Source: a virus. From it: a stretch of DNA of 64,000 nt. Below the pieces are notes generated by a model that saw only the letters and a list, made by a program, of their open reading frames with translations, did no database searches and was not told where the DNA came from. This document shows, piece by piece, positions 1 through 64,000 of this stretch. The stretch is taken from the IMG/VR virus record IMGVR_UViG_3300034358_000044, positions 131,736 through 195,735 of that record; one strand, 5' to 3'. Numbering within the stretch: position 1 is the first letter of the stretch; the number at the start of each line of letters is the position of its first letter. The position numbers and the translations under genes are program-made.

Positions 1-1
1 T

Positions 2-2758
2 GCCCTCAAGGACCAAGGCCTCAAGCCGCACGAGGCCTACATGATGCACAACATCCCCATCCTCCCGCCGAAGTTCCGCCCTGCAACGGCGACCCCTTCT
101 GGTGATGTTAGCTACGCCCCCATCAACGGTCTCTACAAGAACATCTCCCTCATCAACGATGAGCTGAAGAACTTCGACAGCAAGACGTATTCGGAGGAGC
201 ACAAGGAGCCGTTGCGGTTGCAGCTCTGGGACTCCGTGAAGGCTCTTCAAGCGGTGGGCAATTACAAGCCGGTCTATGACATGGACCAGAAGGGAGCTCG
301 TGCGCTCCCAGGTATTCTCGACATCATCGGCCATGGAGGCATTGAGGGGCAGCCAAAGGAGGGCTACTTCCAGAGCAAGCTGGTGAAGCGCAAGCTCGAT
401 CTCTCCATGCGCTCGACCATCGTGCCCGAGCCCAACCTCCACATCGACGAGATGGGGGTTCCCAAGGGAGCGGCGATGGAGTCCTACAAGCCGTTCGTTG
501 TGGCGCAGCTCCATCGATGGGGGCAGACCGCCTTGGCTGCTCAGGACGAAATCAAGAGGGACACTCCGCTGGCCACCAAGGCACTGGAGAAGGTCTTCGA
601 GGACCGCCCCATCCTCATCAAGAGAGATCCGGCTCTCCACAAGTTCTCGGTCATGGGGTTCAGGCCTAAGCTGGTAAGTGGCAAGGCCATTCAGATCCAC
701 CCTTTGGTGTGCGGTGGGTTCAACGCCGACTTCGATGGTGACACCATGGCCGCTACCATTCCCCTCTCCAAGGCGGCCGTGGAGGAGGCCAAGAAGATGT
801 TCCCGTCCAAGAACCTCTTCAACCCAGGAAGTGGAAGGGTGATGTACGTCCTGGACCAGGAACAAATTCTTGGTCTCCACTATATGACTCAATGGGGGAA
901 GCAGACCGACAAGAAGTTTGGAACGATCGATGAGGTGAAGAAGGCACTCTCGAAGCACGAGATCGAGCCCACCGACATCATCTCCCTCAAGGATGCCCAG
1001 AAGCCGACCACTGCCGGTCGCTTGATGTTCGCAGCGACTCTTCCTTCCGGCTTCTCGGAGAACAAGGACATCCTGCACAACCCCAAGCTGGACATCACCA
1101 AGAAGTTCCTGGCTGACAACATCGCCACCAATCTGGCGAAGAACCACGTCAACCACTACGCCACTGCCATCGATGGGTTGAAGGATCTGGGTAACGAGTG
1201 GTCCTACAAGCTTGGAGTCTCTTTCGGCTTGAAGGACTTCGCCGTTCTTCCTGAGCGGGATGCCATCCTCAAGGACGCTACCAAGGATGCGGCACACGCG
1301 ACCAAGACGTTGAAACCGGGGACGGAGCTCGACAAGAGGCTCATCGAAATCTACTCCAAGGCAACGGACAAGATTGACGCTGCAGCCAAGTCCAGCCTTG
1401 GTCGAAGTGACAACCGACTTGGACGGATGGTCTTCACCGGAGCTCGTGGAAAGTCGGAACAGCTCCGCCAGATGATTGCTGCACCGATGTTGGTGCAGGA
1501 TGGTCTCAATAGGACTCTCACGACTCCAGTGATGAGGTCCTTCTCGGAGGGACTGGACCTGGGTGAGTACTGGTTGACGCAGAGCGGGGCTCGTAAGGGC
1601 ACTCTTCAGCGTTCATCGGGTACTAGAGATCCGGGTGCGGCCTCCAAGGAGATTCTCAACTCGACGATGTCCACCCTCATCACTTCCAATGACTGCAAGA
1701 CGACGCAGGGCATCTTGCTGGACGTGAGTCACCCCGACATCCATGACAGGTTCCTAGCAGCCCCCTACAAGCTGAAGGACGGGGTGACCGTGAGAGAGGG
1801 GACACTCCTCACTCCTGAAATCACCGGCAAGCTGCGTGATCAGAAAGTCCTGGTGCGTTCCCCGCTCAAGTGTCAACACGGAGACGGCATCTGTGCCAAG
1901 TGTTTCGGCCTGAACGAGCGTGGGGTTCCACACGATGTTGGAACCAGTATCGGTGTTCTCGCTGGTCAGTCATTGGGAGAACGTGCGACCCAGCTTTCCA
2001 TGAACGCCTTCCACACAGGAGGAGTCGCTTCTGGTGCCGGTTCTGAATCAGTGGACATGTTCACACGACTCAAGCAAATCCTGGGCATGCCGAAGAAGCT
2101 GAAGAACCAAGCTACCATCTCTCAATCCTCTGGGAAAATTACCCAAGTCTCCAAGGATGCCGCAGGCGGAGTGAACATCACCATCAATGGAATTGGCCAC
2201 AAGGTAGATACTGCCCTTGTGAACCCGAAGATGGTAGTAGGTACTGAGGTGAGGAAGGGGGAGGCTCTCTCTGGAGGACACATCAACCCTCTCCATCTTC
2301 TCAGCGTCACCAAGGATATTCATGCGGTCCAGAACTACATGACCAACGAACTTGATACCCTCTACAACAAGGAAGGTGTCCGCCGACGCAACGTGGAAGT
2401 CGTCGTCCGTGCGCTCACCAACCTCACCAAGGTGAAGGACCCAGGCCACAGCGACTTCATTCATGGAGATGTTGCTCCCCGCTCGGTGGTTGAAGAGTAC
2501 AACCGGACGCTCTCCAAGGGGCACAGGCCCATCGAGCACGAGCCCATTCTGAAGGGCATCACGGAGATACCGTCTCAGTCTTCCAACTGGCTGGGCCGGC
2601 TCAACTTCCAGGAGCTCCATTCCACGGTGCAGCAGGCGGCGGCCATGGGATTGAAGTCGGACCTTCACGGGAGCCACCCCATCCCCGGTATGGCCAGAGG
2701 GAGTGAGTTCGGTCTTCCACCTCCTGAGTTGAAGGCCAAGAAGCCCTACGTCTACTAG
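2..2758 (+). CDS. rpoC: Phage-encoded DNA-directed RNA polymerase beta' subunit (N-terminus lies upstream of the window)
   Basis: Catalytic NADFDGD; PILPPKFRP; GARKG bridge-helix region; Zn site CKTTQG...RSPLKC...ICAKCFG; trigger loop GQSLGERATQLSMNAFHTGG. The frame is open from base 2, so the ATG at 41 is internal. Confidence 0.95.
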   Translation, partial: ALKDQGLKPHEAYMMHNIPILPPKFRPATATPSGDVSYAPINGLYKNISLINDELKNFDSKTYSEEHKEPLRLQLWDSVKALQAVGNYKPVYDMDQKGARALPGILDIIGHGGIEGQPKEGYFQSKLVKRKLDLSMRSTIVPEPNLHIDEMGVPKGAAMESYKPFVVAQLHRWGQTALAAQDEIKRDTPLATKALEKVFEDRPILIKRDPALHKFSVMGFRPKLVSGKAIQIHPLVCGGFNADFDGDTMAATIPLSKAAVEEAKKMFPSKNLFNPGSGRVMYVLDQEQILGLHYMTQWGKQTDKKFGTIDEVKKALSKHEIEPTDIISLKDAQKPTTAGRLMFAATLPSGFSENKDILHNPKLDITKKFLADNIATNLAKNHVNHYATAIDGLKDLGNEWSYKLGVSFGLKDFAVLPERDAILKDATKDAAHATKTLKPGTELDKRLIEIYSKATDKIDAAAKSSLGRSDNRLGRMVFTGARGKSEQLRQMIAAPMLVQDGLNRTLTTPVMRSFSEGLDLGEYWLTQSGARKGTLQRSSGTRDPGAASKEILNSTMSTLITSNDCKTTQGILLDVSHPDIHDRFLAAPYKLKDGVTVREGTLLTPEITGKLRDQKVLVRSPLKCQHGDGICAKCFGLNERGVPHDVGTSIGVLAGQSLGERATQLSMNAFHTGGVASGAGSESVDMFTRLKQILGMPKKLKNQATISQSSGKITQVSKDAAGGVNITINGIGHKVDTALVNPKMVVGTEVRKGEALSGGHINPLHLLSVTKDIHAVQNYMTNELDTLYNKEGVRRRNVEVVVRALTNLTKVKDPGHSDFIHGDVAPRSVVEEYNRTLSKGHRPIEHEPILKGITEIPSQSSNWLGRLNFQELHSTVQQAAAMGLKSDLHGSHPIPGMARGSEFGLPPPELKAKKPYVY

Positions 2759-2770
2759 TTGGAGTTCTTT

Positions 2771-3850
2771 GTGGCCCCTATCAGCTCCAAGACTCGCGCC
2801 GCATATGTCCACCAGGCGAAGATCATCGACGTCAACATCGCTAACTGGACCGTCTCCGTGGCGACCCAGTTCGCTGACAAGCCGTTGACTGACATCCCCT
2901 TCGCGGTCCCGTACCTTCACCCCAACAACGGAGAGGGCATCTACTTCATGCCCGAGGTTGGGTCGGTCTGTTGGCTCTGTGAGCCCTCTGATGGGAACAA
3001 GCCCTTCGTGTTGGCGTGGGCTCCTCCCTCCGTAGATGGCACTGGGCAGTTCCGAGCTCATCGCCAGGATTTGAGCCCAGGAGACATCTGGCTGGGGACT
3101 CGTGACGAAAACTTCCTGATTCTTCGAAGAGGTGGGGTCGTCCAGATTGGTGGGACAGGTCTCTGTCAAAGGCTGTTCCTGCCCATCAACAACACCATCA
3201 AGGACTTCTGTGAGAACTACTCGCTCAACACCATCGGGGGCGACTTGGAGTGGGTCGTCAAGAGGGTGGAAACAGACACGACGGGAGACCGTCCTGCTCT
3301 TCTGACGTTGAGCGCCAAGGCTTTTGCGAATGACGAGCAGCCCATCGCCACTCTCAAAATCGGTTCCCACGATGGAGACAAGAAGACTATTCTATCCCTT
3401 GCGATTCATGCGTCAGGTGCGCAGGGAGCTGATACCGTCATCAGTCTCAAGATGACCAACGAAGGAAACGTCATCTGGGAAGTTGAGAAGGACGTGAGCT
3501 TGACCATCAAGGGGAAGGTGACCGTTGATGCCAAGGGCGAGGTGAAGTTCACTGCTGGCAACAAGTTCACTCTCGACGTGAAAGACAAGTTGGCCCTGAA
3601 GGCGAAGGGCATTGACGTGGACGCAGGTGGGAAGAACATCGACGTCAAGGCGGACAAGGTGACGGTCGCAGCCGAGGTCATCGTGAACAGCGGAGTCAAA
3701 GGGGTGTGGCTTGCTGATGACGCCTTCATCTCTTGGATCGCCACGCACACTCACACGTCAGCGCCTACTGGAAGTCCCACTTCTCCTGCGGTTCCTCCGT
3801 ATTCTGCAGTTCCAGGGACAAGTTACGCCACGATGTTGAAGGCTAAGTGA
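2771..3850 (+). CDS. Baseplate central spike (gpV/gp5-like OB-fold plus beta-helix with HxH tip)
   Basis: N-terminal AKIIDVN..NWTVSV...YFMPEVGSVCW OB-fold-like pattern; alternating beta repeats; C-terminal IATHTHTS metal-binding tip. GTG at 2771 has GGAG 6 nt upstream (ORF track starts at 2759). Confidence 0.75.
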   Translation: MAPISSKTRAAYVHQAKIIDVNIANWTVSVATQFADKPLTDIPFAVPYLHPNNGEGIYFMPEVGSVCWLCEPSDGNKPFVLAWAPPSVDGTGQFRAHRQDLSPGDIWLGTRDENFLILRRGGVVQIGGTGLCQRLFLPINNTIKDFCENYSLNTIGGDLEWVVKRVETDTTGDRPALLTLSAKAFANDEQPIATLKIGSHDGDKKTILSLAIHASGAQGADTVISLKMTNEGNVIWEVEKDVSLTIKGKVTVDAKGEVKFTAGNKFTLDVKDKLALKAKGIDVDAGGKNIDVKADKVTVAAEVIVNSGVKGVWLADDAFISWIATHTHTSAPTGSPTSPAVPPYSAVPGTSYATMLKAK

Positions 3851-3860
3851 GGAGCATCAG

Positions 3861-6449
3861 ATGAACCTGTACCTCGACGAACTTCCCGAGCTCGATGATG
3901 GATTCCGCAAGATGGCCGGGTTCGCCACCAGGCTCTCTGAGACCCCTGAGAACTGGCCCCAGGAGCTCACCAGCGAGCTCTACAAGCAGCTCCCCTACCT
4001 GTCGGACTACGACGTCAACGTGAACCTGGATCGCGTGGAGCCCAACCGTGGCTTCGCCTTCGGGTACGCCGACGTGGCCAACAAGACGGAGCGGCCCGAG
4101 GTGGAGCACGAAGAGACCGGTCTGCCCCACATTCGCATCCCCATCGTGGTGATGGAGCGGGCGGCCAAGCCTTTCTCCATCTTCCTCGACGGTGAGAAGG
4201 TGATGCCTCTCACCGAGGAGCGCATCCGGGAGACTCTCTTCAACCCGGCCACCTTCGACCTCTCCACCTCCCCTCCCAGGGACCCGAGTCTCGTCGAGGC
4301 GACCATGCCCCCTCAGCGTTCCGGTATGGGTATGGGTGGTGAGTACAAGATGGCTTCTGCTGACCTCGCCCGACTCAGCCCTGAGGAGCGTTTCGTTTAC
4401 GAAGCGCAGATGGAGAAGAGGGCCTTGATCGGGGCTGATGATCTCGTCGGTGGGGCCATCGGCTACCACTACGGAAAGAAACAGAGAAAGCGTGGGGAAG
4501 AACACACCTTCGGAGTCCCACAAGTGGCGAGCGCCTTTGTTCCAGGAGGCCTCGGCTACCAGTTTGGTCGCTACTTGGGGCACAACGACCGCGATACCGT
4601 AAAGGGGAGCGACAAGGAGAAGAAGAGTGAAGCCACCCCTGCGGAACTGGCGGCGCATGACAGGGCCGTCATCCGTCTTGGGAATGAAGATCCAGTTCAC
4701 AGATTCACGAACCACCCAGCCACCGCTCCGGTGATTGGGGCTCTTGTTGGTGGTGCTGCCGGGTTTAATGAGTTCGGAAATCCCCGTGCGGCCCTCGGTA
4801 TGGCCGGTGTTGGTGCAGCAAGCGCCTATGCTGGAAGCAAGCTCGGGAAGTACATCGGTACGGCAGGGGCGCGTACTGAGACGATGAGGAACCTCGCCAA
4901 GAAGCACAACCCCAAGTACGTCAAGTACCTGGCCGAAGAGATGGAGAAGAAAAGCTCTCTTCTTCTCGCCATCGCACCGACTCTTCGTGAGCGGGACGTC
5001 GAAGCCTTCGTGGACAAGGTGGCCAACGACCAGACCCTCATCGCCGGCTTCAAGCGCAGCGGCATCTCTCCTGTGCTGGTGGAGGCCTTCGAGAACACCA
5101 AGAGGGCTTCGGCTGAGGACAGGCTCGATGCACTGGCGGACTCGGTGGAGCCCACCGTGGTGACCTTCCAGAAGCTCCCTGGTGGGGACTTCCTGGTGAA
5201 GAGCGCCAACGTCCACGCCTTCATCGAGAAGACTGCAGAGGGGGAGGTCGTCCCTGGGCAGGAGGTGGGGCAGGCCATCGGGCAGGGGCAGGCCCAGGCG
5301 ATGCAGCCTGGTCAGACGGCCACGGCAGTCTCCGAGCCGGTCCCAGAGGAGGCAGTCGAACCTCAGGAGAAGTCCAACGTGAAGCCGGTGGAAGAGTTCG
5401 GTCAGTACAAGACCTTGGACTCCATGGGCAACAGCGTCATGGGACATGTCTTCCCAACTACCCTCTCCTGGGACGGCTCCTTCAGCGAGCAGCCCATCGC
5501 GCTCTTCACGAATGGTTCCGCCTACGCCATGCAGGACTCCATCCTGGGTGAGCTCGTCGGTAAGGGGACCAATCTTCCAGATGATGAGCCACGTGGGGAC
5601 GGGGCCTTCTACAAGGTGGAAGGTGGAGATGCGGTAGCAACTGGACCTGTCACAATCGGATCCAGTGCAGCGGGGCCGGACGGGCTACCGCATCTCCAGG
5701 CGACGGACTCCTTCGGCAATGCTCTGCAAATCATCCAGATGGAGGGCCTCACGGAGCCCCAGCGCATCAGCGACATCGAGATGGCCATCCCGAAGAGCTG
5801 GAAGTTCATGAGGCTCAACAACCAGACCCAGCTCCAGGGTGGTGGCGGTGAGGAACAGTCTGAGACGACTGAGGCTGGAGGGATGAAGGAGGTGCAGGCC
5901 TCGGCCACCCTCTTCTTCAATGGCAGCTACAACATCGAGGGGCAGTGCGGACTGGAGAAGATCTCCGAGTCCCTGCGCTACGACCTCGATCCTGTGTCGG
6001 CGGAGTTCATGCTCGGCGTCCTGGGCGTGGACGGTGCCACCGCCAAGATGAAGGTGGCCGAGGCCCGCAGGTACGGCCATGTGAAGCTGGCCAACCTGAA
6101 GACCATCACCACCATGGGAGAGCGCTACACCACCTCGGTGAAGACCGCCTCGGCCCTCCTGCGACAGATGCCCGACCTGAGGAGGAACCTCATCAAGGAG
6201 GCTGCCGCGCTTCAGGACGAAGGCACGGTTGACAACATCCTCGCGCTCAACTTCATCAACCCGGAGAACCTCTCCACCTTCATCAGCTACATCCCCAACC
6301 TGGAAGAGACTTCCGAGAAGTTGGCGGAGATGCTCCTCTACTCCTACCTCGGTATGAAGGAGATCGGCGAGGGAGCGGTGGAGCACGCCATGAAGGGACT
6401 GGAAGAGGTGCTGGTGGGTCTGAAGTCCCTGGCTCAGACCGAGGGCTGA
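3861..6449 (+). CDS. Large putative head/virion protein with multiple K-x-A/S motifs and an internal Gly-rich insert
   Basis: 862 aa; SD GAGGAG; strong C/G codon bias; motifs RKMAG, YKMAS, EKRAL, EKKSS, EKTAE, VKTAS, EKLAE. Function inferred only. Confidence 0.6.
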   Translation: MNLYLDELPELDDGFRKMAGFATRLSETPENWPQELTSELYKQLPYLSDYDVNVNLDRVEPNRGFAFGYADVANKTERPEVEHEETGLPHIRIPIVVMERAAKPFSIFLDGEKVMPLTEERIRETLFNPATFDLSTSPPRDPSLVEATMPPQRSGMGMGGEYKMASADLARLSPEERFVYEAQMEKRALIGADDLVGGAIGYHYGKKQRKRGEEHTFGVPQVASAFVPGGLGYQFGRYLGHNDRDTVKGSDKEKKSEATPAELAAHDRAVIRLGNEDPVHRFTNHPATAPVIGALVGGAAGFNEFGNPRAALGMAGVGAASAYAGSKLGKYIGTAGARTETMRNLAKKHNPKYVKYLAEEMEKKSSLLLAIAPTLRERDVEAFVDKVANDQTLIAGFKRSGISPVLVEAFENTKRASAEDRLDALADSVEPTVVTFQKLPGGDFLVKSANVHAFIEKTAEGEVVPGQEVGQAIGQGQAQAMQPGQTATAVSEPVPEEAVEPQEKSNVKPVEEFGQYKTLDSMGNSVMGHVFPTTLSWDGSFSEQPIALFTNGSAYAMQDSILGELVGKGTNLPDDEPRGDGAFYKVEGGDAVATGPVTIGSSAAGPDGLPHLQATDSFGNALQIIQMEGLTEPQRISDIEMAIPKSWKFMRLNNQTQLQGGGGEEQSETTEAGGMKEVQASATLFFNGSYNIEGQCGLEKISESLRYDLDPVSAEFMLGVLGVDGATAKMKVAEARRYGHVKLANLKTITTMGERYTTSVKTASALLRQMPDLRRNLIKEAAALQDEGTVDNILALNFINPENLSTFISYIPNLEETSEKLAEMLLYSYLGMKEIGEGAVEHAMKGLEEVLVGLKSLAQTEG

Positions 6450-6450
6450 C

Positions 6451-7308
6451 ATGCGGCATCCCGCTGAGTACTACATCCGGTCTCTCATCATTCGGGACCC
6501 TACCCTGACGGATGCCCAGATCCTCCGGGAGCTGGAGCAGAGGGGCTTCCTGGAGCCGCAGACGACCTACCTGGGCTTCCTGCGCCAGGAACTCGCAGCA
6601 ACCCCACCACCGCAGGTGTTCGACCCCTTCAACCGGCAGCATCGCCCCTCGATGCAGTACCTGAGGGACCAGCAGGTGTACGAGATGTTCTTCCCCACTC
6701 CTGGAGTGGAGGAGGCACAGAACTACCTGTCAGACCCCAACAAGAGGATGCAGGTCGAACAAGTCATCCTCTCTCGGGTCAACATCAAGATGGTGCTTCC
6801 TAAGGTGAACAGGAAGCACGACTGGTTCCTCACTGAAGAAGGCATCATCAGCTACCGCCACTTCTTCTGGAACCTGAAGCTCCTCACCTTCGATCAATGG
6901 GGACGGTACCTGTACGAGCGCAGTGCGCTCTACGCCAGGTACATGGCGCTCCTGCAGTCGGACACCAAGCTGGCGCTCTTCCATCTCAGGTTGGACCAGC
7001 AGATCGACTCCAAGAGGATGATTCAGAGGGCGCAGGAGATTGCCTACTTCTCCCTCGAAGAGGTGAATCAGATTCCTGGAGTGAGCTCGGACAAGATCAA
7101 GGCCATCGGCATCTTGGGCAAGGCCATCACCGACTGTCACAACGCCCTCTCCACTTCCGACATGGCGCTCTCTGGAGTTCTGAAGGAGTTCGAGAAGTTC
7201 CGCATGGAGCACCCGCTCGCCCCTCCTCCCAACATCCACACTCTCTCTCCAGGAAGCAACTACTCGGGTAGTGGAATCAACTCCGAGGAGAAGGACGGGG
7301 TCAACTGA
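6451..7308 (+). CDS. Hypothetical protein (possible small terminase, weak)
   Basis: 285 aa ORF tightly packed between neighbours with genome-typical codon bias; helical C-terminus. No diagnostic motif. Confidence 0.55.
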   Translation: MRHPAEYYIRSLIIRDPTLTDAQILRELEQRGFLEPQTTYLGFLRQELAATPPPQVFDPFNRQHRPSMQYLRDQQVYEMFFPTPGVEEAQNYLSDPNKRMQVEQVILSRVNIKMVLPKVNRKHDWFLTEEGIISYRHFFWNLKLLTFDQWGRYLYERSALYARYMALLQSDTKLALFHLRLDQQIDSKRMIQRAQEIAYFSLEEVNQIPGVSSDKIKAIGILGKAITDCHNALSTSDMALSGVLKEFEKFRMEHPLAPPPNIHTLSPGSNYSGSGINSEEKDGVN

Positions 7309-7309
7309 C

Positions 7310-7993
7310 ATGCATCCTCGGACTCTGTCAGCCTTCCAGAACGAGATGCGGAAGATGGCTTACGTGTCGTCTTCCGCCAAGCTCCTTGAAGTTGATGGAG
7401 TCCCGTTGTTGGAGAAGTACCTGGATCGCCAGGCCATGGAGAAGCTGTCCAAGGCAGAGGACGACGATGGTTTCAACTTCTTCGAGCGCCACCCCAAGAA
7501 GATTCTTGGTGGTGCAGCACTTGCTGCAGGGACGGGGCTGTACCTCCTGAGCAGACGTAAGACTCCCAAGGTTCAGCCGAAAACGGTCCTGGAAGAGGCC
7601 AAGCAGGCGACGCACCCCGTAGCAGAGTCCCTACCGACGCCTTCAGTCCCCAAGGCCAGGGTTGAGGCGGTACTTCCCAAGTCCTCTCCCAAGGCCCCAG
7701 CGAAGCCTGGGAAGCAGGTAGAGGTGATGCTTCAGGGGAAGCCCGTCAAGCTCACCACGGAACGAAGTGAGCACGATTGGGTGGCAAGGGGACCGAATGC
7801 CGATAAGCCCCGAGTTGAGGGCTATCGACGAGACTCCAAAGCCCCAGTTCCTCGCCACCCCAGGGGACGGCATTTGAATCTTCAGGATGCATCCAAGATG
7901 GAGCGCCCACTCGAAGATGAGCAGGTACTTCTGAAGAAGTTCGGAATGGCCCGGCTTGCTTCTTTGGGGGCCATGTTCTACGTAGGTTCTTGA
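7310..7993 (+). CDS. Leader-tagged putative head cargo protein with one hydrophobic segment
   Basis: ATG at 7310 gives MHPRTLSAFQNEMRKMA, the shared 17-aa leader; ILGGAALAAGTGLYLLSRRK segment. Confidence 0.7.
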   Translation: MHPRTLSAFQNEMRKMAYVSSSAKLLEVDGVPLLEKYLDRQAMEKLSKAEDDDGFNFFERHPKKILGGAALAAGTGLYLLSRRKTPKVQPKTVLEEAKQATHPVAESLPTPSVPKARVEAVLPKSSPKAPAKPGKQVEVMLQGKPVKLTTERSEHDWVARGPNADKPRVEGYRRDSKAPVPRHPRGRHLNLQDASKMERPLEDEQVLLKKFGMARLASLGAMFYVGS

Positions 7994-8002
7994 GGTAGCT
8001 CT

Positions 8003-8479
8003 ATGCCCTGGATCGAGAAGAACAGCGAGACCAACGAAGTCGCGTCCCCCAACGACATCAGGTCGAAGACTCTGGACCATGCACGTGAAGAGGGACTGCC
8101 GGTCATCACCAAGGAGGTCGAGGCCGGCACCAAGCCCTTCGACCCTATCCAGTTTCAGCCCGTGAAGAGCCCCGGCATCTACGACGCGGAGTTCGGCGTG
8201 AAGGGTGCCGACGTCATCTTCCACTTCTGGCCCTCCGGTTACCACGTCGCTCAGAGACGTGGAGTGGTGACGCCGAGGTTCAAGCAGGGGTTCGAGCTCG
8301 CCCTTCGACGCACCATGGGGGACGTGTTCGACACCAACCGTGTCTTCATCGACGAGGACAAGGACATGGGGGCGCTCTTCGTGAAGGCCAGTGGGTGGGG
8401 CGAGGCCCAGTTCCACCGGGACCTCTGCATCAAGGCCTGCGAGAAGCTTCACGCTGCCATGGGTGGCGAGCCGGGCTGA
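8003..8479 (+). CDS. Hypothetical protein
   Basis: 158 aa; GAGG SD; strong codon bias; ends at a convergent terminator. Confidence 0.7.
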   Translation: MPWIEKNSETNEVASPNDIRSKTLDHAREEGLPVITKEVEAGTKPFDPIQFQPVKSPGIYDAEFGVKGADVIFHFWPSGYHVAQRRGVVTPRFKQGFELALRRTMGDVFDTNRVFIDEDKDMGALFVKASGWGEAQFHRDLCIKACEKLHAAMGGEPG

Positions 8480-8508
8480 GGGCTAAGAAACTGGGGTACG
8501 TCCCCAGT
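8478..8508 (-). terminator. Hairpin terminator with conserved TTAGC tail
   Basis: Plus strand GAGGGCTAAGAA then ACTGGGG-TACGT-CCCCAGT; lies between convergent genes. Confidence 0.65.
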
Positions 8509-8531
8509 CCCCTACTGCTACAGCAGGCCGA

Positions 8532-8816
8532 CTACGGAATTGCGAGCTGGTAGAGTCGGTCCAAGACGAGCTTCTCCTGCTCCGAGTTGAACTCCACCAC
8601 AGTGCTGGTCTTGCAGAGCCCAAAGGGACCTACAGCTCCCTTGCCCTGCTCGCCCCAGTCCGAGGTCTCACGTCCCACCTTCACGCCACCGGCCAGGGAC
8701 TTGAGAAGCTTGTAGATGAGCCTCCCCAGCTTCCTGTTGTCGATGTCGTTCGGAGTAGAGCTCCACATCCGGTAGTTGATGAGGAACTCTGCAATCGGCT
8801 TCCTTACTCGTGTCAT
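8532..8816 (-). CDS. Hypothetical protein
   Basis: 94 aa; downstream of the conserved promoter at 8869 and upstream of the terminator at 8478. Confidence 0.6.
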   Translation of the reverse strand: MTRVRKPIAEFLINYRMWSSTPNDIDNRKLGRLIYKLLKSLAGGVKVGRETSDWGEQGKGAVGPFGLCKTSTVVEFNSEQEKLVLDRLYQLAIP

Positions 8817-8868
8817 TGTTTGGTCCCTTCAGAGCCGCAACAAATAGAGACGGAATTGTCTCTACAAC

Positions 8869-8896
8869 CTTATGCCGAAGCGTGGTGCAGAGTTGC
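8869..8896 (-). promoter_or_regulatory. Conserved bipartite phage promoter, copy 1
   Basis: Minus strand GCAA-CTCTGCACCACGCTT-CGGCATAAG; same spacing as the other copies. Confidence 0.65.
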
Positions 8897-9177
8897 TACC
8901 ACGAGTTCCAGAACCGAATGATGGTGACGTCCTTCGGTAGCTTCGCGATGTCTACCTCGAAGCCTTCCTGGGAGTCGTCGTTGAACGGCCGGACGCAGCC
9001 GCGCTTCTCCAAGTCTACCTCGACTCCGGCTTCGTCAGGATCGCAGTGACCGAAGAACTCCCGTACCTCTTCGGGCGCCTCGATTGAAGCAGCATCACAC
9101 GCATCCCAAATCCTCTTCATCGCCTTGAACTTCTCGTCGGGCGGCCTGAAGCCGACGACGTGCGTACTCATTCCCAT
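8896..9177 (-). CDS. Hypothetical protein
   Basis: 93 aa; abuts the upstream gene's stop; typical codon bias. Confidence 0.65.
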   Translation of the reverse strand: MGMSTHVVGFRPPDEKFKAMKRIWDACDAASIEAPEEVREFFGHCDPDEAGVEVDLEKRGCVRPFNDDSQEGFEVDIAKLPKDVTIIRFWNSW

Positions 9178-9441
9178 TTAGCTCTCCTCCAGAAAGTCTT
9201 GTTCGAGTTGCTTCTGTGCAGTGAAGAGTCGTTCGATGTTCTTCTTCGCCAGTATCATGTCGTTCCCCAGTGTGACGACCTGGGACCTCAAGATGAACAG
9301 CACCCGTACAACAGCCTCGGGTACGGTGGTCGCGCATCGCTGGCAGAGACAGATGGGCATCTCCATCTTTCTCCACTCTACCGTGTCGATGTAGACCTTC
9401 TTGTCGCAGCATAGGCACGGCATCTTGCTATCGAGTGGCAT
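9178..9441 (-). CDS. Small Cys-motif (possible Zn-finger) protein
   Basis: CLCC...CLCQRC followed by a coiled-coil-like tail. Confidence 0.55.
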   Translation of the reverse strand: MPLDSKMPCLCCDKKVYIDTVEWRKMEMPICLCQRCATTVPEAVVRVLFILRSQVVTLGNDMILAKKNIERLFTAQKQLEQDFLEES

Positions 9442-10072
9442 GCGCCCTCACGAGTTTCTTGGTGTAGGCCAGTCGGTGGAGATACCCGCTGTGGCTCGTA
9501 GTGGAGTCTTTCCCGTCAACAACGAGTCCAAACTGTTGAATGGCTTCGAGATGGTCGTGAGTCCCATAGCCTTTGTTCTGCCTCCAGCCGTAGTCAGGCA
9601 ACCCTTGGCTGGTTCTCTCCTTGGCGTAGTCGATCATCATCGTGTCCCGAAGGTGCTTCGCGATGATGCTGGCGGCGCTGACCTGCTTGTACTTGTCGTC
9701 CGCCTTGGGTTCGACGACCTGTTCTCCTGCCCAACTCCGTACGGGGCTGCTGCCGTCCACGTAGAGGATGTCGGGCTTGGCGATGGTGAGGTCTGCCAGC
9801 GCCCTAGTGTAGGAGAGCTGGAGGCCCACTCCTGGGCCGTACTGGTCGAGCTCCCAGGGCCAGGCGTGCCCGACACCGAAGTCGAGTACTACTTGGCACA
9901 GCAGGGGGTACAGCATGCCTCTCTGAGCCTCTGTGGTCTTCTTCGAGTCACGCACCCCAGGGGGCAGCAGGGGCACGGCAGAGTCTCTCAGGAGGGCTAC
10001 GACGGTGATGACAGGGCCTGCGAGGGCACCCCATCCGACTTCATCAACAGAGCCCCCCGCGAATGACATCAC
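9428..10072 (-). CDS. rnhB: Ribonuclease HII
   Basis: VDEVGWGALAGPV, DSKK, YVDG, KADDKYKQVSAASIIAK, YGWRQNKGYGT..H: the RNase HII motif series. Confidence 0.92.
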   Translation of the reverse strand: MMSFAGGSVDEVGWGALAGPVITVVALLRDSAVPLLPPGVRDSKKTTEAQRGMLYPLLCQVVLDFGVGHAWPWELDQYGPGVGLQLSYTRALADLTIAKPDILYVDGSSPVRSWAGEQVVEPKADDKYKQVSAASIIAKHLRDTMMIDYAKERTSQGLPDYGWRQNKGYGTHDHLEAIQQFGLVVDGKDSTTSHSGYLHRLAYTKKLVRAHATR

Positions 10073-10112
10073 GGGGGGCTACCTCCTTCTTAGTGCGGGG
10101 CATCCGTTCCTT

Positions 10113-10475
10113 TCACGGTGATTCGTTCTGCTCGTTTCCCATCTTGCGTTTCACGATGACTTGTACGACGAGGGAGGTAGGTTTGATGGAGACCGCATTT
10201 CCCGGTACACAGTTGTTCTTGGTGAGCCACTTCTGGAAGATGTTCCATATCTCAAGAGCCACTTTCCCGTTGACTTTCTCTGGCCAGTAGAGCTTCAGCC
10301 CGTAAACGAGTGGGTTGACAGTGCCCACGACTTCATAGACCATCTCTTGGTCCAGGGCGCCTCCTGTTGACTCGCAGAATGCAGGAACCCACGCCAGAGG
10401 CGGTGGCACTCTTGAGGGCTTCATGACAGTAGTCTCCAGTGAAGAGTACAAGAGACTCGACAACGACGTCGTCAT
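10113..10475 (-). CDS. Hypothetical protein (start uncertain)
   Basis: Open frame divergent from and overlapping the terminase start; the true start is probably internal. Confidence 0.45.
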   Translation of the reverse strand: MTTSLSSLLYSSLETTVMKPSRVPPPLAWVPAFCESTGGALDQEMVYEVVGTVNPLVYGLKLYWPEKVNGKVALEIWNIFQKWLTKNNCVPGNAVSIKPTSLVVQVIVKRKMGNEQNESP

Positions 10476-12216
10476 CTCTGAGAGCGGGCAGCCAGAGCCG
10501 AAGGAAGAATGGGACTACGAGCCAGTAGTTGAGGTGGACCCGGATGAGCTGGAACTGCAGAAAGGCAGCGAGCTCGTCTACATCTCTCCCTCCCGCTTTG
10601 TCGAGTTCGCCATCACGGTTCCCGACAAGGTGCTGCAGAAGCGAGTGCCCTTCTCCTTCGAGAACCGCCGCTACCTCCGTCATCCCTACGACACCGCCTC
10701 CAAGCGCGTCCTCCTGAAGTGTGGTCGGCAGGTCGAGAAGAGCACGATGTTGGGGAACAAGTGCCTCTCGTACTGCGCCATCTACTCTGCCTTCAACGTC
10801 CTCTACGTTTCCCCCACCAACCTTCAGACGAAGACCTTCAGTCAGGACCGCTTGAAGGAGCCGGTGGAGACATCAGAACGATTGAAGGCTTGGACGACGT
10901 CGAAGCTGAGCGACAACGTCTTCTCCAAGAAGTTCGTCAACCGGAGCCAGATAACGCTCCGCTACGCCTACCACAACGCCGACCGGGTTCGTGGCATCCC
11001 TGCTGACATGGTCCTCATTGATGAGGTCCAGGACATCATCACGGACAACCTTCCGGTCATCGAGGAGTGCGCCTCCCACTCCGAGTTCAAGCTCTTCCTG
11101 TACTCAGGGACGCCCAAGTCTCTGGACAACCCTCTGGAGAAGTACTGGACGGAGCAGTCGACCCAGAACGAGTGGGTGGTGCCCTGTGAGCACCACGGCC
11201 TCCCCAAGGATCCCAGCACCTGGTTCTGGAACATCCTCAGCGAAGAGAACATGGGCAAGGAAGGTCTCATCTGTTCTCGCTGTGGGAAGCCCATCTACTC
11301 GATGCACCCACACTCCCAGTGGGTGTCGATGAACCCGAACGTCTACACCCGACTGAAGCAGCCCTTTGAGGGCTACCGGGTACCGCAGCTCATGGTGCCT
11401 TGGCTTGACTGGCACGAGCTCCTCGACAAGCGTACCAAGCAGTCCCAGACGGTCTTCTTCAACGAGGTGTTGGGGCTCTCCTACGACTCCGGTACTCGCC
11501 CCCTCACTCGGCAGGACGTCGTCGATAACTGCCAGCCTGGGCTCTTGATGACGGAGTCCAACCTCACCGACATCAAGCGACACATGGGTACGGCTTCTCC
11601 CATCTTCGCCGGCATCGACTGGGGTACTGGTGAGAATACGTACACCGTCCTCACCCTGGGCGGCTACATCAACGAGTACTTCACCATCTTCTACATTCAC
11701 CGTTTCGAGGGGCCTGAGATGGAGCCAGAGGTGCAGCTCGACCTCATCGAGACCATCATCAAGAACTGGAACGTCAAGGTGGTGGGGACAGACTACGGCG
11801 GCGGCTTTGATCGCAACGATCGTCTCCAGCGGAAGTTCGGAAGGGACCGAATCTGGAAGTACCAGTACTCGACCCCTTCCCAGAAGGTGAAGTGGGAGGA
11901 CAAGTTCCACCGTTTCATCGTCCACCGCACCGAGGTGATGTCGGACATCTTCAACGCCATCAAGCGGAGGAACGTCTTCCGCTTCCCTGACTGGCAGCAA
12001 TTCGAGGACCCCTTCTCCAAGGACCTCCTCAACATCTTCTCGGAGTACAACGAGCAGGCCCGGCAGATTCAGTACAAGAAGTCGCCTGACGTGACGGACG
12101 ACTCCTTCCACTCCATCCTGCTCTGCTTCCTTGTCTCGATGCTGCGCCACCCCAGGCACGATGTTCTGAACCCTCAGGCGCGCACGTCTGCTGGTGCAAT
12201 GGACATTGAGGACTAA
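10423..12216 (+). CDS. terL: Terminase large subunit
   Basis: Walker A-like LKCGRQVEKST; Walker B MVLIDEVQD; SGTP coupling motif; CxxC insert; nuclease acidic residues AGIDWG and DDSFHS. Confidence 0.9.
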   Translation: MTVVSSEEYKRLDNDVVISESGQPEPKEEWDYEPVVEVDPDELELQKGSELVYISPSRFVEFAITVPDKVLQKRVPFSFENRRYLRHPYDTASKRVLLKCGRQVEKSTMLGNKCLSYCAIYSAFNVLYVSPTNLQTKTFSQDRLKEPVETSERLKAWTTSKLSDNVFSKKFVNRSQITLRYAYHNADRVRGIPADMVLIDEVQDIITDNLPVIEECASHSEFKLFLYSGTPKSLDNPLEKYWTEQSTQNEWVVPCEHHGLPKDPSTWFWNILSEENMGKEGLICSRCGKPIYSMHPHSQWVSMNPNVYTRLKQPFEGYRVPQLMVPWLDWHELLDKRTKQSQTVFFNEVLGLSYDSGTRPLTRQDVVDNCQPGLLMTESNLTDIKRHMGTASPIFAGIDWGTGENTYTVLTLGGYINEYFTIFYIHRFEGPEMEPEVQLDLIETIIKNWNVKVVGTDYGGGFDRNDRLQRKFGRDRIWKYQYSTPSQKVKWEDKFHRFIVHRTEVMSDIFNAIKRRNVFRFPDWQQFEDPFSKDLLNIFSEYNEQARQIQYKKSPDVTDDSFHSILLCFLVSMLRHPRHDVLNPQARTSAGAMDIED

Positions 12217-12250
12217 GAAGAAACGGCTCGTGCAAGCCCGTCCCCTCTTC
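12208..12250 (-). terminator. Hairpin terminator with TTAGT tail (variant)
   Basis: GAGGACTAAGAAG overlapping the terL stop, then ACGGCT-CGTGCA-AGCCCGT; convergent genes. Confidence 0.55.
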
Positions 12251-12252
12251 GA

Positions 12253-12699
12253 CTACGGCAGCTTCTTGACGAGCTGAGGAGCCATCCCCGCCACGGGGGG
12301 CAGGTTCTCCAGCGGGTCGTTGTTCCCGAACAGGCCCAACCTGGGCCAGTCGAACTTGTGCGCCACCTTCTCGTAGGTGACGACCACGCCGACGCCGACC
12401 ACCACTGCGATCGTGATGTTCTTCAGGTTGGGAGTGATGCCACCCAGCCGGGAGACCTTGTCCATCACGCGCTGCTCCAGCGGCTTGCCCTCCATCATGG
12501 CAGCCTCCTCGAACTGCCCGTTGCGGCGGAAGTTCTTCGCCATCGCCGCCCTCAGCTCGGGGGGGAGCTGCTCGATGGTGATGTTCTGCGCCTTCTGAGG
12601 CACCTGCTGCGCTTGCGGGGGGACAGCCACCGCCTCATTGGCGGTCTGTGGCTTGCCACCGATGTCGATGACGATGCCCTTTTCGTTCTCGTTGCTCAT
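12253..12699 (-). CDS. Hypothetical single-pass membrane protein
   Basis: Start MSNENEKG at 12699 with GGAG SD; TM segment ITIAVVVGVGVVVTY. Confidence 0.65.
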   Translation of the reverse strand: MSNENEKGIVIDIGGKPQTANEAVAVPPQAQQVPQKAQNITIEQLPPELRAAMAKNFRRNGQFEEAAMMEGKPLEQRVMDKVSRLGGITPNLKNITIAVVVGVGVVVTYEKVAHKFDWPRLGLFGNNDPLENLPPVAGMAPQLVKKLP

Positions 12700-12750
12700 G
12701 GGGGTTGGTTCTCCAGTGAAGACCAAGAGTTGATCTCTTGGGTTCACAGC

Positions 12751-12778
12751 CTTATCCCAATCCCTAGTCTCTTTTTGC
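12751..12778 (-). promoter_or_regulatory. Conserved bipartite phage promoter, copy 2
   Basis: GCAA-AAAGAGACTAGGGAT-TGGGATAAG; lies in the 3' end of the HTH gene. Confidence 0.6.
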
Positions 12779-13462
12779 CAAGCGCCTGAAGAGGGCTTCC
12801 TTGTTGGTTTCCAGCCCTTCCAGGAACTGAGGTGAAACAGTTCCACGACCCAGCTCCAGCCAGGTCACCACTACTGCTCGAAGCTGCTTCCTGGCCGCAC
12901 TGAGTCTTTCACCTAGAGACTGCCAGGCGAGGGAGGGGCTCTTCTTGTCCTCTGCCCAACAGTGGTCCACAAGCTGGGAACAGAAGTCGAAGAAGGGAGC
13001 CCAGGCCTTTGGGTTGTTCGTAGCCTTGGAGAGCGCAGAGAGAGTTTCCTCATCCATTCGCTCGAAGATCTCCACCCACTTGTTGGTAAGGTCCTGTGTC
13101 CAGTTTCCAGCTTTCTCGATTCCGAGGTATGCTTGTGCGGCCGAATACAGCCCCAGACAGGTATTGGTGTCTGGACGGAGAGGCTGCGGGTCTCTCAGTT
13201 CCATGAGGTGTTTCACCAGTCTCATCTCATCTTCGAGCTTCTGGAGACGGCTCGCCATGTTGATGAACGACCTTCTATTCATCGACGGCAGGTCTACCTC
13301 CAGGTCGACTGCAAGGAGATCCACATCTCCACGATCCAATACAGAGCGTCCCGCTTCTACTCTCTTCTTGATGAATCCCCTCTTCACGTAGTCGTGGAGA
13401 GAACGCTGCGACCGTCCAAGCCGTTGACCTGCTTCCTGGAACGTATAGAAGGGACTTCCCAC
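12764..13462 (-). CDS. Excisionase/MerR-like HTH DNA-binding protein with helical C-terminal domain
   Basis: N-terminal YTFQEAGQRLGRSQRSLHDYVKRGFI; GTG start with AGGAGG SD. Confidence 0.75.
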   Translation of the reverse strand: MGSPFYTFQEAGQRLGRSQRSLHDYVKRGFIKKRVEAGRSVLDRGDVDLLAVDLEVDLPSMNRRSFINMASRLQKLEDEMRLVKHLMELRDPQPLRPDTNTCLGLYSAAQAYLGIEKAGNWTQDLTNKWVEIFERMDEETLSALSKATNNPKAWAPFFDFCSQLVDHCWAEDKKSPSLAWQSLGERLSAARKQLRAVVVTWLELGRGTVSPQFLEGLETNKEALFRRLAKRD

Positions 13463-13527
13463 GTGACCTCCTGCAAGCCTACTCTGGTTGTGCTACATCT
13501 TTCGTCTACATCAGGGAGCTACAGCCC

Positions 13528-14571
13528 ATGAACAACGAGTCATCCATTGCCCTGCTAAGCAAGGGCAAGAGCGCAAACATCTCCCCCGAGAAGCTGGAGA
13601 TGATGGGCAAGGAGGCTGCCAACATCTTCATCGAGAAGCACATCTCCCTCAACGAGAGCATCTCGAAGCTGGCTGCGGCACACGATGACATCAGCCAGGA
13701 ACAAATCAAGAGGGTCTGCGAATTCGCCAACACCGCCGTGTACCTGGCGAAGCACGACATGGCCAAGACCGCCGGCTCCTCTTCGAGCTATCCCGAGTTC
13801 GACCTGGCCGATCCGAACCGTGTCATCCAGGACCTCTCGGATGGAACCAAGTCCACTGTCACCACCAAGGTGGATGCTGACTACAGCCGCCTGCCTCAGA
13901 AGGTGAAGACCTCTTCCGCAGAGAAGAAGGTCGTTCGAATTGACCGGATGAAGGGGGCCAATGGGAAGCCGAACTACTGCGTCCATCACTACAGTGATGG
14001 AACCAGTTCCGGCCCGACCACTACAAAGACGGCCTCTCCAGCCGAGATGGCCCTTGAGGAACTCTTCACTTCGAAGACTGCAGAAGACCTCGACTACTCC
14101 AAGGACACTGCCGTCAATGAGGTGATGGCCGCCAAGGAGCAGCTCATCGGCCTCAGGGACCATCTTCGTTCCGCCGGAGAGCAGTTCGACCTGCTGCGCA
14201 AGGAGTCTGCTTCCGAGCTCTACGAGCTCTCCAAGCGCTTCATGATGGACGGGGGCAGCTTTGCCGACATCGGCAAGGTGGCCTACGCTGTCAGCCAGAG
14301 TCAGGACGAGATGGCGAATCTCCTCGACCCCATCATCAAGGGGCTGCTGAAGGAGAAGGTCTCCAGTGCCTCTGAGCTCAAGCTGGGCATCCGTGGGATG
14401 GAGAAGGTGGCTCACCGTACCGTCAATCCCGAGCACCCCATGATGAAGGTGGCAGCCGCCGTCCTCGTGGCCGACAGAGAGATGGAGAAGGTGGCCCAGG
14501 GGCTCAAGGAGGTCACTGCCGGACTCAACGAGGTGAACTCCTTCATCAAGGAGCAGCTCCGTGCTGGGTAG
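13528..14571 (+). CDS. Putative head core/internal protein with K-x-A motifs
   Basis: 347 aa; first gene of the head operon; AKTAG, KTSS, KTAS, KTAE, EKVA x2, MKVAA. Confidence 0.6.
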   Translation: MNNESSIALLSKGKSANISPEKLEMMGKEAANIFIEKHISLNESISKLAAAHDDISQEQIKRVCEFANTAVYLAKHDMAKTAGSSSSYPEFDLADPNRVIQDLSDGTKSTVTTKVDADYSRLPQKVKTSSAEKKVVRIDRMKGANGKPNYCVHHYSDGTSSGPTTTKTASPAEMALEELFTSKTAEDLDYSKDTAVNEVMAAKEQLIGLRDHLRSAGEQFDLLRKESASELYELSKRFMMDGGSFADIGKVAYAVSQSQDEMANLLDPIIKGLLKEKVSSASELKLGIRGMEKVAHRTVNPEHPMMKVAAAVLVADREMEKVAQGLKEVTAGLNEVNSFIKEQLRAG

Positions 14572-14794
14572 ACTCACCAAGCTGGCCCAAAGGTCGGCAC
14601 AGCTTCGTCGGGCTGCTCTTCGTAAGGAGGCAGGCATCCTCGGTGCTGTCAGCAAACAGGTAGGTGGTGCCGCCATCGGCGGAGCGTTGGCTGCCCCTAC
14701 CGCCATTGCAAAGACGAAAGAGTACAAGCAGGGATTCGATCCGGCCTACCAACAGTCCATGCATGGTCCGGCACCAAAGCCTCCAGGAGTTTGA
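14561..14794 (+). CDS. Small head-cluster protein
   Basis: 77 aa; basic N-terminus ending in RKEA, then a Gly-rich hydrophobic stretch. Confidence 0.55.
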   Translation: MLGRLTKLAQRSAQLRRAALRKEAGILGAVSKQVGGAAIGGALAAPTAIAKTKEYKQGFDPAYQQSMHGPAPKPPGV

Positions 14795-14795
14795 C

Positions 14796-15416
14796 ATGAC
14801 CGCCGAAGAGATTCTCGCAGCTGCCAACGAGGCGAACCCTGAGTACGTCGAGAAGACGGCGAACGCTCTGTTCGTTCTGCAGCATGGAGAGCCAGAGTTC
14901 GTTGACGAGATGATGAAGGACATCAACATCATCACCGCAGTCACGATGGAGAAATCTGCAGGAGTGAAAGACGTTTTGAGGCGTGGTTGGGGCAGTACTG
15001 GGGGGAAGCTCCCTGACGCAGCTCAGGGTGTGCTGATTGCCGGTGCAGCTTCAGTCGCTCTCGGACTGGGGGCAGCAGTGGCAGGAGACCTCTACGATGC
15101 TGCCAAGAGAGGCCTCACCAGGAAGAGGAACTACGATGCCATCGTCAAGGCGAACCCGGACCTTCAGCGCCACGACAAGAAGGAGCTCATCAACTCCTTC
15201 TCCACTCTTCACCGCTTCGCTCCTGAGTTCACTGCAGATCCTCGCCTGGGTGGTGAGCTCCTGGGGGCCATGGCCTCTTTGGGAGGCGGTGCTGAAGGGG
15301 GGCAGCGTGCCCTGGTTGAGGAGCTCCTCAACTCCAGGAAGACGTTGGTTGACGCCCGGAAGAACCAGTTCTCTCTCGGCAGGCCCGATGCCAGCATGAT
15401 GGGATTCAAGAAGTGA
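14796..15416 (+). CDS. Head-cluster protein with hydrophobic hairpin
   Basis: ATG at 14796 with AGGAG SD; EKTA and EKSA motifs; GVLIAGAASVALGLGAAVAG. Confidence 0.65.
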   Translation: MTAEEILAAANEANPEYVEKTANALFVLQHGEPEFVDEMMKDINIITAVTMEKSAGVKDVLRRGWGSTGGKLPDAAQGVLIAGAASVALGLGAAVAGDLYDAAKRGLTRKRNYDAIVKANPDLQRHDKKELINSFSTLHRFAPEFTADPRLGGELLGAMASLGGGAEGGQRALVEELLNSRKTLVDARKNQFSLGRPDASMMGFKK

Positions 15417-17023
15417 TCAAGCAGCTTTCCTATCTCGGTCGAACCGAGCAAGGCATCTTCGCTCAAGCGCTCTTCGGGAGTGCTGGGGCCTTCGAGAAGA
15501 CTGCCGGCGCTCCTCCGTTTGCCAACTTGGAGACCGGTGACGAGCTGAGGAAGGCTGTCTCCAGCATCACCAAGAAGGACAGAGAAGCGTTCTGCTACGT
15601 CCTGGTGAACGCCTTGGGAGCTGGAGAGTTCTTTGGCTCCAACATCAACGCGGACTGGTTCCCGTGGAATGCTCTCTCCCACCAAGGGGATGACTACGGG
15701 TACAAGACGTTCTTGAGGGCGCACGCCTTCTCTCACCACAAGAACAAGGATCCTCAGCGCGCCTTCGGTGTACCCATCTCCTCCCTACTGAACCCGCGCA
15801 TGAAGCGGGTCGAGCTCATCATCAAGCTCGACAGGGAGAAGGCGAAGCTGGAGCAGGCGGACGGCATCATCAGCCGCATCGACGCCGGAGAGTTCCCTGA
15901 CGTCTCGATGGGCTGCAAGGTTCCATTCGACGTCTGCTCCATCTGCGGTAACCACAGCAAGACGAAGGACGACTACTGCAAGCACATGAGGCCCGACCCG
16001 GAAGACCGGGACAAGTGGGGGCCGAACAAGATTCTCCCAGATGGACGGCGCATCTGCGTCATCAACACGCTTCCTAGGTTCTTCGACATCTCCTTCGTCT
16101 TCATTGGAGCGGATAAGACCGCCAAGGTGATGATGAAGTTGGCCTCAAGAAACATCGTCACTGGCCCAATCATTCTGTCGGCCGATGCAGGTGCTCAGTT
16201 CTACGAGGGTATTGGTAAGCAGAAGACCGCCTCCGTTCGACAGGAGCTCCCCAAGATGGCCTCCCAGAAGAAGGTCTCAGAGATTCTGAAGGACATTCCT
16301 GCTGGCACCTTCTCCATGAAGAGGCTGTCCTCTCTGGAGAGGGCCGAGCCCACCATCGGTAAAAAGGCGCTCAAGAAGCTTTCCCAGCATCCCCTGTCTG
16401 CTGCCCTCGGGGCCACTGCTGCGATGGGCATCGTCCTCAAACCGGAGGAGTTCCAGTATCTGGTGTTGGAGAAGATGGGTGAAGCAGAGCTGGCAGACAT
16501 CCTCTCCAATGAGACTCTGGTCTTCCACAAGACCGCATCCTTCCACCATACGGACATCGAGTTTATCAAGGAGGCGGTCGATTCCTCCATTTCTCTTCTT
16601 CGAGACGTGGTGAAAGAGCGGACAGTCTTTGGGGAGCCGTTCGTGCTTCGAACGGCTGCTCCTTCAGAAGCCCCCAAAAACCCTCTTCCCACACCTTCTC
16701 CGGTCGAGCATTCTCTTCTGGACAAGATCAGCGCGGCATACAATGGTTACCGTTGGTCGCTGATGATGAAGCTGTCGGAAGCGTCGGAGATGGTGGAGAG
16801 CGACTCAAGGTTGCGAGAGGCTGTACTGGGAGACGGACTGGTGAACATGTTTTCAAAGACGGCCAGTCGTTCCCCACTCATCACTCGCGACTCGGTAGCA
16901 TACATGATGGGCGCTCATTTCTCTGACCGTAGTGTGTTGTCGAATGCTGCAGTCGTCGATGCGATTGCAGAGAGCAACAAGGACTTCCTCAATGGTGAGG
17001 GGTTCTCGGCCCAGGGGTTCTGA
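15413..17023 (+). CDS. Prohead (maturation) protease, HK97/assemblin fold with Zn-finger insert and scaffold-like C-terminus
   Basis: NINADWF; FSHH (candidate catalytic His); DVSMG (candidate catalytic Ser) followed by CSICG...YCKH; FFDISFV..GADKTA; lies upstream of the scaffold and capsid genes. Confidence 0.8.
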   Translation: MIKQLSYLGRTEQGIFAQALFGSAGAFEKTAGAPPFANLETGDELRKAVSSITKKDREAFCYVLVNALGAGEFFGSNINADWFPWNALSHQGDDYGYKTFLRAHAFSHHKNKDPQRAFGVPISSLLNPRMKRVELIIKLDREKAKLEQADGIISRIDAGEFPDVSMGCKVPFDVCSICGNHSKTKDDYCKHMRPDPEDRDKWGPNKILPDGRRICVINTLPRFFDISFVFIGADKTAKVMMKLASRNIVTGPIILSADAGAQFYEGIGKQKTASVRQELPKMASQKKVSEILKDIPAGTFSMKRLSSLERAEPTIGKKALKKLSQHPLSAALGATAAMGIVLKPEEFQYLVLEKMGEAELADILSNETLVFHKTASFHHTDIEFIKEAVDSSISLLRDVVKERTVFGEPFVLRTAAPSEAPKNPLPTPSPVEHSLLDKISAAYNGYRWSLMMKLSEASEMVESDSRLREAVLGDGLVNMFSKTASRSPLITRDSVAYMMGAHFSDRSVLSNAAVVDAIAESNKDFLNGEGFSAQGF

Positions 17024-17079
17024 CCTCGAAGACGGCCACCGACCAGAAGACTCGCAGTTCAAACCCCAGGAGCAAATAC

Positions 17080-17859
17080 ATGGATCCCCAGCTTGCAGCA
17101 ATCTACGGAACGGCGAATGTCGATGAGGCAGACCTGGAGAAGCTCGCCGCAGCCGAGCTCGCAGAAGGCCTCGCCAACGAAGAAGAGGGCACGGAAGACC
17201 TGACCGAGGAGGACCTGGAGGCGATCGCTCAGGACGTCCTCAACGGTTCCGACGAGGGCGACGAGGGTCAGGAGAAGACCTCTGAGGCGCAGGAGAAGCT
17301 GGCCGAGGCCGACTACCTCGGCCGCGTGATGGCGCACTCGTACGTCAACGAGCTCCGCAGCATCGAGAAGACGGCCGAAGATGCAGCGCCCGCCAAGGCC
17401 AAGGAGCCGGGACGTGTGCGCCAGGCAGCAGGCAAGGCCTGGGGTGCGGTCAAGGGTGGTGGCAAGCGCTACGGCGAGCTGATGCGTGGTGGCAAGGCGG
17501 GCGAGGCAGGTGAGATGGCAGGACGTCGTGCCGGCAACTCGCTCAAGGGTTTCAAGCAGATGCGTGGTGAGGCGCTGAAGTCTCTCGGCGCTCGTGGTGG
17601 TACTGCCATCGGTGCCGCTGGTGCCGCCTACGGCGCCAAGAAGCTGTATGACAAGGTCAAGAAGTCGTCGGCCGTCGACACGCTCGTCGAGCAGCGCGCG
17701 CTGGAGATCCTCGAAGCCAACGGCATCGATCCGAACCAGCTCTCCCCGGTCGAGGGGCAGACCAAGATGTCGGATCCCCGTGAGGCGCTGGCCAACGAGG
17801 TCGAGCAGAGGGCCTGGAACCTGCTCGGCCAGTACGGAGTGGTTCCCGACGAGGAGTGA
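17080..17859 (+). CDS. Putative scaffolding/core protein (acidic)
   Basis: Very acidic N-terminus; EKLA x2, EKTA, KKSSA; ADYLGRVMAHSYVNEL; AGGAG SD. Confidence 0.6.
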   Translation: MDPQLAAIYGTANVDEADLEKLAAAELAEGLANEEEGTEDLTEEDLEAIAQDVLNGSDEGDEGQEKTSEAQEKLAEADYLGRVMAHSYVNELRSIEKTAEDAAPAKAKEPGRVRQAAGKAWGAVKGGGKRYGELMRGGKAGEAGEMAGRRAGNSLKGFKQMRGEALKSLGARGGTAIGAAGAAYGAKKLYDKVKKSSAVDTLVEQRALEILEANGIDPNQLSPVEGQTKMSDPREALANEVEQRAWNLLGQYGVVPDEE

Positions 17860-17874
17860 CCTGAAGGGGTAGCG

Positions 17875-18327
17875 ATGCCGGAATGGATTCACCAGAGAGC
17901 AGACCACATACGGGCCAAGAACCCAGGCATGTCTGAATCTCAATCCTTCGCCATCGCTACCCAGCAGGCTCATGCATCAGGCAAGGCCCCTCGGGGGTTC
18001 GGTACTCCCGAGGGGAAGAGGGAAGCGAAGAAGAAGTACGATGAGCCGAAGTCCGCCTACAAGAAGACAGCGGACCCCGGCCACATCGCCAAGACTTCCT
18101 CGGTCATGGTGATGTGGGCTGGGTTCTCTGATGAACTCCAGAAGATCGCATTCGCAGGTGCTTCAACGGTTTCCAATGTCACCAAGCCAATACCTACTCC
18201 AGGTATGAAACTGCCGAAGTTGACAGCAAAGCCGGTGGTAACGGAGCCGGAATCACCGGCCTCAAAGTTGGACCTCTTGGGAAGTTCTCGAACGCCACAA
18301 CCGCCGCCTGTGACTTCAGGTGGGTAA
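17875..18327 (+). CDS. Head-cluster protein with internal FSDELQKIA tag
   Basis: 150 aa; KKTA, AKTSS, GFSDELQKIA; Pro-rich C-terminus. Confidence 0.6.
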   Translation: MPEWIHQRADHIRAKNPGMSESQSFAIATQQAHASGKAPRGFGTPEGKREAKKKYDEPKSAYKKTADPGHIAKTSSVMVMWAGFSDELQKIAFAGASTVSNVTKPIPTPGMKLPKLTAKPVVTEPESPASKLDLLGSSRTPQPPPVTSGG

Positions 18328-18340
18328 CAAGGAGCAACAG

Positions 18341-19705
18341 ATGCACTCCAAGCTTGCTGGCCACCTGCCTCTTCAGGACATGATTGCAGCAACTCTGGAG
18401 TCTGCCCGCTCCAAGATCGCTGCGGCGGAAGAGAAGGACAAGGAGAAGTCGGACAAGGTGAAGAAGCTCGTCGACTACGAGAAGAAGGAGCACGGAGGGA
18501 AGATCCCATCCGTCAAGGAAGAGGAGGACGAGCACAAGGAGAAGAAGTCCTCCGCCGTCCTCGACTTCGACGACCCGGACTCGATGGAGAAGCTCGCTGA
18601 GGCTCTGGACGAGCTGGGCGAGGAGCTCCTCAAGCAGGCCGACTCCGTCGAGAACGGCAAGGAGTCCAAGCAGGGTGGAGAGCAGCTCGCCACCCAGTCG
18701 CCCACTGGCGGCAAGCAGGTCTACACGGGCGCCAAGGCGACCGCCAAGCACCAGGTCACCGCTGGTGGGGTGAAGGCCACCAAGGACAACCCTGGTGCAG
18801 CCACTGCCAACGAGACGGATGAGAACCGTGCCCCTGGCGGCAATGGGGCCAAGTACCCCGACAAGGGCGTCCTGAAGACCGGGGCCGCTGCTCTTCAGGC
18901 TGTCGTGGCGGAGATCGCCCAAGAGAAGAGGGCTGGTGCCGGAGAGACGGTGATGAAGGGTCTCGGCAAGGCTGTCGGGACTACCGCTCGTGTGGCGGGC
19001 AATCACCCCCATCTCGCAGCCACTGCAGGGGGTGCTGCTGTGGGTGGAGTTACCGGTGCGATTGCCGGTGGACCCGGCAACCGGCTCTCTGGAGCCGGCA
19101 AGGGGGCTCTCACTGGGGCTGTCATTGGAGGTGGTGGGTCTCAGTTGAGGGAGCGTGCTGCAGAGGCTCTCGCCAAGAACCCACACTTCCTGAGTGCCGC
19201 CGGGGAGGCTCTGTCCAAGAAGGGTTCGGCTGAGAACTCTGCGGTCGGCTTCATCCTCAACAAGCTGGCCGAGTTCCAGGGCGGTGGAGAGGTTCTGAAC
19301 ACCGGCTCCGTGGCGATCCCCAGCAACGAGGGCCGGCAGCTCATCGCCAACAACTCTGCCCCCGTCTCGGCGACCAAGCGTGAGGCGAAGAGCCCTGGGC
19401 GGAAGCAGCTCTCCGAAGTTCTCACCGAGCCGGCTCAGACGGCCAGCACGGACAACACGGTTCAACAGAATCTGCGGAATGCCTCAAAGGGAGGCGTGAA
19501 GATCGCAGCGGTGAAGTCCTACCTCAGGAAGGTGTCTGAGGCAGGATGCGTGTGCAATGGCCAGGGTGAGTGCGACTACTGCCGCATGAAGTCTTCTGTC
19601 GAGAAGAAGCGTGCGGAGAAGAAGGTCAAGCAGAGCCTCGGCATGCCTCCGATGGGTCCAGCCCCTGCGGCTGGAGGTCCCATGGGTGGCCCCAAGATGA
19701 TGTGA
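18341..19705 (+). CDS. Putative scaffolding/internal head protein with Gly-zipper insert
   Basis: ATG at 18341 with AAGGAG SD; SKLA, SKIA, EKLA, LKQA, EKRA, NKLA, VKIA; C-terminal CVC..ECDYC. Confidence 0.6.
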   Translation: MHSKLAGHLPLQDMIAATLESARSKIAAAEEKDKEKSDKVKKLVDYEKKEHGGKIPSVKEEEDEHKEKKSSAVLDFDDPDSMEKLAEALDELGEELLKQADSVENGKESKQGGEQLATQSPTGGKQVYTGAKATAKHQVTAGGVKATKDNPGAATANETDENRAPGGNGAKYPDKGVLKTGAAALQAVVAEIAQEKRAGAGETVMKGLGKAVGTTARVAGNHPHLAATAGGAAVGGVTGAIAGGPGNRLSGAGKGALTGAVIGGGGSQLRERAAEALAKNPHFLSAAGEALSKKGSAENSAVGFILNKLAEFQGGGEVLNTGSVAIPSNEGRQLIANNSAPVSATKREAKSPGRKQLSEVLTEPAQTASTDNTVQQNLRNASKGGVKIAAVKSYLRKVSEAGCVCNGQGECDYCRMKSSVEKKRAEKKVKQSLGMPPMGPAPAAGGPMGGPKMM

Positions 19706-19740
19706 GAGACCCGATTCAGAAGACCAACCAGGAGTTACAC

Positions 19741-20112
19741 ATGAGCAAGATCAACAGCACCCAGGCTGGCCTGATGATGAAGGTGGCAGCCGAGAACGTT
19801 CGGGCTCTCTCACAGGAGAACCAGGAACTCAAGACGAAGGTGTCGCACTACGAGAAGCGTGCGCGTGCGGAGCAGATCGCATCCAAGATGGAGGAGAAGG
19901 GCCTTGAGCCCGAGCTCTCCATCCAGGAGAAGATCGCAGGACTCCTCAAGCGGGACGACCTCTCTGTGGTGGAAGAGGCAGTGAGCATGTCCGCCCCCCA
20001 GATGAAGCTCGCTTCTGTCGCAGAAGACGGAGAGCGAGTTGCTGTGGAGGGGGACGACACCGGCTCCTCGGCTTCTGACGCCTTCGCTGCCAACCTGGCC
20101 TCCCTGGACTGA
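19741..20112 (+). CDS. Putative scaffold protein (coiled coil, acidic tail)
   Basis: ATG at 19741 with AGGAG SD; MKVAA, MKLAS; two genes upstream of the capsid gene. Confidence 0.6.
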   Translation: MSKINSTQAGLMMKVAAENVRALSQENQELKTKVSHYEKRARAEQIASKMEEKGLEPELSIQEKIAGLLKRDDLSVVEEAVSMSAPQMKLASVAEDGERVAVEGDDTGSSASDAFAANLASLD

Positions 20113-20188
20113 AAGAAGAGATTCTTCTTCCCAAAGTCTCAACAGAAGTGATGCGATCTTCACAACCCTTTGACGGAGAACCACACCG

Positions 20189-20671
20189 ATGCCAGTTCCC
20201 AACTTCGAGCTCATCACTGAGCTTCAGACCCTGACCCGCCGCGACTTCCCAGTCGAAGACGTGACGATCCTCAAGCCCATCTCTTCTCTTCCTCTGGTTG
20301 AGGGGGAGTGGTTGGAGCTGAACGCCAACTATCACCTCCAGCGCGGAACCGGTGCTTCGCCGGCTTCGTTCATCGTCCACACCGAGCGCGGTCGGTACGA
20401 CACGCAGGCCATCGGCAAGACGAACGTCCTCTTCGCCGGTCAGTACGAGGGCGAGACGACCATGTTCGAGGGGGTCATCGGCTCCTTCGTTCCGGGACAC
20501 ATGGTGGTCCTGGCCCCCATCACTGCAGGTCCCAACACCGGCCGCGTCGGCATCAAGGACGCTGGTGCAGGTGGGGCGGCTGCAGGTTCCGTGGTGGTCG
20601 GTGTCGTCACCAAGGTGAACGGTTCGTCCGGCAAGGTCCGCTTCCTCCACATGAGCACCGGCAAGGTCTAA
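20189..20671 (+). CDS. Putative capsid decoration/cement protein
   Basis: 160 aa, beta-rich, immediately upstream of the MCP; strong codon bias. Call is positional. Confidence 0.55.
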   Translation: MPVPNFELITELQTLTRRDFPVEDVTILKPISSLPLVEGEWLELNANYHLQRGTGASPASFIVHTERGRYDTQAIGKTNVLFAGQYEGETTMFEGVIGSFVPGHMVVLAPITAGPNTGRVGIKDAGAGGAAAGSVVVGVVTKVNGSSGKVRFLHMSTGKV

Positions 20672-20708
20672 GCGGCGCTCTCCCACACTCAACCAAGGAC
20701 AAAAGACA

Positions 20709-21830
20709 ATGAGCACCGTTCCCGCAAAGGTTCTGAACGATCTCTTCTTCGAAAAGATCGGATCTGCAGAGGGCAAGGACAAGATCGCCGAGTTCGGCGG
20801 TACGTACATCCGTGACCGTCTGCGTGAAGTCTCGTTCGCCAGGAAGATCATCCCGCCCACCCCGGTGCAGCGCAGCGAGCTGCAGCGTTCGGTGAACCAC
20901 GACACCCTGGTGAAGATCGTCGACATCGAGCCCGACTCGAAGGCGATGAGCCTCACCTTCCGTGGCCAGCCCACGGCCCGGTTCATTCGTGCGCCGCGCT
21001 TCGAGATCCCCTTCTTCACCATCTCCTCGGAGAAGTTCGAGAAGACGGAGCAGGAGCTCCTGGCGTACGAGATGCCCATCACCAAGATCATCGAGGAGAA
21101 CTCGGTCAAGGACATCCAGGCGATCGAGGACCGGCAGTTCCTCATCTACGTCGAGGCCTGCATCCAGGCGTACCAGCTCGACAGCAACAACGGAGTCGCG
21201 ACCTCCTTCAACAGGACCCGCGTCCTGGCCGGTACGGTCGTCAGCTCCTCCGTGGTCAAGAGCGAGGGTGCTCTGGCTGCGTCGGCCGACAACTTCATCG
21301 TCCACCCCCTGCTGAAGCCCGACTTCATCAAGCTCAAGCAGGTCATGCACCGTCGCTTCCTGCGTGCTGAGCGCATCCTCATCACCGAGCCCGACTACGA
21401 CAACCTCTCGGCCTGGACCATCCAGGACGTGTGGAGCATCGCTGCCGAGACGGCGACCGAGGGCTGGAAGGCCAACACGGTGGTCGGCCTCAAGATCATC
21501 CGCACCATCAAGACGAACATCCTCCGCGAGGGCAACATCTACTGCTTCGCGGCTCCCGAGTTCTTCGGCCGGTTCTACATCCTGAACCAGACGAAGTTCT
21601 ACATCGACAAGATCGCCAACCTCATCACCTGGCAGTCGTGGGAGGACATCGGGATGGGCTTCGGCAACATCGCCGCCGTGGTCAAGCTGGAGCTCTACTC
21701 CGGCTCGGTCACCCCGGGTGCCACCGACACCGGCTTCTGGGCCGAGCTGCCCAAGGACGAGGACGACCTGTCGCCCATCAACAACAGGGCCGACAAGGGC
21801 CTGACCACTCCGGAAGTCGACCAGTTCTGA
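20709..21830 (+). CDS. Major capsid protein (HK97 fold)
   Basis: 373 aa; extreme C/G codon bias; SFARKIIPP, E-loop-like beta region, long helix ITKIIEENSVKDIQAIEDRQF; follows protease and scaffolds; followed by a terminator. Confidence 0.8.
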   Translation: MSTVPAKVLNDLFFEKIGSAEGKDKIAEFGGTYIRDRLREVSFARKIIPPTPVQRSELQRSVNHDTLVKIVDIEPDSKAMSLTFRGQPTARFIRAPRFEIPFFTISSEKFEKTEQELLAYEMPITKIIEENSVKDIQAIEDRQFLIYVEACIQAYQLDSNNGVATSFNRTRVLAGTVVSSSVVKSEGALAASADNFIVHPLLKPDFIKLKQVMHRRFLRAERILITEPDYDNLSAWTIQDVWSIAAETATEGWKANTVVGLKIIRTIKTNILREGNIYCFAAPEFFGRFYILNQTKFYIDKIANLITWQSWEDIGMGFGNIAAVVKLELYSGSVTPGATDTGFWAELPKDEDDLSPINNRADKGLTTPEVDQF

Positions 21831-21852
21831 GCTGACTCCAGTTCGGATGGGC

Positions 21853-21889
21853 AAGGGGGAGGGAGGAAACTCCCTCCCCTTTGTTCTTT
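21853..21889 (+). terminator. Intrinsic terminator after the MCP
   Basis: GGGGAGGGAG-GAAA-CTCCCTCCCC followed by TTTGTTCTTT. Confidence 0.85.
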
Positions 21890-21908
21890 GAGTAGTAGAA
21901 AGGGAACC

Positions 21909-22580
21909 ATGCACTACGAGATCACCGCGTCCCAACAGGCCATTCGTAAGAACCTCTCCACCACCCAGAGGATGTCGTCCCTCTACTCCGATTCCCCTCG
22001 CATCGGGACGGTGACCCTGCGCCGAGGTCAGGTGCTGCGGCTCTCCGTAGCCGAACACAAGTACCACCAGGCCCACCTCGACCGCCTCATCGCGGCAGGA
22101 GCCATCACCGTCGTGGCCGTGAACGACGACACGGACACCCAGGTCGTCCGCGAAGCCCCTCCAGTGGCCCGCCCTTCGGCCCCTGTCATCGTCCTGCCCC
22201 CACCCCCACCTACGACCGTCGAACTCCCCACAGGGCTCACCCAGGTGGCTCCTGCGCCCTCTCCAGACCCAGTCCCAATCATCGAGCCTCCTCCTGTGGT
22301 GAGTGTCGCCCACGAGGAAGAAGACAAGGGATCGATCGCCGCCAGGAACGCGGCCAACGACAGGATGGTGCCCGAGCCTACGAGTGCGGCTGTGAGAGCC
22401 GTCCAAGAGGCCGAAGACAAGAAGGCGATGGACGCCATGAATGTGCCCATCGTCGAGCCGGTGCCTGCTCCTGTGCCGGCCCCCGTGCCTGAGCCAGTTC
22501 CTGAGGTCATCCAGCCGGAGCCTCCTCCAGAGCACCCCCACACGGTCGAGACCGCAAGTCGCAAGAAGGGCAAGAGGTAG
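21909..22580 (+). CDS. Hypothetical protein with Pro-rich low-complexity C-terminus
   Basis: ATG at 21909; PEPVPAP-type repeats; basic end. Confidence 0.6.
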   Translation: MHYEITASQQAIRKNLSTTQRMSSLYSDSPRIGTVTLRRGQVLRLSVAEHKYHQAHLDRLIAAGAITVVAVNDDTDTQVVREAPPVARPSAPVIVLPPPPPTTVELPTGLTQVAPAPSPDPVPIIEPPPVVSVAHEEEDKGSIAARNAANDRMVPEPTSAAVRAVQEAEDKKAMDAMNVPIVEPVPAPVPAPVPEPVPEVIQPEPPPEHPHTVETASRKKGKR

Positions 22581-22583
22581 CTC

Positions 22584-22931
22584 GTGCTGGTCTACAACCT
22601 GACGCCCACGGAGGTGACCTACAAGGGTCGCCGCATTCCTCCCAACGGTGGCTCACTGGAGTACCAGGACCTCACCTTCATCCCCACCAGGGACCTGGAG
22701 CTGGAGAAGTCCAAGGTGCTCGCCTTCGGCTCCGTCCCTCACTGGTGGATTGTTCAGAAGGCCGTCTTTCAGGCACCGAGCAACCCCATCATGGCCACTG
22801 TGCAGGTGGCAGGTGCCGTGGACAAGACGGGAAGCATCCCAGGGCAGACCATGGCGGTCATCGCGGAGTCTCCTGTCTCTGTCACGGATGTCGCTGCAGT
22901 CTCGATGAGCTCTTCCACGAAGAAGAAGTGA
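22584..22931 (+). CDS. Hypothetical protein
   Basis: 115 aa, GTG start; architecture resembles the upstream gene (small domain plus low-complexity tail ending KKK). Confidence 0.55.
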   Translation: MLVYNLTPTEVTYKGRRIPPNGGSLEYQDLTFIPTRDLELEKSKVLAFGSVPHWWIVQKAVFQAPSNPIMATVQVAGAVDKTGSIPGQTMAVIAESPVSVTDVAAVSMSSSTKKK

Positions 22932-22939
22932 GGTGACTC

Positions 22940-23473
22940 GTGTCGGACCAGGAAGCAATGTACGATCCGCCACGGCCACCACCTGCACCGTTGGACTCTC
23001 CTTCTGTCCCCAGAGCCCACATCGAGCTCAACAACTTCGTGAATCAGGTTCGGTCCTTCATGAGGGACTACCCTGAGCTCAACCGCCTGGTCGCTGGGGT
23101 GGAGAGCTCCAACCGGCAAATCGTTTGGGCCATCTTCGACACTCTGGACGACTTCAACTCCAGCCCGCCCTTCACGATGCACAACGTGGAGTCCTTCCCC
23201 TCCAAGAGCCTTCTCATCCGGGGCACGGTCTGCTCTCTCTTGGAGTCCATCGGTCTCCTTCAGACGCGCAACCACCTCCAGTTCTCGGACGGCGGCATCA
23301 CCGTAGGGGTGAGCGACAAGACCCCCTTCATCCAGTCCTGGCTGCAGCTCTTCCGCAACTCCTACGAGGCGAAGAAGGAGAAGCTGAAGGTGGCCTACAA
23401 CATCGAGACGGCCTGGGGTGGTGGAGTCTTCTCGGAGTACCGATTCGTGAACAACTTCTACGGGGAGTGGTGA
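22940..23473 (+). CDS. Putative head-tail adaptor (neck) protein
   Basis: Helical bundle followed by LQFSDGGITVGVS beta hairpin; position downstream of the MCP. Confidence 0.55.
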   Translation: MSDQEAMYDPPRPPPAPLDSPSVPRAHIELNNFVNQVRSFMRDYPELNRLVAGVESSNRQIVWAIFDTLDDFNSSPPFTMHNVESFPSKSLLIRGTVCSLLESIGLLQTRNHLQFSDGGITVGVSDKTPFIQSWLQLFRNSYEAKKEKLKVAYNIETAWGGGVFSEYRFVNNFYGEW

Positions 23474-23964
23474 TGCATCCCTACATGTTCAAGGGTTTCG
23501 AAGATGAGCTTCAGAAGATCGCCATCTCAGAAGAGTGGGCGAGAGAGCACTCTCGAAGAGGGATGGCAAACCGCTTGAGGCTGGAGGAAGCGACTCTCAC
23601 TGGAACTGGGGCTCGTAGAAGTCGTGCTGTAAAGGGAGGCCATGAACTGACGAGTAAGGGAAACGACAGGGCCCTCGATCTCCAAGGACGGCTCGCGAGC
23701 CGAAAAGATTCCATTTCCTCCAGAACCCAGAAGAACCTGGATGCTTCGTGGGCAGGAGTGACGGATGCTTTCAAGGACACGAAAGACTTGAAGAAGTCTA
23801 TTTCAAAGTCTCGCGCCGAGAAGGTCAAGAGCATTCGAAACCTCAACACCGTCAAGAAGGTGGGCAAGGGTGTTGCCGGTGTCGGAGTTCTTGCTGCTGG
23901 TGCCTACGGAGCCAAGAAGATGTACGACCGGCAGAGGACCAAGATCCCTGCTAAAAGCGAGTGA
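23473..23964 (+). CDS. Leader-tagged basic head cargo protein
   Basis: TGATG coupling; MHPYMFKGFEDELQKIA leader; C-terminal GVAGVGVLAAGAYGAKKMYD. Confidence 0.7.
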   Translation: MHPYMFKGFEDELQKIAISEEWAREHSRRGMANRLRLEEATLTGTGARRSRAVKGGHELTSKGNDRALDLQGRLASRKDSISSRTQKNLDASWAGVTDAFKDTKDLKKSISKSRAEKVKSIRNLNTVKKVGKGVAGVGVLAAGAYGAKKMYDRQRTKIPAKSE

Positions 23965-23968
23965 GCCA

Positions 23969-26215
23969 ATGCACGTCGCCACGCTCACTGCCTTCGAGGA
24001 CGAGCTTGAGAAAGAGGCAGATGTCATCACGCCCCTCAAGGCGCATCAGCAGAGGGTCGTCGATCGCATTCAGCAGGAGGACCAGCCCGGTCTTGTGGTG
24101 GCCCACGGACTGGGTTCTGGCAAGACGCTGACGTCCATTGCCGCCCAAGACGCATTGGGGATGCATGCGGACGTCGTTGTTCCTGCCGCCCTACAGGCGA
24201 ACTACAAGAAGGAAATCAAGCAGCACACCAAGGGCAAGGTTCCCAAGGCGGCCATTCAGTCGATGCAGAACGTGGCCACCAAGAAGACGCAGTTGAAGCG
24301 CCCGATGATGGTAGTGGACGAGGCCCACCGCATGAGGGATCCGTCCTCCAACACCTTCCAGACGCTGAAGGGGACGGAAGCCAAGAAGCGACTACTCCTC
24401 ACTGGGAGCCCATTCTACAATCACCCTTCGGACATCGCCCCACTCATCGACCTGGCCGCCAATGCCAAGGTGCTACCATTCGACAAGGATGAGTTCACTC
24501 GGGCCTATATTGCCGAGAAGACCATCAACCCCAGTTTCGGGCAGAGTCTGGCCAACATCTTTCGTTCTGATGAGAATAAGGTGAGGCCCGGTTTCGTGCC
24601 CATTCTCTACGAGAAGAAGGCTCCTGAACTACGAGCCGCCTTCAAGAAGTGGGTCGACTACCATCCAGGCAGCAAGGATGCAGAGGGCTTCCCGGATGTC
24701 GAGAAGAGGGACGTCCCCATCGAGATGACGAAGGAACAGCTTCGCGTCTACGATACCCTCATGGACAGGGCGCCCGCTTGGGTCGCCGCCAAGGTGAAGC
24801 GCGGATTGCCTCCCAGCAAGCAAGAGGCCTCGCAGCTCAACGCCTTCCTCACGGCTTCTCGGCAGGCCACCAACACCACCGCCCCCTTCCAGCAGGACCA
24901 GAAGAACATCCAGGACCCGAAGATTCAAGCCGCCTTCTCCAGCCTCAAGAAGACCCTGGAGGGCAACCCGCGAGCTCGGGCAGTGGTGTATTCCAACTTC
25001 CTGGATGCAGGCATCAATCCCTACAAAGCCAAGCTGGACGAAGCCAAGATTCCCTACGGGGAGTTCACTGGGGCCATGTCCAAGAAGAAGAGGGAGGAGA
25101 TAGTCCAGCAGTACAACGCAGGTAAGCTGCGAACGCTTCTCCTCTCCAGTGCAGGTGGGGAAGGTTTGGACTTGAAGGGCACCAGACTGATGCAGATTCT
25201 GGAACCTCACTGGAACGAAGAGAAGCTGAAGCAGGTCCATGGGCGTGGGGCTCGCTACATGAGCCACTCCGATCTACCTCCTGAAGAGCGAAAGCTCCTC
25301 ATCGAGAACTACATCGCCAAGCGCCCCCAGGGACTGCCGACGTCGGTCTACAACAAGATCACGGGTCGAGCCCCGGACAAGTCAGTGGATGAGTACTTGA
25401 CCCAGATGTCCGGCGACAAGGAGAAGCTCATCGAACAGTTCCGTGCGCTCCTCCCGAATGGGAAAGAGAAGAAGTCTGCTGCCGAGAAGAAGAAGGAACT
25501 CTTCGTCACCGACGAGAACACTCAGCGAGGCAAGACCACTGAGGTATCCAGAGAGCTTGCCAAGTCCCTGAAGCCGAGGGCGGCAGCCTTTGCTACCTTC
25601 ACTGCCCCATTGGCTCTCACCGGGTTTCGTCTCGCTCGGGGGCTAGGGCCGAACATGAGTACGAAGTCACAGGCCCTTGCTGGAGGTGTTGGGGCGGCTC
25701 TCGGTGGTGCTCTGGGACACTTCATTGCCCATAATCAGACCGCCAACATCATCAACGACAGCAAGGCCATTGCCCGTCAAGCTCTTCGAACCGCCTCCAA
25801 AGAGAACAGCCTTCGAGAGGAAGCTGGGAAGATGAACTGGGGTGATGTTGCGCGTTCCTCCAGGAATCGCGTCATCAGTGATGTGGCCACCTCCGCTCCA
25901 GTACTCACTCGACTAGCGACCCAGCACATCCAGGGAAAGGGGCTTAAATTCCCCACGACGGACCTGGGGCTCATGGCGGCTGGAAACATCCTAGGCTCCA
26001 TCGGATCCGGCTACCTAGAGAAGTACAAGAAGATGATTGCCGTGAATGAGCTCGACAACGTCAAAGCTCGTATGGCGGAGCAGGACGCTACGCGCCTCAA
26101 GAGACTTCGTAACCAGGTAGCCCAGCTGGAGACTCGGGTCGAGGGGGACGGATGGAACGCCCCCAAGAAGGACGACGCTCCAGTTGAGAAGAAGAAGGGC
26201 AAGCTGGACTGGTAG
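23969..26215 (+). CDS. SNF2-type superfamily 2 helicase with capsid-cargo leader and Gly-rich C-terminal extension
   Basis: HGLGSGKT, DEAH, TGSP, SSAGGEGLDL, QVHGRGAR; N-terminus MHVATLTAFEDELEKEA. Confidence 0.88.
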   Translation: MHVATLTAFEDELEKEADVITPLKAHQQRVVDRIQQEDQPGLVVAHGLGSGKTLTSIAAQDALGMHADVVVPAALQANYKKEIKQHTKGKVPKAAIQSMQNVATKKTQLKRPMMVVDEAHRMRDPSSNTFQTLKGTEAKKRLLLTGSPFYNHPSDIAPLIDLAANAKVLPFDKDEFTRAYIAEKTINPSFGQSLANIFRSDENKVRPGFVPILYEKKAPELRAAFKKWVDYHPGSKDAEGFPDVEKRDVPIEMTKEQLRVYDTLMDRAPAWVAAKVKRGLPPSKQEASQLNAFLTASRQATNTTAPFQQDQKNIQDPKIQAAFSSLKKTLEGNPRARAVVYSNFLDAGINPYKAKLDEAKIPYGEFTGAMSKKKREEIVQQYNAGKLRTLLLSSAGGEGLDLKGTRLMQILEPHWNEEKLKQVHGRGARYMSHSDLPPEERKLLIENYIAKRPQGLPTSVYNKITGRAPDKSVDEYLTQMSGDKEKLIEQFRALLPNGKEKKSAAEKKKELFVTDENTQRGKTTEVSRELAKSLKPRAAAFATFTAPLALTGFRLARGLGPNMSTKSQALAGGVGAALGGALGHFIAHNQTANIINDSKAIARQALRTASKENSLREEAGKMNWGDVARSSRNRVISDVATSAPVLTRLATQHIQGKGLKFPTTDLGLMAAGNILGSIGSGYLEKYKKMIAVNELDNVKARMAEQDATRLKRLRNQVAQLETRVEGDGWNAPKKDDAPVEKKKGKLDW

Positions 26216-26253
26216 CTGTTCTCACTCCTCCTGAATGAATGTAGGTTAGGAAC

Positions 26254-27093
26254 ATGCATCTCCGCACCCTTACGGCTTTCGATGACGAGCTCGTGAAGAT
26301 CGCCGTCTCGGAGAGGGAGAACTCTCAGACCCTTCGTGACCAGAAACGCTTGGATCTTTTTCATAAGACACTGGCGGTAGGTGGCTCAGCATATGGGGCT
26401 CATGCTCTTGGTGTCGGGGCCAACCGTGCTCTGGTTGGCTCGTTGATTAGAGGGGAGCAAGGTCTCTCTACGTCCCCACAGCATATTCTCGACCTTCACC
26501 ATCAGATTCACCCAGAGGGTATGGTTGTTCCTGTGGAAGGGGGTCTTGATTTCGCCAAACACATCTACCACGGGACTCCGACTGCTGGGATACCTCGGGG
26601 AGCTGTAGAAGAGATAAACGGGCCCGGCGGAGTGCATCTTCCGAAGACGACGAGAGGGGTGAGTATAGCTCCTACTCAGGTAGGGCCTCACATAACTGCA
26701 CATGAACTCGGACACGGAAGGTTTTCACAGGGAAAGCTGGGAAGGGCTGCCATAGGGGCTAAGAGATTTCTTGGCACGCATCAAACAGCTGTAGGGCGTG
26801 CAAGCGCAATAGGTTCGTATGGAATGGCTCTTCAAGACCCTGACAGCGCGGCTTCAAAGTTGGCTCCGGTAGTCGGCGGCCTTCGACACCTCCCAACTCT
26901 TGTTGACGAGGCTGGCGCCACATTCCATGGACTACGAGGAATGAAGGCTCTCGGGATGAAGGGTGGGAAGGCTTCCCTAGCCAAGGCATTCGGTACGTAC
27001 GCGGCGGCGGCTGCCCCTTCCGTACTGGGTCCCGCTGGTGTTCGTCAGTTCATGAAGTACAAGAAGAACAAGGCCAAGGAGAGCGCTCCGTGA
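26254..27093 (+). CDS. Leader-tagged putative zinc metallopeptidase (zincin)
   Basis: MHLRTLTAFDDELVKIA; TAHELGH plus downstream LVDEAGA third-ligand-like Glu; hydrophobic segments. Confidence 0.7.
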   Translation: MHLRTLTAFDDELVKIAVSERENSQTLRDQKRLDLFHKTLAVGGSAYGAHALGVGANRALVGSLIRGEQGLSTSPQHILDLHHQIHPEGMVVPVEGGLDFAKHIYHGTPTAGIPRGAVEEINGPGGVHLPKTTRGVSIAPTQVGPHITAHELGHGRFSQGKLGRAAIGAKRFLGTHQTAVGRASAIGSYGMALQDPDSAASKLAPVVGGLRHLPTLVDEAGATFHGLRGMKALGMKGGKASLAKAFGTYAAAAAPSVLGPAGVRQFMKYKKNKAKESAP

Positions 27094-27677
27094 GTCCTGT
27101 CAGTCTCGCAGCTTTTCAAGATGAGCTGATGAAGATCGCCTCTGTCAGTGAGACTCTCAAGGGTCTCGCCAAGAACCCCGCTGTGGGTGGGGCTGTATTG
27201 GGTGGTGGTCTCGGGGCCGGAACCAACATCCGAAAAGAGATGGCGACCCGGCACGGGGAGGACTACCACCCTGACCAGGAGCTGGTGGCGAAGAACCGAA
27301 AGAAGCGCATCGGTCGCATGGCTGCCAGCACTGCGGCCTCTGCCGGCACCGGAGCCCTTCTAGGGCACTTCGGAGGGAAAGGTGTTCGGGCTCTCAAGAA
27401 CACCGCCAAGAATGCCATCAAGAATGTTGGCGATGAGGTCAAGGGAGTGGTCTCTCACACTGGGGGAGAGATCAAGGGTACTACCTCCCATATCGCTGAT
27501 GACGTGAAGACCACGTCTTCACACCTGACTGACAGGGCCAAGGACGTAGGGGACGTCATCAAGGACGTCAACACCGGAGTGGGTCGCAGACTCCTGGCGC
27601 GTCCCAAGGAGAAGGGTCCCTCCGTCTTTGAGCGAATCAAGAGTGTCTGGAACGGAAAGAAGAAGGAAACCACATGA
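27090..27677 (+). CDS. Leader-tagged Gly-zipper protein with 11-mer amphipathic repeats
   Basis: GTG start MSPVSLAAFQDELMKIA; VGGAVLGGGLGAG; GDEVKGVVSHT/GGEIKGTTSHI/ADDVKTTSSHL. Confidence 0.7.
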   Translation: MSPVSLAAFQDELMKIASVSETLKGLAKNPAVGGAVLGGGLGAGTNIRKEMATRHGEDYHPDQELVAKNRKKRIGRMAASTAASAGTGALLGHFGGKGVRALKNTAKNAIKNVGDEVKGVVSHTGGEIKGTTSHIADDVKTTSSHLTDRAKDVGDVIKDVNTGVGRRLLARPKEKGPSVFERIKSVWNGKKKETT

Positions 27678-27805
27678 TCGTCAAGACCTTCAAGTCTCCC
27701 TCAGAGCTGCAGACCTACCTGGTGGCAGCCAACATCACACCGGCTCAGGTCGTCGCGCTCTATTTCGATGGCGCCAGCGGTCAGCACGTTCTTGTACACG
27801 GATAG
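27674..27805 (+). CDS. 43-aa hypothetical protein (below the ORF-track cutoff)
   Basis: ATGA overlap with the upstream stop; AAGGA SD; MIVKTFKSPSELQTYLVAANITPAQVVALYFDGASGQHVLVHG. Confidence 0.55.
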   Translation: MIVKTFKSPSELQTYLVAANITPAQVVALYFDGASGQHVLVHG

Positions 27806-27842
27806 TTCCCACACCTCTTTGAGTGCCCTACCTTGAGGATCT

Positions 27843-28427
27843 ATGGACATCGACCGCGAAATTCGAATGATGAAGCTGGCCTGGGCCGATGACCTCGGGC
27901 GCCAGATGGCCCATGCCGACATGGAGAAGCTGGCTCTTGCAGGCATCGTTCCTGGAGGGGTGATGTCCAATGTTCGCCACATCGGAGGTAGTCTGCTCAA
28001 CACCTCCCAGCTGGGGAAGGGAGTACGGTCTGCAGTTGGGGCAGGCTACGGTGGCATCGCTGGAGCCGGTCTCGGCGCCGCCAAGGGCCTCATCGCCCCC
28101 GGTCAGGATGCCCAGGGGAACCAGAGAGGGAGACTCGGAGCCATGGCCGGTGGAGCCCTCAAGGGTGGTGTTGGTGGTGCGGCTCTCGGCGCTGGAGCAG
28201 GCCTTGCCTCCAAGGGGGTCGTTCGTAGTATGGCGGCCGGCAATACGGGTAGAGGCTCTGGAATGCGCAACCTGATGCAAGGGGCCATCGACAACTCCAA
28301 GAAGATGACAGGGGTTACCAACCACCCCATTCTGAATCAGATGCAGAAGAACGTGACAACTCTCAATCGCACTGCCAACGTTGCTAACATGCGTAGTGGC
28401 AACGCCAACATGGCAGCCTACATCTAG
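27843..28427 (+). CDS. Gly-zipper head cargo protein (paralog of 29075)
   Basis: KLAWADDLGRQMAHADMEKLA, then a Gly-rich hydrophobic hairpin. Confidence 0.65.
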   Translation: MDIDREIRMMKLAWADDLGRQMAHADMEKLALAGIVPGGVMSNVRHIGGSLLNTSQLGKGVRSAVGAGYGGIAGAGLGAAKGLIAPGQDAQGNQRGRLGAMAGGALKGGVGGAALGAGAGLASKGVVRSMAAGNTGRGSGMRNLMQGAIDNSKKMTGVTNHPILNQMQKNVTTLNRTANVANMRSGNANMAAYI

Positions 28428-28435
28428 GACTTCTC

Positions 28436-29071
28436 ATGAACGAGCTCGACTTCATTGAGGCGTTGAGGAGTCCTGAGGTGGACTCTCCACGAGCTCTATT
28501 TCAGAAGCTGGCTGAGATGAAGTGCAAGAACTGCGTGAACCCGGCCACCAAGGTGCTGATGTGGGCCGAGCACCGGGCCTACATCCCTTCCTGCGACGGA
28601 TGCGTCGAGAAGCTCATCAAGAAGAATCCCCAGTGTTGGACTCCTGAGGATGGGAACCGCCCGGAGTCCATCAAGCCTGCCTCCTACATCACCGACAAGA
28701 AGAAGAAAAAGAAGACTGCTGGAGTTCAAGAGATGCTGAAGTCCAGGCTTCCAGAAATCGGTGCAGGACTTCTGGGAGCGGCGGCAGTTGGGACGGGGCA
28801 GTACCTGATGAACCGCCGTCGCAAGGGTGGTACCCAGCCTTCACTGGAACAGGTCCAGACTCGTGCATTCAACGAGCAAGCCCAGGTTCTCCGTCGTCAA
28901 GCAGCCGCAGAGAACCGTCCTCTCACCTACAAGGAGAGGATGCTCCTTGAGGTTGACTCTCGCGCCAACCGGGTCGCAGACATCATGGCGGACCACCCAG
29001 TGAAGGGAGCTCTTGTTGCGGCTCCCATGGGTGCGTATCTCGGCGTCAAACTTCTCAACATGGTGAGGTAG
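28436..29071 (+). CDS. Head-cluster protein with CxxC pair and hydrophobic segments
   Basis: QKLA, CKNC...CDGC, KKTA, GAGLLGAAAVGTGQYLMNRRRK. Confidence 0.6.
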   Translation: MNELDFIEALRSPEVDSPRALFQKLAEMKCKNCVNPATKVLMWAEHRAYIPSCDGCVEKLIKKNPQCWTPEDGNRPESIKPASYITDKKKKKKTAGVQEMLKSRLPEIGAGLLGAAAVGTGQYLMNRRRKGGTQPSLEQVQTRAFNEQAQVLRRQAAAENRPLTYKERMLLEVDSRANRVADIMADHPVKGALVAAPMGAYLGVKLLNMVR

Positions 29072-29074
29072 CTG

Positions 29075-29794
29075 ATGTCCCCAGAAATGAAGCTGGCCCG
29101 AGCACTGTCCAACGTCCCCAAGAAGGAAAAGACTTCTTCACGGGACGAAGCAATGGAGAAGCTCTCGTGGGCTGATGAATTCGGCCGTGAGCTCGCTCGG
29201 GAGCACATGGAGAAGCTGGCCATCAATCCTGTCTCGTCCTTGACCCAGCAGGTTGTGGGGAAGGGAATGCACGCCGCACTGGGAACTGGTGCGTTGAAGC
29301 GCACTGCGGTGGGTGCAGCAGGAGGTGCCGCTCTCGGAGGAGCGGGCGGTCTCATGAAGACCCCGACTGTGGATCCTGCAACGGGGCAGCGTCAGAGCCG
29401 GCTCGGGAACGCCATGGCGGGGGCTGTAGGTGGTGGCGTGGTGGGAGGAGGTCTCGGACTTGGAGCCAGGACAGCGGCTCATGCTCTTGGTAGCTCCAAC
29501 AGCGGCATCGGTCGGTACGCCGGAGGAGCTCTCAAGTCTGAGGCGAAACGGACAGGGCATCTTGGGGTAGGAGCTACTTCCTACGAGATGCAGGCGAACC
29601 GTCTCCGTGGTGCCACAGAGGTCAGAGGAGCTCGGCAGGCAGGCCAGTCGCACACTCTGGATCCTCGTGCCCCAGGTGGGAACGGCATGGCCCCATCGCC
29701 TACAGGAACAGGGGCTCTAGCACCCCAAAGGCCCGGTCTCATGGAGCGACTCGGGCAGAAGACTCGGAAGGTGTTTAACGCTTTCGGTGGGTAA
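29075..29794 (+). CDS. Gly-zipper head cargo protein (paralog of 27843)
   Basis: EKLSWADEFGRELAREHMEKLA; GAAGGAALGGAGG...SRLGNAMAGAVGGGVVGGGLG. Confidence 0.65.
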   Translation: MSPEMKLARALSNVPKKEKTSSRDEAMEKLSWADEFGRELAREHMEKLAINPVSSLTQQVVGKGMHAALGTGALKRTAVGAAGGAALGGAGGLMKTPTVDPATGQRQSRLGNAMAGAVGGGVVGGGLGLGARTAAHALGSSNSGIGRYAGGALKSEAKRTGHLGVGATSYEMQANRLRGATEVRGARQAGQSHTLDPRAPGGNGMAPSPTGTGALAPQRPGLMERLGQKTRKVFNAFGG

Positions 29795-29836
29795 TACCAC
29801 TCGCAGAGGAGGCCCCTCTAAGGCACTACTGGAGCG

Positions 29837-31051
29837 TTGATGTTTTCGAGAACGAGACCCCTGAGCTCCATCATTCGAGTTGGAGTGGGCCAGTATCTCG
29901 TTGGCGAACCCTCCAAGCTGGACATGGTCACGATGAACGACAACCTCCGTGGCGGACTTACCGCCTCGAAGGATGGCGTCACCTTCTACCACCTGGACGG
30001 GGCACCTCAGGGCTACGAAGATGGACTGGGGGCCGTCACCCTCCTCACCCTTGCCCAGGACAAGCTCTGGCCGACCGCCTTTGCAGGCCCCCTGAGCCCC
30101 ACTGGGCGAAGTCTGGTGAGGTACTCCATGGGGACAGGGCTGACTGGCTCCTTGCTCTCCCTGCTGCCCGGGACGAGCTCCTACGCGGTCTCTCTGGCCA
30201 CCACTCCGAACTTCGCCTACGTGGCGGAGTACTCCGACGTCTCATCGAGTGCCGGTCAGTTCTTGATGGTGGACCTGGACTCTGGAGAGACCACGACCTT
30301 GCTCTCCGGACTCACAGGAGTCCGTGCAGTAGCGACCCTGGTGGGGGACATCAACTACATCTTCGTGGCCACCACGGAGACGTACATCGACCGGCTCCGC
30401 ATCTACAGGGAGCGGGACGAAAGGGGAGAGCTTCCAACGCTCCTCTCCGACGTGAAGCTCTTCTCCAGGTGCAACAGCATCACCATCATCCCCGGGACTG
30501 GCTCAGTCACTGCCAGAGTATTCGTCTCGATGGCAGAGCGGCTCAGCATCTACAACTTCTTCAGGTCGGATCCAACACGCCTTATCGAGTCCTATGTCTC
30601 TGGCTTCCCCTTCTACAAGGTGGCGATTGCCGAGAACGGGACCATCTTCGCCACGGCAGGGAACTCTGGAATCATCGTGCTCGATCAGTTCGGCCACTTT
30701 CTCTACGAGTTCCGGTGCTCGGGGAAGGAGGTCCGACCCTGGGAGCCGATGACTCCTTATGACGCGGACGCAGTGACAACGCCACGAGAGTCCCATCCAT
30801 TCTTCTTCAGCAAGTACTACTTCAGGTCTCTGAGTACGGGCTACTCTGGTGATGTAGAACCGGACTGGAATCCACTCGCCAAGATTGCAGATGGAGGAGT
30901 GACGTGGATTCCTCAGGGCTTCTTGGACGGTGTCGTCGTGGATGCTGTCATCGAGCCCAGCAACAAGCGGCTCTATGCAGTGGGCGTCGCAGGCGGCATT
31001 CTGGGGACTGAGGGCCGGGTCTGGTCCTTCGACGCGAAAGCGTTCCTTTAG
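29837..31051 (+). CDS. Putative beta-propeller structural protein
   Basis: 404 aa of short beta-strand repeats; one Asp-box-like DGGVTW. Start uncertain. Confidence 0.5.
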   Translation: MMFSRTRPLSSIIRVGVGQYLVGEPSKLDMVTMNDNLRGGLTASKDGVTFYHLDGAPQGYEDGLGAVTLLTLAQDKLWPTAFAGPLSPTGRSLVRYSMGTGLTGSLLSLLPGTSSYAVSLATTPNFAYVAEYSDVSSSAGQFLMVDLDSGETTTLLSGLTGVRAVATLVGDINYIFVATTETYIDRLRIYRERDERGELPTLLSDVKLFSRCNSITIIPGTGSVTARVFVSMAERLSIYNFFRSDPTRLIESYVSGFPFYKVAIAENGTIFATAGNSGIIVLDQFGHFLYEFRCSGKEVRPWEPMTPYDADAVTTPRESHPFFFSKYYFRSLSTGYSGDVEPDWNPLAKIADGGVTWIPQGFLDGVVVDAVIEPSNKRLYAVGVAGGILGTEGRVWSFDAKAFL

Positions 31052-31068
31052 CTTCCTGGAGATGGCTC

Positions 31069-31986
31069 ATGCCACTACCCGTTACGACGAAGAGCCGCCA
31101 CTTTGTCTGGTTCTCTCGGCCGGATCTTCCTACTGGGATGTATCCGGCCTTCAACTACTTCAAGAGGGTAGATACTCTGGCTACTATCTACCCAGCACCC
31201 ATACTCACCACGATTGACTACGGGGGCTTCTACTTCGATTTTGACTACACAGAGAACTTCGCCTTCGCGGCACTGGGAGAAGCCGCTCCGGACATCGTCT
31301 ATGAGATCGACGGAGGTCCCAACATCGTCGACCCGATGAAGAGGTACAAGGTAGGTCGAATCAGCAACAGGGACAGCTACGTCGATAGGCCCTTCAGTGC
31401 CCTCAAGAGTGAGCTCGTCGTCTACCTCGACTACATTCGGACTGATACGGCCACCACTTCAGACGTCCTAGGTACTCACCGTCCAGACCAGAATTCAACT
31501 GTTTCTGACTACATTTCCTATTTGTTCGACTTGGCTGGCATGAACTACGGGGTGACCGATAACATCCAGACGAAGACGGACCGCCTTCCTATGGACCCTG
31601 CCAGTCAGGCTGCTGTTCTCGCCAGTATCGTCTCGAACGTCTCCGCCTCCACCTCTGCGATTCGAGGGGCAGATGCACGGAGCCTGACGGACCTCGCCGG
31701 CACTGGGTTCTCCCCAGCCACCATGTCCTTGAAGATGCAGCATGTCGCACTCCTGAGAACTCTCGGGCTGGTCCACGAGAACTCGGTGATGGACAACACC
31801 AGCTTCGACACGGACAACAACCTCCTCAGTGGGCGTCTGCGCCTCTACGACTCGAAGACGAATGCTGATGCTGCCTTGGCAGCGAGCCCCGGCATCTTCA
31901 ACACTGGTAAGCTGGCAGAGTACGCCATCACGGCATCCTACGTCGGCAAGAACCTCAAGACGTACAAGGTCAGTCTGGAGGGCTAG
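31069..31986 (+). CDS. Putative virion structural protein
   Basis: 305 aa in the structural operon; no diagnostic motif. Confidence 0.55.
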   Translation: MPLPVTTKSRHFVWFSRPDLPTGMYPAFNYFKRVDTLATIYPAPILTTIDYGGFYFDFDYTENFAFAALGEAAPDIVYEIDGGPNIVDPMKRYKVGRISNRDSYVDRPFSALKSELVVYLDYIRTDTATTSDVLGTHRPDQNSTVSDYISYLFDLAGMNYGVTDNIQTKTDRLPMDPASQAAVLASIVSNVSASTSAIRGADARSLTDLAGTGFSPATMSLKMQHVALLRTLGLVHENSVMDNTSFDTDNNLLSGRLRLYDSKTNADAALAASPGIFNTGKLAEYAITASYVGKNLKTYKVSLEG

Positions 31987-32912
31987 TGTCCGTCAAAATC
32001 ACCAGTCTCAAGGTCAAGAGCTTTGACCTGGACCATCTCGATCTCTTCTGGGAAATCTCCCCAGTCGTTGGTCCACGTCGAGATGAGGACCGACATGAGA
32101 TCTTCGACTATGAGTTCTACATCTGGCGAGCTGGTGACAGCCCGATGGGGCCGTACGAGGAGATAGCTGGCCCTCTTCGCGACCAGTACATGATTCGTGA
32201 CATGCAGGTCTCCCTCCTGCACAAGTGGCGACAGTACTACTACAAGATTCGTGTCGTTCACGTACCGACTGAGACTGAAGAGATCTTCGGCCCGGCCTCT
32301 TCAGAAGGTGGAGACAAGGATCTCATCGCCGCCGAAATCATCAGGCAAGAGGACATTCTCTTCCGTGAGTACACCGGCAGGAAGTGCTGGCTCTTCATCG
32401 CCCGTACCTTTGGCCCGCTGTGTACCTGCTGGGACAGAGTGCTGCAGCGCCGCACCAGGTCTGGTCATGCTCTCTGCTTCGACACAGGCTTCCTGGGAGG
32501 CTTCATGTCCCCCATTGAAGTCCACGTGCAGATCGACCCTGAGGGAAAGAACTCTCAGGCCACGGCTTTGGGGGAGATACAGCCGGGGGACACTGCGGCA
32601 AGGATGATCTCCTTCCCACCTGTGAGTCCCAGAGACATACTGGTCGAGTCAGAGAACACAAGATGGAAGGTCATCTCTGTCTCCAACACGGAGCGACTGC
32701 GCTTCCCAGTCCACCAAGAGCTGCGCATTCACGCGATTCCAAGGGGCGACATCGAGTACAACCTACCTCTTCGCTTCCAACCCAATGAGCTCAAGAAGCT
32801 CACCACCTCAGCGGACAGGAACTTCACCAATCCGCAGAACCTAGAGCAAGACGGTGACTACTCGGACATCTACAGTGCCTTCGGCTATTCACCACGCGGC
32901 GCTCTTCGATGA
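31986..32912 (+). CDS. Putative neck/head-closure protein
   Basis: FN3-like N-terminus; CTCWD...CFDTGFLGG; beta-barrel-like C-terminus; upstream of the terminator and sheath genes. Confidence 0.5.
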   Translation: MSVKITSLKVKSFDLDHLDLFWEISPVVGPRRDEDRHEIFDYEFYIWRAGDSPMGPYEEIAGPLRDQYMIRDMQVSLLHKWRQYYYKIRVVHVPTETEEIFGPASSEGGDKDLIAAEIIRQEDILFREYTGRKCWLFIARTFGPLCTCWDRVLQRRTRSGHALCFDTGFLGGFMSPIEVHVQIDPEGKNSQATALGEIQPGDTAARMISFPPVSPRDILVESENTRWKVISVSNTERLRFPVHQELRIHAIPRGDIEYNLPLRFQPNELKKLTTSADRNFTNPQNLEQDGDYSDIYSAFGYSPRGALR

Positions 32913-33195
32913 GCTCATGAAGATTGCGGAAGCGACGCAACCTCCAGAGAAGAAGTCGAAGTTCAAGCGGTGGCTGAAGAACTCTCTTATCGTGGCTGGA
33001 GCTGCTGGAACTGGCACTGCAGCAACCATGGTGGCGGACAAGGCCCTCGGACCTCACATGGGCAAGATGTGGAACAAGATGTCGCCCACCATGAAGAGAG
33101 CCGTGGTGGGGCCTCTCATTGGACTCACCGGTATTGGAGCTGTGCTGGCCTCGCAGAAGCTGATGCAGCAGCGCTACAAGGACGAGAATGGCTAG
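32854..33195 (+). CDS. Small tagged membrane protein overlapping the upstream gene
   Basis: AALFDELMKIA tag; two hydrophobic segments; GTG starts possible at 32854 or 32875. Confidence 0.6.
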   Translation: MTTRTSTVPSAIHHAALFDELMKIAEATQPPEKKSKFKRWLKNSLIVAGAAGTGTAATMVADKALGPHMGKMWNKMSPTMKRAVVGPLIGLTGIGAVLASQKLMQQRYKDENG

Positions 33196-33991
33196 CCGTG
33201 TACCAGTGGGAGTTCCACAGCCGCAGGGAGTGGGTGAGGATCCTCTCACCCACTACACTCGCGTCTTCGTGAGATTTCTGCAGGTCCTCTTTGAGACGTT
33301 CGAGAAAGGTGCGTATCACTGGGATGTAGACGAGAAGAACTCCGAGATCGTCATCTCGGACCAGGCCACCATCAGGAAGGAAGACGTCGAGAAACGTCCG
33401 GCGATTCTCGTCTCTCGTGGCCCTCTTGCGCTCACCAACGTCTCCATGGATCAGTTCGCCGGTCCAGTGCTCCAGAGGGATGCTGATGGGCAGCCGATGT
33501 TCAAGCCCAACAACGACCCAAAGACTGGGAGTCGGCGTCACACGGACCTCTCGTCCTGCACCATGACCTACAACTGTCTCTCACGTGAGGGGCTGGAAGC
33601 GCAGCGACTGGCGTGGATCTGTGGCTACTTCACCAGGTCGCTCAAGAGGACACTGTTGAGGGCGGGGATGCATCGCGTAGGAGAGGAAGTGCAGTTCGGT
33701 TCTGAGTCTTCGCCTGGAAGTATTGTGTCTCCCGATCCGAACGAGATCGTCATGGTCTCTGTGTCTGTCCCTTTCTACTTCCAGGACACTTGGTCGGTAG
33801 AGGCTGCAGACAAATTGCTTCTCAAACACGTAGCCCTGGCCCTAAGGTCTGAAGGAGAGGAAGCACCAGCAGAGGTGCCTATTCAAGGGCCTAGCATCTA
33901 CGGACAACCACTCAGCGTCACGAAAGTTCTATCACTCAACAAGAAGGTCTCGGTCGGTCCTCTTCAGTCCCCGAAACCTCGCAAGCTGTAG
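33188..33991 (+). CDS. Putative tail terminator/completion protein
   Basis: 267 aa immediately upstream of the sheath gene; mixed alpha/beta pattern. Call is positional. Confidence 0.5.
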   Translation: MASRVPVGVPQPQGVGEDPLTHYTRVFVRFLQVLFETFEKGAYHWDVDEKNSEIVISDQATIRKEDVEKRPAILVSRGPLALTNVSMDQFAGPVLQRDADGQPMFKPNNDPKTGSRRHTDLSSCTMTYNCLSREGLEAQRLAWICGYFTRSLKRTLLRAGMHRVGEEVQFGSESSPGSIVSPDPNEIVMVSVSVPFYFQDTWSVEAADKLLLKHVALALRSEGEEAPAEVPIQGPSIYGQPLSVTKVLSLNKKVSVGPLQSPKPRKL

Positions 33992-34008
33992 ACTGAAAGG
34001 AGCCCAAG

Positions 34009-37000
34009 ATGGCTGGTGAGCTTCCCCGTCCTGGCGTAGAGGTCCTCCAGACCTTCAAGACCGCCTCCCCGTCCTTCACTCGTCCCACTCTCGTGCCGTG
34101 CGCCGTTGGTCCTGCATTCGAGGTCATCAACGTTCTCTCATCTGATGGCACTCTGAACAGCAAGGCCAAGTACGGTTCGTACGCCCAGTTCGGTTCCGCC
34201 ATCACCGAGAGCTCGTTCCCGGATCCCAGGAACAACATCGACGAGCTCAACGTTCTGGAAGAGTCCGTTCGTCCGTTCATGCTGTCAGGTGGAACTCTCA
34301 CCGAGCTGCTGACGGACCCCGGCAGTGCCTTCCTGGCGACCAGCCATGGAGCGGGCAAGGCTGCGCTCACCTCCGAGGTCCCGTCTGGATTCGGAACCGG
34401 CCTGGCCCTTCAGGGCAAGGTACTCGTTCTCGCCATCGACCAGCCTGCTCGTCTCTCCACGGTCAAGGACGTCACTGTCACCTTCTCTGGTTCTTCGGCT
34501 CTCACTGCTGAGCAGTGCGCGTCGCAGATCAACCTCGCTGTCGGCCAGACGGTGGCCTTCGTGGTTGGAACCGGGCTCACCAAGCAAGTCCGCATCGTCT
34601 CCCCGACCTTCGGTGCGATGAGCTCGGTCACTGTTCGTGCTGGTGGTTCGGCCAACACTCTTCTCCAGCTCGGCTACAACAACGGTTCTGCCGCACATGA
34701 AGAGCGCGTCGAGGGTTCTGGTTTCTGCGGAGAGGACCAGAACGACAACACCACCAAGACGCCATGGATCAAGTTCCGCCAAGGTTCGTACATGGTCGAT
34801 GGTTCCACCATCGCCACTGCGCAGACCAAGGCTGGTCTCGTCAACATCGAGACCAACACCTTCGTCGCAGATTCCTGGGGTTCCGTGACGTTCGGCTCCA
34901 GCGGCACCTACGACCTGCGTGTGGGGGACTTCTTCTACGCTGATGGACTTCGTCCTGGAGGAGCTGAAGTCTCCAAGGTCGAGGCCTCCCGCTTCAAGCT
35001 GGGAACCATCAACGCGGCCCAGTCCATCGCTGACTCCAGCGGGAAGTACATCTCCAAGGTGTACGACACCCTCCAGGTCGGGACGCTGTACGATGCCAAT
35101 CCCCTGGCCCCATCATTCGCCTACTTCAAGGCGAACGACATCAACTGGAAGAGGGTGGCTCCCACTGCGGCCGTGCTGACGGGTGCGGTACCTGCCTCAG
35201 CAGCCATCGCCGGTTCGCTCTCGGGCAGCGTCGGCAACTCCGGCCCCTACCTGGTCGCTGGGCTCACTCTTCACTACGTCAGCACCATCGAAGGCGTGGA
35301 CTACGAAGGCGTCTTCACCTTCACTGGTGGCCCGTACTCGGACGATGCAGGTCTCCCCGGGGCTGGCCTTCTCACCGCCATCGACAAGGTCGCTGCTCTC
35401 CTCAATGGGCACATCCCGGGTGTCTCGGTCGCCAGTTCGACTCCAGGAGTCGGCAACGGTGTCCTGAAGTTCGTCTGCTCCATCGCCGGCCGTCTGGACT
35501 CCATCACCATCAAGAAGGATGGAACGGCGAACGCGGCTCTCGGGTTCAGCACGAGCTCCGACACGACGAGCTCCAACCAGGCCGATGCCTCGTTCACTGG
35601 GCTCACGGGCAAGTCGATGAGCTTCAAGCTGGACTCGAACCCCCACATCTACTCGGTGGGGTTCTCCAGCAACAGCATCGACCTGGCCGTCACGGAGATC
35701 AACCACGCTCTCGGAGCAGTAGTCGCCTCGAAGAGTTCTTCCGCGACTCCTTCCCTGGTGCTCACCTCAACCCTGAAGGGCTCTGCCTCGAAGCTGGAGG
35801 TTCTGCAGACCAACCCCACCGGCGCCGAAGTGACCTTCGGGTTCGTGGCGGGAAGCAACACCGTCAGCTCGACTGGAAGCGGACGTCCGCTCCCTGATGC
35901 CTACCTGGACGATGCCAGCGTTCTGCACATCCAGAGCCAGGTTGTTCGTGACCTGGTGACCGGCTACCCGCTCGATCCCAAGTTCAACACCGCTACGCTC
36001 TACATCCAGTTCAAGGCGCTGCGTCTGGATGTGACGGCAGTGGCCAAGGTGGCAGGTGTCCTTCGCATCTCGGACATCCCCACCCTGAGCGCCGTGCTGG
36101 ACCCGCTCACTGAGGACAACCCTCTGGGCCTGGCCGCCTTCCTCATGATGATCAACGCCCCCACCTTCGAGGTGAAGCTGCTGGGCGTCGATGAAGTGAC
36201 CGCTGCAGCGCCAATGGGCACTGGACCTGCCTACGCCCGAGCTGCCTCCCTGCTGGAGGCGGAAGAGGTCTACGCGCTCGCACCACTGACCCAGGACGAG
36301 GTCATCCACAGCCTCTGGGTGACGCACGCCACGGTGATGTCAGAGCCGGAGCAGGGCGGAGAGCGCATCGTCTTCTTCAACAAGAAGATGCCGACTCGGA
36401 AGAACCCCACGGTGGCTCTCTCTGGCACCCAGGGGAACAGCACCACCACCGTCAACCAAATGCTCCTGGACGGCAACCCAGCCCCGGGCCTGGTCGCTGC
36501 TGGGGTCAACTCCTCGCTCCCCATCCCTGAGAGCGCAGAGGTCTACCTGGAGTTCGAGGTGGGCGGTGAGCTCCGCAGGTACAGCGTGTCGTCCATCACG
36601 GGCGCCATGGTGAACCTGAGGACCAGCTTCTCCAGCACCGTCAACTCCGAGGGCTTCTACTCGACCACGGGTCTCACCGAAGTCGTGGTGAATGCCTCGT
36701 ACTCCCTGAAGGTGCGTGGGGCGAGCCTCACTGTCCCAGGCTCCAACCCTCCTCGACCGGACTACTCGCTGCTCTCGACCACTGTGTCCGACGCCAATGC
36801 TGGGTACGGCAACCGCCGGGCCTACTCGGTCTTCCCGGACACGGTGAAGACCATCATCTCCGGCATCGAGAAGTCCATCCCTGGCTACTACGCCTGCGCA
36901 TGCATCGCCGGCATGGTGGCCGCCAAGCCTCCGCAGCAGGGCTTCACCAACTACCCCATGACCGGTCTCACGGGCGTGGCTGGTACGGAGAAGTTCTCCA

Positions 37001-37398
37001 AGAAGCAGCTCAACGTCATTGCTGGTGGTGGTACCTACATCCTGGCCCAGGATGCGAGCGATGGTCCGGTCTTCAGCCGCCACCAGCTCTCCACGGACAC
37101 CTCCAGCATCGAGACCCGGGAGCTCTCCATCACCAAGGTGGTGGACTTCACGGCGAAGTTCCTCCGCCTCTCCATCAGGAAGTTCATCGGGTCGAACAAC
37201 ATCAACGATGGCCTGATGGACGCCCTCGGCACCACCATCAGTGCGGTGCTGAAGTTCCTGGAGAGCTCGGGAGTGCTGAGTGGGGCCAACCTGAACAACA
37301 TCGTCCAGGACTCGGTGAACAAGGACACGGTCCTCATCGATGTGACTCTCGACGTCCCGTACCCCTGCAACTACATCCGGCTGACCCTGGCGGTGTAG
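34009..37398 (+). CDS. Tail sheath protein
   Basis: 1129 aa; C-terminal sheath core YACACIAGMVAAKPPQQGFTN...RHQLSTD...TRELSITKVVDF...DVPYPCNYIRLTL. Confidence 0.9.
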   Translation: MAGELPRPGVEVLQTFKTASPSFTRPTLVPCAVGPAFEVINVLSSDGTLNSKAKYGSYAQFGSAITESSFPDPRNNIDELNVLEESVRPFMLSGGTLTELLTDPGSAFLATSHGAGKAALTSEVPSGFGTGLALQGKVLVLAIDQPARLSTVKDVTVTFSGSSALTAEQCASQINLAVGQTVAFVVGTGLTKQVRIVSPTFGAMSSVTVRAGGSANTLLQLGYNNGSAAHEERVEGSGFCGEDQNDNTTKTPWIKFRQGSYMVDGSTIATAQTKAGLVNIETNTFVADSWGSVTFGSSGTYDLRVGDFFYADGLRPGGAEVSKVEASRFKLGTINAAQSIADSSGKYISKVYDTLQVGTLYDANPLAPSFAYFKANDINWKRVAPTAAVLTGAVPASAAIAGSLSGSVGNSGPYLVAGLTLHYVSTIEGVDYEGVFTFTGGPYSDDAGLPGAGLLTAIDKVAALLNGHIPGVSVASSTPGVGNGVLKFVCSIAGRLDSITIKKDGTANAALGFSTSSDTTSSNQADASFTGLTGKSMSFKLDSNPHIYSVGFSSNSIDLAVTEINHALGAVVASKSSSATPSLVLTSTLKGSASKLEVLQTNPTGAEVTFGFVAGSNTVSSTGSGRPLPDAYLDDASVLHIQSQVVRDLVTGYPLDPKFNTATLYIQFKALRLDVTAVAKVAGVLRISDIPTLSAVLDPLTEDNPLGLAAFLMMINAPTFEVKLLGVDEVTAAAPMGTGPAYARAASLLEAEEVYALAPLTQDEVIHSLWVTHATVMSEPEQGGERIVFFNKKMPTRKNPTVALSGTQGNSTTTVNQMLLDGNPAPGLVAAGVNSSLPIPESAEVYLEFEVGGELRRYSVSSITGAMVNLRTSFSSTVNSEGFYSTTGLTEVVVNASYSLKVRGASLTVPGSNPPRPDYSLLSTTVSDANAGYGNRRAYSVFPDTVKTIISGIEKSIPGYYACACIAGMVAAKPPQQGFTNYPMTGLTGVAGTEKFSKKQLNVIAGGGTYILAQDASDGPVFSRHQLSTDTSSIETRELSITKVVDFTAKFLRLSIRKFIGSNNINDGLMDALGTTISAVLKFLESSGVLSGANLNNIVQDSVNKDTVLIDVTLDVPYPCNYIRLTLAV

Positions 37399-37432
37399 TG
37401 AGTTCTTCACCTGGACTTGAAGGAGAAAGCTG

Positions 37433-38128
37433 ATGACGACCATCACCAACTGGAGCCCTTACACCGACAAGGTGGACAACTCATCTGGACTCGGTGAGGG
37501 CCGATTCATCTCTGGAGCCTTCACCATGGTCGCAGCCGGCCCGCCTCGGCTGGCGACTGTGGGCCTGGGGGTCAAGTCCTCCAACTGGGCACTCCCCATC
37601 GGAGTCGTCCAGAACTTCAACCTGAGCCACAACCGGCAGTTCGCCAGGTTCTTCGAGCTCGGCTCTGAGCGCAGCTACTTCATCTCGGGTCGCACCATGG
37701 CTCAGGCAGGCTTCGGGCGCGTGATGTACCACGGCCCCTCGCTCCTGCGGATGATGTACTCGTTCTACAACGATGCGCTGCCGCCCACTCTGGTTCCCAC
37801 CTTCGGTGTGGATCCATCTGTCGCTGCGCTCGTGGCCAACCAGCACAACGTCCAGATCCCTCCAGGGTACGAGAACATCTACCTCAACCTGGCGTCGGAT
37901 CTCTTCAGCCAGCCCTGTGGAGTCCTGGTCTACATGAAGGACTCCAACGAGAAGACGGTGGCCGCCGTCTACCTGGAAGAGACGTACATCCCCTCTCACA
38001 GCATCGCGGTGGATGCTCAGGGAGTGGTGGTCCAGGAGCAGGTGTCCCTGCAGCCCGAGCGTGTGGTGCCCATTGCCGTACCGTCAGTGGCGCTCCTCAC
38101 CGCGACGATGCCAGGCGCAGTCAGCTAG
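37433..38128 (+). CDS. Tail tube protein
   Basis: 231 aa directly after the sheath; IGVVQNFNLSHNRQFARFFELGS tube-like pattern; followed by a terminator. Confidence 0.75.
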   Translation: MTTITNWSPYTDKVDNSSGLGEGRFISGAFTMVAAGPPRLATVGLGVKSSNWALPIGVVQNFNLSHNRQFARFFELGSERSYFISGRTMAQAGFGRVMYHGPSLLRMMYSFYNDALPPTLVPTFGVDPSVAALVANQHNVQIPPGYENIYLNLASDLFSQPCGVLVYMKDSNEKTVAAVYLEETYIPSHSIAVDAQGVVVQEQVSLQPERVVPIAVPSVALLTATMPGAVS

Positions 38129-38133
38129 GCTCT

Positions 38134-38189
38134 GAGGGCTAAAAGAAGGAGGGTCGGCCTCTTGGTGGAGGGGCCGGCCCTTCGTCTTT
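38134..38189. terminator. Bidirectional terminator between the tube and csp genes
   Basis: GAGGGCTAAAAGAAG, stem GGGTCGGCCTCT/AGGGGCCGGCCC, then TTCGTCTTT. Confidence 0.75.
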
Positions 38190-38396
38190 CTACTCGGCCT
38201 TCTGGACCTGCTCTGCCTGAGGCCCCTTGGCGCCCGTGGTGAGTTCGTAGGTGACGCGATCCCCCTCTGCCAGGGTGCGGAAGCCCTTCATCATGATGGA
38301 GGTGTGGTGGACGAAGACGTCCTTGCCACCCGAGTCCGGCACGATGAAGCCGAAGCCCTTTGCGTCATTGAACCACTTCACAGTGCCTGTTGCCAT
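38190..38396 (-). CDS. cspA: Cold-shock domain RNA chaperone
   Basis: [18 protein letters not shown]...DVFVHH...GPQAEQV with RNP1/RNP2; AAGGAG SD. Confidence 0.95.
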
Positions 38397-38532
38397 TTCC
38401 ACTTCTCCTTGGACAATCATTCTCCATGTCAGAAGGGGATGTGGGTAGCAAAAGAAGAAGCCCTCCCACTTGCGCAGGAGGGCTTCCGAATGGCACGCCC
38501 ATGGGAGGGGAAGCTGGGAGCGCCTCTCTTCG

Positions 38533-38961
38533 TTACGCCTGACCGTTCGGCGCGACGGGGTTGAACGGTGCGGCCTGCTGCACGGGAGCCGGGAGCTGGA
38601 CAGGAGCCGGAGCCTGGACCTGGCGAGCCGGATCGATGACCTTCTTCTGCATCTCCAGGGTGGAGGCGATGAGCTTGTCCAGCCCATCGGTGATGAGGGA
38701 GTCGATCTTGCTGACGATGAGGGTGTTGGCGGTGGGCCCAGTGAAGTTGCTACGCAGGGCTGCCAGGTCGATGAGCTTCATGACCGAGACACCTCCGCCA
38801 GACGGCACGAGGCTGATCTCCGCCTTCTCCGTGGATGCAGACGCCAGCTTGGCGGCCTTCTTGGAACCGTACGGAGCACGCGCCTTCTTCACCTTCGGCT
38901 CGGTCTCGGTCTTCTCACTGCGCTTTGCTGCCTTCGAACGATCGTAGACTCCACGTGGCAT
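38533..38961 (-). CDS. Protein with Lys/Arg/Ala-rich, histone-like N-terminus
   Basis: [17 protein letters not shown]...[16 protein letters not shown]; AAAGGA SD. Confidence 0.6.
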
Positions 38962-38994
38962 GGTAGTTCCTTTTGCTGTTGCGGTTGGTGGACT

Positions 38995-39195
38995 TCACTT
39001 CGTGTTTATGTCTCTAGTCGGTGAAAAGCAAGAACGAGACGGACTCTCCAGGAATTCCCTGACCATCTCTCTGACCAGGTGACCCTTGGACAGCTTCTTG
39101 CCTGTTTGCTGATACAGCTCCTGCCTCATCTTCTCCAGGCTCTCACTGAGCTCCGGAGTGAGCCTCAAGTCGATGCGGTAGTAGTTCTCTGGCAT
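38995..39195 (-). CDS. Putative ribbon-helix-helix (CopG/Arc-like) DNA-binding protein
   Basis: YRIDLRLTPELSESLEKM...LSKGHLVREMVREFL; TGATG coupling to the vWA gene. Confidence 0.6.
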   Translation of the reverse strand: MPENYYRIDLRLTPELSESLEKMRQELYQQTGKKLSKGHLVREMVREFLESPSRSCFSPTRDINTK

Positions 39196-41036
39196 CAAGT
39201 GGTCCTGAGGTAACTCACGAAAGACTTCTTAGCAAGAGCAATCAGAGAATTGAAGAGGTCTTCCTGATTCTCAGAGACCCGCTCCCAGAATCGAGGATGC
39301 CCGAACATCAGGGTGGCCGCTGCATCATTCACCTCATACCCAGAGAGGAGCCCAACCGTGTTTACTCCTTTCTTTCTGCCAGCTTGGATGTGCCTAGCGA
39401 CCTCGACGAAGAGGCTCTCGCTGTCCTTGGAGTGGGAAGAGCGTAGGCTGGTGGGGTATCCATCGGTCAAGACGAGAAGGTGTTGAACGGACCCAGGCAT
39501 TCCGTGAAGTCGTCGTATGGAGACATCGACTGCCTGTGGGAGAGGAGTCAGCCCCCAGACGTCTCCCACTCCTGGCCCGGAGTAGCCCTTCTCTGGGTTC
39601 TCGAACCGCAGCATCGAGGCTACCCCATGCTCGGTAGAAGTGAAGCCCCATACCTCCAACCGCGTGGTGGGGAACTTCATTGCCTTCGAGATGACTTTGC
39701 ACGCCCGCGAAACCGTACGCCACTTCTCCCTCATTGAGCCGCTCATGTCCAAGAGGATGATGGCGGAGAAGCCCTTCGAGCTCTCCTCGTCCACGAAGAT
39801 GTCCGTGTTGGAGGAACCGTTGAGGAAGTCGATATACGCCTGTGGATCCAGAGTGGAGCCTGAGTCGGAGGTCACCTGCCTCTTCCTGTCCATCAGCCTC
39901 GTGAAGGAGTGGCGCAGGGTCTGGACGATCTGTTCATCTGATGGGTACAGAACAAGGTCATCTACCTCACTGGCCTTCACCAGGCGTACCTCGACACTTC
40001 CCTCCAGCCCCTTCAGGAGTCGCTGACTGGGGGTGAGCACCTTGGAGCGGTTCTTGAGCTCAGACAGGATGCGCTCGACATCGAGCTGACTTCGCTCAAG
40101 AACCTTCTCGACCTGGGTCGGGTTGGAGACGCCCATGGCCATGCTCACCATGGACGCGGTGCTCTCCCACTCCGGGTCCAGCCCGACTGGCTGGACGGTC
40201 ATGTCCCCCATGCTCCAAGAGGCATTCAACTGCTTGGTGTGGTGGGAGGGCTTGGTGGAGCCGTGGTGAAGCTTGATGAGGGAGGTGACCTGGAGGGCCC
40301 CTTCCTCTGGAGTTACGCGAGCAGCGCCCTCAGGGGCCTTCTGGAAGGGCGTTGGAGTCCCTGATGAGGGAATGTACTGAATCGGTTTCGGCGGCAGGAG
40401 GTTGTAGGACTTGGGCGTGGTGTGAAGCATCGAGACATCCCGCAGCGTGGACTCGATGACCCACCGAGCGGCCAACAGGCAAGTGGGGAAGCCTCGAAGG
40501 ATGACCTTGCTGACTGCATCCTTCAGGGTTCCCTTGTAGCGCATCCACTCGCTGCGATTCATTTTGTCCTCAAGGCCCAGAGCCAGTCCCATAAGGAACA
40601 TGATGATGTCGTGCTGGTACCTCCCCGAGTCGAGGATGATGCGTCTCCACCTGTCCTGAATGGCCCCCGCCGAGTGGGGATAGATGAGCTTCCACAGTGA
40701 GCAGACCCGGAGGTCGTCTAGCCCATTCACCAGGAGGTGGATGAACTCGCCCATCATCAGCTCGTTCAGGTCCGGGAGCCGCGCCTTCAGAGCTGCAGCG
40801 TAGCTATCCGAGAATTGGGTACGAGCTCGGATGTTCGACTTGAAGACGATGTGCTGCCACTCGTGGGCCAGGATGAGCTCGGCCTCTGGATCCTCGATGG
40901 GAATGGAGATGAAGGTCTCGGTATCCGTCCTCCCAGGAGGGTTGTCGTAGAGAAGCGTGAGGTCTTTTCCTCTCAGACCACAGAAGATTTGATGCGTGCG
41001 GCTGATGATGTCGATTGTTTGCTGTCGATCGGGCAT
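39195..41036 (-). CDS. vWA-domain partner of a MoxR AAA+ ATPase (CobT-like) with N-terminal HExxH
   Basis: MIDAS LLDMSGS, LTPL, LTDGYP; N-terminal AHEWQH and NGLDDLRV; TAATG coupling to the AAA gene. Confidence 0.82.
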   Translation of the reverse strand: MPDRQQTIDIISRTHQIFCGLRGKDLTLLYDNPPGRTDTETFISIPIEDPEAELILAHEWQHIVFKSNIRARTQFSDSYAAALKARLPDLNELMMGEFIHLLVNGLDDLRVCSLWKLIYPHSAGAIQDRWRRIILDSGRYQHDIIMFLMGLALGLEDKMNRSEWMRYKGTLKDAVSKVILRGFPTCLLAARWVIESTLRDVSMLHTTPKSYNLLPPKPIQYIPSSGTPTPFQKAPEGAARVTPEEGALQVTSLIKLHHGSTKPSHHTKQLNASWSMGDMTVQPVGLDPEWESTASMVSMAMGVSNPTQVEKVLERSQLDVERILSELKNRSKVLTPSQRLLKGLEGSVEVRLVKASEVDDLVLYPSDEQIVQTLRHSFTRLMDRKRQVTSDSGSTLDPQAYIDFLNGSSNTDIFVDEESSKGFSAIILLDMSGSMREKWRTVSRACKVISKAMKFPTTRLEVWGFTSTEHGVASMLRFENPEKGYSGPGVGDVWGLTPLPQAVDVSIRRLHGMPGSVQHLLVLTDGYPTSLRSSHSKDSESLFVEVARHIQAGRKKGVNTVGLLSGYEVNDAAATLMFGHPRFWERVSENQEDLFNSLIALAKKSFVSYLRTT

Positions 41037-41968
41037 TAGACGGGTCTTCGTCGAAGATGGAGATTGGTGGAGACACTCATCCGAGTGATGTCCTCGATGC
41101 GCTTGAGCACCAGTGCCCTGTCCTCGGAGGAGAACTTCTGCCCCACGAGGAACAAGGTGTCTTCCCATCCCAGGCGAGAGTAGACGTGGAGTAGCTGCAC
41201 CAGGTCCCTGGGAGATAGAGAGTAGGCCGTTGCTTCTTGTCGAGTCTCTCGTGCGATGGCGATGAGGTTCTGGAGAATCTCATCAGGGATGACAACTCCC
41301 TCGGGGCTCATCTCCTGGAGAATGCGCTTCTCTGCACCAGGAGGTGGGTACGGCATGTCGATTTCAATGAAGCGGCTCTTCAGGTCCTCATTGAGCTCGT
41401 ACGTTCCACCGTAGGGACCAGAGGGATTCATCGTACCGGTGACGAAGAGCTTGCAGCCTGGGTTGAGCTCCAGTCGCCAGCTCAGTTCAGGAATCTCTAT
41501 CTTCTTTCTGAAGTCGGTGAGGGCGTTGAGTTCTTTCTGGCGCTGAGGACTCAGGGCGTTAAGCTCCTCGAATACCAGCATGGCCGCCCCCACCTCATTG
41601 GCGACCTGGATGGCGTTGGACACAGTCCCCAGGACGAAAGGGGTCGATCCGTTCTTTGCAACGAAGCCTCCCTTCAGATGCCGTTCCTTGGTCTCCTCGG
41701 AGCAATCCAAGGAGAGGTAAGGAAGTTGGTTCTGCTCCGCCAAGTAGGCGAACAGCAGGCTTTTCCCGTTGCCCTTGGCCCCAGTCAGGAGGATGTTGGG
41801 CGGGTCGAAGGTGCGGGTGACGGGGTTGAAGCAGAGCCGCTGCAGCATGGGTAGCAGCTCGAAGGTGTCGACGTACTTCAACCCCCGGGTCATTTTCAGA
41901 TCGCTGGGTGTCAAGTACCTCACCTCCACCCCACTGACTTGTAGTATTCCGCTTCCCAGCTGATTCAT
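41036..41968 (-). CDS. MoxR/CbbQ/NirQ/CobS-family AAA+ ATPase
   Basis: Walker A GAKGNGKS; Walker B variant LVFEELN; GTMNP; DLKSRF; SPRDL. Confidence 0.88.
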   Translation of the reverse strand: MNQLGSGILQVSGVEVRYLTPSDLKMTRGLKYVDTFELLPMLQRLCFNPVTRTFDPPNILLTGAKGNGKSLLFAYLAEQNQLPYLSLDCSEETKERHLKGGFVAKNGSTPFVLGTVSNAIQVANEVGAAMLVFEELNALSPQRQKELNALTDFRKKIEIPELSWRLELNPGCKLFVTGTMNPSGPYGGTYELNEDLKSRFIEIDMPYPPPGAEKRILQEMSPEGVVIPDEILQNLIAIARETRQEATAYSLSPRDLVQLLHVYSRLGWEDTLFLVGQKFSSEDRALVLKRIEDITRMSVSTNLHLRRRPV

Positions 41969-42006
41969 TCGGTCCCCTCGTGTGTTATGGTGAACTAGTC
42001 GGTGGC

Positions 42007-42034
42007 CTTATACCGAGAAGTGGCACTTCTTTGG
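42007..42034 (-). promoter_or_regulatory. Conserved bipartite phage promoter, copy 3
   Basis: CCAA-AGAAGTGCCACTTCT-CGGTATAAG, 39 nt upstream of the AAA start. Confidence 0.6.
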
Positions 42035-42047
42035 CAGGAGTAGCTCT

Positions 42048-42356
42048 ATGGCTGAAGAGGTTCTTCTATCCGACCGACTCTGCTCAGGAGACCGTCCATC
42101 GGTCCTGGCTGCAGGGATGGTTCTCGCTCAAGCACTTCGCAAGATGAAGGTTGTCGTCTTCATGGTGGACGCTCTCGGGCAAGTTGTTCTCATGCCCTCG
42201 GAGAGCGTCCAAGTTCTTGCATATCCCCACGTCCCCGATTCCGACCTCGACGCTCTCCCGGAGGATGAGGCCATTGCCTTGATGGTCTCAGAGAGCAGAG
42301 TTGAAGAGCACATCCTCCGCTACCTCGCCGGCCGACATTCGAGAGGAGTTTCCTGA
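42048..42356 (+). CDS. Hypothetical protein
   Basis: 102 aa; AGGAG SD. Confidence 0.55.
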   Translation: MAEEVLLSDRLCSGDRPSVLAAGMVLAQALRKMKVVVFMVDALGQVVLMPSESVQVLAYPHVPDSDLDALPEDEAIALMVSESRVEEHILRYLAGRHSRGVS

Positions 42357-42619
42357 TGCCCGGAGCTTACTGCGACTGGGAGCCATGCGAATGGCTTCAG
42401 CGTTTCGTCACAGACTTGATGCCCAAGGAAGTGAGCCCAGAGACAGTTCAGATGCTCACGCTCACTCCACCTAACAAGTGCAAGAAGAAGATGGCACCTG
42501 TTCAGCGAGTGACATTCTACTACTGCCCCTTCTGTGGAACCCGCCTCTCGGGCAACAAGGAAATCCTCGAATGGGTCCACAAGAAACAGGGTCAACAGGC
42601 TCGTGCCTCGGTGAGTTGA
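42356..42619 (+). CDS. Small Cys-rich protein
   Basis: TGATG coupling; CDWEPC...YCPFCG. Confidence 0.55.
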   Translation: MPGAYCDWEPCEWLQRFVTDLMPKEVSPETVQMLTLTPPNKCKKKMAPVQRVTFYYCPFCGTRLSGNKEILEWVHKKQGQQARASVS

Positions 42620-42681
42620 TGTGGGTGAAGTAGATTCTTCCCACTGTCGGCGCGCCTGAATACACTCCAGCTAGTTCGTGA

Positions 42682-42790
42682 GGACTTTCGGTCTGCCCGA
42701 CCGTATGGATCTACAGGTGGGATTGGCACTACCCATTCTGTGGCTTTCGAAAAGAAAGGTGCCGAGACGTTCCTGTAGCATCCAACGTCC
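42682..42790 (+). ncRNA. Candidate structured, pseudoknotted leader RNA upstream of the tail-fibre operon
   Basis: Nested pairings GGAC/GTCC, CGGTC/GACCG, TGGAT-CTACAGG/CCTGTAG-C-ATCCA, TGGG/CCCA, CTTTC/GAAAG; loop GGCAC complementary to GTGCC. Confidence 0.4.
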
Positions 42791-42842
42791 AGTGTTCGGG
42801 GACATAACCGCTCTACCGCTCTAAACCTCAAGGAGTTCACAC

Positions 42843-44534
42843 ATGGCGATTCATGTTTACCGGTTCAGGGCACAAGGCCCGAACACCACGGACATCACCC
42901 AGGAAGTCCCCGGGACGGTGACGTTCAGCGCTGCAGGCTTCCTGTACGTCGACTACAGCGCCGACAGCACCAACCTCCAAGACCTCACGGATGCCTTGGC
43001 GATTCGCGGGTGGGTCTACGACTCGACCGACCCGACGATGACCCCGGCGCAGCAGGCTGCTGCGAACGGCAGTGACGCGATCAACTTCCTCTTCAATGGA
43101 ACGCTGGTCGCCAAGCAGCCCAGCCTGAACATCGTCAGCGGTGCGACGGTGGTCAACAACGCTGGTGCCAACCGCATCGACATCACGATCCCCTCTGGTG
43201 TCGGTCTCGGCTCGGCCACTCCCAGCGCCATCAGCGCTGTAGCAGGTGCTGCTGGTTCTGCACCGGCATCGGCGCACGAGGACCACACCCACCAGGTGAC
43301 GGTCGGCTCTCCCGTCGCCGCTGGCACTGCCAACGCAGATGGCTCTTCCAACTCGCTGGCCCGTGCTGACCACGTCCACGCTGTTCCGTTCACTGCCGTC
43401 AACGCAGCTCTCGGTGCGGCCAACGCATCGGTCAGCGTCAACGGTCAGAAGATCGTCAACCTGGCGGAGCCGGTCGGCCCGCAGGATGCGGCCACCAAGG
43501 CGTACGTCGATGCGACCCAGCAGGGCCTCGATCCGAAGGAGTCGGCTCGCGTCTCTACCATCGCAGCGCTGCCTGCCAACACCCCGGCTGGCACGGGCGT
43601 CACCAAGACGCTGACCGCCAACGCCAACGGCACGCTGACCATCGATGGTGTGCTGCTCGCCCTGAATGACCGTGTTCTCGTGAAGGACGAGGCCTCGGCC
43701 GTCAACAACGGCGTGTACTACGTCACTGCCGCCGGCAGCGGCGCGGCACCCTGGGTTCTGACCCGGGCCACGGACGCCAACGCCACCTCGAAGGTCACCC
43801 CTGGACTCTACGTCTTCGTGGAGGAGGGAACCCAGGGCGGCAACGGCTACGTCCTGACCACGGTCGCCCCCATCACCCTGGACACCACTGGGCTCGTCTT
43901 CAGCCAGTTCTCGGGCGCTGGCCAGATCACCGCCGGCACCGGTATGACGAAGAGCGGCAACACGCTCAACGTCGTGGCTCACGTCGATGGGTCCATCCTC
44001 GTCCATGCGGACGACATCCAGGTCGGCGTCATCAGCGATGCGCAGCACGGCACTCGCGGTGGTGGCACGACCCACTCTGCGGCCACCGGCTCTGTCGCCG
44101 GCTTCATGTCCGCAGCCGACAAGACGAAGCTCGATGGCATCTCCGCCACGCCGGCAGATGACAGCTTCACCTTCGGCAACTTCAGCCTCGGCACCTCGAC
44201 GACTGCCCGGTTCCTCTCGCCTGGCTACGACTCGGCGGCAGCTCCGGTCATCACCCGTCAGTTCCGCGTTCCCCGTGCCGGCACCATCAAGAGCCTGCGC
44301 GTTCACTCGAACACGGCAGGAGTGGGGGCCAGCAACCTGACCTTCACCGTGCGCAAGAACAACACGAATCAGACGCTGTCCTGCACCTTCGCGAACACCA
44401 TCGTGGACGGACAGGATCTCGCCAACTCGTTCGCGGTGGCAGCAGGAGACCTCCTGGACGTCACGGTCACCAAGTCGGCGTCTCTCACCACGAGCCCGAT
44501 CGACGTGATTGCCTCGGTCGACTTCGCACCGTAA
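42843..44534 (+). CDS. Tail fibre protein 1
   Basis: N-terminal MAIHVYR anchor domain shared with two other fibres; EDHTH/DHVH motifs; one DRVLVKDE..NGVY module; AAGGAG SD. Confidence 0.8.
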   Translation: MAIHVYRFRAQGPNTTDITQEVPGTVTFSAAGFLYVDYSADSTNLQDLTDALAIRGWVYDSTDPTMTPAQQAAANGSDAINFLFNGTLVAKQPSLNIVSGATVVNNAGANRIDITIPSGVGLGSATPSAISAVAGAAGSAPASAHEDHTHQVTVGSPVAAGTANADGSSNSLARADHVHAVPFTAVNAALGAANASVSVNGQKIVNLAEPVGPQDAATKAYVDATQQGLDPKESARVSTIAALPANTPAGTGVTKTLTANANGTLTIDGVLLALNDRVLVKDEASAVNNGVYYVTAAGSGAAPWVLTRATDANATSKVTPGLYVFVEEGTQGGNGYVLTTVAPITLDTTGLVFSQFSGAGQITAGTGMTKSGNTLNVVAHVDGSILVHADDIQVGVISDAQHGTRGGGTTHSAATGSVAGFMSAADKTKLDGISATPADDSFTFGNFSLGTSTTARFLSPGYDSAAAPVITRQFRVPRAGTIKSLRVHSNTAGVGASNLTFTVRKNNTNQTLSCTFANTIVDGQDLANSFAVAAGDLLDVTVTKSASLTTSPIDVIASVDFAP

Positions 44535-44565
44535 GGTAGGTGCCTCAAGCTAGGAGCGGTGCCAC

Positions 44566-47500
44566 ATGGCGTCTCACGTCTACCGGTATGTGCTGACGGG
44601 GTTCTCTTCTTCCCAACTCTCCAGCCAAGTACCGGGATCCCCGACGCTCGGTAGCACCGCTCCTGCGCAGTACCTGGATGTCACTGTTGACTCCGCCTAC
44701 CTGACGGATCTCAGCGACTTCATGGGATTGCAGGGGTACTCGTACTTCAGTACGGACCCCTCTCTCACTGTTGCTCAACAAGCTTCGAATGCGACCCCTC
44801 TCACTGGGGCCTCTCGTACTGTCCGTGTAGCCACCACGGTCAACATCACCTCTCTCGTTGGGGCCATCGCGATTGATGGGGTGATTACGGCAAATGGTGA
44901 CCGAGTCCTGGTGAAGAATCAGAACTCTCCCTCTCTGAACGGCATCTACGTAGCCGGCGGAGGAGTATGGGCTCTGGCGTCCGACTGGGTGACTGGTGCC
45001 GTAGTACCAGAGCTCCAGGTGTACGTCTCCGAAGGCTCCACCATGGCCCATTCGGTCTGGGGCCTTCAGACTTCTGGAACCATCACCGTTGGAACTACAG
45101 GCCTCACGTTCGTCAACGTGACCGCTCCCACGGACGTCACCGCAGCCCATCTCGCTGGAACTGAGACCTTCACCGGCTCCAAGACGTTCAACACCGCCAT
45201 CAAGAGCGGTGTCACTGGGGCCGTAGCTGGAACAACATTCCCATCTACTGCCTCGAACGCCATCGAGCTCCTCACGAACCAGCGTCTCGCTCTTGGGACC
45301 AACTGGTACATCCAGGAGTCTGGAGATCTCTTCGACATCTACCGAGGTGGAACTCTTCATTTCCGCTTCAACCCCGGAGTCGATACCTACCTTGCTGGAC
45401 CGGTTTTCAAGGCGGCTGGGACCATTCGCTGGTCCAACACCACCACGGGCGGTCTCTCGGATGTCACTGGGCAGTCGCTCTTGGCGGCGCCTACCTCCAA
45501 GGCGATGTCCGTCGTCGGCCCTCTTGGTGCTGGTGCTACGGATGTTGTCACCAAGTCCGGTTCCAGTGTTGCTGACGGCTCCGTCAATGGCGGAGCCAAG
45601 CTTCACAGCTTTCGAACCGGTATTGGTGGAACTGAGGTCGAGAAGGCCTATGTCACTGCGGCAGGTGACTTTACCACCACAGGGACTCTCACTGGAGCCA
45701 AGCTTGCTCCTTCGATGTCGCCCTTCATCGGTGTGACTCGTGAAGTCCGTCTTGTTTGCGTCAACAACATCAGCATTGCAAGTGTTGGTGGGACCGTTGA
45801 TGAAACGGATCTTGCTGTTGGCGATAGAGTTCTTCTCGTCAATCAGACTACGACTTCCGAAAACGGAATCTACGTCACCAGCTCCATCTCCCCCAGCATC
45901 ACGCTCGTCAGAGCAGGGGATTGGGCCACTGGTGCCGTCGTTCCTGAGATGAGGATCTACGCCTCAGAGGGATTCTCGCTCTCTCACTCCACTTGGAGCC
46001 TCAACACCCAGGGCGCTATCACGGTGGGGACGACCGGACTCTCCTTCGTCAACGTCACCCCTGGAGGCAGTGGTGCTCTTGGTGGCGATCTTCAGGGGAC
46101 TCTTCCGAATCCGACTCTTGCTCCCTCTGTCTACTCCCCCATTCCGTACCACCAAGTACGAGTCGCTTCTACAGCGAACATCATCATCGCCACTTGGGGC
46201 GGAGCGCAAGTCGACAGCATATCGATTGTTTCTGGCGATCGAATCCTGCTGAAGAACCAGACGACTGCGACTGAGAATGGAATCTACTCCGCATCAGGAG
46301 GGGTTCTCGTTCGCGTTGCAGACTTCGTCACCGGAGCGATAGCACAAGAGTCCGTCATTCTTGTGGCAGAGGGAGTCACTCAGGCGGACTCGGCATGGAG
46401 ACTGACCAACTCCGGTTCCATCGTCATTGGAACGACGGCTCTCACGTTCGAGAACGTGACTCCGTCCGTCACTCGAATCGTCAAGTACGTAGGCACCTCC
46501 AACATCCCTACGCTCAGTGGTTCCGTCTCAGTAGATGGAGTTACCACAGCGGCAGGAGATCGAGTTCTTCTCACTGGTCAAGCGACAAGTCCGCAAAACG
46601 GAATATGGGTTGCTCAGGCTGGGGCATGGACTCGTCCGAATGACTGGATAGCTGGGAGAGTGCTCAACGGAACTGCAATCTGGGTCACTTCTGGAAACAC
46701 CCAGTACAACACGAACTGGCGCGTCAATACCGCTGACCCCATTACGGTAGGGACGACCAGTGTTTCAATCTTCAACGCTCTTCCGTACATGTTCGGCTCT
46801 TCGTCAGACCTGAACGCCAGTACGCTGCTTGCGCCAATCATTGCTTCCACAGTTCGTCCTCGCCTGGGCAACCTGCACGTTGTTCGGGTCATGAGTTCCA
46901 GCAACCTCGCGACCCCGACTACACGAAACCTGTCGGTGGCTGTCGACGGGGTCACGCTGGCAGAAGGTGACCGGATACTTCTTCAAGCGCAAACCACGCC
47001 ATCGGAGAATGGCATCTGGGTGGCCAGGGCCAGCGGAGGATGGACTCGTCCATATGACTTCCCTGCGGCTTCTACTGGGGCGGTGCTGGCAGAATGTGAA
47101 GTGGCTGTCTCCGAGGGTACCGTTTGGGCCCACACCTACTGGAACCTCACGACTCCAGGTTCCATCGTGGTGGACACCACCTCGATCACCTTCACTCAGA
47201 AGACATCGAGCATCTCTCCTACGACGATGCCCCTCTTGGGCACGTCGCGCATCGTCTCTGTCGCTTCCACCGTCAACGTCGCTTCGTTGTCCGGCACTCT
47301 GACGATTGACGGTGTGCAGCCCCTGGATGGGGCCAGGGTTCTCATCAAGAATCAGACGACCCAGAGTCAAAACGGCATCTACATCGCGAACAACGCTGGG
47401 GCATGGACACGGGCCACGGACTGGGTGACGGGGTCTGTTCTCGTCGAGATGAAGGTCTACGTCTCTGCTGGCTCCACTCAGGCTCATACGGAATGGTACG

Positions 47501-49371
47501 TCAGCAGCTTCGCTGGAGGGATTGTTGGAACCAACGCCTGCACCTTCACGCAGATTCTTTACGTCTACCCAGGTACGAGCTTCGTTGGAGACGTTACAGG
47601 AAATGCGAATGGAACACTTGTTCCGATTCTGACCCGGTCCCAGTCGGGCAACTACATTCCAGTTCGAGCGGTAGCGACTACCAACATCACAGTTGCTGGC
47701 CCACAAACGATTGACGGTGTTGCTCTTGGTGATGGAGACCGTGTTCTTCTGACGAATCAGTCCGACAGTACGACCAACGGCATCTACACGTTCACCGCCT
47801 CGGCTAAAACACGAATGTTTACCGGGTATACCTTGTACTCGGGAACCAGAGTTTTCGTACAGGAGGGTACGGCCAAGGCACAGACTGAGTGGATGGTCAC
47901 CGACACGCCAGGCCTGAATGGGTTCATCAATGCTTCAGGCATTACGCAGACGTGGACCCAAATCACCAAGACGGTCAATCTTCCAGGAACTCTCGGTGCT
48001 GCAGCAGGCTCCGCCGGTACGGCAATTCAGCTCTCTCCGAGAGACCACGTCCATCCCATCACCTATGGCACCACGGCCAACACCGTGGCCCAGGGAAACG
48101 ACTCCAGGTTCTTCAGTGCTGCAGGTGGAGACCTGGCGGGTACCTACCCCAACCCGACTCTCGCTACCTCCGTCCGTACCAACGCCGGACAGTTCAAGTT
48201 CTGCCGAATCACCTCGACCGTCAACATCGCGACGCTGAGCGGACTGACCGCCATCGATGGTGTGACGCCGGTCGCTGGTGATCGAATCCTCCTCAAGAAC
48301 CAGACGACCGCCAGTCAGAACGGCATCTACGTTGCTGCGGCCGGTGCCTGGGCCTACGCCTCTGACTGGGGCACTGGCGCCGTCTTCGGGGAATGCTTGG
48401 TGGCGGTGTCGGAAGGCACGAGCTTCAAGCACACCATCTGGCAGCTGACGACGCAGGGCACCATCACTGTCGGCACAACTGCGCTCACGTTCGCGCCGCT
48501 GGCCTCCATTGCCAACATCAATGGAGCTGGAGCTTCAGACGTCTGTGCCAAGGCCGGCACGACACTGACCGATGGTACCGTCAGTGGGACTGCCCACGTA
48601 TTCTCCATTCGAACTGGCATCAACAACACCGAGGTGGAGAAGGCCTGGTTCGACGGAACCGGAATGCTACGGTTCGGTTCTGGCTCCACTCTCTCGCTTG
48701 GGACTGGAGCCAATGCGTCTGCAGCGAATGGCTCGGCTATTGGTACCAGCGCTTCTGCGAGTACAAACGCCACAGCTGTAGGAAATACCGCCAATGGTGG
48801 GAACTACGGCACGGCAGTAGGGTATAACGCAGCAGCCACAAGCTATGGGGTTGCTGTTGGTGCGAATGCCAACGCTGGAAGCTTTCAGGGCGCTGTTGCT
48901 CTTGGGTACTTCTCAGCGGCTCAGCGCGTTCGAGAGTTCGTCAAGGGCGTCGATATGGCGACCACGACGCTACGAAGCTGGTCCGTCTTGGACTGGTACG
49001 GATCGACCTCCAACGCGACGCCTACTGAAATCTACCTTGATGGCAGCTCTGGCAGAGCCATCCTGCTGAATAACTCGGCCTTCCAGTTCAAGCTGATGGT
49101 CGTCGCCAAGCTCAGCGGCGTCAACAACGTCAAGGGCTGGGAAATCAGTGGCCTCATCACCCGTGGAGCTGCTGCTGCTAATACCTACATCTCTTCAACT
49201 TCCACCGAGGTCTTCCAGATCGAAATGGACGGAGCCAACCCCATTGGCTCTTGGGACTGCGTCGCAAGTGCGGACACCACCAACGGGACGTTGAAGATAA
49301 CCGTCACTGGGTATGGAGCTCAGACCGTCAGCTGGAACGTGCGTGGAGACATCAGCGAGGTGAGGTTCTAA
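44566..49371 (+). CDS. Long tail fibre protein 2 (1601 aa)
   Basis: MASHVYR anchor; eight ~100-aa GDRVLxxNQ..NGIY/W modules; YadA-like AxAxG repeats near the C-terminus. Confidence 0.85.
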   Translation: MASHVYRYVLTGFSSSQLSSQVPGSPTLGSTAPAQYLDVTVDSAYLTDLSDFMGLQGYSYFSTDPSLTVAQQASNATPLTGASRTVRVATTVNITSLVGAIAIDGVITANGDRVLVKNQNSPSLNGIYVAGGGVWALASDWVTGAVVPELQVYVSEGSTMAHSVWGLQTSGTITVGTTGLTFVNVTAPTDVTAAHLAGTETFTGSKTFNTAIKSGVTGAVAGTTFPSTASNAIELLTNQRLALGTNWYIQESGDLFDIYRGGTLHFRFNPGVDTYLAGPVFKAAGTIRWSNTTTGGLSDVTGQSLLAAPTSKAMSVVGPLGAGATDVVTKSGSSVADGSVNGGAKLHSFRTGIGGTEVEKAYVTAAGDFTTTGTLTGAKLAPSMSPFIGVTREVRLVCVNNISIASVGGTVDETDLAVGDRVLLVNQTTTSENGIYVTSSISPSITLVRAGDWATGAVVPEMRIYASEGFSLSHSTWSLNTQGAITVGTTGLSFVNVTPGGSGALGGDLQGTLPNPTLAPSVYSPIPYHQVRVASTANIIIATWGGAQVDSISIVSGDRILLKNQTTATENGIYSASGGVLVRVADFVTGAIAQESVILVAEGVTQADSAWRLTNSGSIVIGTTALTFENVTPSVTRIVKYVGTSNIPTLSGSVSVDGVTTAAGDRVLLTGQATSPQNGIWVAQAGAWTRPNDWIAGRVLNGTAIWVTSGNTQYNTNWRVNTADPITVGTTSVSIFNALPYMFGSSSDLNASTLLAPIIASTVRPRLGNLHVVRVMSSSNLATPTTRNLSVAVDGVTLAEGDRILLQAQTTPSENGIWVARASGGWTRPYDFPAASTGAVLAECEVAVSEGTVWAHTYWNLTTPGSIVVDTTSITFTQKTSSISPTTMPLLGTSRIVSVASTVNVASLSGTLTIDGVQPLDGARVLIKNQTTQSQNGIYIANNAGAWTRATDWVTGSVLVEMKVYVSAGSTQAHTEWYVSSFAGGIVGTNACTFTQILYVYPGTSFVGDVTGNANGTLVPILTRSQSGNYIPVRAVATTNITVAGPQTIDGVALGDGDRVLLTNQSDSTTNGIYTFTASAKTRMFTGYTLYSGTRVFVQEGTAKAQTEWMVTDTPGLNGFINASGITQTWTQITKTVNLPGTLGAAAGSAGTAIQLSPRDHVHPITYGTTANTVAQGNDSRFFSAAGGDLAGTYPNPTLATSVRTNAGQFKFCRITSTVNIATLSGLTAIDGVTPVAGDRILLKNQTTASQNGIYVAAAGAWAYASDWGTGAVFGECLVAVSEGTSFKHTIWQLTTQGTITVGTTALTFAPLASIANINGAGASDVCAKAGTTLTDGTVSGTAHVFSIRTGINNTEVEKAWFDGTGMLRFGSGSTLSLGTGANASAANGSAIGTSASASTNATAVGNTANGGNYGTAVGYNAAATSYGVAVGANANAGSFQGAVALGYFSAAQRVREFVKGVDMATTTLRSWSVLDWYGSTSNATPTEIYLDGSSGRAILLNNSAFQFKLMVVAKLSGVNNVKGWEISGLITRGAAAANTYISSTSTEVFQIEMDGANPIGSWDCVASADTTNGTLKITVTGYGAQTVSWNVRGDISEVRF

Positions 49372-49821
49372 ATGGCCGACAAGTACAGAGTCGACAAGGA
49401 CGGCATCATCGCCGTTCCCGCCTGGAGGACCTTCACGGCGAACGGCTACTACGTCACGTACCTCGAAACTGACTACAACAGCCCATATGACGGGTCTACG
49501 ATTCCCTACTGCACCGATTACCCTGGCGGGGCTTTCCTAAGTCCTGCCGTTTACAAGGACCCGGAAGGAAGAGTCCATCTTCGAGGATTGATAGGGCCCT
49601 ACGACCCCGTCTACATACAGCACACCATTGGCACGTACCTCTTTCTTCTGCCAAGTGACTGTAGACCGAACAGGCAAATCATTGTCCCAGTTCGGGGAAA
49701 TACCGGTTCTTGCCGAATGGACATCACGGCTACTGGGTACGGGTTCATTCAAGAAGCCCCTGCCTATGGCTGGCAAAGCTTCGTTTGTCTCGATGGCATC
49801 AGCTTCGACACCAGGGCGTAG
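49372..49821 (+). CDS. Putative fibre tip/receptor-binding protein A
   Basis: GRVHLRGLI..LFLLPSDCRP..VCLDGISF; paralog of the next gene. Confidence 0.6.
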   Translation: MADKYRVDKDGIIAVPAWRTFTANGYYVTYLETDYNSPYDGSTIPYCTDYPGGAFLSPAVYKDPEGRVHLRGLIGPYDPVYIQHTIGTYLFLLPSDCRPNRQIIVPVRGNTGSCRMDITATGYGFIQEAPAYGWQSFVCLDGISFDTRA

Positions 49822-49824
49822 ACG

Positions 49825-50217
49825 ATGGCTGACAAGTTCCGCATCGACAAAGATGGACAAGTGGTCCCCAATCCGTGGACCAACTTCACTGGCAACAGCA
49901 TCTATGCTGCTGGTTGGTCGGACTATTCAGTGGTGGCCTTTCTCCCCCCAGCAGTATGTCAAAGCAAGTTCGGAAAAGTGTACCTCCGTGGTTTGATGAA
50001 TGGCACCACCACTGCATTGAGCGCTACCATCTTCACACTGCCGGTAGGTCTTCGCCCAGCTCTTGGAACAAGATTTGACGTGAGAACCGCTGGAGGTTCC
50101 TCTCGGTTGGATATTGGGGCAGATGGCCAAGGCAAGATAGTAGAAGTCACTGGCGGATACGCTCTCTGGTACGGCTTTGTCTGCCTCGATGGTGTTTCGT
50201 TCGACATTCGAGCTTGA
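49825..50217 (+). CDS. Putative fibre tip/receptor-binding protein B
   Basis: GKVYLRGLM..IFTLPVGLRP..VCLDGVSF; shares MADKxRxDKDG start with the upstream paralog. Confidence 0.6.
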   Translation: MADKFRIDKDGQVVPNPWTNFTGNSIYAAGWSDYSVVAFLPPAVCQSKFGKVYLRGLMNGTTTALSATIFTLPVGLRPALGTRFDVRTAGGSSRLDIGADGQGKIVEVTGGYALWYGFVCLDGVSFDIRA

Positions 50218-50226
50218 GGGAGCCAC

Positions 50227-50853
50227 ATGCCGACCCAATTTGTTGAAACAACAGTTGCTGCAGCCACCTCAGGCCATGAGGCCCTGACCCATCTGGTTGA
50301 GGTACTCGTCGCACTCCTCCCACCGGGATGCTTCATAGTCGGCGAGTGCCTGGCCGATGCCCTCTTGGGAAAGGAAGTCACCGACATCTCCATCTGGAGC
50401 TCTGATGCTGAAGCGTACGCTGCACTGAAGCTGGCTCTTGAGTCCTCCAGCAGCAGCGGAGCTCTCATGAGCTACAGCTTTGTTGAGAAGACTTCTCAAG
50501 CCGGCGCGATCTCTTTCACCGTGGATGCAACGGCTCTTGGGCCTACGCCTGTTCCTCCGCTTTTCATTCGACTGCGTGCAGTCGGGAAGACGGAAGAAGA
50601 AGTCCTCAACATGATGGACTTCACGGTGTGCCAGGTGTTGCTCTCCGGCGGTGGGCGCCTAGTGGTTGGTCCCACAACACTGGATGACCTCCGAGCGGGG
50701 CGTCTGGTGCTGGTGCAGTCCAAGGGAATGCTCTTGAATCGAACGAGAGTCTTCATCAATGACGGGTTTCTTCCAACCGAGCAGTGCTGGTTGGATCTCA
50801 TCGCCGCTGACGCAGCGCACACGGCGCAGTATCAAGAGATGCAGGCTCAGTAA
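50227..50853 (+). CDS. Degenerate poly(A) polymerase/CCA-type nucleotidyltransferase head-domain protein
   Basis: FIVGECLADALLGKEVTDISI and MDFTVCQ resemble GG.VRD.LLG...DID and DFT; catalytic residues altered. Confidence 0.5.
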   Translation: MPTQFVETTVAAATSGHEALTHLVEVLVALLPPGCFIVGECLADALLGKEVTDISIWSSDAEAYAALKLALESSSSSGALMSYSFVEKTSQAGAISFTVDATALGPTPVPPLFIRLRAVGKTEEEVLNMMDFTVCQVLLSGGGRLVVGPTTLDDLRAGRLVLVQSKGMLLNRTRVFINDGFLPTEQCWLDLIAADAAHTAQYQEMQAQ

Positions 50854-50882
50854 GAGATGCAGGCTCAGTAGAGGAGAACACC

Positions 50883-51113
50883 ATGGGAATTGGAACTGAC
50901 GGAGCGAAGAGCCTCATCCTCAGCCTCAAGGCGGGCACCACCACGAAGCAGGAGCTTCGAGCTGAAATCGGAGATGCTCTCAACGTGCTTCACACCAAGG
51001 CTGCTGCCATGGACACGCAGATGGCAGGAGCTGCTGCAGACTTTGCGGCAGCCCTCCCCACGGAGTTCCAGCAGCACGTCGATCAGCTCCCCGACGTGGG
51101 CGATACACCGTAG
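50883..51113 (+). CDS. Small helical hypothetical protein
   Basis: 76 aa; GAGGAG SD. Confidence 0.6.
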   Translation: MGIGTDGAKSLILSLKAGTTTKQELRAEIGDALNVLHTKAAAMDTQMAGAAADFAAALPTEFQQHVDQLPDVGDTP

Positions 51114-51228
51114 CCAAGGGCTGATTTCTCTTCTACCCTGAAGCCTTTGTACAAGGTACTGTACCCCAGCGAAGAATCTGCGACCGAGGGTGTAACTCTA
51201 CCCTCTCACGACCTGGCAATGGGGTACC

Positions 51229-51549
51229 ATGGTGAGCTCTCAGCCGGATGAAGTCCCTGCTCTACGCGCATTGGTAGAGGAGATGCGGCAGAAGTTCCAG
51301 AAGGAGCTTCTCGAACTTCGAGAACAGCTCTCCGTTCTTCAAGCCAAGCTCTCTGAGGTGGAAGCCCAGGTGGCCCACTTCGAGCCGATGGTTGAAGCAA
51401 GAGCTGCCCGCACGGACAGAATTGTTCTTGAGCTCCAAGTGGAGTTCAGGCGATGGCAGAAAGAGATGAGTGCTCACGAGAGTGTTGAGGTGAGCCACCA
51501 CTCTTCTGTCCAGACGAAGCTCGACAAGATCCTTGAGGCACTTTCGTAA
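51229..51549 (+). CDS. Coiled-coil hypothetical protein
   Basis: 106 aa with heptad pattern; structured leader. Confidence 0.55.
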   Translation: MVSSQPDEVPALRALVEEMRQKFQKELLELREQLSVLQAKLSEVEAQVAHFEPMVEARAARTDRIVLELQVEFRRWQKEMSAHESVEVSHHSSVQTKLDKILEALS

Positions 51550-51573
51550 TCCAGCGTACAACTGTGGGCGGCG

Positions 51574-54500
51574 ATGGCACTGCATGTCTACCGGTACAAG
51601 TTGGCTGGTCCCTCACTGGCCCAGCTCTCCTCCCAGGTACCTGGTAGCCCCTCTGTCAGCAGTCTTGCCCCTGCCCAGTATATCGACGTCACCGTCGACA
51701 ACCTCTACTGGGAGGATCTCACCCACTACATGGCGTTGCAGGGGTTCTCTTACGACTCCATGGACCCTGCAGTCACCACTGCGACGCAGGCCAATGGGTC
51801 CGCTGGTGCCGCCAGCCCATGGACAGGGGTAAGCCGGACGGTAAGGGCGGCTTCTACTGCCGACATCACCCTCTCAGGCCTCCAGGTGGTCGATGGCGTG
51901 GTGCTCTTCGCCGGGGACCGGGTTCTGGCCAAGAACCAGGGGACCGCCCTCCAGAATGGCATCTGGGTCGTCTCAGCGGGTGCCTGGTACCAGCCCAACG
52001 ACTGGGCCACGGGCATCGTGGTCCCCGAGATGGGCATCAGGGTCTCCGAGGGCACCGTCAACGCCCACTCCTGGTGGACCCTCACGACGCAGGGCGCCAT
52101 CGTGGTGGGCACCACGGCTACCACCTGGGCCAAGGTCTCTGCGACTGCAACTACACCGAGCACAGTTGCAGTCGCCACAGCTGCAGTCGGGACTGCCACT
52201 GACTTCGCCAGGGCCGACCATGTTCATGCCGTCACTTACGGCTCTGCGGCCAACACCGTCACCCAGGGCAACGATGCGCGACTCACCAACTCGCGAGCTC
52301 CCACTGGTACTGCTAGTGGAGACCTGGCTGGGACCTACCCAAGTCCTACTCTTGCGACCGCCGTCCGACTCTCTGCTGGTGGATTCCGCTTCGCCCGTCT
52401 TGCCTCTACGGTTGATGTCCCCTCCATCTCGGGTCTTCTCACCATCGATGGAGTCGTCACTGTCGCTGGCAACAGGGTGTTGCTGAAGAACCAAACGACT
52501 GGAAGTCAGAACGGCATCTGGACTGTTGCTGCTGGAGCGTGGACTCGCCCCGCTGACTGGGCCACTGGGCTCGTCAATGGCGAGATGGAGATTGGGGTCT
52601 CTGAGGGAGTCTCTCAGGCGCACACGGACTGGTCGGTGCAGACGCAGGGCACCATCACCGTTGGTACGACCTCTGTGGCCATCACGCAGGTCGCTGCCAC
52701 CGCCACAGGCACTGCAGGGGGAGTTCTCAGTGGCACCTACCCTAATCCTGGCTTTGCTACCGCATATTCGGCTGCCACCTTTCTTCCAGCTCAGCTTGGA
52801 TCTGCAGCAGGAGTCATTGGAAGCAGCACTCGTTACTCACCTGCTGACCACGCCCACCCAGTCCTTTTCGGCAACGTGGCGGACTCCGTTGCCCAAGGTA
52901 ACGACGCTCGCTTCTCTGACTCGCGTTCTCCATCAGGCTCGGCTGGAGGAGTTCTTGGAGGAAACTACCCGAATCCGACGTTCGACTCGGCCTATGGCCC
53001 ATCAGCTCTCACTCCCGTTGCACTGGGAGTAGCCACTGGTGTCGTTGGTACGAGCACCGCCTACTCACGGGAGGATCACGTACATGCCCTCACGTATGGG
53101 ACCGGAGCAGGAACCGTCACTGAAGGAAACGACTCTCGTCTCTCCGACTCACGAGCGCCTACTGGCGCTGCTGGCGGCATTCTCTCTGGCACCTACCCGA
53201 ACCCCGCCTTCGCCACGGGCTTTGGTGTCGCCACTGCGACTCCGTCTGCTGTGGCAAGTGCCACAGGCTCTGCAGGTACGAGCACTCGGTACGCCGCTGG
53301 AGATCACGTCCACGGTGTCTCGTATGGAACTGCAGCAGGCACAGTCGCCCAAGGGAACGACTCACGTCTCAGTGACTCTCGTACCCCTACAGGTAGTGCG
53401 GGCGGAGTGCTGAGCGGCACATACCCCAGTCCCTCATTCGCTACAGGTTACGGCCCCTCATCACTGACTCCAGTTGCTCTTGGCATTGCGACTGGTGCGG
53501 TTGGTGTAGGCACGAATTACGCTCGCGAAGATCACGTTCACGCTCTTACGTTTGGGAGTGCAGCCAACACCGTCACTCAAGGGAACGACTCTCGACTCTC
53601 TGATTCTCGTACTCCAACTGGTGCTGCAGGTGGAGTCCTCGGTGGCACGTACCCAAGCCCTTCGTTCAACGCTGCATACGCCGCATCTTCCGTACTACCA
53701 GCAGTCCTCGGGAGTGCGGGCGGCAACATAGGAACAAGCACCAACTACGCAAGAGCCGACCACCTTCACGCCCTCACCTATGGAACAGCGGCCAACACAG
53801 CAGCACAGGGAAACGACAGCCGACTCTCTGACGCTCGTGTGCCTACTGGTGCTGCTGGTGGCGTGTTGGGTGGCACATATCCAAGCCCCTCATTCGGTGC
53901 TGCCTATGGGCCTGCTGCTACCACTCCGGTCGCCATTGCTAGTCCGACAGGTGCTGTTGGAACTGCTACGACTTATGCTCGGGGAGACCACGCCCACGCA
54001 GTGACCTACGGCTCTGCCGCCAACACGGTGACTGAGGGAGACGACCCTCGGCTCTCTGACGCGCGCATTCCCACTGGGCCTGCAGGTGGTGCCCTCTCAG
54101 GGACGTACCCCAACCCGGTCATCACCATTCCAGGTGCTCCGAACCAGGTGCTCTACTCGACTGGTGGTGGAGTCAGTCCTGCGGTCAACCTCAACATCGA
54201 TGTAGAAGGCTACCCCATCATTGGGGAAGAGACGTCTGCGACCCCAGCTGTTCCTGCCAGTGGCCTCACGCTCTTCGCCAGGAGTCGTGCAGGCAGTCGA
54301 ATCCTGAGCACCATCAGCCCCAATGGGCTGGTGGACGAGCTGCAGACCGCACTCTGGACAAAGAATGTCCGTCTCTGGAACGCTCTTGGTGGAAGCGCTA
54401 CGACGGTCTTCACTCTCAACTTCGGCAACACCATCAGTGGTACCGTGACTGCTGAGGCCATCACCTTTGGTGGTGGACTCGCAAACACCCTCAATAGGGT

Positions 54501-55044
54501 CTCCTTCGTGAGCTCCAACACCGCAGGCAACTCCTGCGGCACGCGCCACGGCACTCTGCAGTTCTTCCTGGGCAACGTAGCCAGGCAGGGCGGCTTCTTC
54601 TACTCGACCCGTTTCTACATCGACACGGTGAAGGCCAGCATGCGCTGGTTCGTGGGGATGTACGGATCTGCGGCTGCCATCGGCAACGTCAACCCCAGCA
54701 CGCTCACCAACATCATCGGCTTCGCTGTAGATGCGGGCCAGAGCACTGTCCGCTTCATGTGCAATGACGGCTCTGGCACTGCCACTGCCATCGACCTGGG
54801 AGCCAACTTCCCCGCCATCACCGCCAACGTGGTGTACGAGGCCCGCTTCTTCGTCGCCCCCAACTCCTCCACGGTGTACTACTCGTTGGAGCGTCTCGAC
54901 TCCGCCGCCTTCACGGAGGGGAGCGTCAACACCAACGTGCCTGTCGCGACGCTGCTCTCTCCTCAAATCTGGATGAACAACAGTACGCCCAATGGAGTGG
55001 TGAACATCGGGGTCATCTCTCAATACCTTGAGACGGAGTACTAG
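51574..55044 (+). CDS. Tail fibre protein 3 with His-x-His repeats
   Basis: MALHVYR anchor; two GDRVL/GNRVL modules; seven DHxH motifs, six of them in 76-aa tandem repeats; lectin-like C-terminal domain. Confidence 0.85.
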   Translation: MALHVYRYKLAGPSLAQLSSQVPGSPSVSSLAPAQYIDVTVDNLYWEDLTHYMALQGFSYDSMDPAVTTATQANGSAGAASPWTGVSRTVRAASTADITLSGLQVVDGVVLFAGDRVLAKNQGTALQNGIWVVSAGAWYQPNDWATGIVVPEMGIRVSEGTVNAHSWWTLTTQGAIVVGTTATTWAKVSATATTPSTVAVATAAVGTATDFARADHVHAVTYGSAANTVTQGNDARLTNSRAPTGTASGDLAGTYPSPTLATAVRLSAGGFRFARLASTVDVPSISGLLTIDGVVTVAGNRVLLKNQTTGSQNGIWTVAAGAWTRPADWATGLVNGEMEIGVSEGVSQAHTDWSVQTQGTITVGTTSVAITQVAATATGTAGGVLSGTYPNPGFATAYSAATFLPAQLGSAAGVIGSSTRYSPADHAHPVLFGNVADSVAQGNDARFSDSRSPSGSAGGVLGGNYPNPTFDSAYGPSALTPVALGVATGVVGTSTAYSREDHVHALTYGTGAGTVTEGNDSRLSDSRAPTGAAGGILSGTYPNPAFATGFGVATATPSAVASATGSAGTSTRYAAGDHVHGVSYGTAAGTVAQGNDSRLSDSRTPTGSAGGVLSGTYPSPSFATGYGPSSLTPVALGIATGAVGVGTNYAREDHVHALTFGSAANTVTQGNDSRLSDSRTPTGAAGGVLGGTYPSPSFNAAYAASSVLPAVLGSAGGNIGTSTNYARADHLHALTYGTAANTAAQGNDSRLSDARVPTGAAGGVLGGTYPSPSFGAAYGPAATTPVAIASPTGAVGTATTYARGDHAHAVTYGSAANTVTEGDDPRLSDARIPTGPAGGALSGTYPNPVITIPGAPNQVLYSTGGGVSPAVNLNIDVEGYPIIGEETSATPAVPASGLTLFARSRAGSRILSTISPNGLVDELQTALWTKNVRLWNALGGSATTVFTLNFGNTISGTVTAEAITFGGGLANTLNRVSFVSSNTAGNSCGTRHGTLQFFLGNVARQGGFFYSTRFYIDTVKASMRWFVGMYGSAAAIGNVNPSTLTNIIGFAVDAGQSTVRFMCNDGSGTATAIDLGANFPAITANVVYEARFFVAPNSSTVYYSLERLDSAAFTEGSVNTNVPVATLLSPQIWMNNSTPNGVVNIGVISQYLETEY
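52705..54115 (+). repeat. Six degenerate 228-nt coding tandem repeats
   Basis: DHxH Asp codons at 52846, 53074, 53302, 53530, 53758, 53986 (exact 228-nt spacing). Boundaries approximate. Confidence 0.9.
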
Positions 55045-55046
55045 CC

Positions 55047-56027
55047 GTGGCCTCTACCTTCCAGTACACCGTTGACGCCGATGGCACCTTCCCCAACAAG
55101 AAGGTGAATATCGAGCACCTCGACTTGGAGATTCGAGAGAGCCAAATCAACGTGGCTCTCAACTCCGTGATGATGGTGGGGCCGAACTGCGTCATCTCCT
55201 TCCGCTCTGACTTGGCTGAATCAGAGGTTGGACTCCTCGAAGCCATCGTCTTCAACCACACCGGAGCTCCTCTTCCGGTGCAGCCGATGCCGGTCATCAT
55301 CTACTCGGATGGAACGCCAACACCTACTGCAGCAGACGGCAAGCCCTTCACGCTGCCCAACATCTTCCCAGGTGAGGTGCTGCTCAACTTCGCAGGTGTG
55401 GACGACTCTCCCACCTCTCGCTTCAACGGAAATGTCTTCGGGCTGCAGCAGGTGGGTGTAGGTGATGCCGTCTTCACCATGAACTTCACCGATGGCTTCT
55501 TCATGGCCGGCGGTCACGTCTCATGGGATGGTGGTGGTTTCGGCAGCTACATCGAGATGGAAATCATCGCTCCAGCATCCACGACGTCCAACCCTGCAGT
55601 GGCCAACACTGGCAACTGCACCTTGGTGCAGACTGGGGTACCAGGCCTGAACATCATCGTGCCCGCTGCAGGCAACGGCGCGAAGAGCATTCTGGCTCCA
55701 GTCCCAGTGCCCTCCTACCACGACGAGTCGATGGTCCTCAATGGGTATTGGACCTACACCGAGCCCTGGATTGGCAACGGACAGGTCACTCCTGGAGTCC
55801 CTGGGAGCTCGAAGTACAACCTCTTTGACCAGCCCATCGCGCTCGCCCACCTTTGCCTCATTCACGCGATGAAGGATGACGGAGAACGAGAGCTTATCGC
55901 ACCTGCCATCAAGCCCAAATGGATTCTCCCAGAGTGGAAGCTCCGCGTTACGCTTCACAATGCGGATGCCTCCAAGACTCTCCGCGCGTCCTGGGACCTG
56001 ATGTTGGCACGTCGAAAGAGTGTGTGA
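55047..56027 (+). CDS. Putative fibre-associated structural protein
   Basis: 326 aa, GTG start 2 nt after fibre 3; beta-rich. Confidence 0.55.
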   Translation: MASTFQYTVDADGTFPNKKVNIEHLDLEIRESQINVALNSVMMVGPNCVISFRSDLAESEVGLLEAIVFNHTGAPLPVQPMPVIIYSDGTPTPTAADGKPFTLPNIFPGEVLLNFAGVDDSPTSRFNGNVFGLQQVGVGDAVFTMNFTDGFFMAGGHVSWDGGGFGSYIEMEIIAPASTTSNPAVANTGNCTLVQTGVPGLNIIVPAAGNGAKSILAPVPVPSYHDESMVLNGYWTYTEPWIGNGQVTPGVPGSSKYNLFDQPIALAHLCLIHAMKDDGERELIAPAIKPKWILPEWKLRVTLHNADASKTLRASWDLMLARRKSV

Positions 56028-56033
56028 TGACTG

Positions 56034-56534
56034 ATGCACCCTACCCTCATTGGGTTCTCAACTCCGAACTACTTCAATCCGGTCAGTAGGCTCATTCGCT
56101 TCATCACGAAGAGCAAGGCGAGTCACGCCTTCGTCATCTACTTCGCCCACGACTGGAACATGGACTGTGTGCTCGAAGCGCATGAGCTCGGCTTCCGCAT
56201 CACTCCTCTTGAGCGCTTCATCGTCAAGAACAACATCGTGAAGGTGGTGGTGCCTCGGCATCCCATCGACGAAGGACTGCTGGTCATCGCCAAGCGCTAC
56301 CTGGGCTCGATGTACGACTACAAGGGGCTCTTCGGGATGTCGGTGGTAATGCTTGGTCGCTTCTTGAAGCGCAAGTGGAATAACCCTTTCAGAGGCTCCA
56401 AGAGCGTCTTCTGCTCCGAGTCCGTCATCATCGCCATGAAGAACTCACATGGGTATGAGGACCTCGACCTCAGTGATGATACGGATCCAGAAGCGCTTCT
56501 GGAGTACTTTGAAACGAAAGAGTGTGCTACGTGA
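56034..56534 (+). CDS. Permuted papain-like (YiiX/YaeF, NlpC/P60) amidase
   Basis: His-before-Cys order: ASHAF...VLEA...YLGSMYD...FCSESV. Confidence 0.8.
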   Translation: MHPTLIGFSTPNYFNPVSRLIRFITKSKASHAFVIYFAHDWNMDCVLEAHELGFRITPLERFIVKNNIVKVVVPRHPIDEGLLVIAKRYLGSMYDYKGLFGMSVVMLGRFLKRKWNNPFRGSKSVFCSESVIIAMKNSHGYEDLDLSDDTDPEALLEYFETKECAT

Positions 56535-56710
56535 GCTACAACGTTCTGGAGTGCCTCCATGCCGTGATGGAGAAACCGTATACGCCTGAGACGGTTCACA
56601 TCACGCCGCTTACCGACCTGGTGCCGGTGCTGCGGTGTTACCAGTGTGGGGCGCTCCTCTACGTGATGGTTCCTGCTGGCACCAAGCCACCGCCCAAACC
56701 TGAACTCTGA
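56531..56710 (+). CDS. Small Zn-ribbon-like protein
   Basis: GTGA overlap; ECLH...RCYQCG. Confidence 0.5.
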   Translation: MSYNVLECLHAVMEKPYTPETVHITPLTDLVPVLRCYQCGALLYVMVPAGTKPPPKPEL

Positions 56711-57222
56711 TGCTCGCTCTTGCTCTTGCAGTCGTACTGAGTGGAACTCCTCTCGAAGAGCAAGCTGAAGTTGCCATCCCCTGGCTCTTGCCATCTGCCT
56801 ACCTGCACGTCCTCATTCATGAGGCGAGCCACGTGGCGATGATAGAGGCGACTGGTGGGAAGGTCACCGCCTTCAAGCCCTACCCCACACCCAATGGGTG
56901 GATCGCTTCGACCGAGTGGGAGTACCCCTCACGAGAGGTGTACGAGCGAGGCATCCCTGTTGCGCGCTTGGCTCCCGTGGTGACTGAGACTGCATGGCTC
57001 CTGGTCTCCGCCATCATCTACCGCAATGTGGCGAGCAACCATTGGAAGGGTGCCTTCTTCGTGGAGATGCTCAACAGCTTCATCGACCTGTGTCGCTGGT
57101 ACTTCACTACCTTCAACACCACGGGTGATGGGTATTCCTATCGCACAGTCGTTGTTCCTGTTGGTGCAGTCGTGCTCCCTCTTTTGGGTCTCACTGCTGG
57201 GCTCATCGCCTTCTTGCACTGA
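56710..57222 (+). CDS. Membrane-bound M50-like metallopeptidase
   Basis: Signal/TM N-terminus; LIHEASH; LAPVV; NTTGDG resembling the M50 NxxxxDG motif; TGATG coupling. Confidence 0.6.
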   Translation: MLALALAVVLSGTPLEEQAEVAIPWLLPSAYLHVLIHEASHVAMIEATGGKVTAFKPYPTPNGWIASTEWEYPSREVYERGIPVARLAPVVTETAWLLVSAIIYRNVASNHWKGAFFVEMLNSFIDLCRWYFTTFNTTGDGYSYRTVVVPVGAVVLPLLGLTAGLIAFLH

Positions 57223-57258
57223 GAGCTAAGAAGAAAGGGCGACGTCCACCCCTTCTTC
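57221..57258 (-). terminator. Hairpin terminator with TTAGC tail
   Basis: GAGAGCTAA then GAAGAAAGGG...CCCTTCTTC; convergent genes. Confidence 0.65.
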
Positions 57259-57264
57259 AACGTG

Positions 57265-57708
57265 CTACTCCGCCTCTGCAGCCTCGGCCATCTCCGACAG
57301 GGCGGAGAACGGCTGATGAGTCAGAGGTGCATCACGCTTCGCTGCAGCTTCGTTCTTGCGACGTTCCTCCTCCAGGAGGATTCGCTCAGGAGGGAGCTGC
57401 TTGGTGCCCTTCTTCAACGAGGGACGGATGATGAGGGTGGTAGGCGGCTCGACGGGTCGAGTCTCTTCCTCCTTCACTGGCACCTTGCTCGTCCGATGAA
57501 TGGAGCTCTGGAGCTCGCGCTTCTTCGTCTCCAAGTGCTTCACCTCGTTCTCCAGTCGCATCTTCTTCTGGGCCATCTCAGAAGCAGTGCGATCCTGGTT
57601 CTGGAGCTGCCTGACCTTGAGAGCGGTGTCCGCTCGGAGGTCATCGACCTTGGCCTCGATGAGGCTGGTCACAGCCTTCACGAACCACTCAGGAATGTGA
57701 AACTGCAT
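57265..57708 (-). CDS. Coiled-coil hypothetical protein
   Basis: 147 aa; AAAGGAG SD; has its own promoter and terminator. Confidence 0.65.
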   Translation of the reverse strand: MQFHIPEWFVKAVTSLIEAKVDDLRADTALKVRQLQNQDRTASEMAQKKMRLENEVKHLETKKRELQSSIHRTSKVPVKEEETRPVEPPTTLIIRPSLKKGTKQLPPERILLEEERRKNEAAAKRDAPLTHQPFSALSEMAEAAEAE

Positions 57709-57756
57709 GTGTCTTGCTCCTTTGAAGCGTAGAGAGAAGGATTCTCTCGACTCTTC

Positions 57757-57783
57757 CTTATGCCAAGAGAGTGAGACTTTTGG
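57757..57783 (-). promoter_or_regulatory. Conserved bipartite phage promoter, copy 4 (spacer 1 nt short)
   Basis: CCAA-AAGTCTCACTCTCT-TGGCATAAG. Confidence 0.65.
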
Positions 57784-57784
57784 T

Positions 57785-57832
57785 GAGAGCTAAACAGCGA
57801 GGCGATGTCGCTCAACCACCGCCTCAAGCTGT
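57785..57832 (-). terminator. Hairpin terminator with TTAGC tail
   Basis: GAGAGCTAA then AACAGC-GAGGCG...CGCCTC-AA-GCTGTT. Confidence 0.6.
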
Positions 57833-58053
57833 TACTCCGCCATCCTGCGAATATCATCCAACCGGATGATCGCAGTGACGAAGTCGACCCTGTTCGCACG
57901 GGCGAACCTGAAGACCTCCAGCGGATCGAGCTGGAAGTCCTCCGCGTCCTTCACGCGGTCGGGGTGGAGATGGTTCACTTCGATGGCACCCTTTGCCATC
58001 CGCTGAGCTCCTTCAGCCCATGCGTTGAACCGTTGGGTTTTGCACTTGGACAT
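57832..58053 (-). CDS. 73-aa hypothetical protein
   Basis: MSKCKTQRFN start at 58053 with AGGAG SD (the ORF-track start at 58278 runs through the promoter). Confidence 0.65.
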   Translation of the reverse strand: MSKCKTQRFNAWAEGAQRMAKGAIEVNHLHPDRVKDAEDFQLDPLEVFRFARANRVDFVTAIIRLDDIRRMAE

Positions 58054-58183
58054 AGAACTCTCCTGAGCCTGTGGCTCGGTGTCTTCCCATTTCACCTGTC
58101 CTGGTGTCGGCCTGCGTGAGCGGCCAATGTTCCCGGGGGTCAGAGCCCGGTAATCAGAAAGAGAAAGTTCCCTCTGATATACC

Positions 58184-58211
58184 CTTATGCCGAAACCCAC
58201 GTGACTTTTGC
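58184..58211 (-). promoter_or_regulatory. Conserved bipartite phage promoter, copy 5
   Basis: GCAA-AAGTCACGTGGGTTT-CGGCATAAG. Confidence 0.7.
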
Positions 58212-58236
58212 TCTTGATGGTGGCTAGCCTTGGGGC

Positions 58237-58905
58237 ATGTCGAAGATCGCAGACGACATCGCCAACATGACCCGGCACCTCTACAACAACCTGCAGAGGG
58301 AGAAGGCGGACATGGGGATAGTCCCCAATGAGCCTATACCGACGTCCATCTCTGTCCCTGCCCTTGTCAGGGTACGCACTTCAGCGAACGTCCATGTCGA
58401 TGGGATTGCTGCAGGCAGGATGGCTGAGCACATCATGCCCTACCCCGAATACGTCTCTGGAACAGTCTATGAGACGGAAACGGTATACGGTGAGGATGGC
58501 TTCGCGGTCGGCATCTCAGCGCCACACAATGGTTTCATCCACGACGAGGTGTCCCAGTTGAGCGAGCAGCTCTACACCTACAAGCTCATCACCCATCCTG
58601 ATGGGCGGCAGACCTATGAGCGGGTGCCCTTCGATCCAGCCACCGCGAGGAGCGGAGATGTGGCCGTCCCCAGGCGCGCCCCCTTCATCAAGAACGGAGA
58701 GCAACCGGGCATGGGCTCCGTGGCCTTGGAGCACATCCTTCGGAACACGGAGGCGGCCAGGTCCAGACGTGCCCTCTCCGACGCCCTGGAGGCCCAGGCT
58801 GAGGAGGAGAGGCACCTGAAGGCCCTCGGCTACCCCCAGAGGCCTGATGACGAGCCTGAGGCCAAGCCAGTGCCCAAGCGCTACGGACGGGTGTTGGAGC
58901 CCTGA
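58237..58905 (+). CDS. Hypothetical protein
   Basis: 222 aa with typical codon bias in its terminal parts. Confidence 0.6.
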   Translation: MSKIADDIANMTRHLYNNLQREKADMGIVPNEPIPTSISVPALVRVRTSANVHVDGIAAGRMAEHIMPYPEYVSGTVYETETVYGEDGFAVGISAPHNGFIHDEVSQLSEQLYTYKLITHPDGRQTYERVPFDPATARSGDVAVPRRAPFIKNGEQPGMGSVALEHILRNTEAARSRRALSDALEAQAEEERHLKALGYPQRPDDEPEAKPVPKRYGRVLEP

Positions 58906-59058
58906 ACATGTGCAGAAACCTCTGCACAGCATGAGGCTGTTTCAGTGGGACTGTACTTCCATCCAGCGTTGAACACTGCAAGCCCACGGTACAGCGCGAG
59001 TTCCGGTACTCAAACGCTCCAAGCGTTCCCAGGAGGGTGGGGTTACCAGAGCCCCACC

Positions 59059-59226
59059 ATGAACCTCTCCTTCGCTCTCTCGGTTGCGGTGTGCATCGCT
59101 GGGGTCATCCTCTACTTCGTCTCAGCGGCTTCGAAGCCTCAAGAAGTGGGACGCATCATGTTCGCCATGGGTCTTCTCGCAACGCTCTTGAAGTTCGCTG
59201 GCGAAGCCTCTCTTCGAGTTGGTTGA
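59059..59226 (+). CDS. 55-aa two-TM membrane protein (holin-like size/topology, unproven)
   Basis: MNLSFALSVAVCIAGVILYFVS...IMFAMGLLATLLKFAG; ATG at 59059. Confidence 0.55.
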   Translation: MNLSFALSVAVCIAGVILYFVSAASKPQEVGRIMFAMGLLATLLKFAGEASLRVG

Positions 59227-59256
59227 GAGCTAACAACAAGGAGGGTGGCCTCCTTG
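59225..59256 (-). terminator. Hairpin terminator with TTAGC tail
   Basis: GAGAGCTAACAA then CAAGGAGG-GTGG-CCTCCTTG. Confidence 0.7.
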
Positions 59257-59261
59257 GTGCT

Positions 59262-59627
59262 TCAGGCTCGCGCCGCCTGCTGCGGGAAGCCGGTCTTGAG
59301 CGCGGCCTCGACCGCCGCGATGTTGCTGGTCTCCTTCATCAGCAGGAAAAGATCGAGCTGCATGCTCTGCGTGTAGAACGTCATGAGGTCGACGAACGTC
59401 ATCGGGGTGATCGCCTCCATGATGAACCCTTCGCAGAGGTCCCTGAGGGCGTTGAGCACGACGGCCACAGACGCCTCGGCTTCCGCCTGGTGCGTCTTGC
59501 AGCACTCACCTTGAGTTCTCATCGCCTTGTGCCAGATCGCCTCCACCTGCAAGAACTTGTCGATGGCCTTCGTCATTTGAATCGTCGCACCCTTGAGGTT
59601 CATCGGGTCGATAGCTTCGCGGCTCAT
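59262..59627 (-). CDS. Helical hypothetical protein
   Basis: 121 aa; AAAGGA SD; has its own promoter and terminator. Confidence 0.65.
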   Translation of the reverse strand: MSREAIDPMNLKGATIQMTKAIDKFLQVEAIWHKAMRTQGECCKTHQAEAEASVAVVLNALRDLCEGFIMEAITPMTFVDLMTFYTQSMQLDLFLLMKETSNIAAVEAALKTGFPQQAARA

Positions 59628-59670
59628 GGTGATTCCTTTGCCCAGTGGGCGTTAGAGTTCACTGCACATC

Positions 59671-59698
59671 CTTATGCCGAATGTGCGAGCTCTTTTGA
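59671..59698 (-). promoter_or_regulatory. Conserved bipartite phage promoter, copy 6
   Basis: TCAA-AAGAGCTCGCACATT-CGGCATAAG; overlaps the upstream terminator tail. Confidence 0.7.
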
Positions 59699-59734
59699 GA
59701 GCTAAGAAACATTGTCCAGACGTCTGGACAATGT
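59697..59734 (-). terminator. Terminator formed by a perfect 26-bp palindrome plus TTAGC tail
   Basis: GAGAGCTAAGAA then ACATTGTCCAGACGTCTGGACAATGT. Confidence 0.65.
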
Positions 59735-59759
59735 CCTTCCCCATCGGTGAGGGAGTGGG

Positions 59760-60611
59760 TCAGAGGAGCTTGTTCATCGCGTCGATGGCGCGCAGCATCT
59801 CTTCCCGGGGCAGACCCGAACGCGGACCACCAGCGATGCCGGCGTGTCCACCTGCCTCAGGACCCCACAGCTCCTGTGCCACCGTCACGCAGCTCACCCC
59901 CGGAATGGGATCAGCCAGCGAGATGGTGACTGCCTTGGACTTGGCGTTGTAGCTCACCACCGCCTTGGCCACCTTCCCGCCCGGGGTCAGGTAGAGGTGG
60001 TTCGTGAACGCCTCAGCCTCCCGAGCGATGACGCCCTGGTCGGAGATGCCACGGAAGCTGGAACGGTTGAGCTCCAGCTGCGCCTCCTGTGCGGCAGCCC
60101 CAGCCTCGATGAGCTCAGGGTCATTGAGGAAGAGCCTCCACAGGACGATGGTGGCCGCGTCCACCCACGCCTCTGCGCTGACGACCGAGCCGTCCCGGGG
60201 AGCGTAGAGCTTGTTCTTCTCGCTCCACGCCCAGAAGGCGTAGAGCCGCGCCAGGTCTTCCTCGCTTGCACCGGACTGGGCCAGCTTGTGCGGCCCCTTC
60301 GTGTCAACGAAGGCCGCCAACGTCCAGAAGTCATCGTAGTTGGGCTTCGTCCCGAGGACGGCCAAGACGCCGCCGAGAGCGTCCAAGTCGACGTGACTGA
60401 GACCGATGACCTCCACCTCTCGCCACTCGGGCTGGAGGCGGTTCGGGAAGGTGCAGGGCGCCGGGTTCGCGCTGCGGCTGCCGTGGTGAGCGAGGGTGCC
60501 GTGGCTGCCCTCGACAACACTGTCACCGTACTCGGCCTCCACGGTGACGCTCTTGAGACCGGCGATGGCGGCGGTGAGGTTGGCAGCAACAGACGAAAGA
60601 AGGATTTGCAC
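59760..60611 (-). CDS. DHH-superfamily-like phosphoesterase
   Basis: TLAHHG, LSHVDLDALGG, FVDTKG, C-terminal GGHAGIAGG (DHHA1-like); GTG start at 60611 with AGGAG SD. Confidence 0.6.
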   Translation of the reverse strand: MQILLSSVAANLTAAIAGLKSVTVEAEYGDSVVEGSHGTLAHHGSRSANPAPCTFPNRLQPEWREVEVIGLSHVDLDALGGVLAVLGTKPNYDDFWTLAAFVDTKGPHKLAQSGASEEDLARLYAFWAWSEKNKLYAPRDGSVVSAEAWVDAATIVLWRLFLNDPELIEAGAAAQEAQLELNRSSFRGISDQGVIAREAEAFTNHLYLTPGGKVAKAVVSYNAKSKAVTISLADPIPGVSCVTVAQELWGPEAGGHAGIAGGPRSGLPREEMLRAIDAMNKLL

Positions 60612-60673
60612 GTGAGACTCCTGTCCCAATGGGACGGAAAGCAGAGGAAGCAGAATGCTTCTTGCTCTATGTC

Positions 60674-60701
60674 CTTATGCCTAGACCAGGAGCGTATTTG
60701 C
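60674..60701 (-). promoter_or_regulatory. Conserved bipartite phage promoter, copy 7
   Basis: GCAA-ATACGCTCCTGGTCT-AGGCATAAG. Confidence 0.65.
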
Positions 60702-60705
60702 GACT

Positions 60706-60742
60706 GACAGCTAAGAAGCGGGGGTCGGTGCCCCTTGCTTCT
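60706..60742 (-). terminator. Hairpin terminator with TTAGC tail
   Basis: GACAGCTAA then AGAAGCGGGGG...CCCCTTGCTTCT. Confidence 0.65.
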
Positions 60743-60828
60743 CACTTCGGGTCGTTGAAGACCACATACCTCACCGCGATGATCGCAGCGAGGCACAGCA
60801 GTATTCTCAGGGTGAGGAGGGCCGTCAT
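60742..60828 (-). CDS. 28-aa single-TM peptide
   Basis: MTALLTLRILLCLAAIIAVRYVVFNDPK; ATGA overlap with the upstream gene; stop abuts the terminator. Confidence 0.45.
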   Translation of the reverse strand: MTALLTLRILLCLAAIIAVRYVVFNDPK

Positions 60829-61055
60829 GACTTCACCTCGCAGCTCTTCCTCATGGCCTTCAGCGCCTCGGTCTTGCAGTTGAACTTGCAGACCTTTTCC
60901 CACTTGGTGATGACGTAGCCCGGTGCCTTGTCCCTCTCACACCGAGGCTCACAGCTCTCCAAGTGCTTCTTCACCACTTGCTGGGCACAAGAGGGTTCGT
61001 AGCGCCCACTGGCTGCCACCATGAGCGCAGCCAGGACAGCACTGAGGGTGCTCAC
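60825..61055 (-). CDS. Small secreted Cys-rich protein
   Basis: Hydrophobic N-terminus; six Cys including two CxxxC pairs. Confidence 0.6.
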   Translation of the reverse strand: MSTLSAVLAALMVAASGRYEPSCAQQVVKKHLESCEPRCERDKAPGYVITKWEKVCKFNCKTEALKAMRKSCEVKS

Positions 61056-61480
61056 AGCTTCACCGAGCAGTACTCGATGGACGACCAGACTGCGTCCTTG
61101 TCGCAGAGGCTTTCACAGTTGGGCAAGCCCCCATGCAGCTTGCATCCCCAGCGGCATGACGTGCTGAACTCAACGAACGATTGAGAGCAGGAGAGGTCCA
61201 CGGGGATGAGCTTGCCTTCCGTGTTCTCCACCATCCTCAGTTCGCATTTGGAGGCGAGAACCTCGTCACCGGCCACTGCGCACTTGGAGGCACAAGCTTT
61301 GATGCCCTCAGGTGTGGTGGCGTTGTGCAACTTCCCTTCGTTGCAGGCTTGGAAGCACCTCGGTAGCCCCTCCTTCATGAACTCCGAGAAGCAGGCCTTC
61401 TGCTGCCACGCCCTCTTCTCTTGTTCCGTCTGGCAGCCAGTGAGAACCAGCGTGAACAGCACCACGATGTAGCTCTTCAT
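61052..61480 (-). CDS. Cys-rich lipoprotein
   Basis: MKSYIVVLFTLVLTGC lipobox; 12 further Cys, with four CxxxC pairs; AGGAG SD. Confidence 0.75.
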   Translation of the reverse strand: MKSYIVVLFTLVLTGCQTEQEKRAWQQKACFSEFMKEGLPRCFQACNEGKLHNATTPEGIKACASKCAVAGDEVLASKCELRMVENTEGKLIPVDLSCSQSFVEFSTSCRWGCKLHGGLPNCESLCDKDAVWSSIEYCSVKL

Positions 61481-61570
61481 GACGCACTCCTGTGCTCCCA
61501 GTGGGAGCTGTTGAGGGTTTGGCTTCAGAGCCTTGTCCCTACAACCAGGAGTGAATTGCTCTATGAGGTC

Positions 61571-62548
61571 TCACTCTTTCTTTGGGTAGTCCGCCTTGAT
61601 CGAGAGGGCTCCTTCCTCTATGGCCTTATCGATGAGGACCATGAGTATGGGGCCTGCACTCTCAAGGTTGAGGGCACTTCGAGCGCACTTCATACAGATG
61701 AAGTGTCTCGCGATGGAGTGCCTGAGGAGGTGAATCTCGTCGTACTCACTGGAAAGTGTACGAGTTCTCACCTCCTCTCCACAGGCTCGGCAATGGAACT
61801 CGACCTTCAAGATGCGGGAGAGCGAGGCTTCCACCTTGAGGACGCGCTCAATGATGGGCCGCGTACCGTGGAACGGCTCTGTAGGAGTCGTGCCCTTATG
61901 AAGGTTCTGGAGATAGCTGTGGAGCTTCTCCTTCCACCAGTCGGTCTCATGGTCGATGTCCGACTCTTTGTGAAGCTTGAGAGCAAACTTCGCCAGGTCG
62001 AGTCTGTCCATCTTCTGGAGCTCAAGCCTCCTCTCCATCTTCGGTTTGAGCTTCGCCTTGGCTGCGGCCTTGCGGATAGCTCTCAGGCGTGCGGCTCTTT
62101 CCTGCTGCTCCTCCTGCTGTTGAACGCGCTCTTCGTGATCCTGCTGCATCCGTATTCCCGAGAGGCACTCAGGACAGGTTACCTGTTCCACCTTCTCGGC
62201 CATTGTGAAGAGGGGGATGTGCGAGAAGTGATGAGGCCAATGAATCATCAGCCGTTTCGCGTTGCAGCTATGACAGAGTGTGTAGGGAGTACCAGTTTCA
62301 ACACTGCTTGCCTGAAACAGGTCCGAGAGATGGTATCTCTTGTTGCTGAGGCACCCATCGCATCGATAAAGAGGCTGAACCCGTCTTTCCTCCTTGCCGA
62401 GTGCCTCCAAGAGGGCGTCGCCCGTAAGCAGCTCATCTTTTCGATCCGGTCTCAGCTCATGGAATCGGACTGTGCGCCAAGCGTGCTGGGAGTCACCAAG
62501 TCTTATACGTAGTGCCTCCAAGAACTCTGCATCTGGATACAAACCCAT
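61571..62548 (-). CDS. Multi-CxxC (Zn-finger) hypothetical protein
   Basis: CDGC, CHSC, CPEC, CRAC, CMKC plus a coiled-coil region. Confidence 0.65.
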   Translation of the reverse strand: MGLYPDAEFLEALRIRLGDSQHAWRTVRFHELRPDRKDELLTGDALLEALGKEERRVQPLYRCDGCLSNKRYHLSDLFQASSVETGTPYTLCHSCNAKRLMIHWPHHFSHIPLFTMAEKVEQVTCPECLSGIRMQQDHEERVQQQEEQQERAARLRAIRKAAAKAKLKPKMERRLELQKMDRLDLAKFALKLHKESDIDHETDWWKEKLHSYLQNLHKGTTPTEPFHGTRPIIERVLKVEASLSRILKVEFHCRACGEEVRTRTLSSEYDEIHLLRHSIARHFICMKCARSALNLESAGPILMVLIDKAIEEGALSIKADYPKKE

Positions 62549-62600
62549 GTGGATCCCTCTTTCCGCCCTCTTGAGGGCGTGGGTGAAATGGTACTCCGTC

Positions 62601-62628
62601 CTTATGCCGAATCTGATGTCGCATTAGC
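62601..62628 (-). promoter_or_regulatory. Conserved bipartite phage promoter, copy 8
   Basis: GCTA-ATGCGACATCAGATT-CGGCATAAG, 53 nt upstream of the 62548 start. Confidence 0.65.
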
Positions 62629-62742
62629 GTCACCCTGATTGACTCTGGGCTGTGCCTCGAAGGACGATGTGAGACGCAGCAGCTACTTGGGGGTGGGCGC
62701 AACGCATGCAGGAATGCCACGCACGGTAGCCAGGAGTCACCC

Positions 62743-62892
62743 ATGCTCGATGAGAACTCTGAGACTAAGGTCGAAGGTGAGCGTCTTCAATCGCTCTTCG
62801 AGTATCTCTCCACCATGAGGCAAGAGTCGCTGGCAAAGGTGGATGAAGTCCTCAAGAAGGTGAAGGCCAAGAAGAAGCCCTCAGAGGGCTAA
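62743..62892 (+). CDS. 49-aa hypothetical protein (below the ORF-track cutoff)
   Basis: AGGAG SD; MLDENSETKVEGERLQSLFEYLSTMRQESLAKVDEVLKKVKAKKKPSEG; typical codon bias. Confidence 0.55.
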   Translation: MLDENSETKVEGERLQSLFEYLSTMRQESLAKVDEVLKKVKAKKKPSEG

Positions 62893-62918
62893 CAAAAGAG
62901 AGTGGTGTTCTCTCTCTT
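62884..62918 (-). terminator. Hairpin terminator with TTAGC tail
   Basis: GAGGGCTAACAA then AAGAGAG-TGGTGTT-CTCTCTCTT. Confidence 0.65.
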
Positions 62919-63116
62919 GCCTTCCCACGTGAGCTTGTGGCTCATGGGTCCCTGAAGCGGGCACTCGTAAGTGCTCCGCCTGGGCCAACTGCTTGCGGTA
63001 CTACTTACCGGTACTACTTGGGGTGTTGCTTTTGTCTGGACCCTATCCCAGCTTGAAACAGAGGGCACTCCCCATCGCCGGTTGGTTCCGGCCTGCGAGC
63101 GGCTATACTCTGCCGC
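62893..63116 (-). ncRNA. Candidate ~225-nt structured non-coding RNA
   Basis: Bounded by promoter copy 9 and a TTAGC terminator; at least five hairpins; no ORF with a usable SD. Confidence 0.5.
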
Positions 63117-63122
63117 TACATT

Positions 63123-63150
63123 CTTATGCCGAAAGGCGAGTCACTTTTGC
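63123..63150 (-). promoter_or_regulatory. Conserved bipartite phage promoter, copy 9
   Basis: GCAA-AAGTGACTCGCCTTT-CGGCATAAG. Confidence 0.7.
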
Positions 63151-63153
63151 TCT

Positions 63154-63190
63154 GACGGCTAACAACAAAGGGGAGTCCGTTCTGCACTCC
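63154..63190 (-). terminator. Hairpin terminator with TTAGC tail
   Basis: GACGGCTAACAACAAA then GGGAGT-CCGTTCTGC-ACTCCC. Confidence 0.65.
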
Positions 63191-63200
63191 CCCCTGCTGC

Positions 63201-63626
63201 TCAGCGCAGAGGCACGCCACCGAAGCCGTTGGTGTTGCCCGGCGCCGTGGCCCCCACGACCTGCTCCTTGCCCTGCAGCGCCTTCTTCACGGCCTGAGCG
63301 ACCTTGCGGTCGAACTCCGCCTCGGCGGCCTCCTGCGCCTTGCGCTCACGCATCGCCAGCCCCTCGTGAGCGAGCTTGCTGAGCTCGTCCACGTCGTTGA
63401 TGAGAACGCCCTTGCTGTCGTAGATGCCCGAGAGGGTGGCCTTGCTGGGCTTCTTCTTCGACTTGACGAAGTCGATGATGGCGGGCGCGGCCACCAGCGC
63501 CAGGGGCAGCAGCGTCATCAGCACCAGTCCTGCAGTGCTGGGGGCCTCGACCTCGACCGGCTCGGGCTCGGTGGCGTCGTGGATGGCGTTCTTCACCGCG
63601 TTGGTCAGCTTGTTCATGAAGGTCAT
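63201..63626 (-). CDS. Single-TM hypothetical protein
   Basis: 141 aa; AGLVLMTLLPLALVAAPAII; has its own promoter and terminator. Confidence 0.65.
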   Translation of the reverse strand: MTFMNKLTNAVKNAIHDATEPEPVEVEAPSTAGLVLMTLLPLALVAAPAIIDFVKSKKKPSKATLSGIYDSKGVLINDVDELSKLAHEGLAMRERKAQEAAEAEFDRKVAQAVKKALQGKEQVVGATAPGNTNGFGGVPLR

Positions 63627-63689
63627 AACGTCTCCAACTCCCTGTGGGAGTAACGAACGAAGGACTTGAGTGTCCTTTGCTGTTACTGC

Positions 63690-63717
63690 CTTATCCCAAA
63701 AGAGAGCTCACTTTTGC
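63690..63717 (-). promoter_or_regulatory. Conserved bipartite phage promoter, copy 10
   Basis: GCAA-AAGTGAGCTCTCTTT-TGGGATAAG. Confidence 0.7.
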
Positions 63718-63896
63718 TCTGGAGGAGGCTTGCTGAAGTCTATGACCTTCTTCAGCAGCTTCGCCTTCTTCTTCATCTCTGCGCACTGGGCCAGCAGCTT
63801 GTTGTCCTTGGGCGCCTTGAGCTTCTCTACCTCACCAATCCACTTGATGAGCTCGTCGTACTGCACCTTCACCCGCTCTAGAAGCTCGTCGTTCAT
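63708..63896 (-). CDS. 62-aa helical hypothetical protein
   Basis: GGGGA SD; typical codon bias. Confidence 0.6.
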   Translation of the reverse strand: MNDELLERVKVQYDELIKWIGEVEKLKAPKDNKLLAQCAEMKKKAKLLKKVIDFSKPPPEQK

Positions 63897-64000
63897 TGTG
63901 TCCCCTGTTGGCTAATGGAAGGGGGCGTTGTGCCCCCAGCCATGCTACCTTGTCTTCTTGAGAGGTGGCAGCTCAAGCGGTGGCATGGGCGGACTGAATA

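Follow-up and report, generated by a model that had tools for sequence, protein, structure and literature searches.

The phage is uncultivated and comes from a peat metagenome, and its genome of 195.7 kb (~196 kb, coded G000) contains the 64-kb stretch of DNA that we analysed and refer to as the window. Megablast of a cultured-phage collection gave no match, and the matches of the capsid protein were limited to Salmonella phage Arash and some Vibrio phages, at 29-31% identity. No tRNA genes were found in a scan of the window, and an Rfam scan of both its strands at gathering scores gave no match, the hairpins lying in it included.

The hairpin region is organised as repeated terminator-promoter cassettes, in which each copy of the hairpin sits behind a conserved minus-strand promoter (Table 1). 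The promoter-like core present at 63689..63697 occurs 19 times on the minus strand and not once on the plus strand, and of the roughly 25-30 conserved promoters that the phage has on the minus strand, about eight are followed by the hairpin, ahead of the first gene. All six hairpins that a first-pass annotation had reported were recovered, with the positions and sequences given there. Two further members lie elsewhere in the genome, and a further copy lies within a promoter-to-terminator unit that lacks a convincing ORF and spans ~240 nt, from about 63130 to 62885; this copy is identical to the 58065 hairpin at 14 of 15 bases. G000 12563 is doubtful as a member, its "stem" being the U-run of a terminator. 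The 13-mer TCTTCACTGGAGA at 10433-10445 has the same sequence as the 12710 site; it falls, however, within the first codons of a gene on the plus strand, and was set aside because a 13-mer repeat is expected by chance in 64 kb.

The proteins encoded downstream of the hairpins are mutually unrelated and have no Pfam match, so that gene duplication does not explain the motif. No relatives of the 141-aa and 148-aa proteins were found in IMG/VR, and no homolog of the 121-aa protein among 5.8 billion proteins. Five related genomes lack the 283-aa gene; the metagenome relatives of its product share at most 52% identity with it, with P0006 and P0007 in cellular-looking contexts.

Table 1. Hairpin sites with their promoter-like cores, ribosome sites and downstream genes. 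Positions are those of the window unless prefixed G000.
Unit	Promoter-like core	Hairpin	Position	Strand	kcal/mol	Pair probability	SD	Start codon	Downstream protein or remark
63626	GGGATAAGG, 63689..63697	ACUCC-CACAG-GGAGU	63637..63651	-	-7.4	0.97	GGAG 63632-63635	ATG 63624-63626	141 aa, membrane-like, unknown function
61480	GGGACAAGG (variant), 61531..61539	GCUCC-CACUG-GGAGC	61494..61508	-	-9.1	0.98	GGAG 61487-61490	ATG 61478-61480	142 aa, Cys-rich, lipoprotein-like
60611	GGCATAAGG, 60673..60681	GUCC-CAUUG-GGAC	60623..60635	-	-5.8	0.99	AGGAG 60618-60622	GTG 60609-60611	283 aa, widespread family without Pfam name
59627	GGCATAAGG, 59670..59678	GCC-CACUG-GGC	59640..59650	-	-4.6	0.96	AAGGA 59634-59638	ATG 59625-59627	121 aa
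58053	GGCATAAGG, 58183..58191	GAGC-CACAG-GCUC	58065..58077	-	-5.8	0.99	AGGAG 58060-58064	ATG 58051-58053	73 aa
12699	GGGATAAGG, 12750..12758	UCUU-CACUG-GAGA (weak)	12710..12722	-	-1.4	0.02	GGAG within 3' arm	ATG 12697-12699	148 aa
		CCTT-CACTG-GAGG (weak)	G000 20886				in 3' arm		further member
	promoter variant	GCCC-CACCG-GGGC	G000 4148				AGGAG		further member
		UGAGC-CACAA-GCUCA	62930..62944	-					further copy, gene-less unit

Anatomy and position of the hairpin

The element consists of a stem of 4-6 bp, a C-G closing pair and an A-Y-W triloop. The CAYWR pentaloop of the first-pass annotation is nearly fixed in sequence as CAYWG, but its outer C and G are paired with each other in all minimum-energy folds, which leaves a loop of three. 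At the six original sites this triloop is ACA (two sites), ACU (three) or AUU (one), and 8/9 copies carry ACA, ACU or ACC. The closing pair is C-G in 8/9 copies and the next pair is C-G in seven and U-G in two, while the outer stem pairs differ between copies on both sides. The six strong stems are fully Watson-Crick, and two weak members need G-U pairs. The five sites between 57 and 64 kb are predicted to be stable (-4.6 to -9.1 kcal/mol; mean pair probability in the leader 0.96-0.99), that at 58065 forming the 3' end of a structured leader of 139 nt. At 12710, the alternative pairing of the loop with the 5' end of the leader that had been proposed earlier is indeed preferred by the predicted fold: UUCAC pairs with GUGAA and outcompetes the hairpin (probability 0.02).

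Covariation of the stems around a conserved loop had also been claimed. A conserved loop does sit on differing stems, but the covariation count over the nine copies (85% of cells paired; 0/500 shuffles as high) is partly circular because the sites were chosen for having a stem. The choice of sequences is limited by the likeness of the 3' arms to the SD (GGGAG, GGAGA) and of the 5' arms to the anti-SD. Two pairs of sites (63637 with 61494, and 58065 with 62930) are alike beyond the loop. Hairpins nearer the 5' end of these leaders carry loops of unrelated sequence (ACUCAA, AUCAA and UCC among them), and loop conservation is thus specific to the SD-adjacent hairpin. Inspection of the first codons by eye revealed no complement of the loop that would form a pseudoknot, and non-coding hairpins with the complementary loop C-W-R-U-G gave no recurrent partner RNA for a loop-loop contact.

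In 7/8 sites the first base of the loop lies 19-23 nt ahead of the start codon, and at 63646, 60631, 59647 and 58073 this spacing is exactly 20 nt, regardless of stem length. The distance between promoter and hairpin, on the other hand, varies from 15 to 101 nt. This phasing to the start codon points to an element that acts at the RNA level and is linked to the ribosome site. At the six strong sites the SD is outside the helix: GGAG (AGGA at 59640) begins 1-3 nt beyond the 3' arm. The SD lies inside the 3' arm only at 12710 and G000 20886, both of them weak, so that the hairpin class is not uniform. At the 61494 site, a second CACAG precedes the SD. A second local hairpin class, YUC-AAA-GGAG, found for example at the 57708 gene, holds the SD in its 3' arm.

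Enrichment and distribution among relatives

Over 256 loop classes, we counted the pentaloop hairpins that have an SD and a start codon behind them in the roughly non-coding DNA of the 195.7-kb genome. The 130 hairpins found correspond to a mean of 0.51 per class (sd 0.87); CAYWG reached nine, and the next class four. The first-pass annotation had allowed for such hairpins being equally frequent by chance, which these counts contradict, and since the test spans all 256 loop classes and CAYWG still stands alone at the top, the choice of the motif is allowed for. In a looser count of loop classes, the other high classes lie inside genes. Near the ribosome site, 10 of 29 CAYWG pentamers have at least three flanking pairs, versus about 5% expected. 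SD-adjacent hairpins of any sequence numbered 13, versus 9.2 +/- 2.5 in shuffled leaders, and with 33/300 shuffles as high they are a doubtful general trait of these leaders. As the sites are short, number only eight or nine and were partly picked by eye, they may look more regular than they are.

Contigs from four other peat runs were identical except for two changes, both outside the hairpins, and these runs therefore hold no hairpin variation. Four near-complete relatives share the promoter, but have neither such a motif nor any other outstanding loop class. A covariance model, R1 (25 positions, 5 pairs), recovered the training sites in the window and weakly matched the leader of the 57708 gene, which is of the CAAAG type; its other matches there do not lie before a start codon. 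The presence of the motif in relatives, for which a covariance search had been suggested, was not supported: in 744 kb of relatives no R1 match was followed by an SD and a start codon. The sole ortholog of a hairpin gene that was found is the 283-aa gene in L016, with 72% protein identity. Its leader retains the stem at the 20-nt position with AGGAG adjoining it, and the loop is UUUCU; in the L016 ortholog at least, the hairpin rather than the loop has persisted. Many distant orthologs of the 283-aa gene likewise have some hairpin immediately before the SD, and the sequences of these hairpins are unrelated.

Known systems and possible roles

The first-pass annotation interpreted the hairpins as a translational regulon analogous to T4 RegA or Csr/Rsm control. 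A ribosome-site-tied hairpin common to unrelated genes is consistent with the first part of this proposal, but membership in the RegA or Csr class is not upheld, as neither operator type fits and the phage has no CsrA match. CsrA binds GGA presented in a hairpin loop. Like CsrA/RsmA targets, the phage hairpins adjoin or include the SD on several mRNAs and possibly have an RNA decoy; unlike them, their loops (ACA, ACU, AUU, ACC) are devoid of GGA, which is confined to the SD or the 3' arm, and the candidate decoy has a single copy. A search for CsrA (PF02599) gave no match in the phage genome, the control having matched E. coli, B. subtilis and T. maritima. T4 RegA, a small phage protein, represses translation initiation on some 30 early mRNAs, at operators that are unstructured, A+U-rich and overlap the AUG (PMC3014915). 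The action of one protein on many early mRNAs is the regulon logic that had been proposed, but the phage sites are G+C-rich hairpins that occupy the stretch ~9-25 nt ahead of the start codon, with the 3' arm ending 9-13 nt before it. RegA (Pfam PF01818) had no match in the 195.7-kb genome and RegB (PF10715) none in the phage genome, in searches whose controls matched no genome either. The GGAG that forms a RegB-type target is present as the SD, and predicted to be unpaired, at six sites. No RNA-binding or nuclease families were found among 40 other phage proteins scanned, and the one cold-shock-domain protein that the phage encodes shows no link to the hairpins.

Cluster K mycobacteriophages also carry a start-linked element, the start-associated sequence (SAS) with its extended form (Pope et al. 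2011): an asymmetric stretch of 13 bp, GGGATAGGAGCCC, which includes the SD and lies just before the start codons of 11-19 non-structural genes. About half of the copies have, immediately upstream, an inverted repeat of 17 bp whose arms are conserved and whose spacer varies; the function of the element is presumed to be translational (PMC3203893). Both are short, start-linked, phage-group-specific elements present at a subset of genes in one orientation. However, the phage hairpin has variable arms and a conserved centre of 3-5 nt, and as GGGATAGGAGCCC has no similarity to it, only the concept of a start-linked repeat is shared. Small inhibitory hairpins at the translation initiation regions of the T4 genes e, soc, 49 and I-TevI (PMC3014915) are comparable as leader hairpins at the ribosome site, the SD being held in the 3' arm at 12710, at G000 20886 and in the YUC-AAA-GGAG class; the six strong members, in contrast, do not sequester the SD, and it is the loop, not the SD, that is conserved. 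The T4/RB69 gp43 operator is a single autoregulatory site, a hairpin-loop of 16-18 nt with a conserved UAAC loop sequence, which is read by the phage DNA polymerase, a repressor of translation at this site (PMC3014915). Its conserved loop bases and upper stem form the recognition part, and it likewise lies just 5' of the ribosome-binding site, in concert with which it works, but the phage hairpin is common to about eight unrelated genes. Lambdoid nut/boxB sites comprise a 15-nt hairpin with a purine-rich, GNRA-like pentaloop and a boxA, occupy a position set by promoter or terminator, and work with an arginine-rich N protein. Two of the phage hairpins have the same 5+5+5 format, but their loops are CACAG and CACUG and their position is set by the start codon, not the promoter.

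The element thus has a defined anatomy, is enriched, keeps a fixed phase to the start codon and is restricted to one lineage. Its best reading is that of a lineage-specific translational operator, to which we give a probability of about 0.4. The hairpin would act in the mRNA of the first gene behind the promoter and, if folded in vivo, would present the top of its helix and its loop for sequence-specific recognition by a factor acting in trans, most probably an RNA-binding protein of the phage or its host. When bound so near the SD, this factor would change the access of the 30S subunit and so co-regulate unrelated early genes, with the hairpin probably serving as a repressor site. The 62930 copy in the gene-less unit could be a decoy; known sponge RNAs, unlike this unit with its one copy, hold more than one. 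It is even conceivable, if rather doubtful, that this is a new post-transcriptional regulon, in which a phage or host protein reads the C-G-closed A-Y-W triloop exactly 20 nt before the start codons of some eight unrelated early genes, the gene-less transcript is a decoy, and reader and loop have co-evolved in the lineage; the different loop in the 72% ortholog would follow from such lineage-only co-evolution.

Only slightly less probable, as a tentative alternative, is a purely structural role in cis with no specific reader, in which the hairpin, small and stable, would insulate the SD from the remaining leader and might in addition prevent 5'-end-dependent decay or stack on the SD:anti-SD helix. 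The likeness of the loops would then stem from shared origin or from mild preferences (3' arms starting with GG, 5' arms ending in CC). Such a role is favoured by the 72% ortholog, in which hairpin, position and neighbouring SD are retained under a different loop, by the unrelated pre-SD hairpins of many distant orthologs of the 283-aa gene, by the exposed SD of six hairpins and by the sequence space restricted by SD-like and anti-SD-like arms. Structure alone, however, explains neither the excess of one loop class (nine versus a mean of 0.5) nor the varied loops of the 5'-proximal hairpins in the same leaders. Moreover, hairpins of any sequence next to the SD are only slightly in excess, and relatives with the same leader architecture show no favoured loop.

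The remaining explanations are less probable. The hairpin might be a processing signal, recognised by a host or phage endoribonuclease or cut in its A-C-N loop, so that the variable leader is trimmed to a uniform 5' end directly ahead of the SD or early-mRNA decay begins. The fixed start-codon distance after leaders of very different length and the predominance of AC-starting triloops would suit this, and several toxin-type RNases cut at AC-containing triplets. T4 RegB, which inactivates early mRNAs at their ribosome sites, provides a precedent (PMC3014915). Yet triloops are poor substrates for single-strand-specific RNases, and neither a RegB match (in a search whose control matched nowhere) nor, among the scanned proteins, a nuclease family was found. 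That the sites have no function, being a chance cluster or remnants of one duplicated leader, is more improbable again: the site pairs that are alike beyond the loop speak for it, as does the definition of the motif after the sites were seen, but the class test allows for that choice, and the downstream genes and remaining leader sequences are unrelated. We consider a DNA-level site least likely, whether an inverted repeat for a transcription regulator or a recombination site that shuffles promoter-gene cassettes. The fully Watson-Crick strong stems and the repeated cassettes would fit, but variable arms around a conserved asymmetric centre are the opposite of a dimeric DNA operator, the position follows the start codon instead of the promoter, the shared 5-9 nt are too short for homologous recombination and two weak members depend on G-U pairs.

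To our knowledge, molecular detail on multi-gene translational control in phages comes almost only from T4 (RegA, RegB), and start-linked repeats have been observed in actinobacteriophages for 15 years without explanation. The signal described here is compact and statistically clear, combining a conserved triloop, variable stems and a start-codon phase, and confined to promoter-proximal early genes. Although phage and host are uncultivated, which sets a practical limit, the element is small enough for direct tests on synthetic leaders. If no reader exists, the element would represent a design rule for insulating the ribosome site in phage leaders; if one does, it would constitute a new RNA-protein recognition pair and a portable translational switch.

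The CAYWG hairpin and its position

The first-pass annotation described, in front of six minus-strand genes, a CAYWR pentaloop hairpin abutting the Shine-Dalgarno (SD) sequence. All six hairpins were confirmed by reading the sequence (see table; sites are named by their start in the window). The term pentaloop holds for the sequence, CAYWG, but not for the unpaired five-base loop that it implies: ViennaRNA pairs the outer C and G, which gives 4-6-bp stems with triloops ACA, ACU or AUU. Five of the hairpins are stable (-4.6 to -9.1 kcal/mol; predicted probability of formation in their leaders 0.96-0.99), and the sixth, at 12710, is weak (-1.4 kcal/mol, predicted probability 0.02); at this site the alternative pairing with the 5' end of the leader, also proposed earlier, is indeed predicted to compete with the hairpin.

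Among the nine copies that we aligned, the closing pair is C-G in eight and the next pair is C-G in seven and U-G in two, while the outer stem pairs vary on both sides. Variable arms around a conserved asymmetric centre make a DNA operator unlikely. An RNA-level element tied to the ribosome site is well supported. The first loop base lies exactly 20 nt upstream of the start codon at four sites with unequal stem lengths, and 19-23 nt upstream at seven of the eight sites; at the six strong sites the 3' arm stops 1-3 nt 5' of GGAG (AGGA at 59640). The distance from the 5' end of the transcript, on the other hand, ranges from 15 to 101 nt, if transcription is assumed to start 13 nt after the promoter core's first base.

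Features discussed in the text (window coordinates, except where the 195,735-bp record is named)
Feature	Position (strand)	Sequence	Remarks
CAYWG hairpin	63637-63651 (-)		gene start 63626
CAYWG hairpin	61494-61508 (-)		gene start 61480
CAYWG hairpin	60623-60635 (-)		gene start 60611 (283-aa protein)
CAYWG hairpin	59640-59650 (-)		gene start 59627
CAYWG hairpin	58065-58077 (-)		gene start 58053
CAYWG hairpin	12710-12722 (-)		gene start 12699
Further member	record 20886	CCTT-CACTG-GAGG	SD within arm
Further member	record 4148	GCCC-CACCG-GGGC, then AGGAG	promoter variant GGGAGAAGG upstream
Further copy	62930	TGAGC-CACAA-GCTCA	in gene-less promoter-to-terminator unit
Gene-less unit	62885-63130 (-)	AAGTAGTACCG twice	about 240 nt
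Second hairpin class	57715-57730 (-); leaders at record 2709, 2378, 46706	YUC-AAA-GGAG	four genome copies
Promoter-like cores	63697, 63130, 62608, 61539, 60681, 59678, 58191, 57764, 12758, 8876 (-)
Cassette terminators	several sites in 57240-63240	tail TTGTTGTTAGC / TTCTTAGCTCTC	interrupted U-run before the tail
Cold-shock-domain gene	38199-38395 (-)		Pfam CSD, 97.5 bits
325-aa protein	61571-62548 (-)		many CxxC pairs (zinc-ribbon-like), no Pfam match
142-aa protein	61052-61480 (-)		Cys-rich, lipoprotein-type signal (LTGC)
283-aa protein	59760-60611 (-)		large unnamed family, 558 matches

When any SD plus start codon was accepted, also within genes, CAYWG merely equalled other loop classes; the rival classes in this loose count lie almost all within coding sequence, whereas the CAYWG sites lie in leaders. 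When the count was confined to roughly non-coding DNA, the 130 pentaloop hairpins that precede an SD and a start codon were sorted into 256 loop classes (mean 0.51, sd 0.87), of which CAYWG has nine members and the second class four. Furthermore, CAYWG pentamers near a ribosome site are flanked by at least three pairs in 10 of 29 cases, as compared with about 5% expected. A covariation count on the nine copies agrees with this enrichment, although it is partly circular because the sites were picked for possessing stems. When hairpins next to an SD are counted whatever their sequence, the enrichment is weak (13 versus 9.2 +/- 2.5 in shuffled leaders). Thus, the real signal is this specific hairpin rather than leader hairpins generally.

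Operator or structural hairpin

The evidence is divided: it speaks in part for an operator read sequence-specifically and in part for a hairpin with a purely structural role, and we give the operator a probability of about 0.4. A reader is favoured by the conserved loop and top of the helix, by the fixed phase to the start codon, by the confinement to one lineage, and by the contrast with hairpins nearer the 5' end of these leaders, whose loops are unrelated. Four near-complete related genomes have the promoter and leader layout in common with the phage, and in them neither a CAYWG hairpin before the SD nor any outstanding loop class was detected. The hairpin genes are mostly orphans; the exception is the 283-aa gene, which has its closest relative on contig L016 (72% identity), behind a terminator and promoter arranged in the same way. 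The leader of this ortholog carries GUCC-UUUCU-GGAU immediately 5' of AGGAG, with the loop starting 20 nt before GTG, so that stem, position and SD are kept and the loop is changed. In more distant orthologs, a hairpin of unrelated sequence frequently lies right before the SD. That the single ortholog carries a different loop, and that no candidate protein was found, points either to structure alone or to a reader that co-evolved; a purely structural hairpin is only slightly less probable than the operator. A processing signal appears improbable, and the remaining readings more so.

The likeness to T4 RegA or Csr control proposed in the first-pass annotation does not amount to membership: the defining RNA features of both systems were tested and are absent, and the phage element thus lies outside them. 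A CsrA search of the phage genome, with a valid control, gave no match; searches for RegA and RegB were likewise negative, but both of their control searches were also silent. A Pfam scan of 40 phage proteins returned no RNA-binding or nuclease family. One cold-shock-domain gene was detected, which has its own SD and a terminator upstream, and is without a CAYWG hairpin; the leader of the 325-aa gene has a different hairpin, CGCCCUC-AAGA-GGGCG, adjoining the SD. Among known systems, the closest in concept are the start-associated sequences found in Cluster K mycobacteriophages, to which no function has yet been assigned (PMC3203893), and the closest in mechanism is the T4 gp43 hairpin operator (PMC3014915).

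Transcription units, downstream genes and the phage

The minus strand carries a promoter-like motif consisting of an A-rich block resembling CAAAAG, a spacer of about 17 nt, T[CT]GG[CG]ATAAGG and then NNGT[GA], with 19 cores on this strand of the whole genome versus none on the plus strand. The four related genomes, which have 51-65% G+C, possess this core in the same orientation, and such conservation suggests that it is recognised either by a polymerase or sigma factor encoded by the phage or by a highly conserved one of the host. At their ends, transcription units have terminator hairpins followed by a tail of the TTGTTGTTAGC type; in the small-gene cassettes this tail is conserved, and the next promoter lies directly 3' of it. 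A second recurrent leader hairpin has a C-G-closed AAA triloop and the SD in its 3' arm.

The gene-less unit contains no convincing ORF (the longest have 10-18 codons). It has a direct repeat and one CAYWR-type hairpin, which agrees with that at 58065 in 14 of its 15 bases. Its promoter and hairpin block are common to the leader of gene 58053, which makes it a candidate small RNA or decayed cassette.

The eight downstream proteins are mutually unrelated, and seven of them, when scanned against Pfam, matched no family. A small Cys-rich ORF after the 142-aa protein overlaps the stop codon of that gene. Members of the 283-aa family are encoded on numerous phage contigs, and also on long contigs that bear cellular genes, among them bins labelled Patescibacteria.

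The IMG/VR record, of which the window is the final 64 kb, has 58.6% G+C and is estimated to be complete; the same phage sequence recurs in several peat metagenomes, and no RNA run was among the sequencing runs listed as containing it. At 75-90% identity, the capsid protein groups the phage with a large clade of uncultivated phages that are about 130-200 kb in size; among cultured phages, the nearest capsid proteins are only 29-31% identical. The record is classed as linear, and two relatives have terminal repeats. In record coordinates, hairpins are found at 189.8-195.4 kb, 4.1 kb and 20.9 kb, with a single further site at 144.4 kb. Should the two record ends adjoin in the phage genome, all sites except that at 144.4 kb would fall within one leftward-transcribed block of small genes.

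Follow-up and report, generated by a model that had tools for sequence, protein, structure and literature searches.

Genomic setting and promoter family

The window considered here (the whole stretch of DNA that was analysed, 64,000 nt in length) is the final 64 kb of a 195,735-bp (~196 kb) phage record in IMG/VR, with a completeness rating of 100% and a GC content of ~59%. The phage is an uncultured peat phage, the same population of which occurs nearly unchanged in six peat metagenomes; in contigs from four other peat DNA runs the sequence of the unit described below is identical throughout. The phage carries at least 35 tRNA genes, a near-complete set, and encodes a TROVE/Ro60 protein, upstream of whose gene lies a non-coding Y-RNA-like array of ~480 nt. 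The unit itself (window positions 63153-62891, minus strand) is located among small minus-strand cassettes, ~0.9 kb short of where the record ends on the right, and consists of a promoter, a 5′ hairpin of the type usual for that promoter and an intrinsic terminator, here called T1.

The cassette genes around the unit are ORFans. Specifically, the neighbouring proteins of 141 aa, 325 aa and 73 aa retrieve only themselves among 5.8 billion proteins, and they have no relatives in IMG/VR and no Pfam or PHROG family; the region can be regarded as an early-type hyperplastic region of the phage. The gene upstream of the unit encodes the 141-aa protein (63626-63201, minus strand) and ends in a strong intrinsic terminator at 63162-63200 (hairpin of -26.4 kcal/mol, z = -6.1), the tail of which, TTTGTTGTTAGCC, continues into the promoter of the unit, so that the two form a terminator-promoter joint. 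On the other side lies a convergent gene for a 49-aa protein (62743-62892, plus strand), whose coding-like ORF has its end one base away from T1.

The promoter of the unit (63122-63153, minus strand) is composed of AGAGCAAAAG (63153-63144), a 10-nt spacer and TTCGGCATAAGA (63133-63122), and the predicted transcription start is near 63117-63115. It matches, in both blocks, the consensus of a family represented, as GGNATAAG with the upstream context (A)GCAAAAG-N15-TTC, by 24 minus-strand copies in the whole genome versus a single plus-strand copy. Family copies precede minus-strand units, often just past a hairpin that is followed by a T-rich tail with TTAGC at its end, and seven of them fall within 57.7-63.7 kb of the window. 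The member nearest to the promoter of the unit is the one at 58191, which belongs to the gene for the 73-aa protein and is identical at 22 of 38 non-core positions (mean of 13.7 +/- 3.3).

That these motifs probably act as promoters is suggested by a comparison with the only close relative of the phage, a 23.9-kb fragment (G001) whose RNA polymerase has 82% amino acid identity and whose DNA is ~75-80% identical. The orthologous promoter in this fragment has retained the two blocks together with the 5′ hairpin, and its spacer has diverged, as would be expected if the two blocks make up a functional bipartite promoter. The blocks, GCAAAAG and TTCGGCATAAGG, are not sigma-70-like, and a sigma-70 scan returned nothing at the family promoter sites; they may therefore be read by a sigma factor or an RNA polymerase of the phage. 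One family member drives the Y-RNA-like sequence upstream of the Ro60 gene, which is ended by a terminator, and the family thus appears to serve non-coding units as well as mRNAs.

Anatomy and coding potential of the unit

A preliminary description of this DNA, made from the letters alone, had listed a series of hairpins and repeats in the unit, had taken it for a self-contained minus-strand transcription unit without a gene, and had proposed that its RNA acts as a sponge or that it is an empty cassette. All of the listed elements are found on the minus strand where they had been placed, and the family promoter at one end and T1 at the other do delimit a self-contained unit. Beginning at its 5′ end, the hairpin AGCGGC-AGAGTATA-GCCGCT (63098-63117; -10.7 kcal/mol, z = -3.1) has an equivalent after most promoters of the 24-copy family. 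It overlaps a stretch that we call block 1 (GCCGCT-CGCAGGCCG-GA-ACCA, 63083-63103), which recurs at 58124-58102 in the leader of the gene for the 73-aa protein. Two small hairpins, GCCGG/CCGGC (63092-63077) and CTGG/CCAG (63051-63036), follow in the sequence. Further downstream are the strongest interior hairpin, GCGG-A-GCACT-TACG-AGTGC-CCGC (62957-62979), which is present in both the minimum free energy and the centroid folds, and block 2, the 'pentaloop' hairpin CCCA-TGAGC-CACAA-GCTCA-CG-TGGG (62924-62948; -7.4 kcal/mol, z = -0.8).

Between the small and the larger hairpins lies the direct repeat AAGTAGTACCG (63019-63009 and 63006-62996), which is part of an imperfect tandem duplication, AAGTAGTACCGGT / AAGTAGTACCGCA (62996-63019), with a period of 13 nt. 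The repeat contains the palindrome TACCGGTA, and in the minimum free energy fold the duplication gives rise to a small hairpin, CGGTA-AGTAG-TACCG. By our estimate, the chance of an 11-nt repeat with a 13-nt period in 225 nt is ~0.002. The 3′ end of the unit is formed by T1 (62891-62921), with an A-rich arm, the loop AACACCA and an CUCUCUUUUGU arm followed by a U-tract; its fold (-14.6 kcal/mol, z = -4.1) has a stability that was unmatched by any shuffle.

Beyond T1, at 62876-62893 on the minus strand, there is what looks like a truncated second joint, GTTAGCCCTCTGAGGGCT, with a small hairpin (-8.3 kcal/mol). Its first 14 nt match GTTAGCCGTCAGAG, the joint before the promoter of the unit, at 12 positions, and TTTTGTTAGCCCTCTGAG, the tail of T1, is a repeat of TTTGTTGTTAGCCGTCAGAG, the joint in front of that promoter. 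The match breaks inside the -35 block, after which the sequence is the antisense of the last codons and the stop of the plus-strand gene for the 49-aa protein. The presence of a truncated joint after T1 suggests that another family promoter once followed the unit, and the rearrangement that brought in the plus-strand gene may have cut this formerly downstream promoter. Judged by its boundaries, the unit is a complete cassette that has a full joint on one side and a truncated one on the other.

No credible ORF exists in the unit, as had been anticipated. A codon log-odds model was trained on 73 long ORFs of this phage, and gave 0.38 +/- 0.19 per codon for coding windows of 59 codons, -0.31 +/- 0.19 for off-frame windows and 0.39 to 0.72 for four neighbouring small genes (73 aa, 49 aa, 141 aa and 62 aa). 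The three frames of the unit score -0.03, -0.08 and -0.19 per codon, and the 59-aa frame that begins with GTG scores -0.12, i.e. 2.7 sd below coding windows. The GC3 of this frame is 0.60, whereas the four neighbouring small genes have values of 0.70-0.93 and the gene for the 325-aa protein has 0.66. The GTG and the two ATGs of the unit are spaced 0-3 nt from their SD, versus 4-6 nt in neighbouring genes. The stop shared by the 18-aa and the 59-aa frames (62891-62889) sits at or past the U-tract of T1, which means that the transcript would lack it, and the 13-nt period of the duplication, not being a multiple of three, would shift any reading frame. A Pfam search had no match, a tblastx comparison of the unit with the whole phage detected no remnant of any phage gene, and removal of one 13-nt repeat copy opens no frame (by inspection). 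On codon score, GC3, SD spacing, stop position, repeat period and tblastx, we take the unit to be non-coding.

RNA structure and similarity to other leaders

Folding of the whole unit gives z = -3.0, a value owed to its two terminal hairpins, the 5′ hairpin and T1. More specifically, z is -1.1 for the core (63096-62920) and -0.9 for the middle (63075-62945), against a background of -0.69 +/- 1.44 for random windows of this genome. Interior hairpins exist, yet they are no more than a GC-rich sequence gives by chance. An Rfam search, which the preliminary description had named as a check, was run over 56-64 kb and yielded nothing in the unit up to E = 10; similarly, Rfam 15 at the gathering score over the whole window had no match in the unit, and ARAGORN detected neither a tRNA nor a tmRNA anywhere in the window. 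Identity with a Y RNA or YrlA was considered and rejected: the bulged helix that binds Ro60 (GRGC-YGA opposite CUUG) is absent, with zero CTTG in the unit.

Relatives of the locus were sought widely. A blastn search of 62500-64000 against 50,697 phage records had no match, and a search guided by the RNA polymerase identified three relative fragments, of which the 23.9-kb one is without the region of the unit and the other two (42-44% identity) are without the promoter motif. A metagenome scan anchored on a 326-aa protein retrieved no relative, one that combined the -10 block with the 5′ hairpin returned 89 loci, all of them dissimilar to this phage, and four pattern scans of IMG/VR gave chance hits or nothing.

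Within the genome, the closest likeness to the unit is the front of a paralogous cassette (58054-58225, minus strand), which consists of a family promoter (-10 block at 58194-58183) and the 127-nt leader of the 73-aa ORFan gene (58053-57832, minus strand). The two blocks that had been reported as shared with this leader are indeed both present, at 58124-58102 and 58077-58065. Taken singly they carry little weight: block 1 gives no seed in a genome-wide blastn search and block 2 gives E = 25 (search space of 392 kb), both within chance. The stretch GAGCCACARGCTC occurs only twice in the 196-kb genome, once inside the unit, and the similarity of block 1, when small gaps are allowed, reaches as far as ATGGG.AG (about 63071); its gapped local alignment score of 26 is reached by 17 of 3000 random windows and 25 of 3000 shuffles. 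Both blocks are, however, collinear within one 127-nt leader, which itself stands behind the most similar promoter. The chained alignment of the unit to this leader (58180-58054) scores 44.5, versus 25.6 +/- 4.9 for random genome windows, one of 3970 of which reaches 44.5, and it is the top score of 23 other leaders (~3e-4 for a single comparison, ~0.01 after correction for 23).

The second-best leader, at genome position 17795, scores 41.2, in an alignment that crosses its SD and ATG; the aligned parts are ATAGCCGCT, AGTAGTAC..CCGCAA and the SD/ATG region TTCAAGGAC....CCATGA, opposite TTCAGGGACCCATGA in the unit. After correction for 23 leaders these paralogy statistics are ~0.01 and ~0.05, to be read with the fact that the blocks were noticed post hoc, and the likeness between the unit and the 73-aa gene's leader is real but modest. 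Since the leaders of this phage are generally dissimilar to one another, the unit appears to be a mosaic put together from parts of leaders. Block 1 is predicted to lie in different structures in the two RNAs, which speaks for common descent, or for a site that is bound as a single strand, more than for a fold common to both. Elements of the unit that stand above chance are its promoter family membership, T1, the 5′ hairpin, the repeat with the 13-nt period and the chained leader similarity.

The pentaloop hairpin deserves separate treatment, given that the unit had been read as a sponge that titrates a pentaloop-binding protein. Hairpins whose loop fits CAYWR show no enrichment over the genome (29 observed vs 33 expected, minus strand), while 8 of 49 directly precede an SD and a coding-like start, compared with 4.9% for all hairpins with a 5-nt loop (odds ratio of 3.9, p = 0.002, for a class that was defined after the fact). 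In several of these start-proximal copies the 3′ arm is the SD itself. The fifth base of the loop is G in all eight of them and A in the unit (CACAA); with a terminal G, the first and last loop bases can form a C-G pair that leaves a triloop, the fold given by ViennaRNA for the copy at 58073, whereas the CACAA of the unit is unable to form this pair. The orthologue of the copy at 12718 in the 23.9-kb relative has a different stem (CCCC/GGGG) around CACA, which hints that the CAYWR element may be real.

In the unit, the hairpin is followed by an SD-like GGGAAGG (62926-62920) with no start codon after it, in keeping with what had been noted at the outset, whereas its counterpart in the leader of the 73-aa gene consists of GAGC-CACAG-GCTC, AGGAGAG and ATG (58077-58051). 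The pentaloop of the unit is most readily regarded as a homologue of the hairpin at 58073 that has diverged, and not as a typical member of the class. With one CAYWR hairpin, a CACAA loop as opposed to loops that end in G, and a class that is modestly enriched, the idea of a sponge for a pentaloop-binding protein is unsupported. Moreover, no CsrA gene was found in the phage, and the search for a RegA gene, run without a positive control, had no match. By our count the unit contains six GGA, with about four expected.

Complementarity of the unit to phage transcripts is not outstanding. Duplex energies against 582 candidate translation-initiation regions, calculated with a crude method, have a best value of -76 (shuffled units, -65 to -71), and the best antisense match in the genome is 17 of 18 nt, with E = 0.32.

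Origin, possible roles and comparison with known systems

The reading to which we tentatively lean, while granting it somewhat less than an even chance, is that the unit is an orphan, leader-derived and probably transcribed non-coding cassette that was produced by shuffling. The family promoter would start transcription near 63117; the RNA would open with the family 5′ hairpin, continue for ~190 nt without coding content and end at T1 (62921-62891), giving a non-coding RNA of ~220-225 nt. Its body could be described as a mosaic of leader modules, with a 5′ part and an operator-like hairpin as in the leader of the 73-aa gene (58053), a middle that resembles the leader at genome position 17795 (including the SD/ATG region of the latter), and a 13-nt duplication by slippage. 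Such an orphan leader may have been left by recombination among terminator-promoter joints, in the style of the PeSL cassettes discussed below, and its RNA, as a transcript of the early phase, may rival the sister leader for any factor that binds the latter. That its promoter and terminator are both intact, however, fits a maintained RNA gene as well as a recent scar. Of the two halves of the original proposal, the 'empty cassette' is better supported than the sponge. The unit is indeed gene-less and related to leaders, but simple deletion of a gene from the 73-aa cassette does not describe it, as ~130 nt between blocks 1 and 2 are without a counterpart in that cassette, and part of this stretch resembles another leader.

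An alternative of doubtful, though not negligible, probability is that the unit is a dedicated trans-acting small RNA under selection, either as a decoy of the leader/operator of the 73-aa gene or as a base-pairing regulator of host or phage mRNAs. It would account for a non-coding unit with an intact promoter, 5′ hairpin and terminator, whose blocks are common to one specific leader (including the hairpin adjoining its SD), in a phage that is rich in RNA biology (its tRNAs, Ro60 and a Y-RNA-like array under the same promoter family) and of a kind whose genomes are compact. Selection for such a role fits poorly, however, with a single putative binding hairpin in place of the many repeats of a sponge, with the weakness of that hairpin and a loop unlike that of all eight start-proximal copies, with the different structures of block 1 in the two RNAs, with the ordinary interior structure, and with the results of the target, CsrA/RegA and Rfam searches; the 13-nt slippage repeat, in turn, suggests relaxed constraint. 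A decoy role has a low probability. In its specific form, in which a selected early RNA of a lytic phage would mimic the leader of the 73-aa gene (by promoter type, block 1 and SD-adjacent hairpin) and titrate its binding factor, thereby affecting the timing or level of 73-aa translation and perhaps of other early genes that bear the hairpin, it seems decidedly unlikely.

The unit could also be a silent spacer with relic motifs, or an element that acts at the DNA level, such as a recombination joint or a protein-binding repeat. The statistically ordinary interior, the palindrome within the repeat and the position in a recombination-prone set of cassettes are consistent with this; yet the repeat has two copies only, the terminator is strong and the promoter agrees with its family in both blocks, and we consider the reading unlikely. 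Slightly harder still to sustain is a convergent sense/antisense pair with the 49-aa gene, in which read-through at T1, from either side, would render the two RNAs complementary, so that the unit would control this gene or serve as its 3′ UTR in the style of type I toxin-antitoxin or cis-antisense systems. The close abutment of this coding-like ORF on T1, the arms of T1 that are A-/U-rich on both sides and a terminator-like flag on the plus strand for the 5′ hairpin of the unit (63098-63117), which would bound a 225-nt 3′ UTR complementary to the unit over its full length, do point in this direction. Against them stand the lack of a U-tract of T1 on the plus strand, the fact that the tail of the plus-strand 'terminator' is the complement of the -10 block, the lack of a recognised plus-strand promoter upstream of 62743, a 49-aa protein whose hydrophilic, Lys-rich composition sets it apart from membrane type I toxins, and predicted transcripts that overlap within the terminator only, which together make a pair of this kind improbable. 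Very improbable, finally, is a micro-protein encoded by the ATG 18-aa (62945-62889), ATG 10-aa (63075-63043) or GTG 59-aa (63068-62889) frame. It is true that one frame is open over the whole unit, that AGGGA stands 3 nt ahead of the ATG at 62945 and that the leader at genome position 17795 aligns here with its own SD and ATG, but the codon score and GC3, the SD spacing, an mRNA that would lack its stop, the 13-nt repeat inside the GTG frame and the Pfam result all argue for a unit that is not translated.

If the RNA is made and active, the phage would be regulating its own early genes by a leader mimic, which would add to an already RNA-rich phage (tRNA set, Ro60, Y-RNA-like array and its own promoter family). 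Either way, the practical outcome is a well-defined promoter family and cassette boundaries that can be used for annotating the phage.

Several known systems offer points of comparison. Sponge RNAs of the CsrB/RsmZ type have many repeated protein-binding sites. The unit would resemble them, as an idea, in being an untranslated RNA with the hairpin and SD-like site of regulated mRNAs that competes for their binder, but it has a single atypical hairpin where those sponges have many sites. Type I toxin-antitoxin systems have a small hydrophobic toxin ORF overlapped by an antisense RNA, while here the 49-aa product is hydrophilic and Lys-rich and the predicted overlap covers the terminator only. 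The Y-RNA-like array of this phage is similar to the unit in its family promoter, non-coding body and end at an intrinsic terminator; its modules, however, have GAGC-YGA opposite CUUG, and the unit is without the CUUG strand, the GAGC-YGA strand and the GGUUAYC loop start. Phage small RNAs that are transcribed independently, from a promoter of their own to an intrinsic terminator, are covered in two reviews (PMC12197685, PMC10884466), and the unit is like them in being a short non-coding promoter-to-terminator stretch that is probably transcribed together with early genes; it differs from them in having no identified target or seed region and no Rfam family.

In organisation, the nearest parallel is provided by the PeSL (promoter-early stem-loop) cassettes, described in T4-type phages and their hyperplastic regions (Arbiol et al. 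2010, PMC2839356; Comeau et al. 2014, PMC4122927), in which ORFans are gained and lost by recombination between joints. As in those regions, composite terminator/promoter joints are repeated on one strand, clustered among small ORFan genes and flanking single cassettes, and their similarity to one another makes recombination plausible. There are also differences: PeSL promoters are sigma-70-like and the family promoter of this phage is not, and PeSL cassettes belong to T4-type phages, a group in which the present phage may not fall. In addition, PeSL-type excision leaves a single chimeric joint (PMC2839356), while here a non-coding body of ~190 nt remains between joints, and an additional event must be assumed. 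If the unit is a mere scar of this sort, it would be a marker of joint recombination that leaves transcribed debris in an uncultured phage, and the PeSL idea would extend beyond T4-type phages and sigma-70 promoters.

The promoter-like family around the unit

The gene-less minus-strand unit (window 63153-62891), predicted to yield a non-coding RNA of ~220-225 nt, includes one copy of the bipartite motif (A)GCAAAAG-N15-TTCGGCATAAGG, which defines a promoter-like family; the whole genome (the 195,735-bp record) has 24 copies on the minus strand versus one on the plus strand. Minus-strand motif matches in the window lie at 63697, 63130, 62608, 60681, 59678, 58191, 57764, 42014, 12758 and 8876, and the family shows no fit to sigma-70. 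Comparison with the phage's sole close relative, the 23.9-kb fragment G001, shows conservation of the 5′ hairpin and of each block, while the spacer has diverged. On the plus strand, a site at window 63098-63117 scores as terminator-like; it consists of the complements of the 5′ hairpin and the -10 block of the unit. T-rich tails and TTAGCC likewise follow the 5′ hairpins of several other family promoters (window 8876, genome 128078 and genome 973).

Possible rearrangement and exchange of cassette parts

Converging on the unit is a coding-like plus-strand gene of 49 aa (window 62743-62892), whose final codons and stop lie on the strand opposite a truncated terminator-promoter joint (62876-62893). 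This arrangement suggests that a rearrangement cut a former promoter within its -35 block.

The leader of a distant minus-strand cassette (genome 17795, 130 nt) aligns to the unit (window 63105-62940) with a chained alignment score of 41.2, and the two have in common ATAGCCGCT and AGTAGTAC..CCGCAA, plus the leader's SD/ATG region; these shared stretches hint at an exchange of leader modules between distant cassettes. In two neighbouring minus-strand cassettes, at genome 2378 and 2709, the promoters and leaders are clear paralogues of each other (chain score 83 versus a background of 26), and the pair is likely to represent a recent tandem duplication of a cassette front.

Hairpins before start codons

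Hairpins with a CAYWG loop stand immediately before an SD and start codon at eight minus-strand sites (window 63646, 61503, 60631, 58073, 12718 and 10441; genome 20886 and 12563), a 3.9-fold enrichment whose p = 0.002 is qualified by the post hoc definition of the class. In several of them the SD itself forms the 3′ arm and pairs with an anti-SD in the 5′ arm (CTCC...GGAG), and the G001 orthologue of the 12718 hairpin has the same loop on a different stem. For the minus-strand ORFan at window 57832-58053, the public gene call is a 55-aa version from an internal ATG; the ATG at 58053, which gives a product of 73 aa, has the better SD (GGAGAG, 4-nt spacer).

A Y-RNA-like stretch

A minus-strand non-coding stretch of ~480 nt (L120:6140-6625, genome about 86,140-86,625) is preceded by the same promoter family as the unit. 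Its modules had no Rfam match at the gathering score; they are repeated GAGC-YGA ... CUUG helices that resemble Y RNA, with a strong terminator at the end, and the stretch directly follows the tRNA array and lies upstream of a minus-strand TROVE/Ro60 gene (genome about 84,500-85,430).
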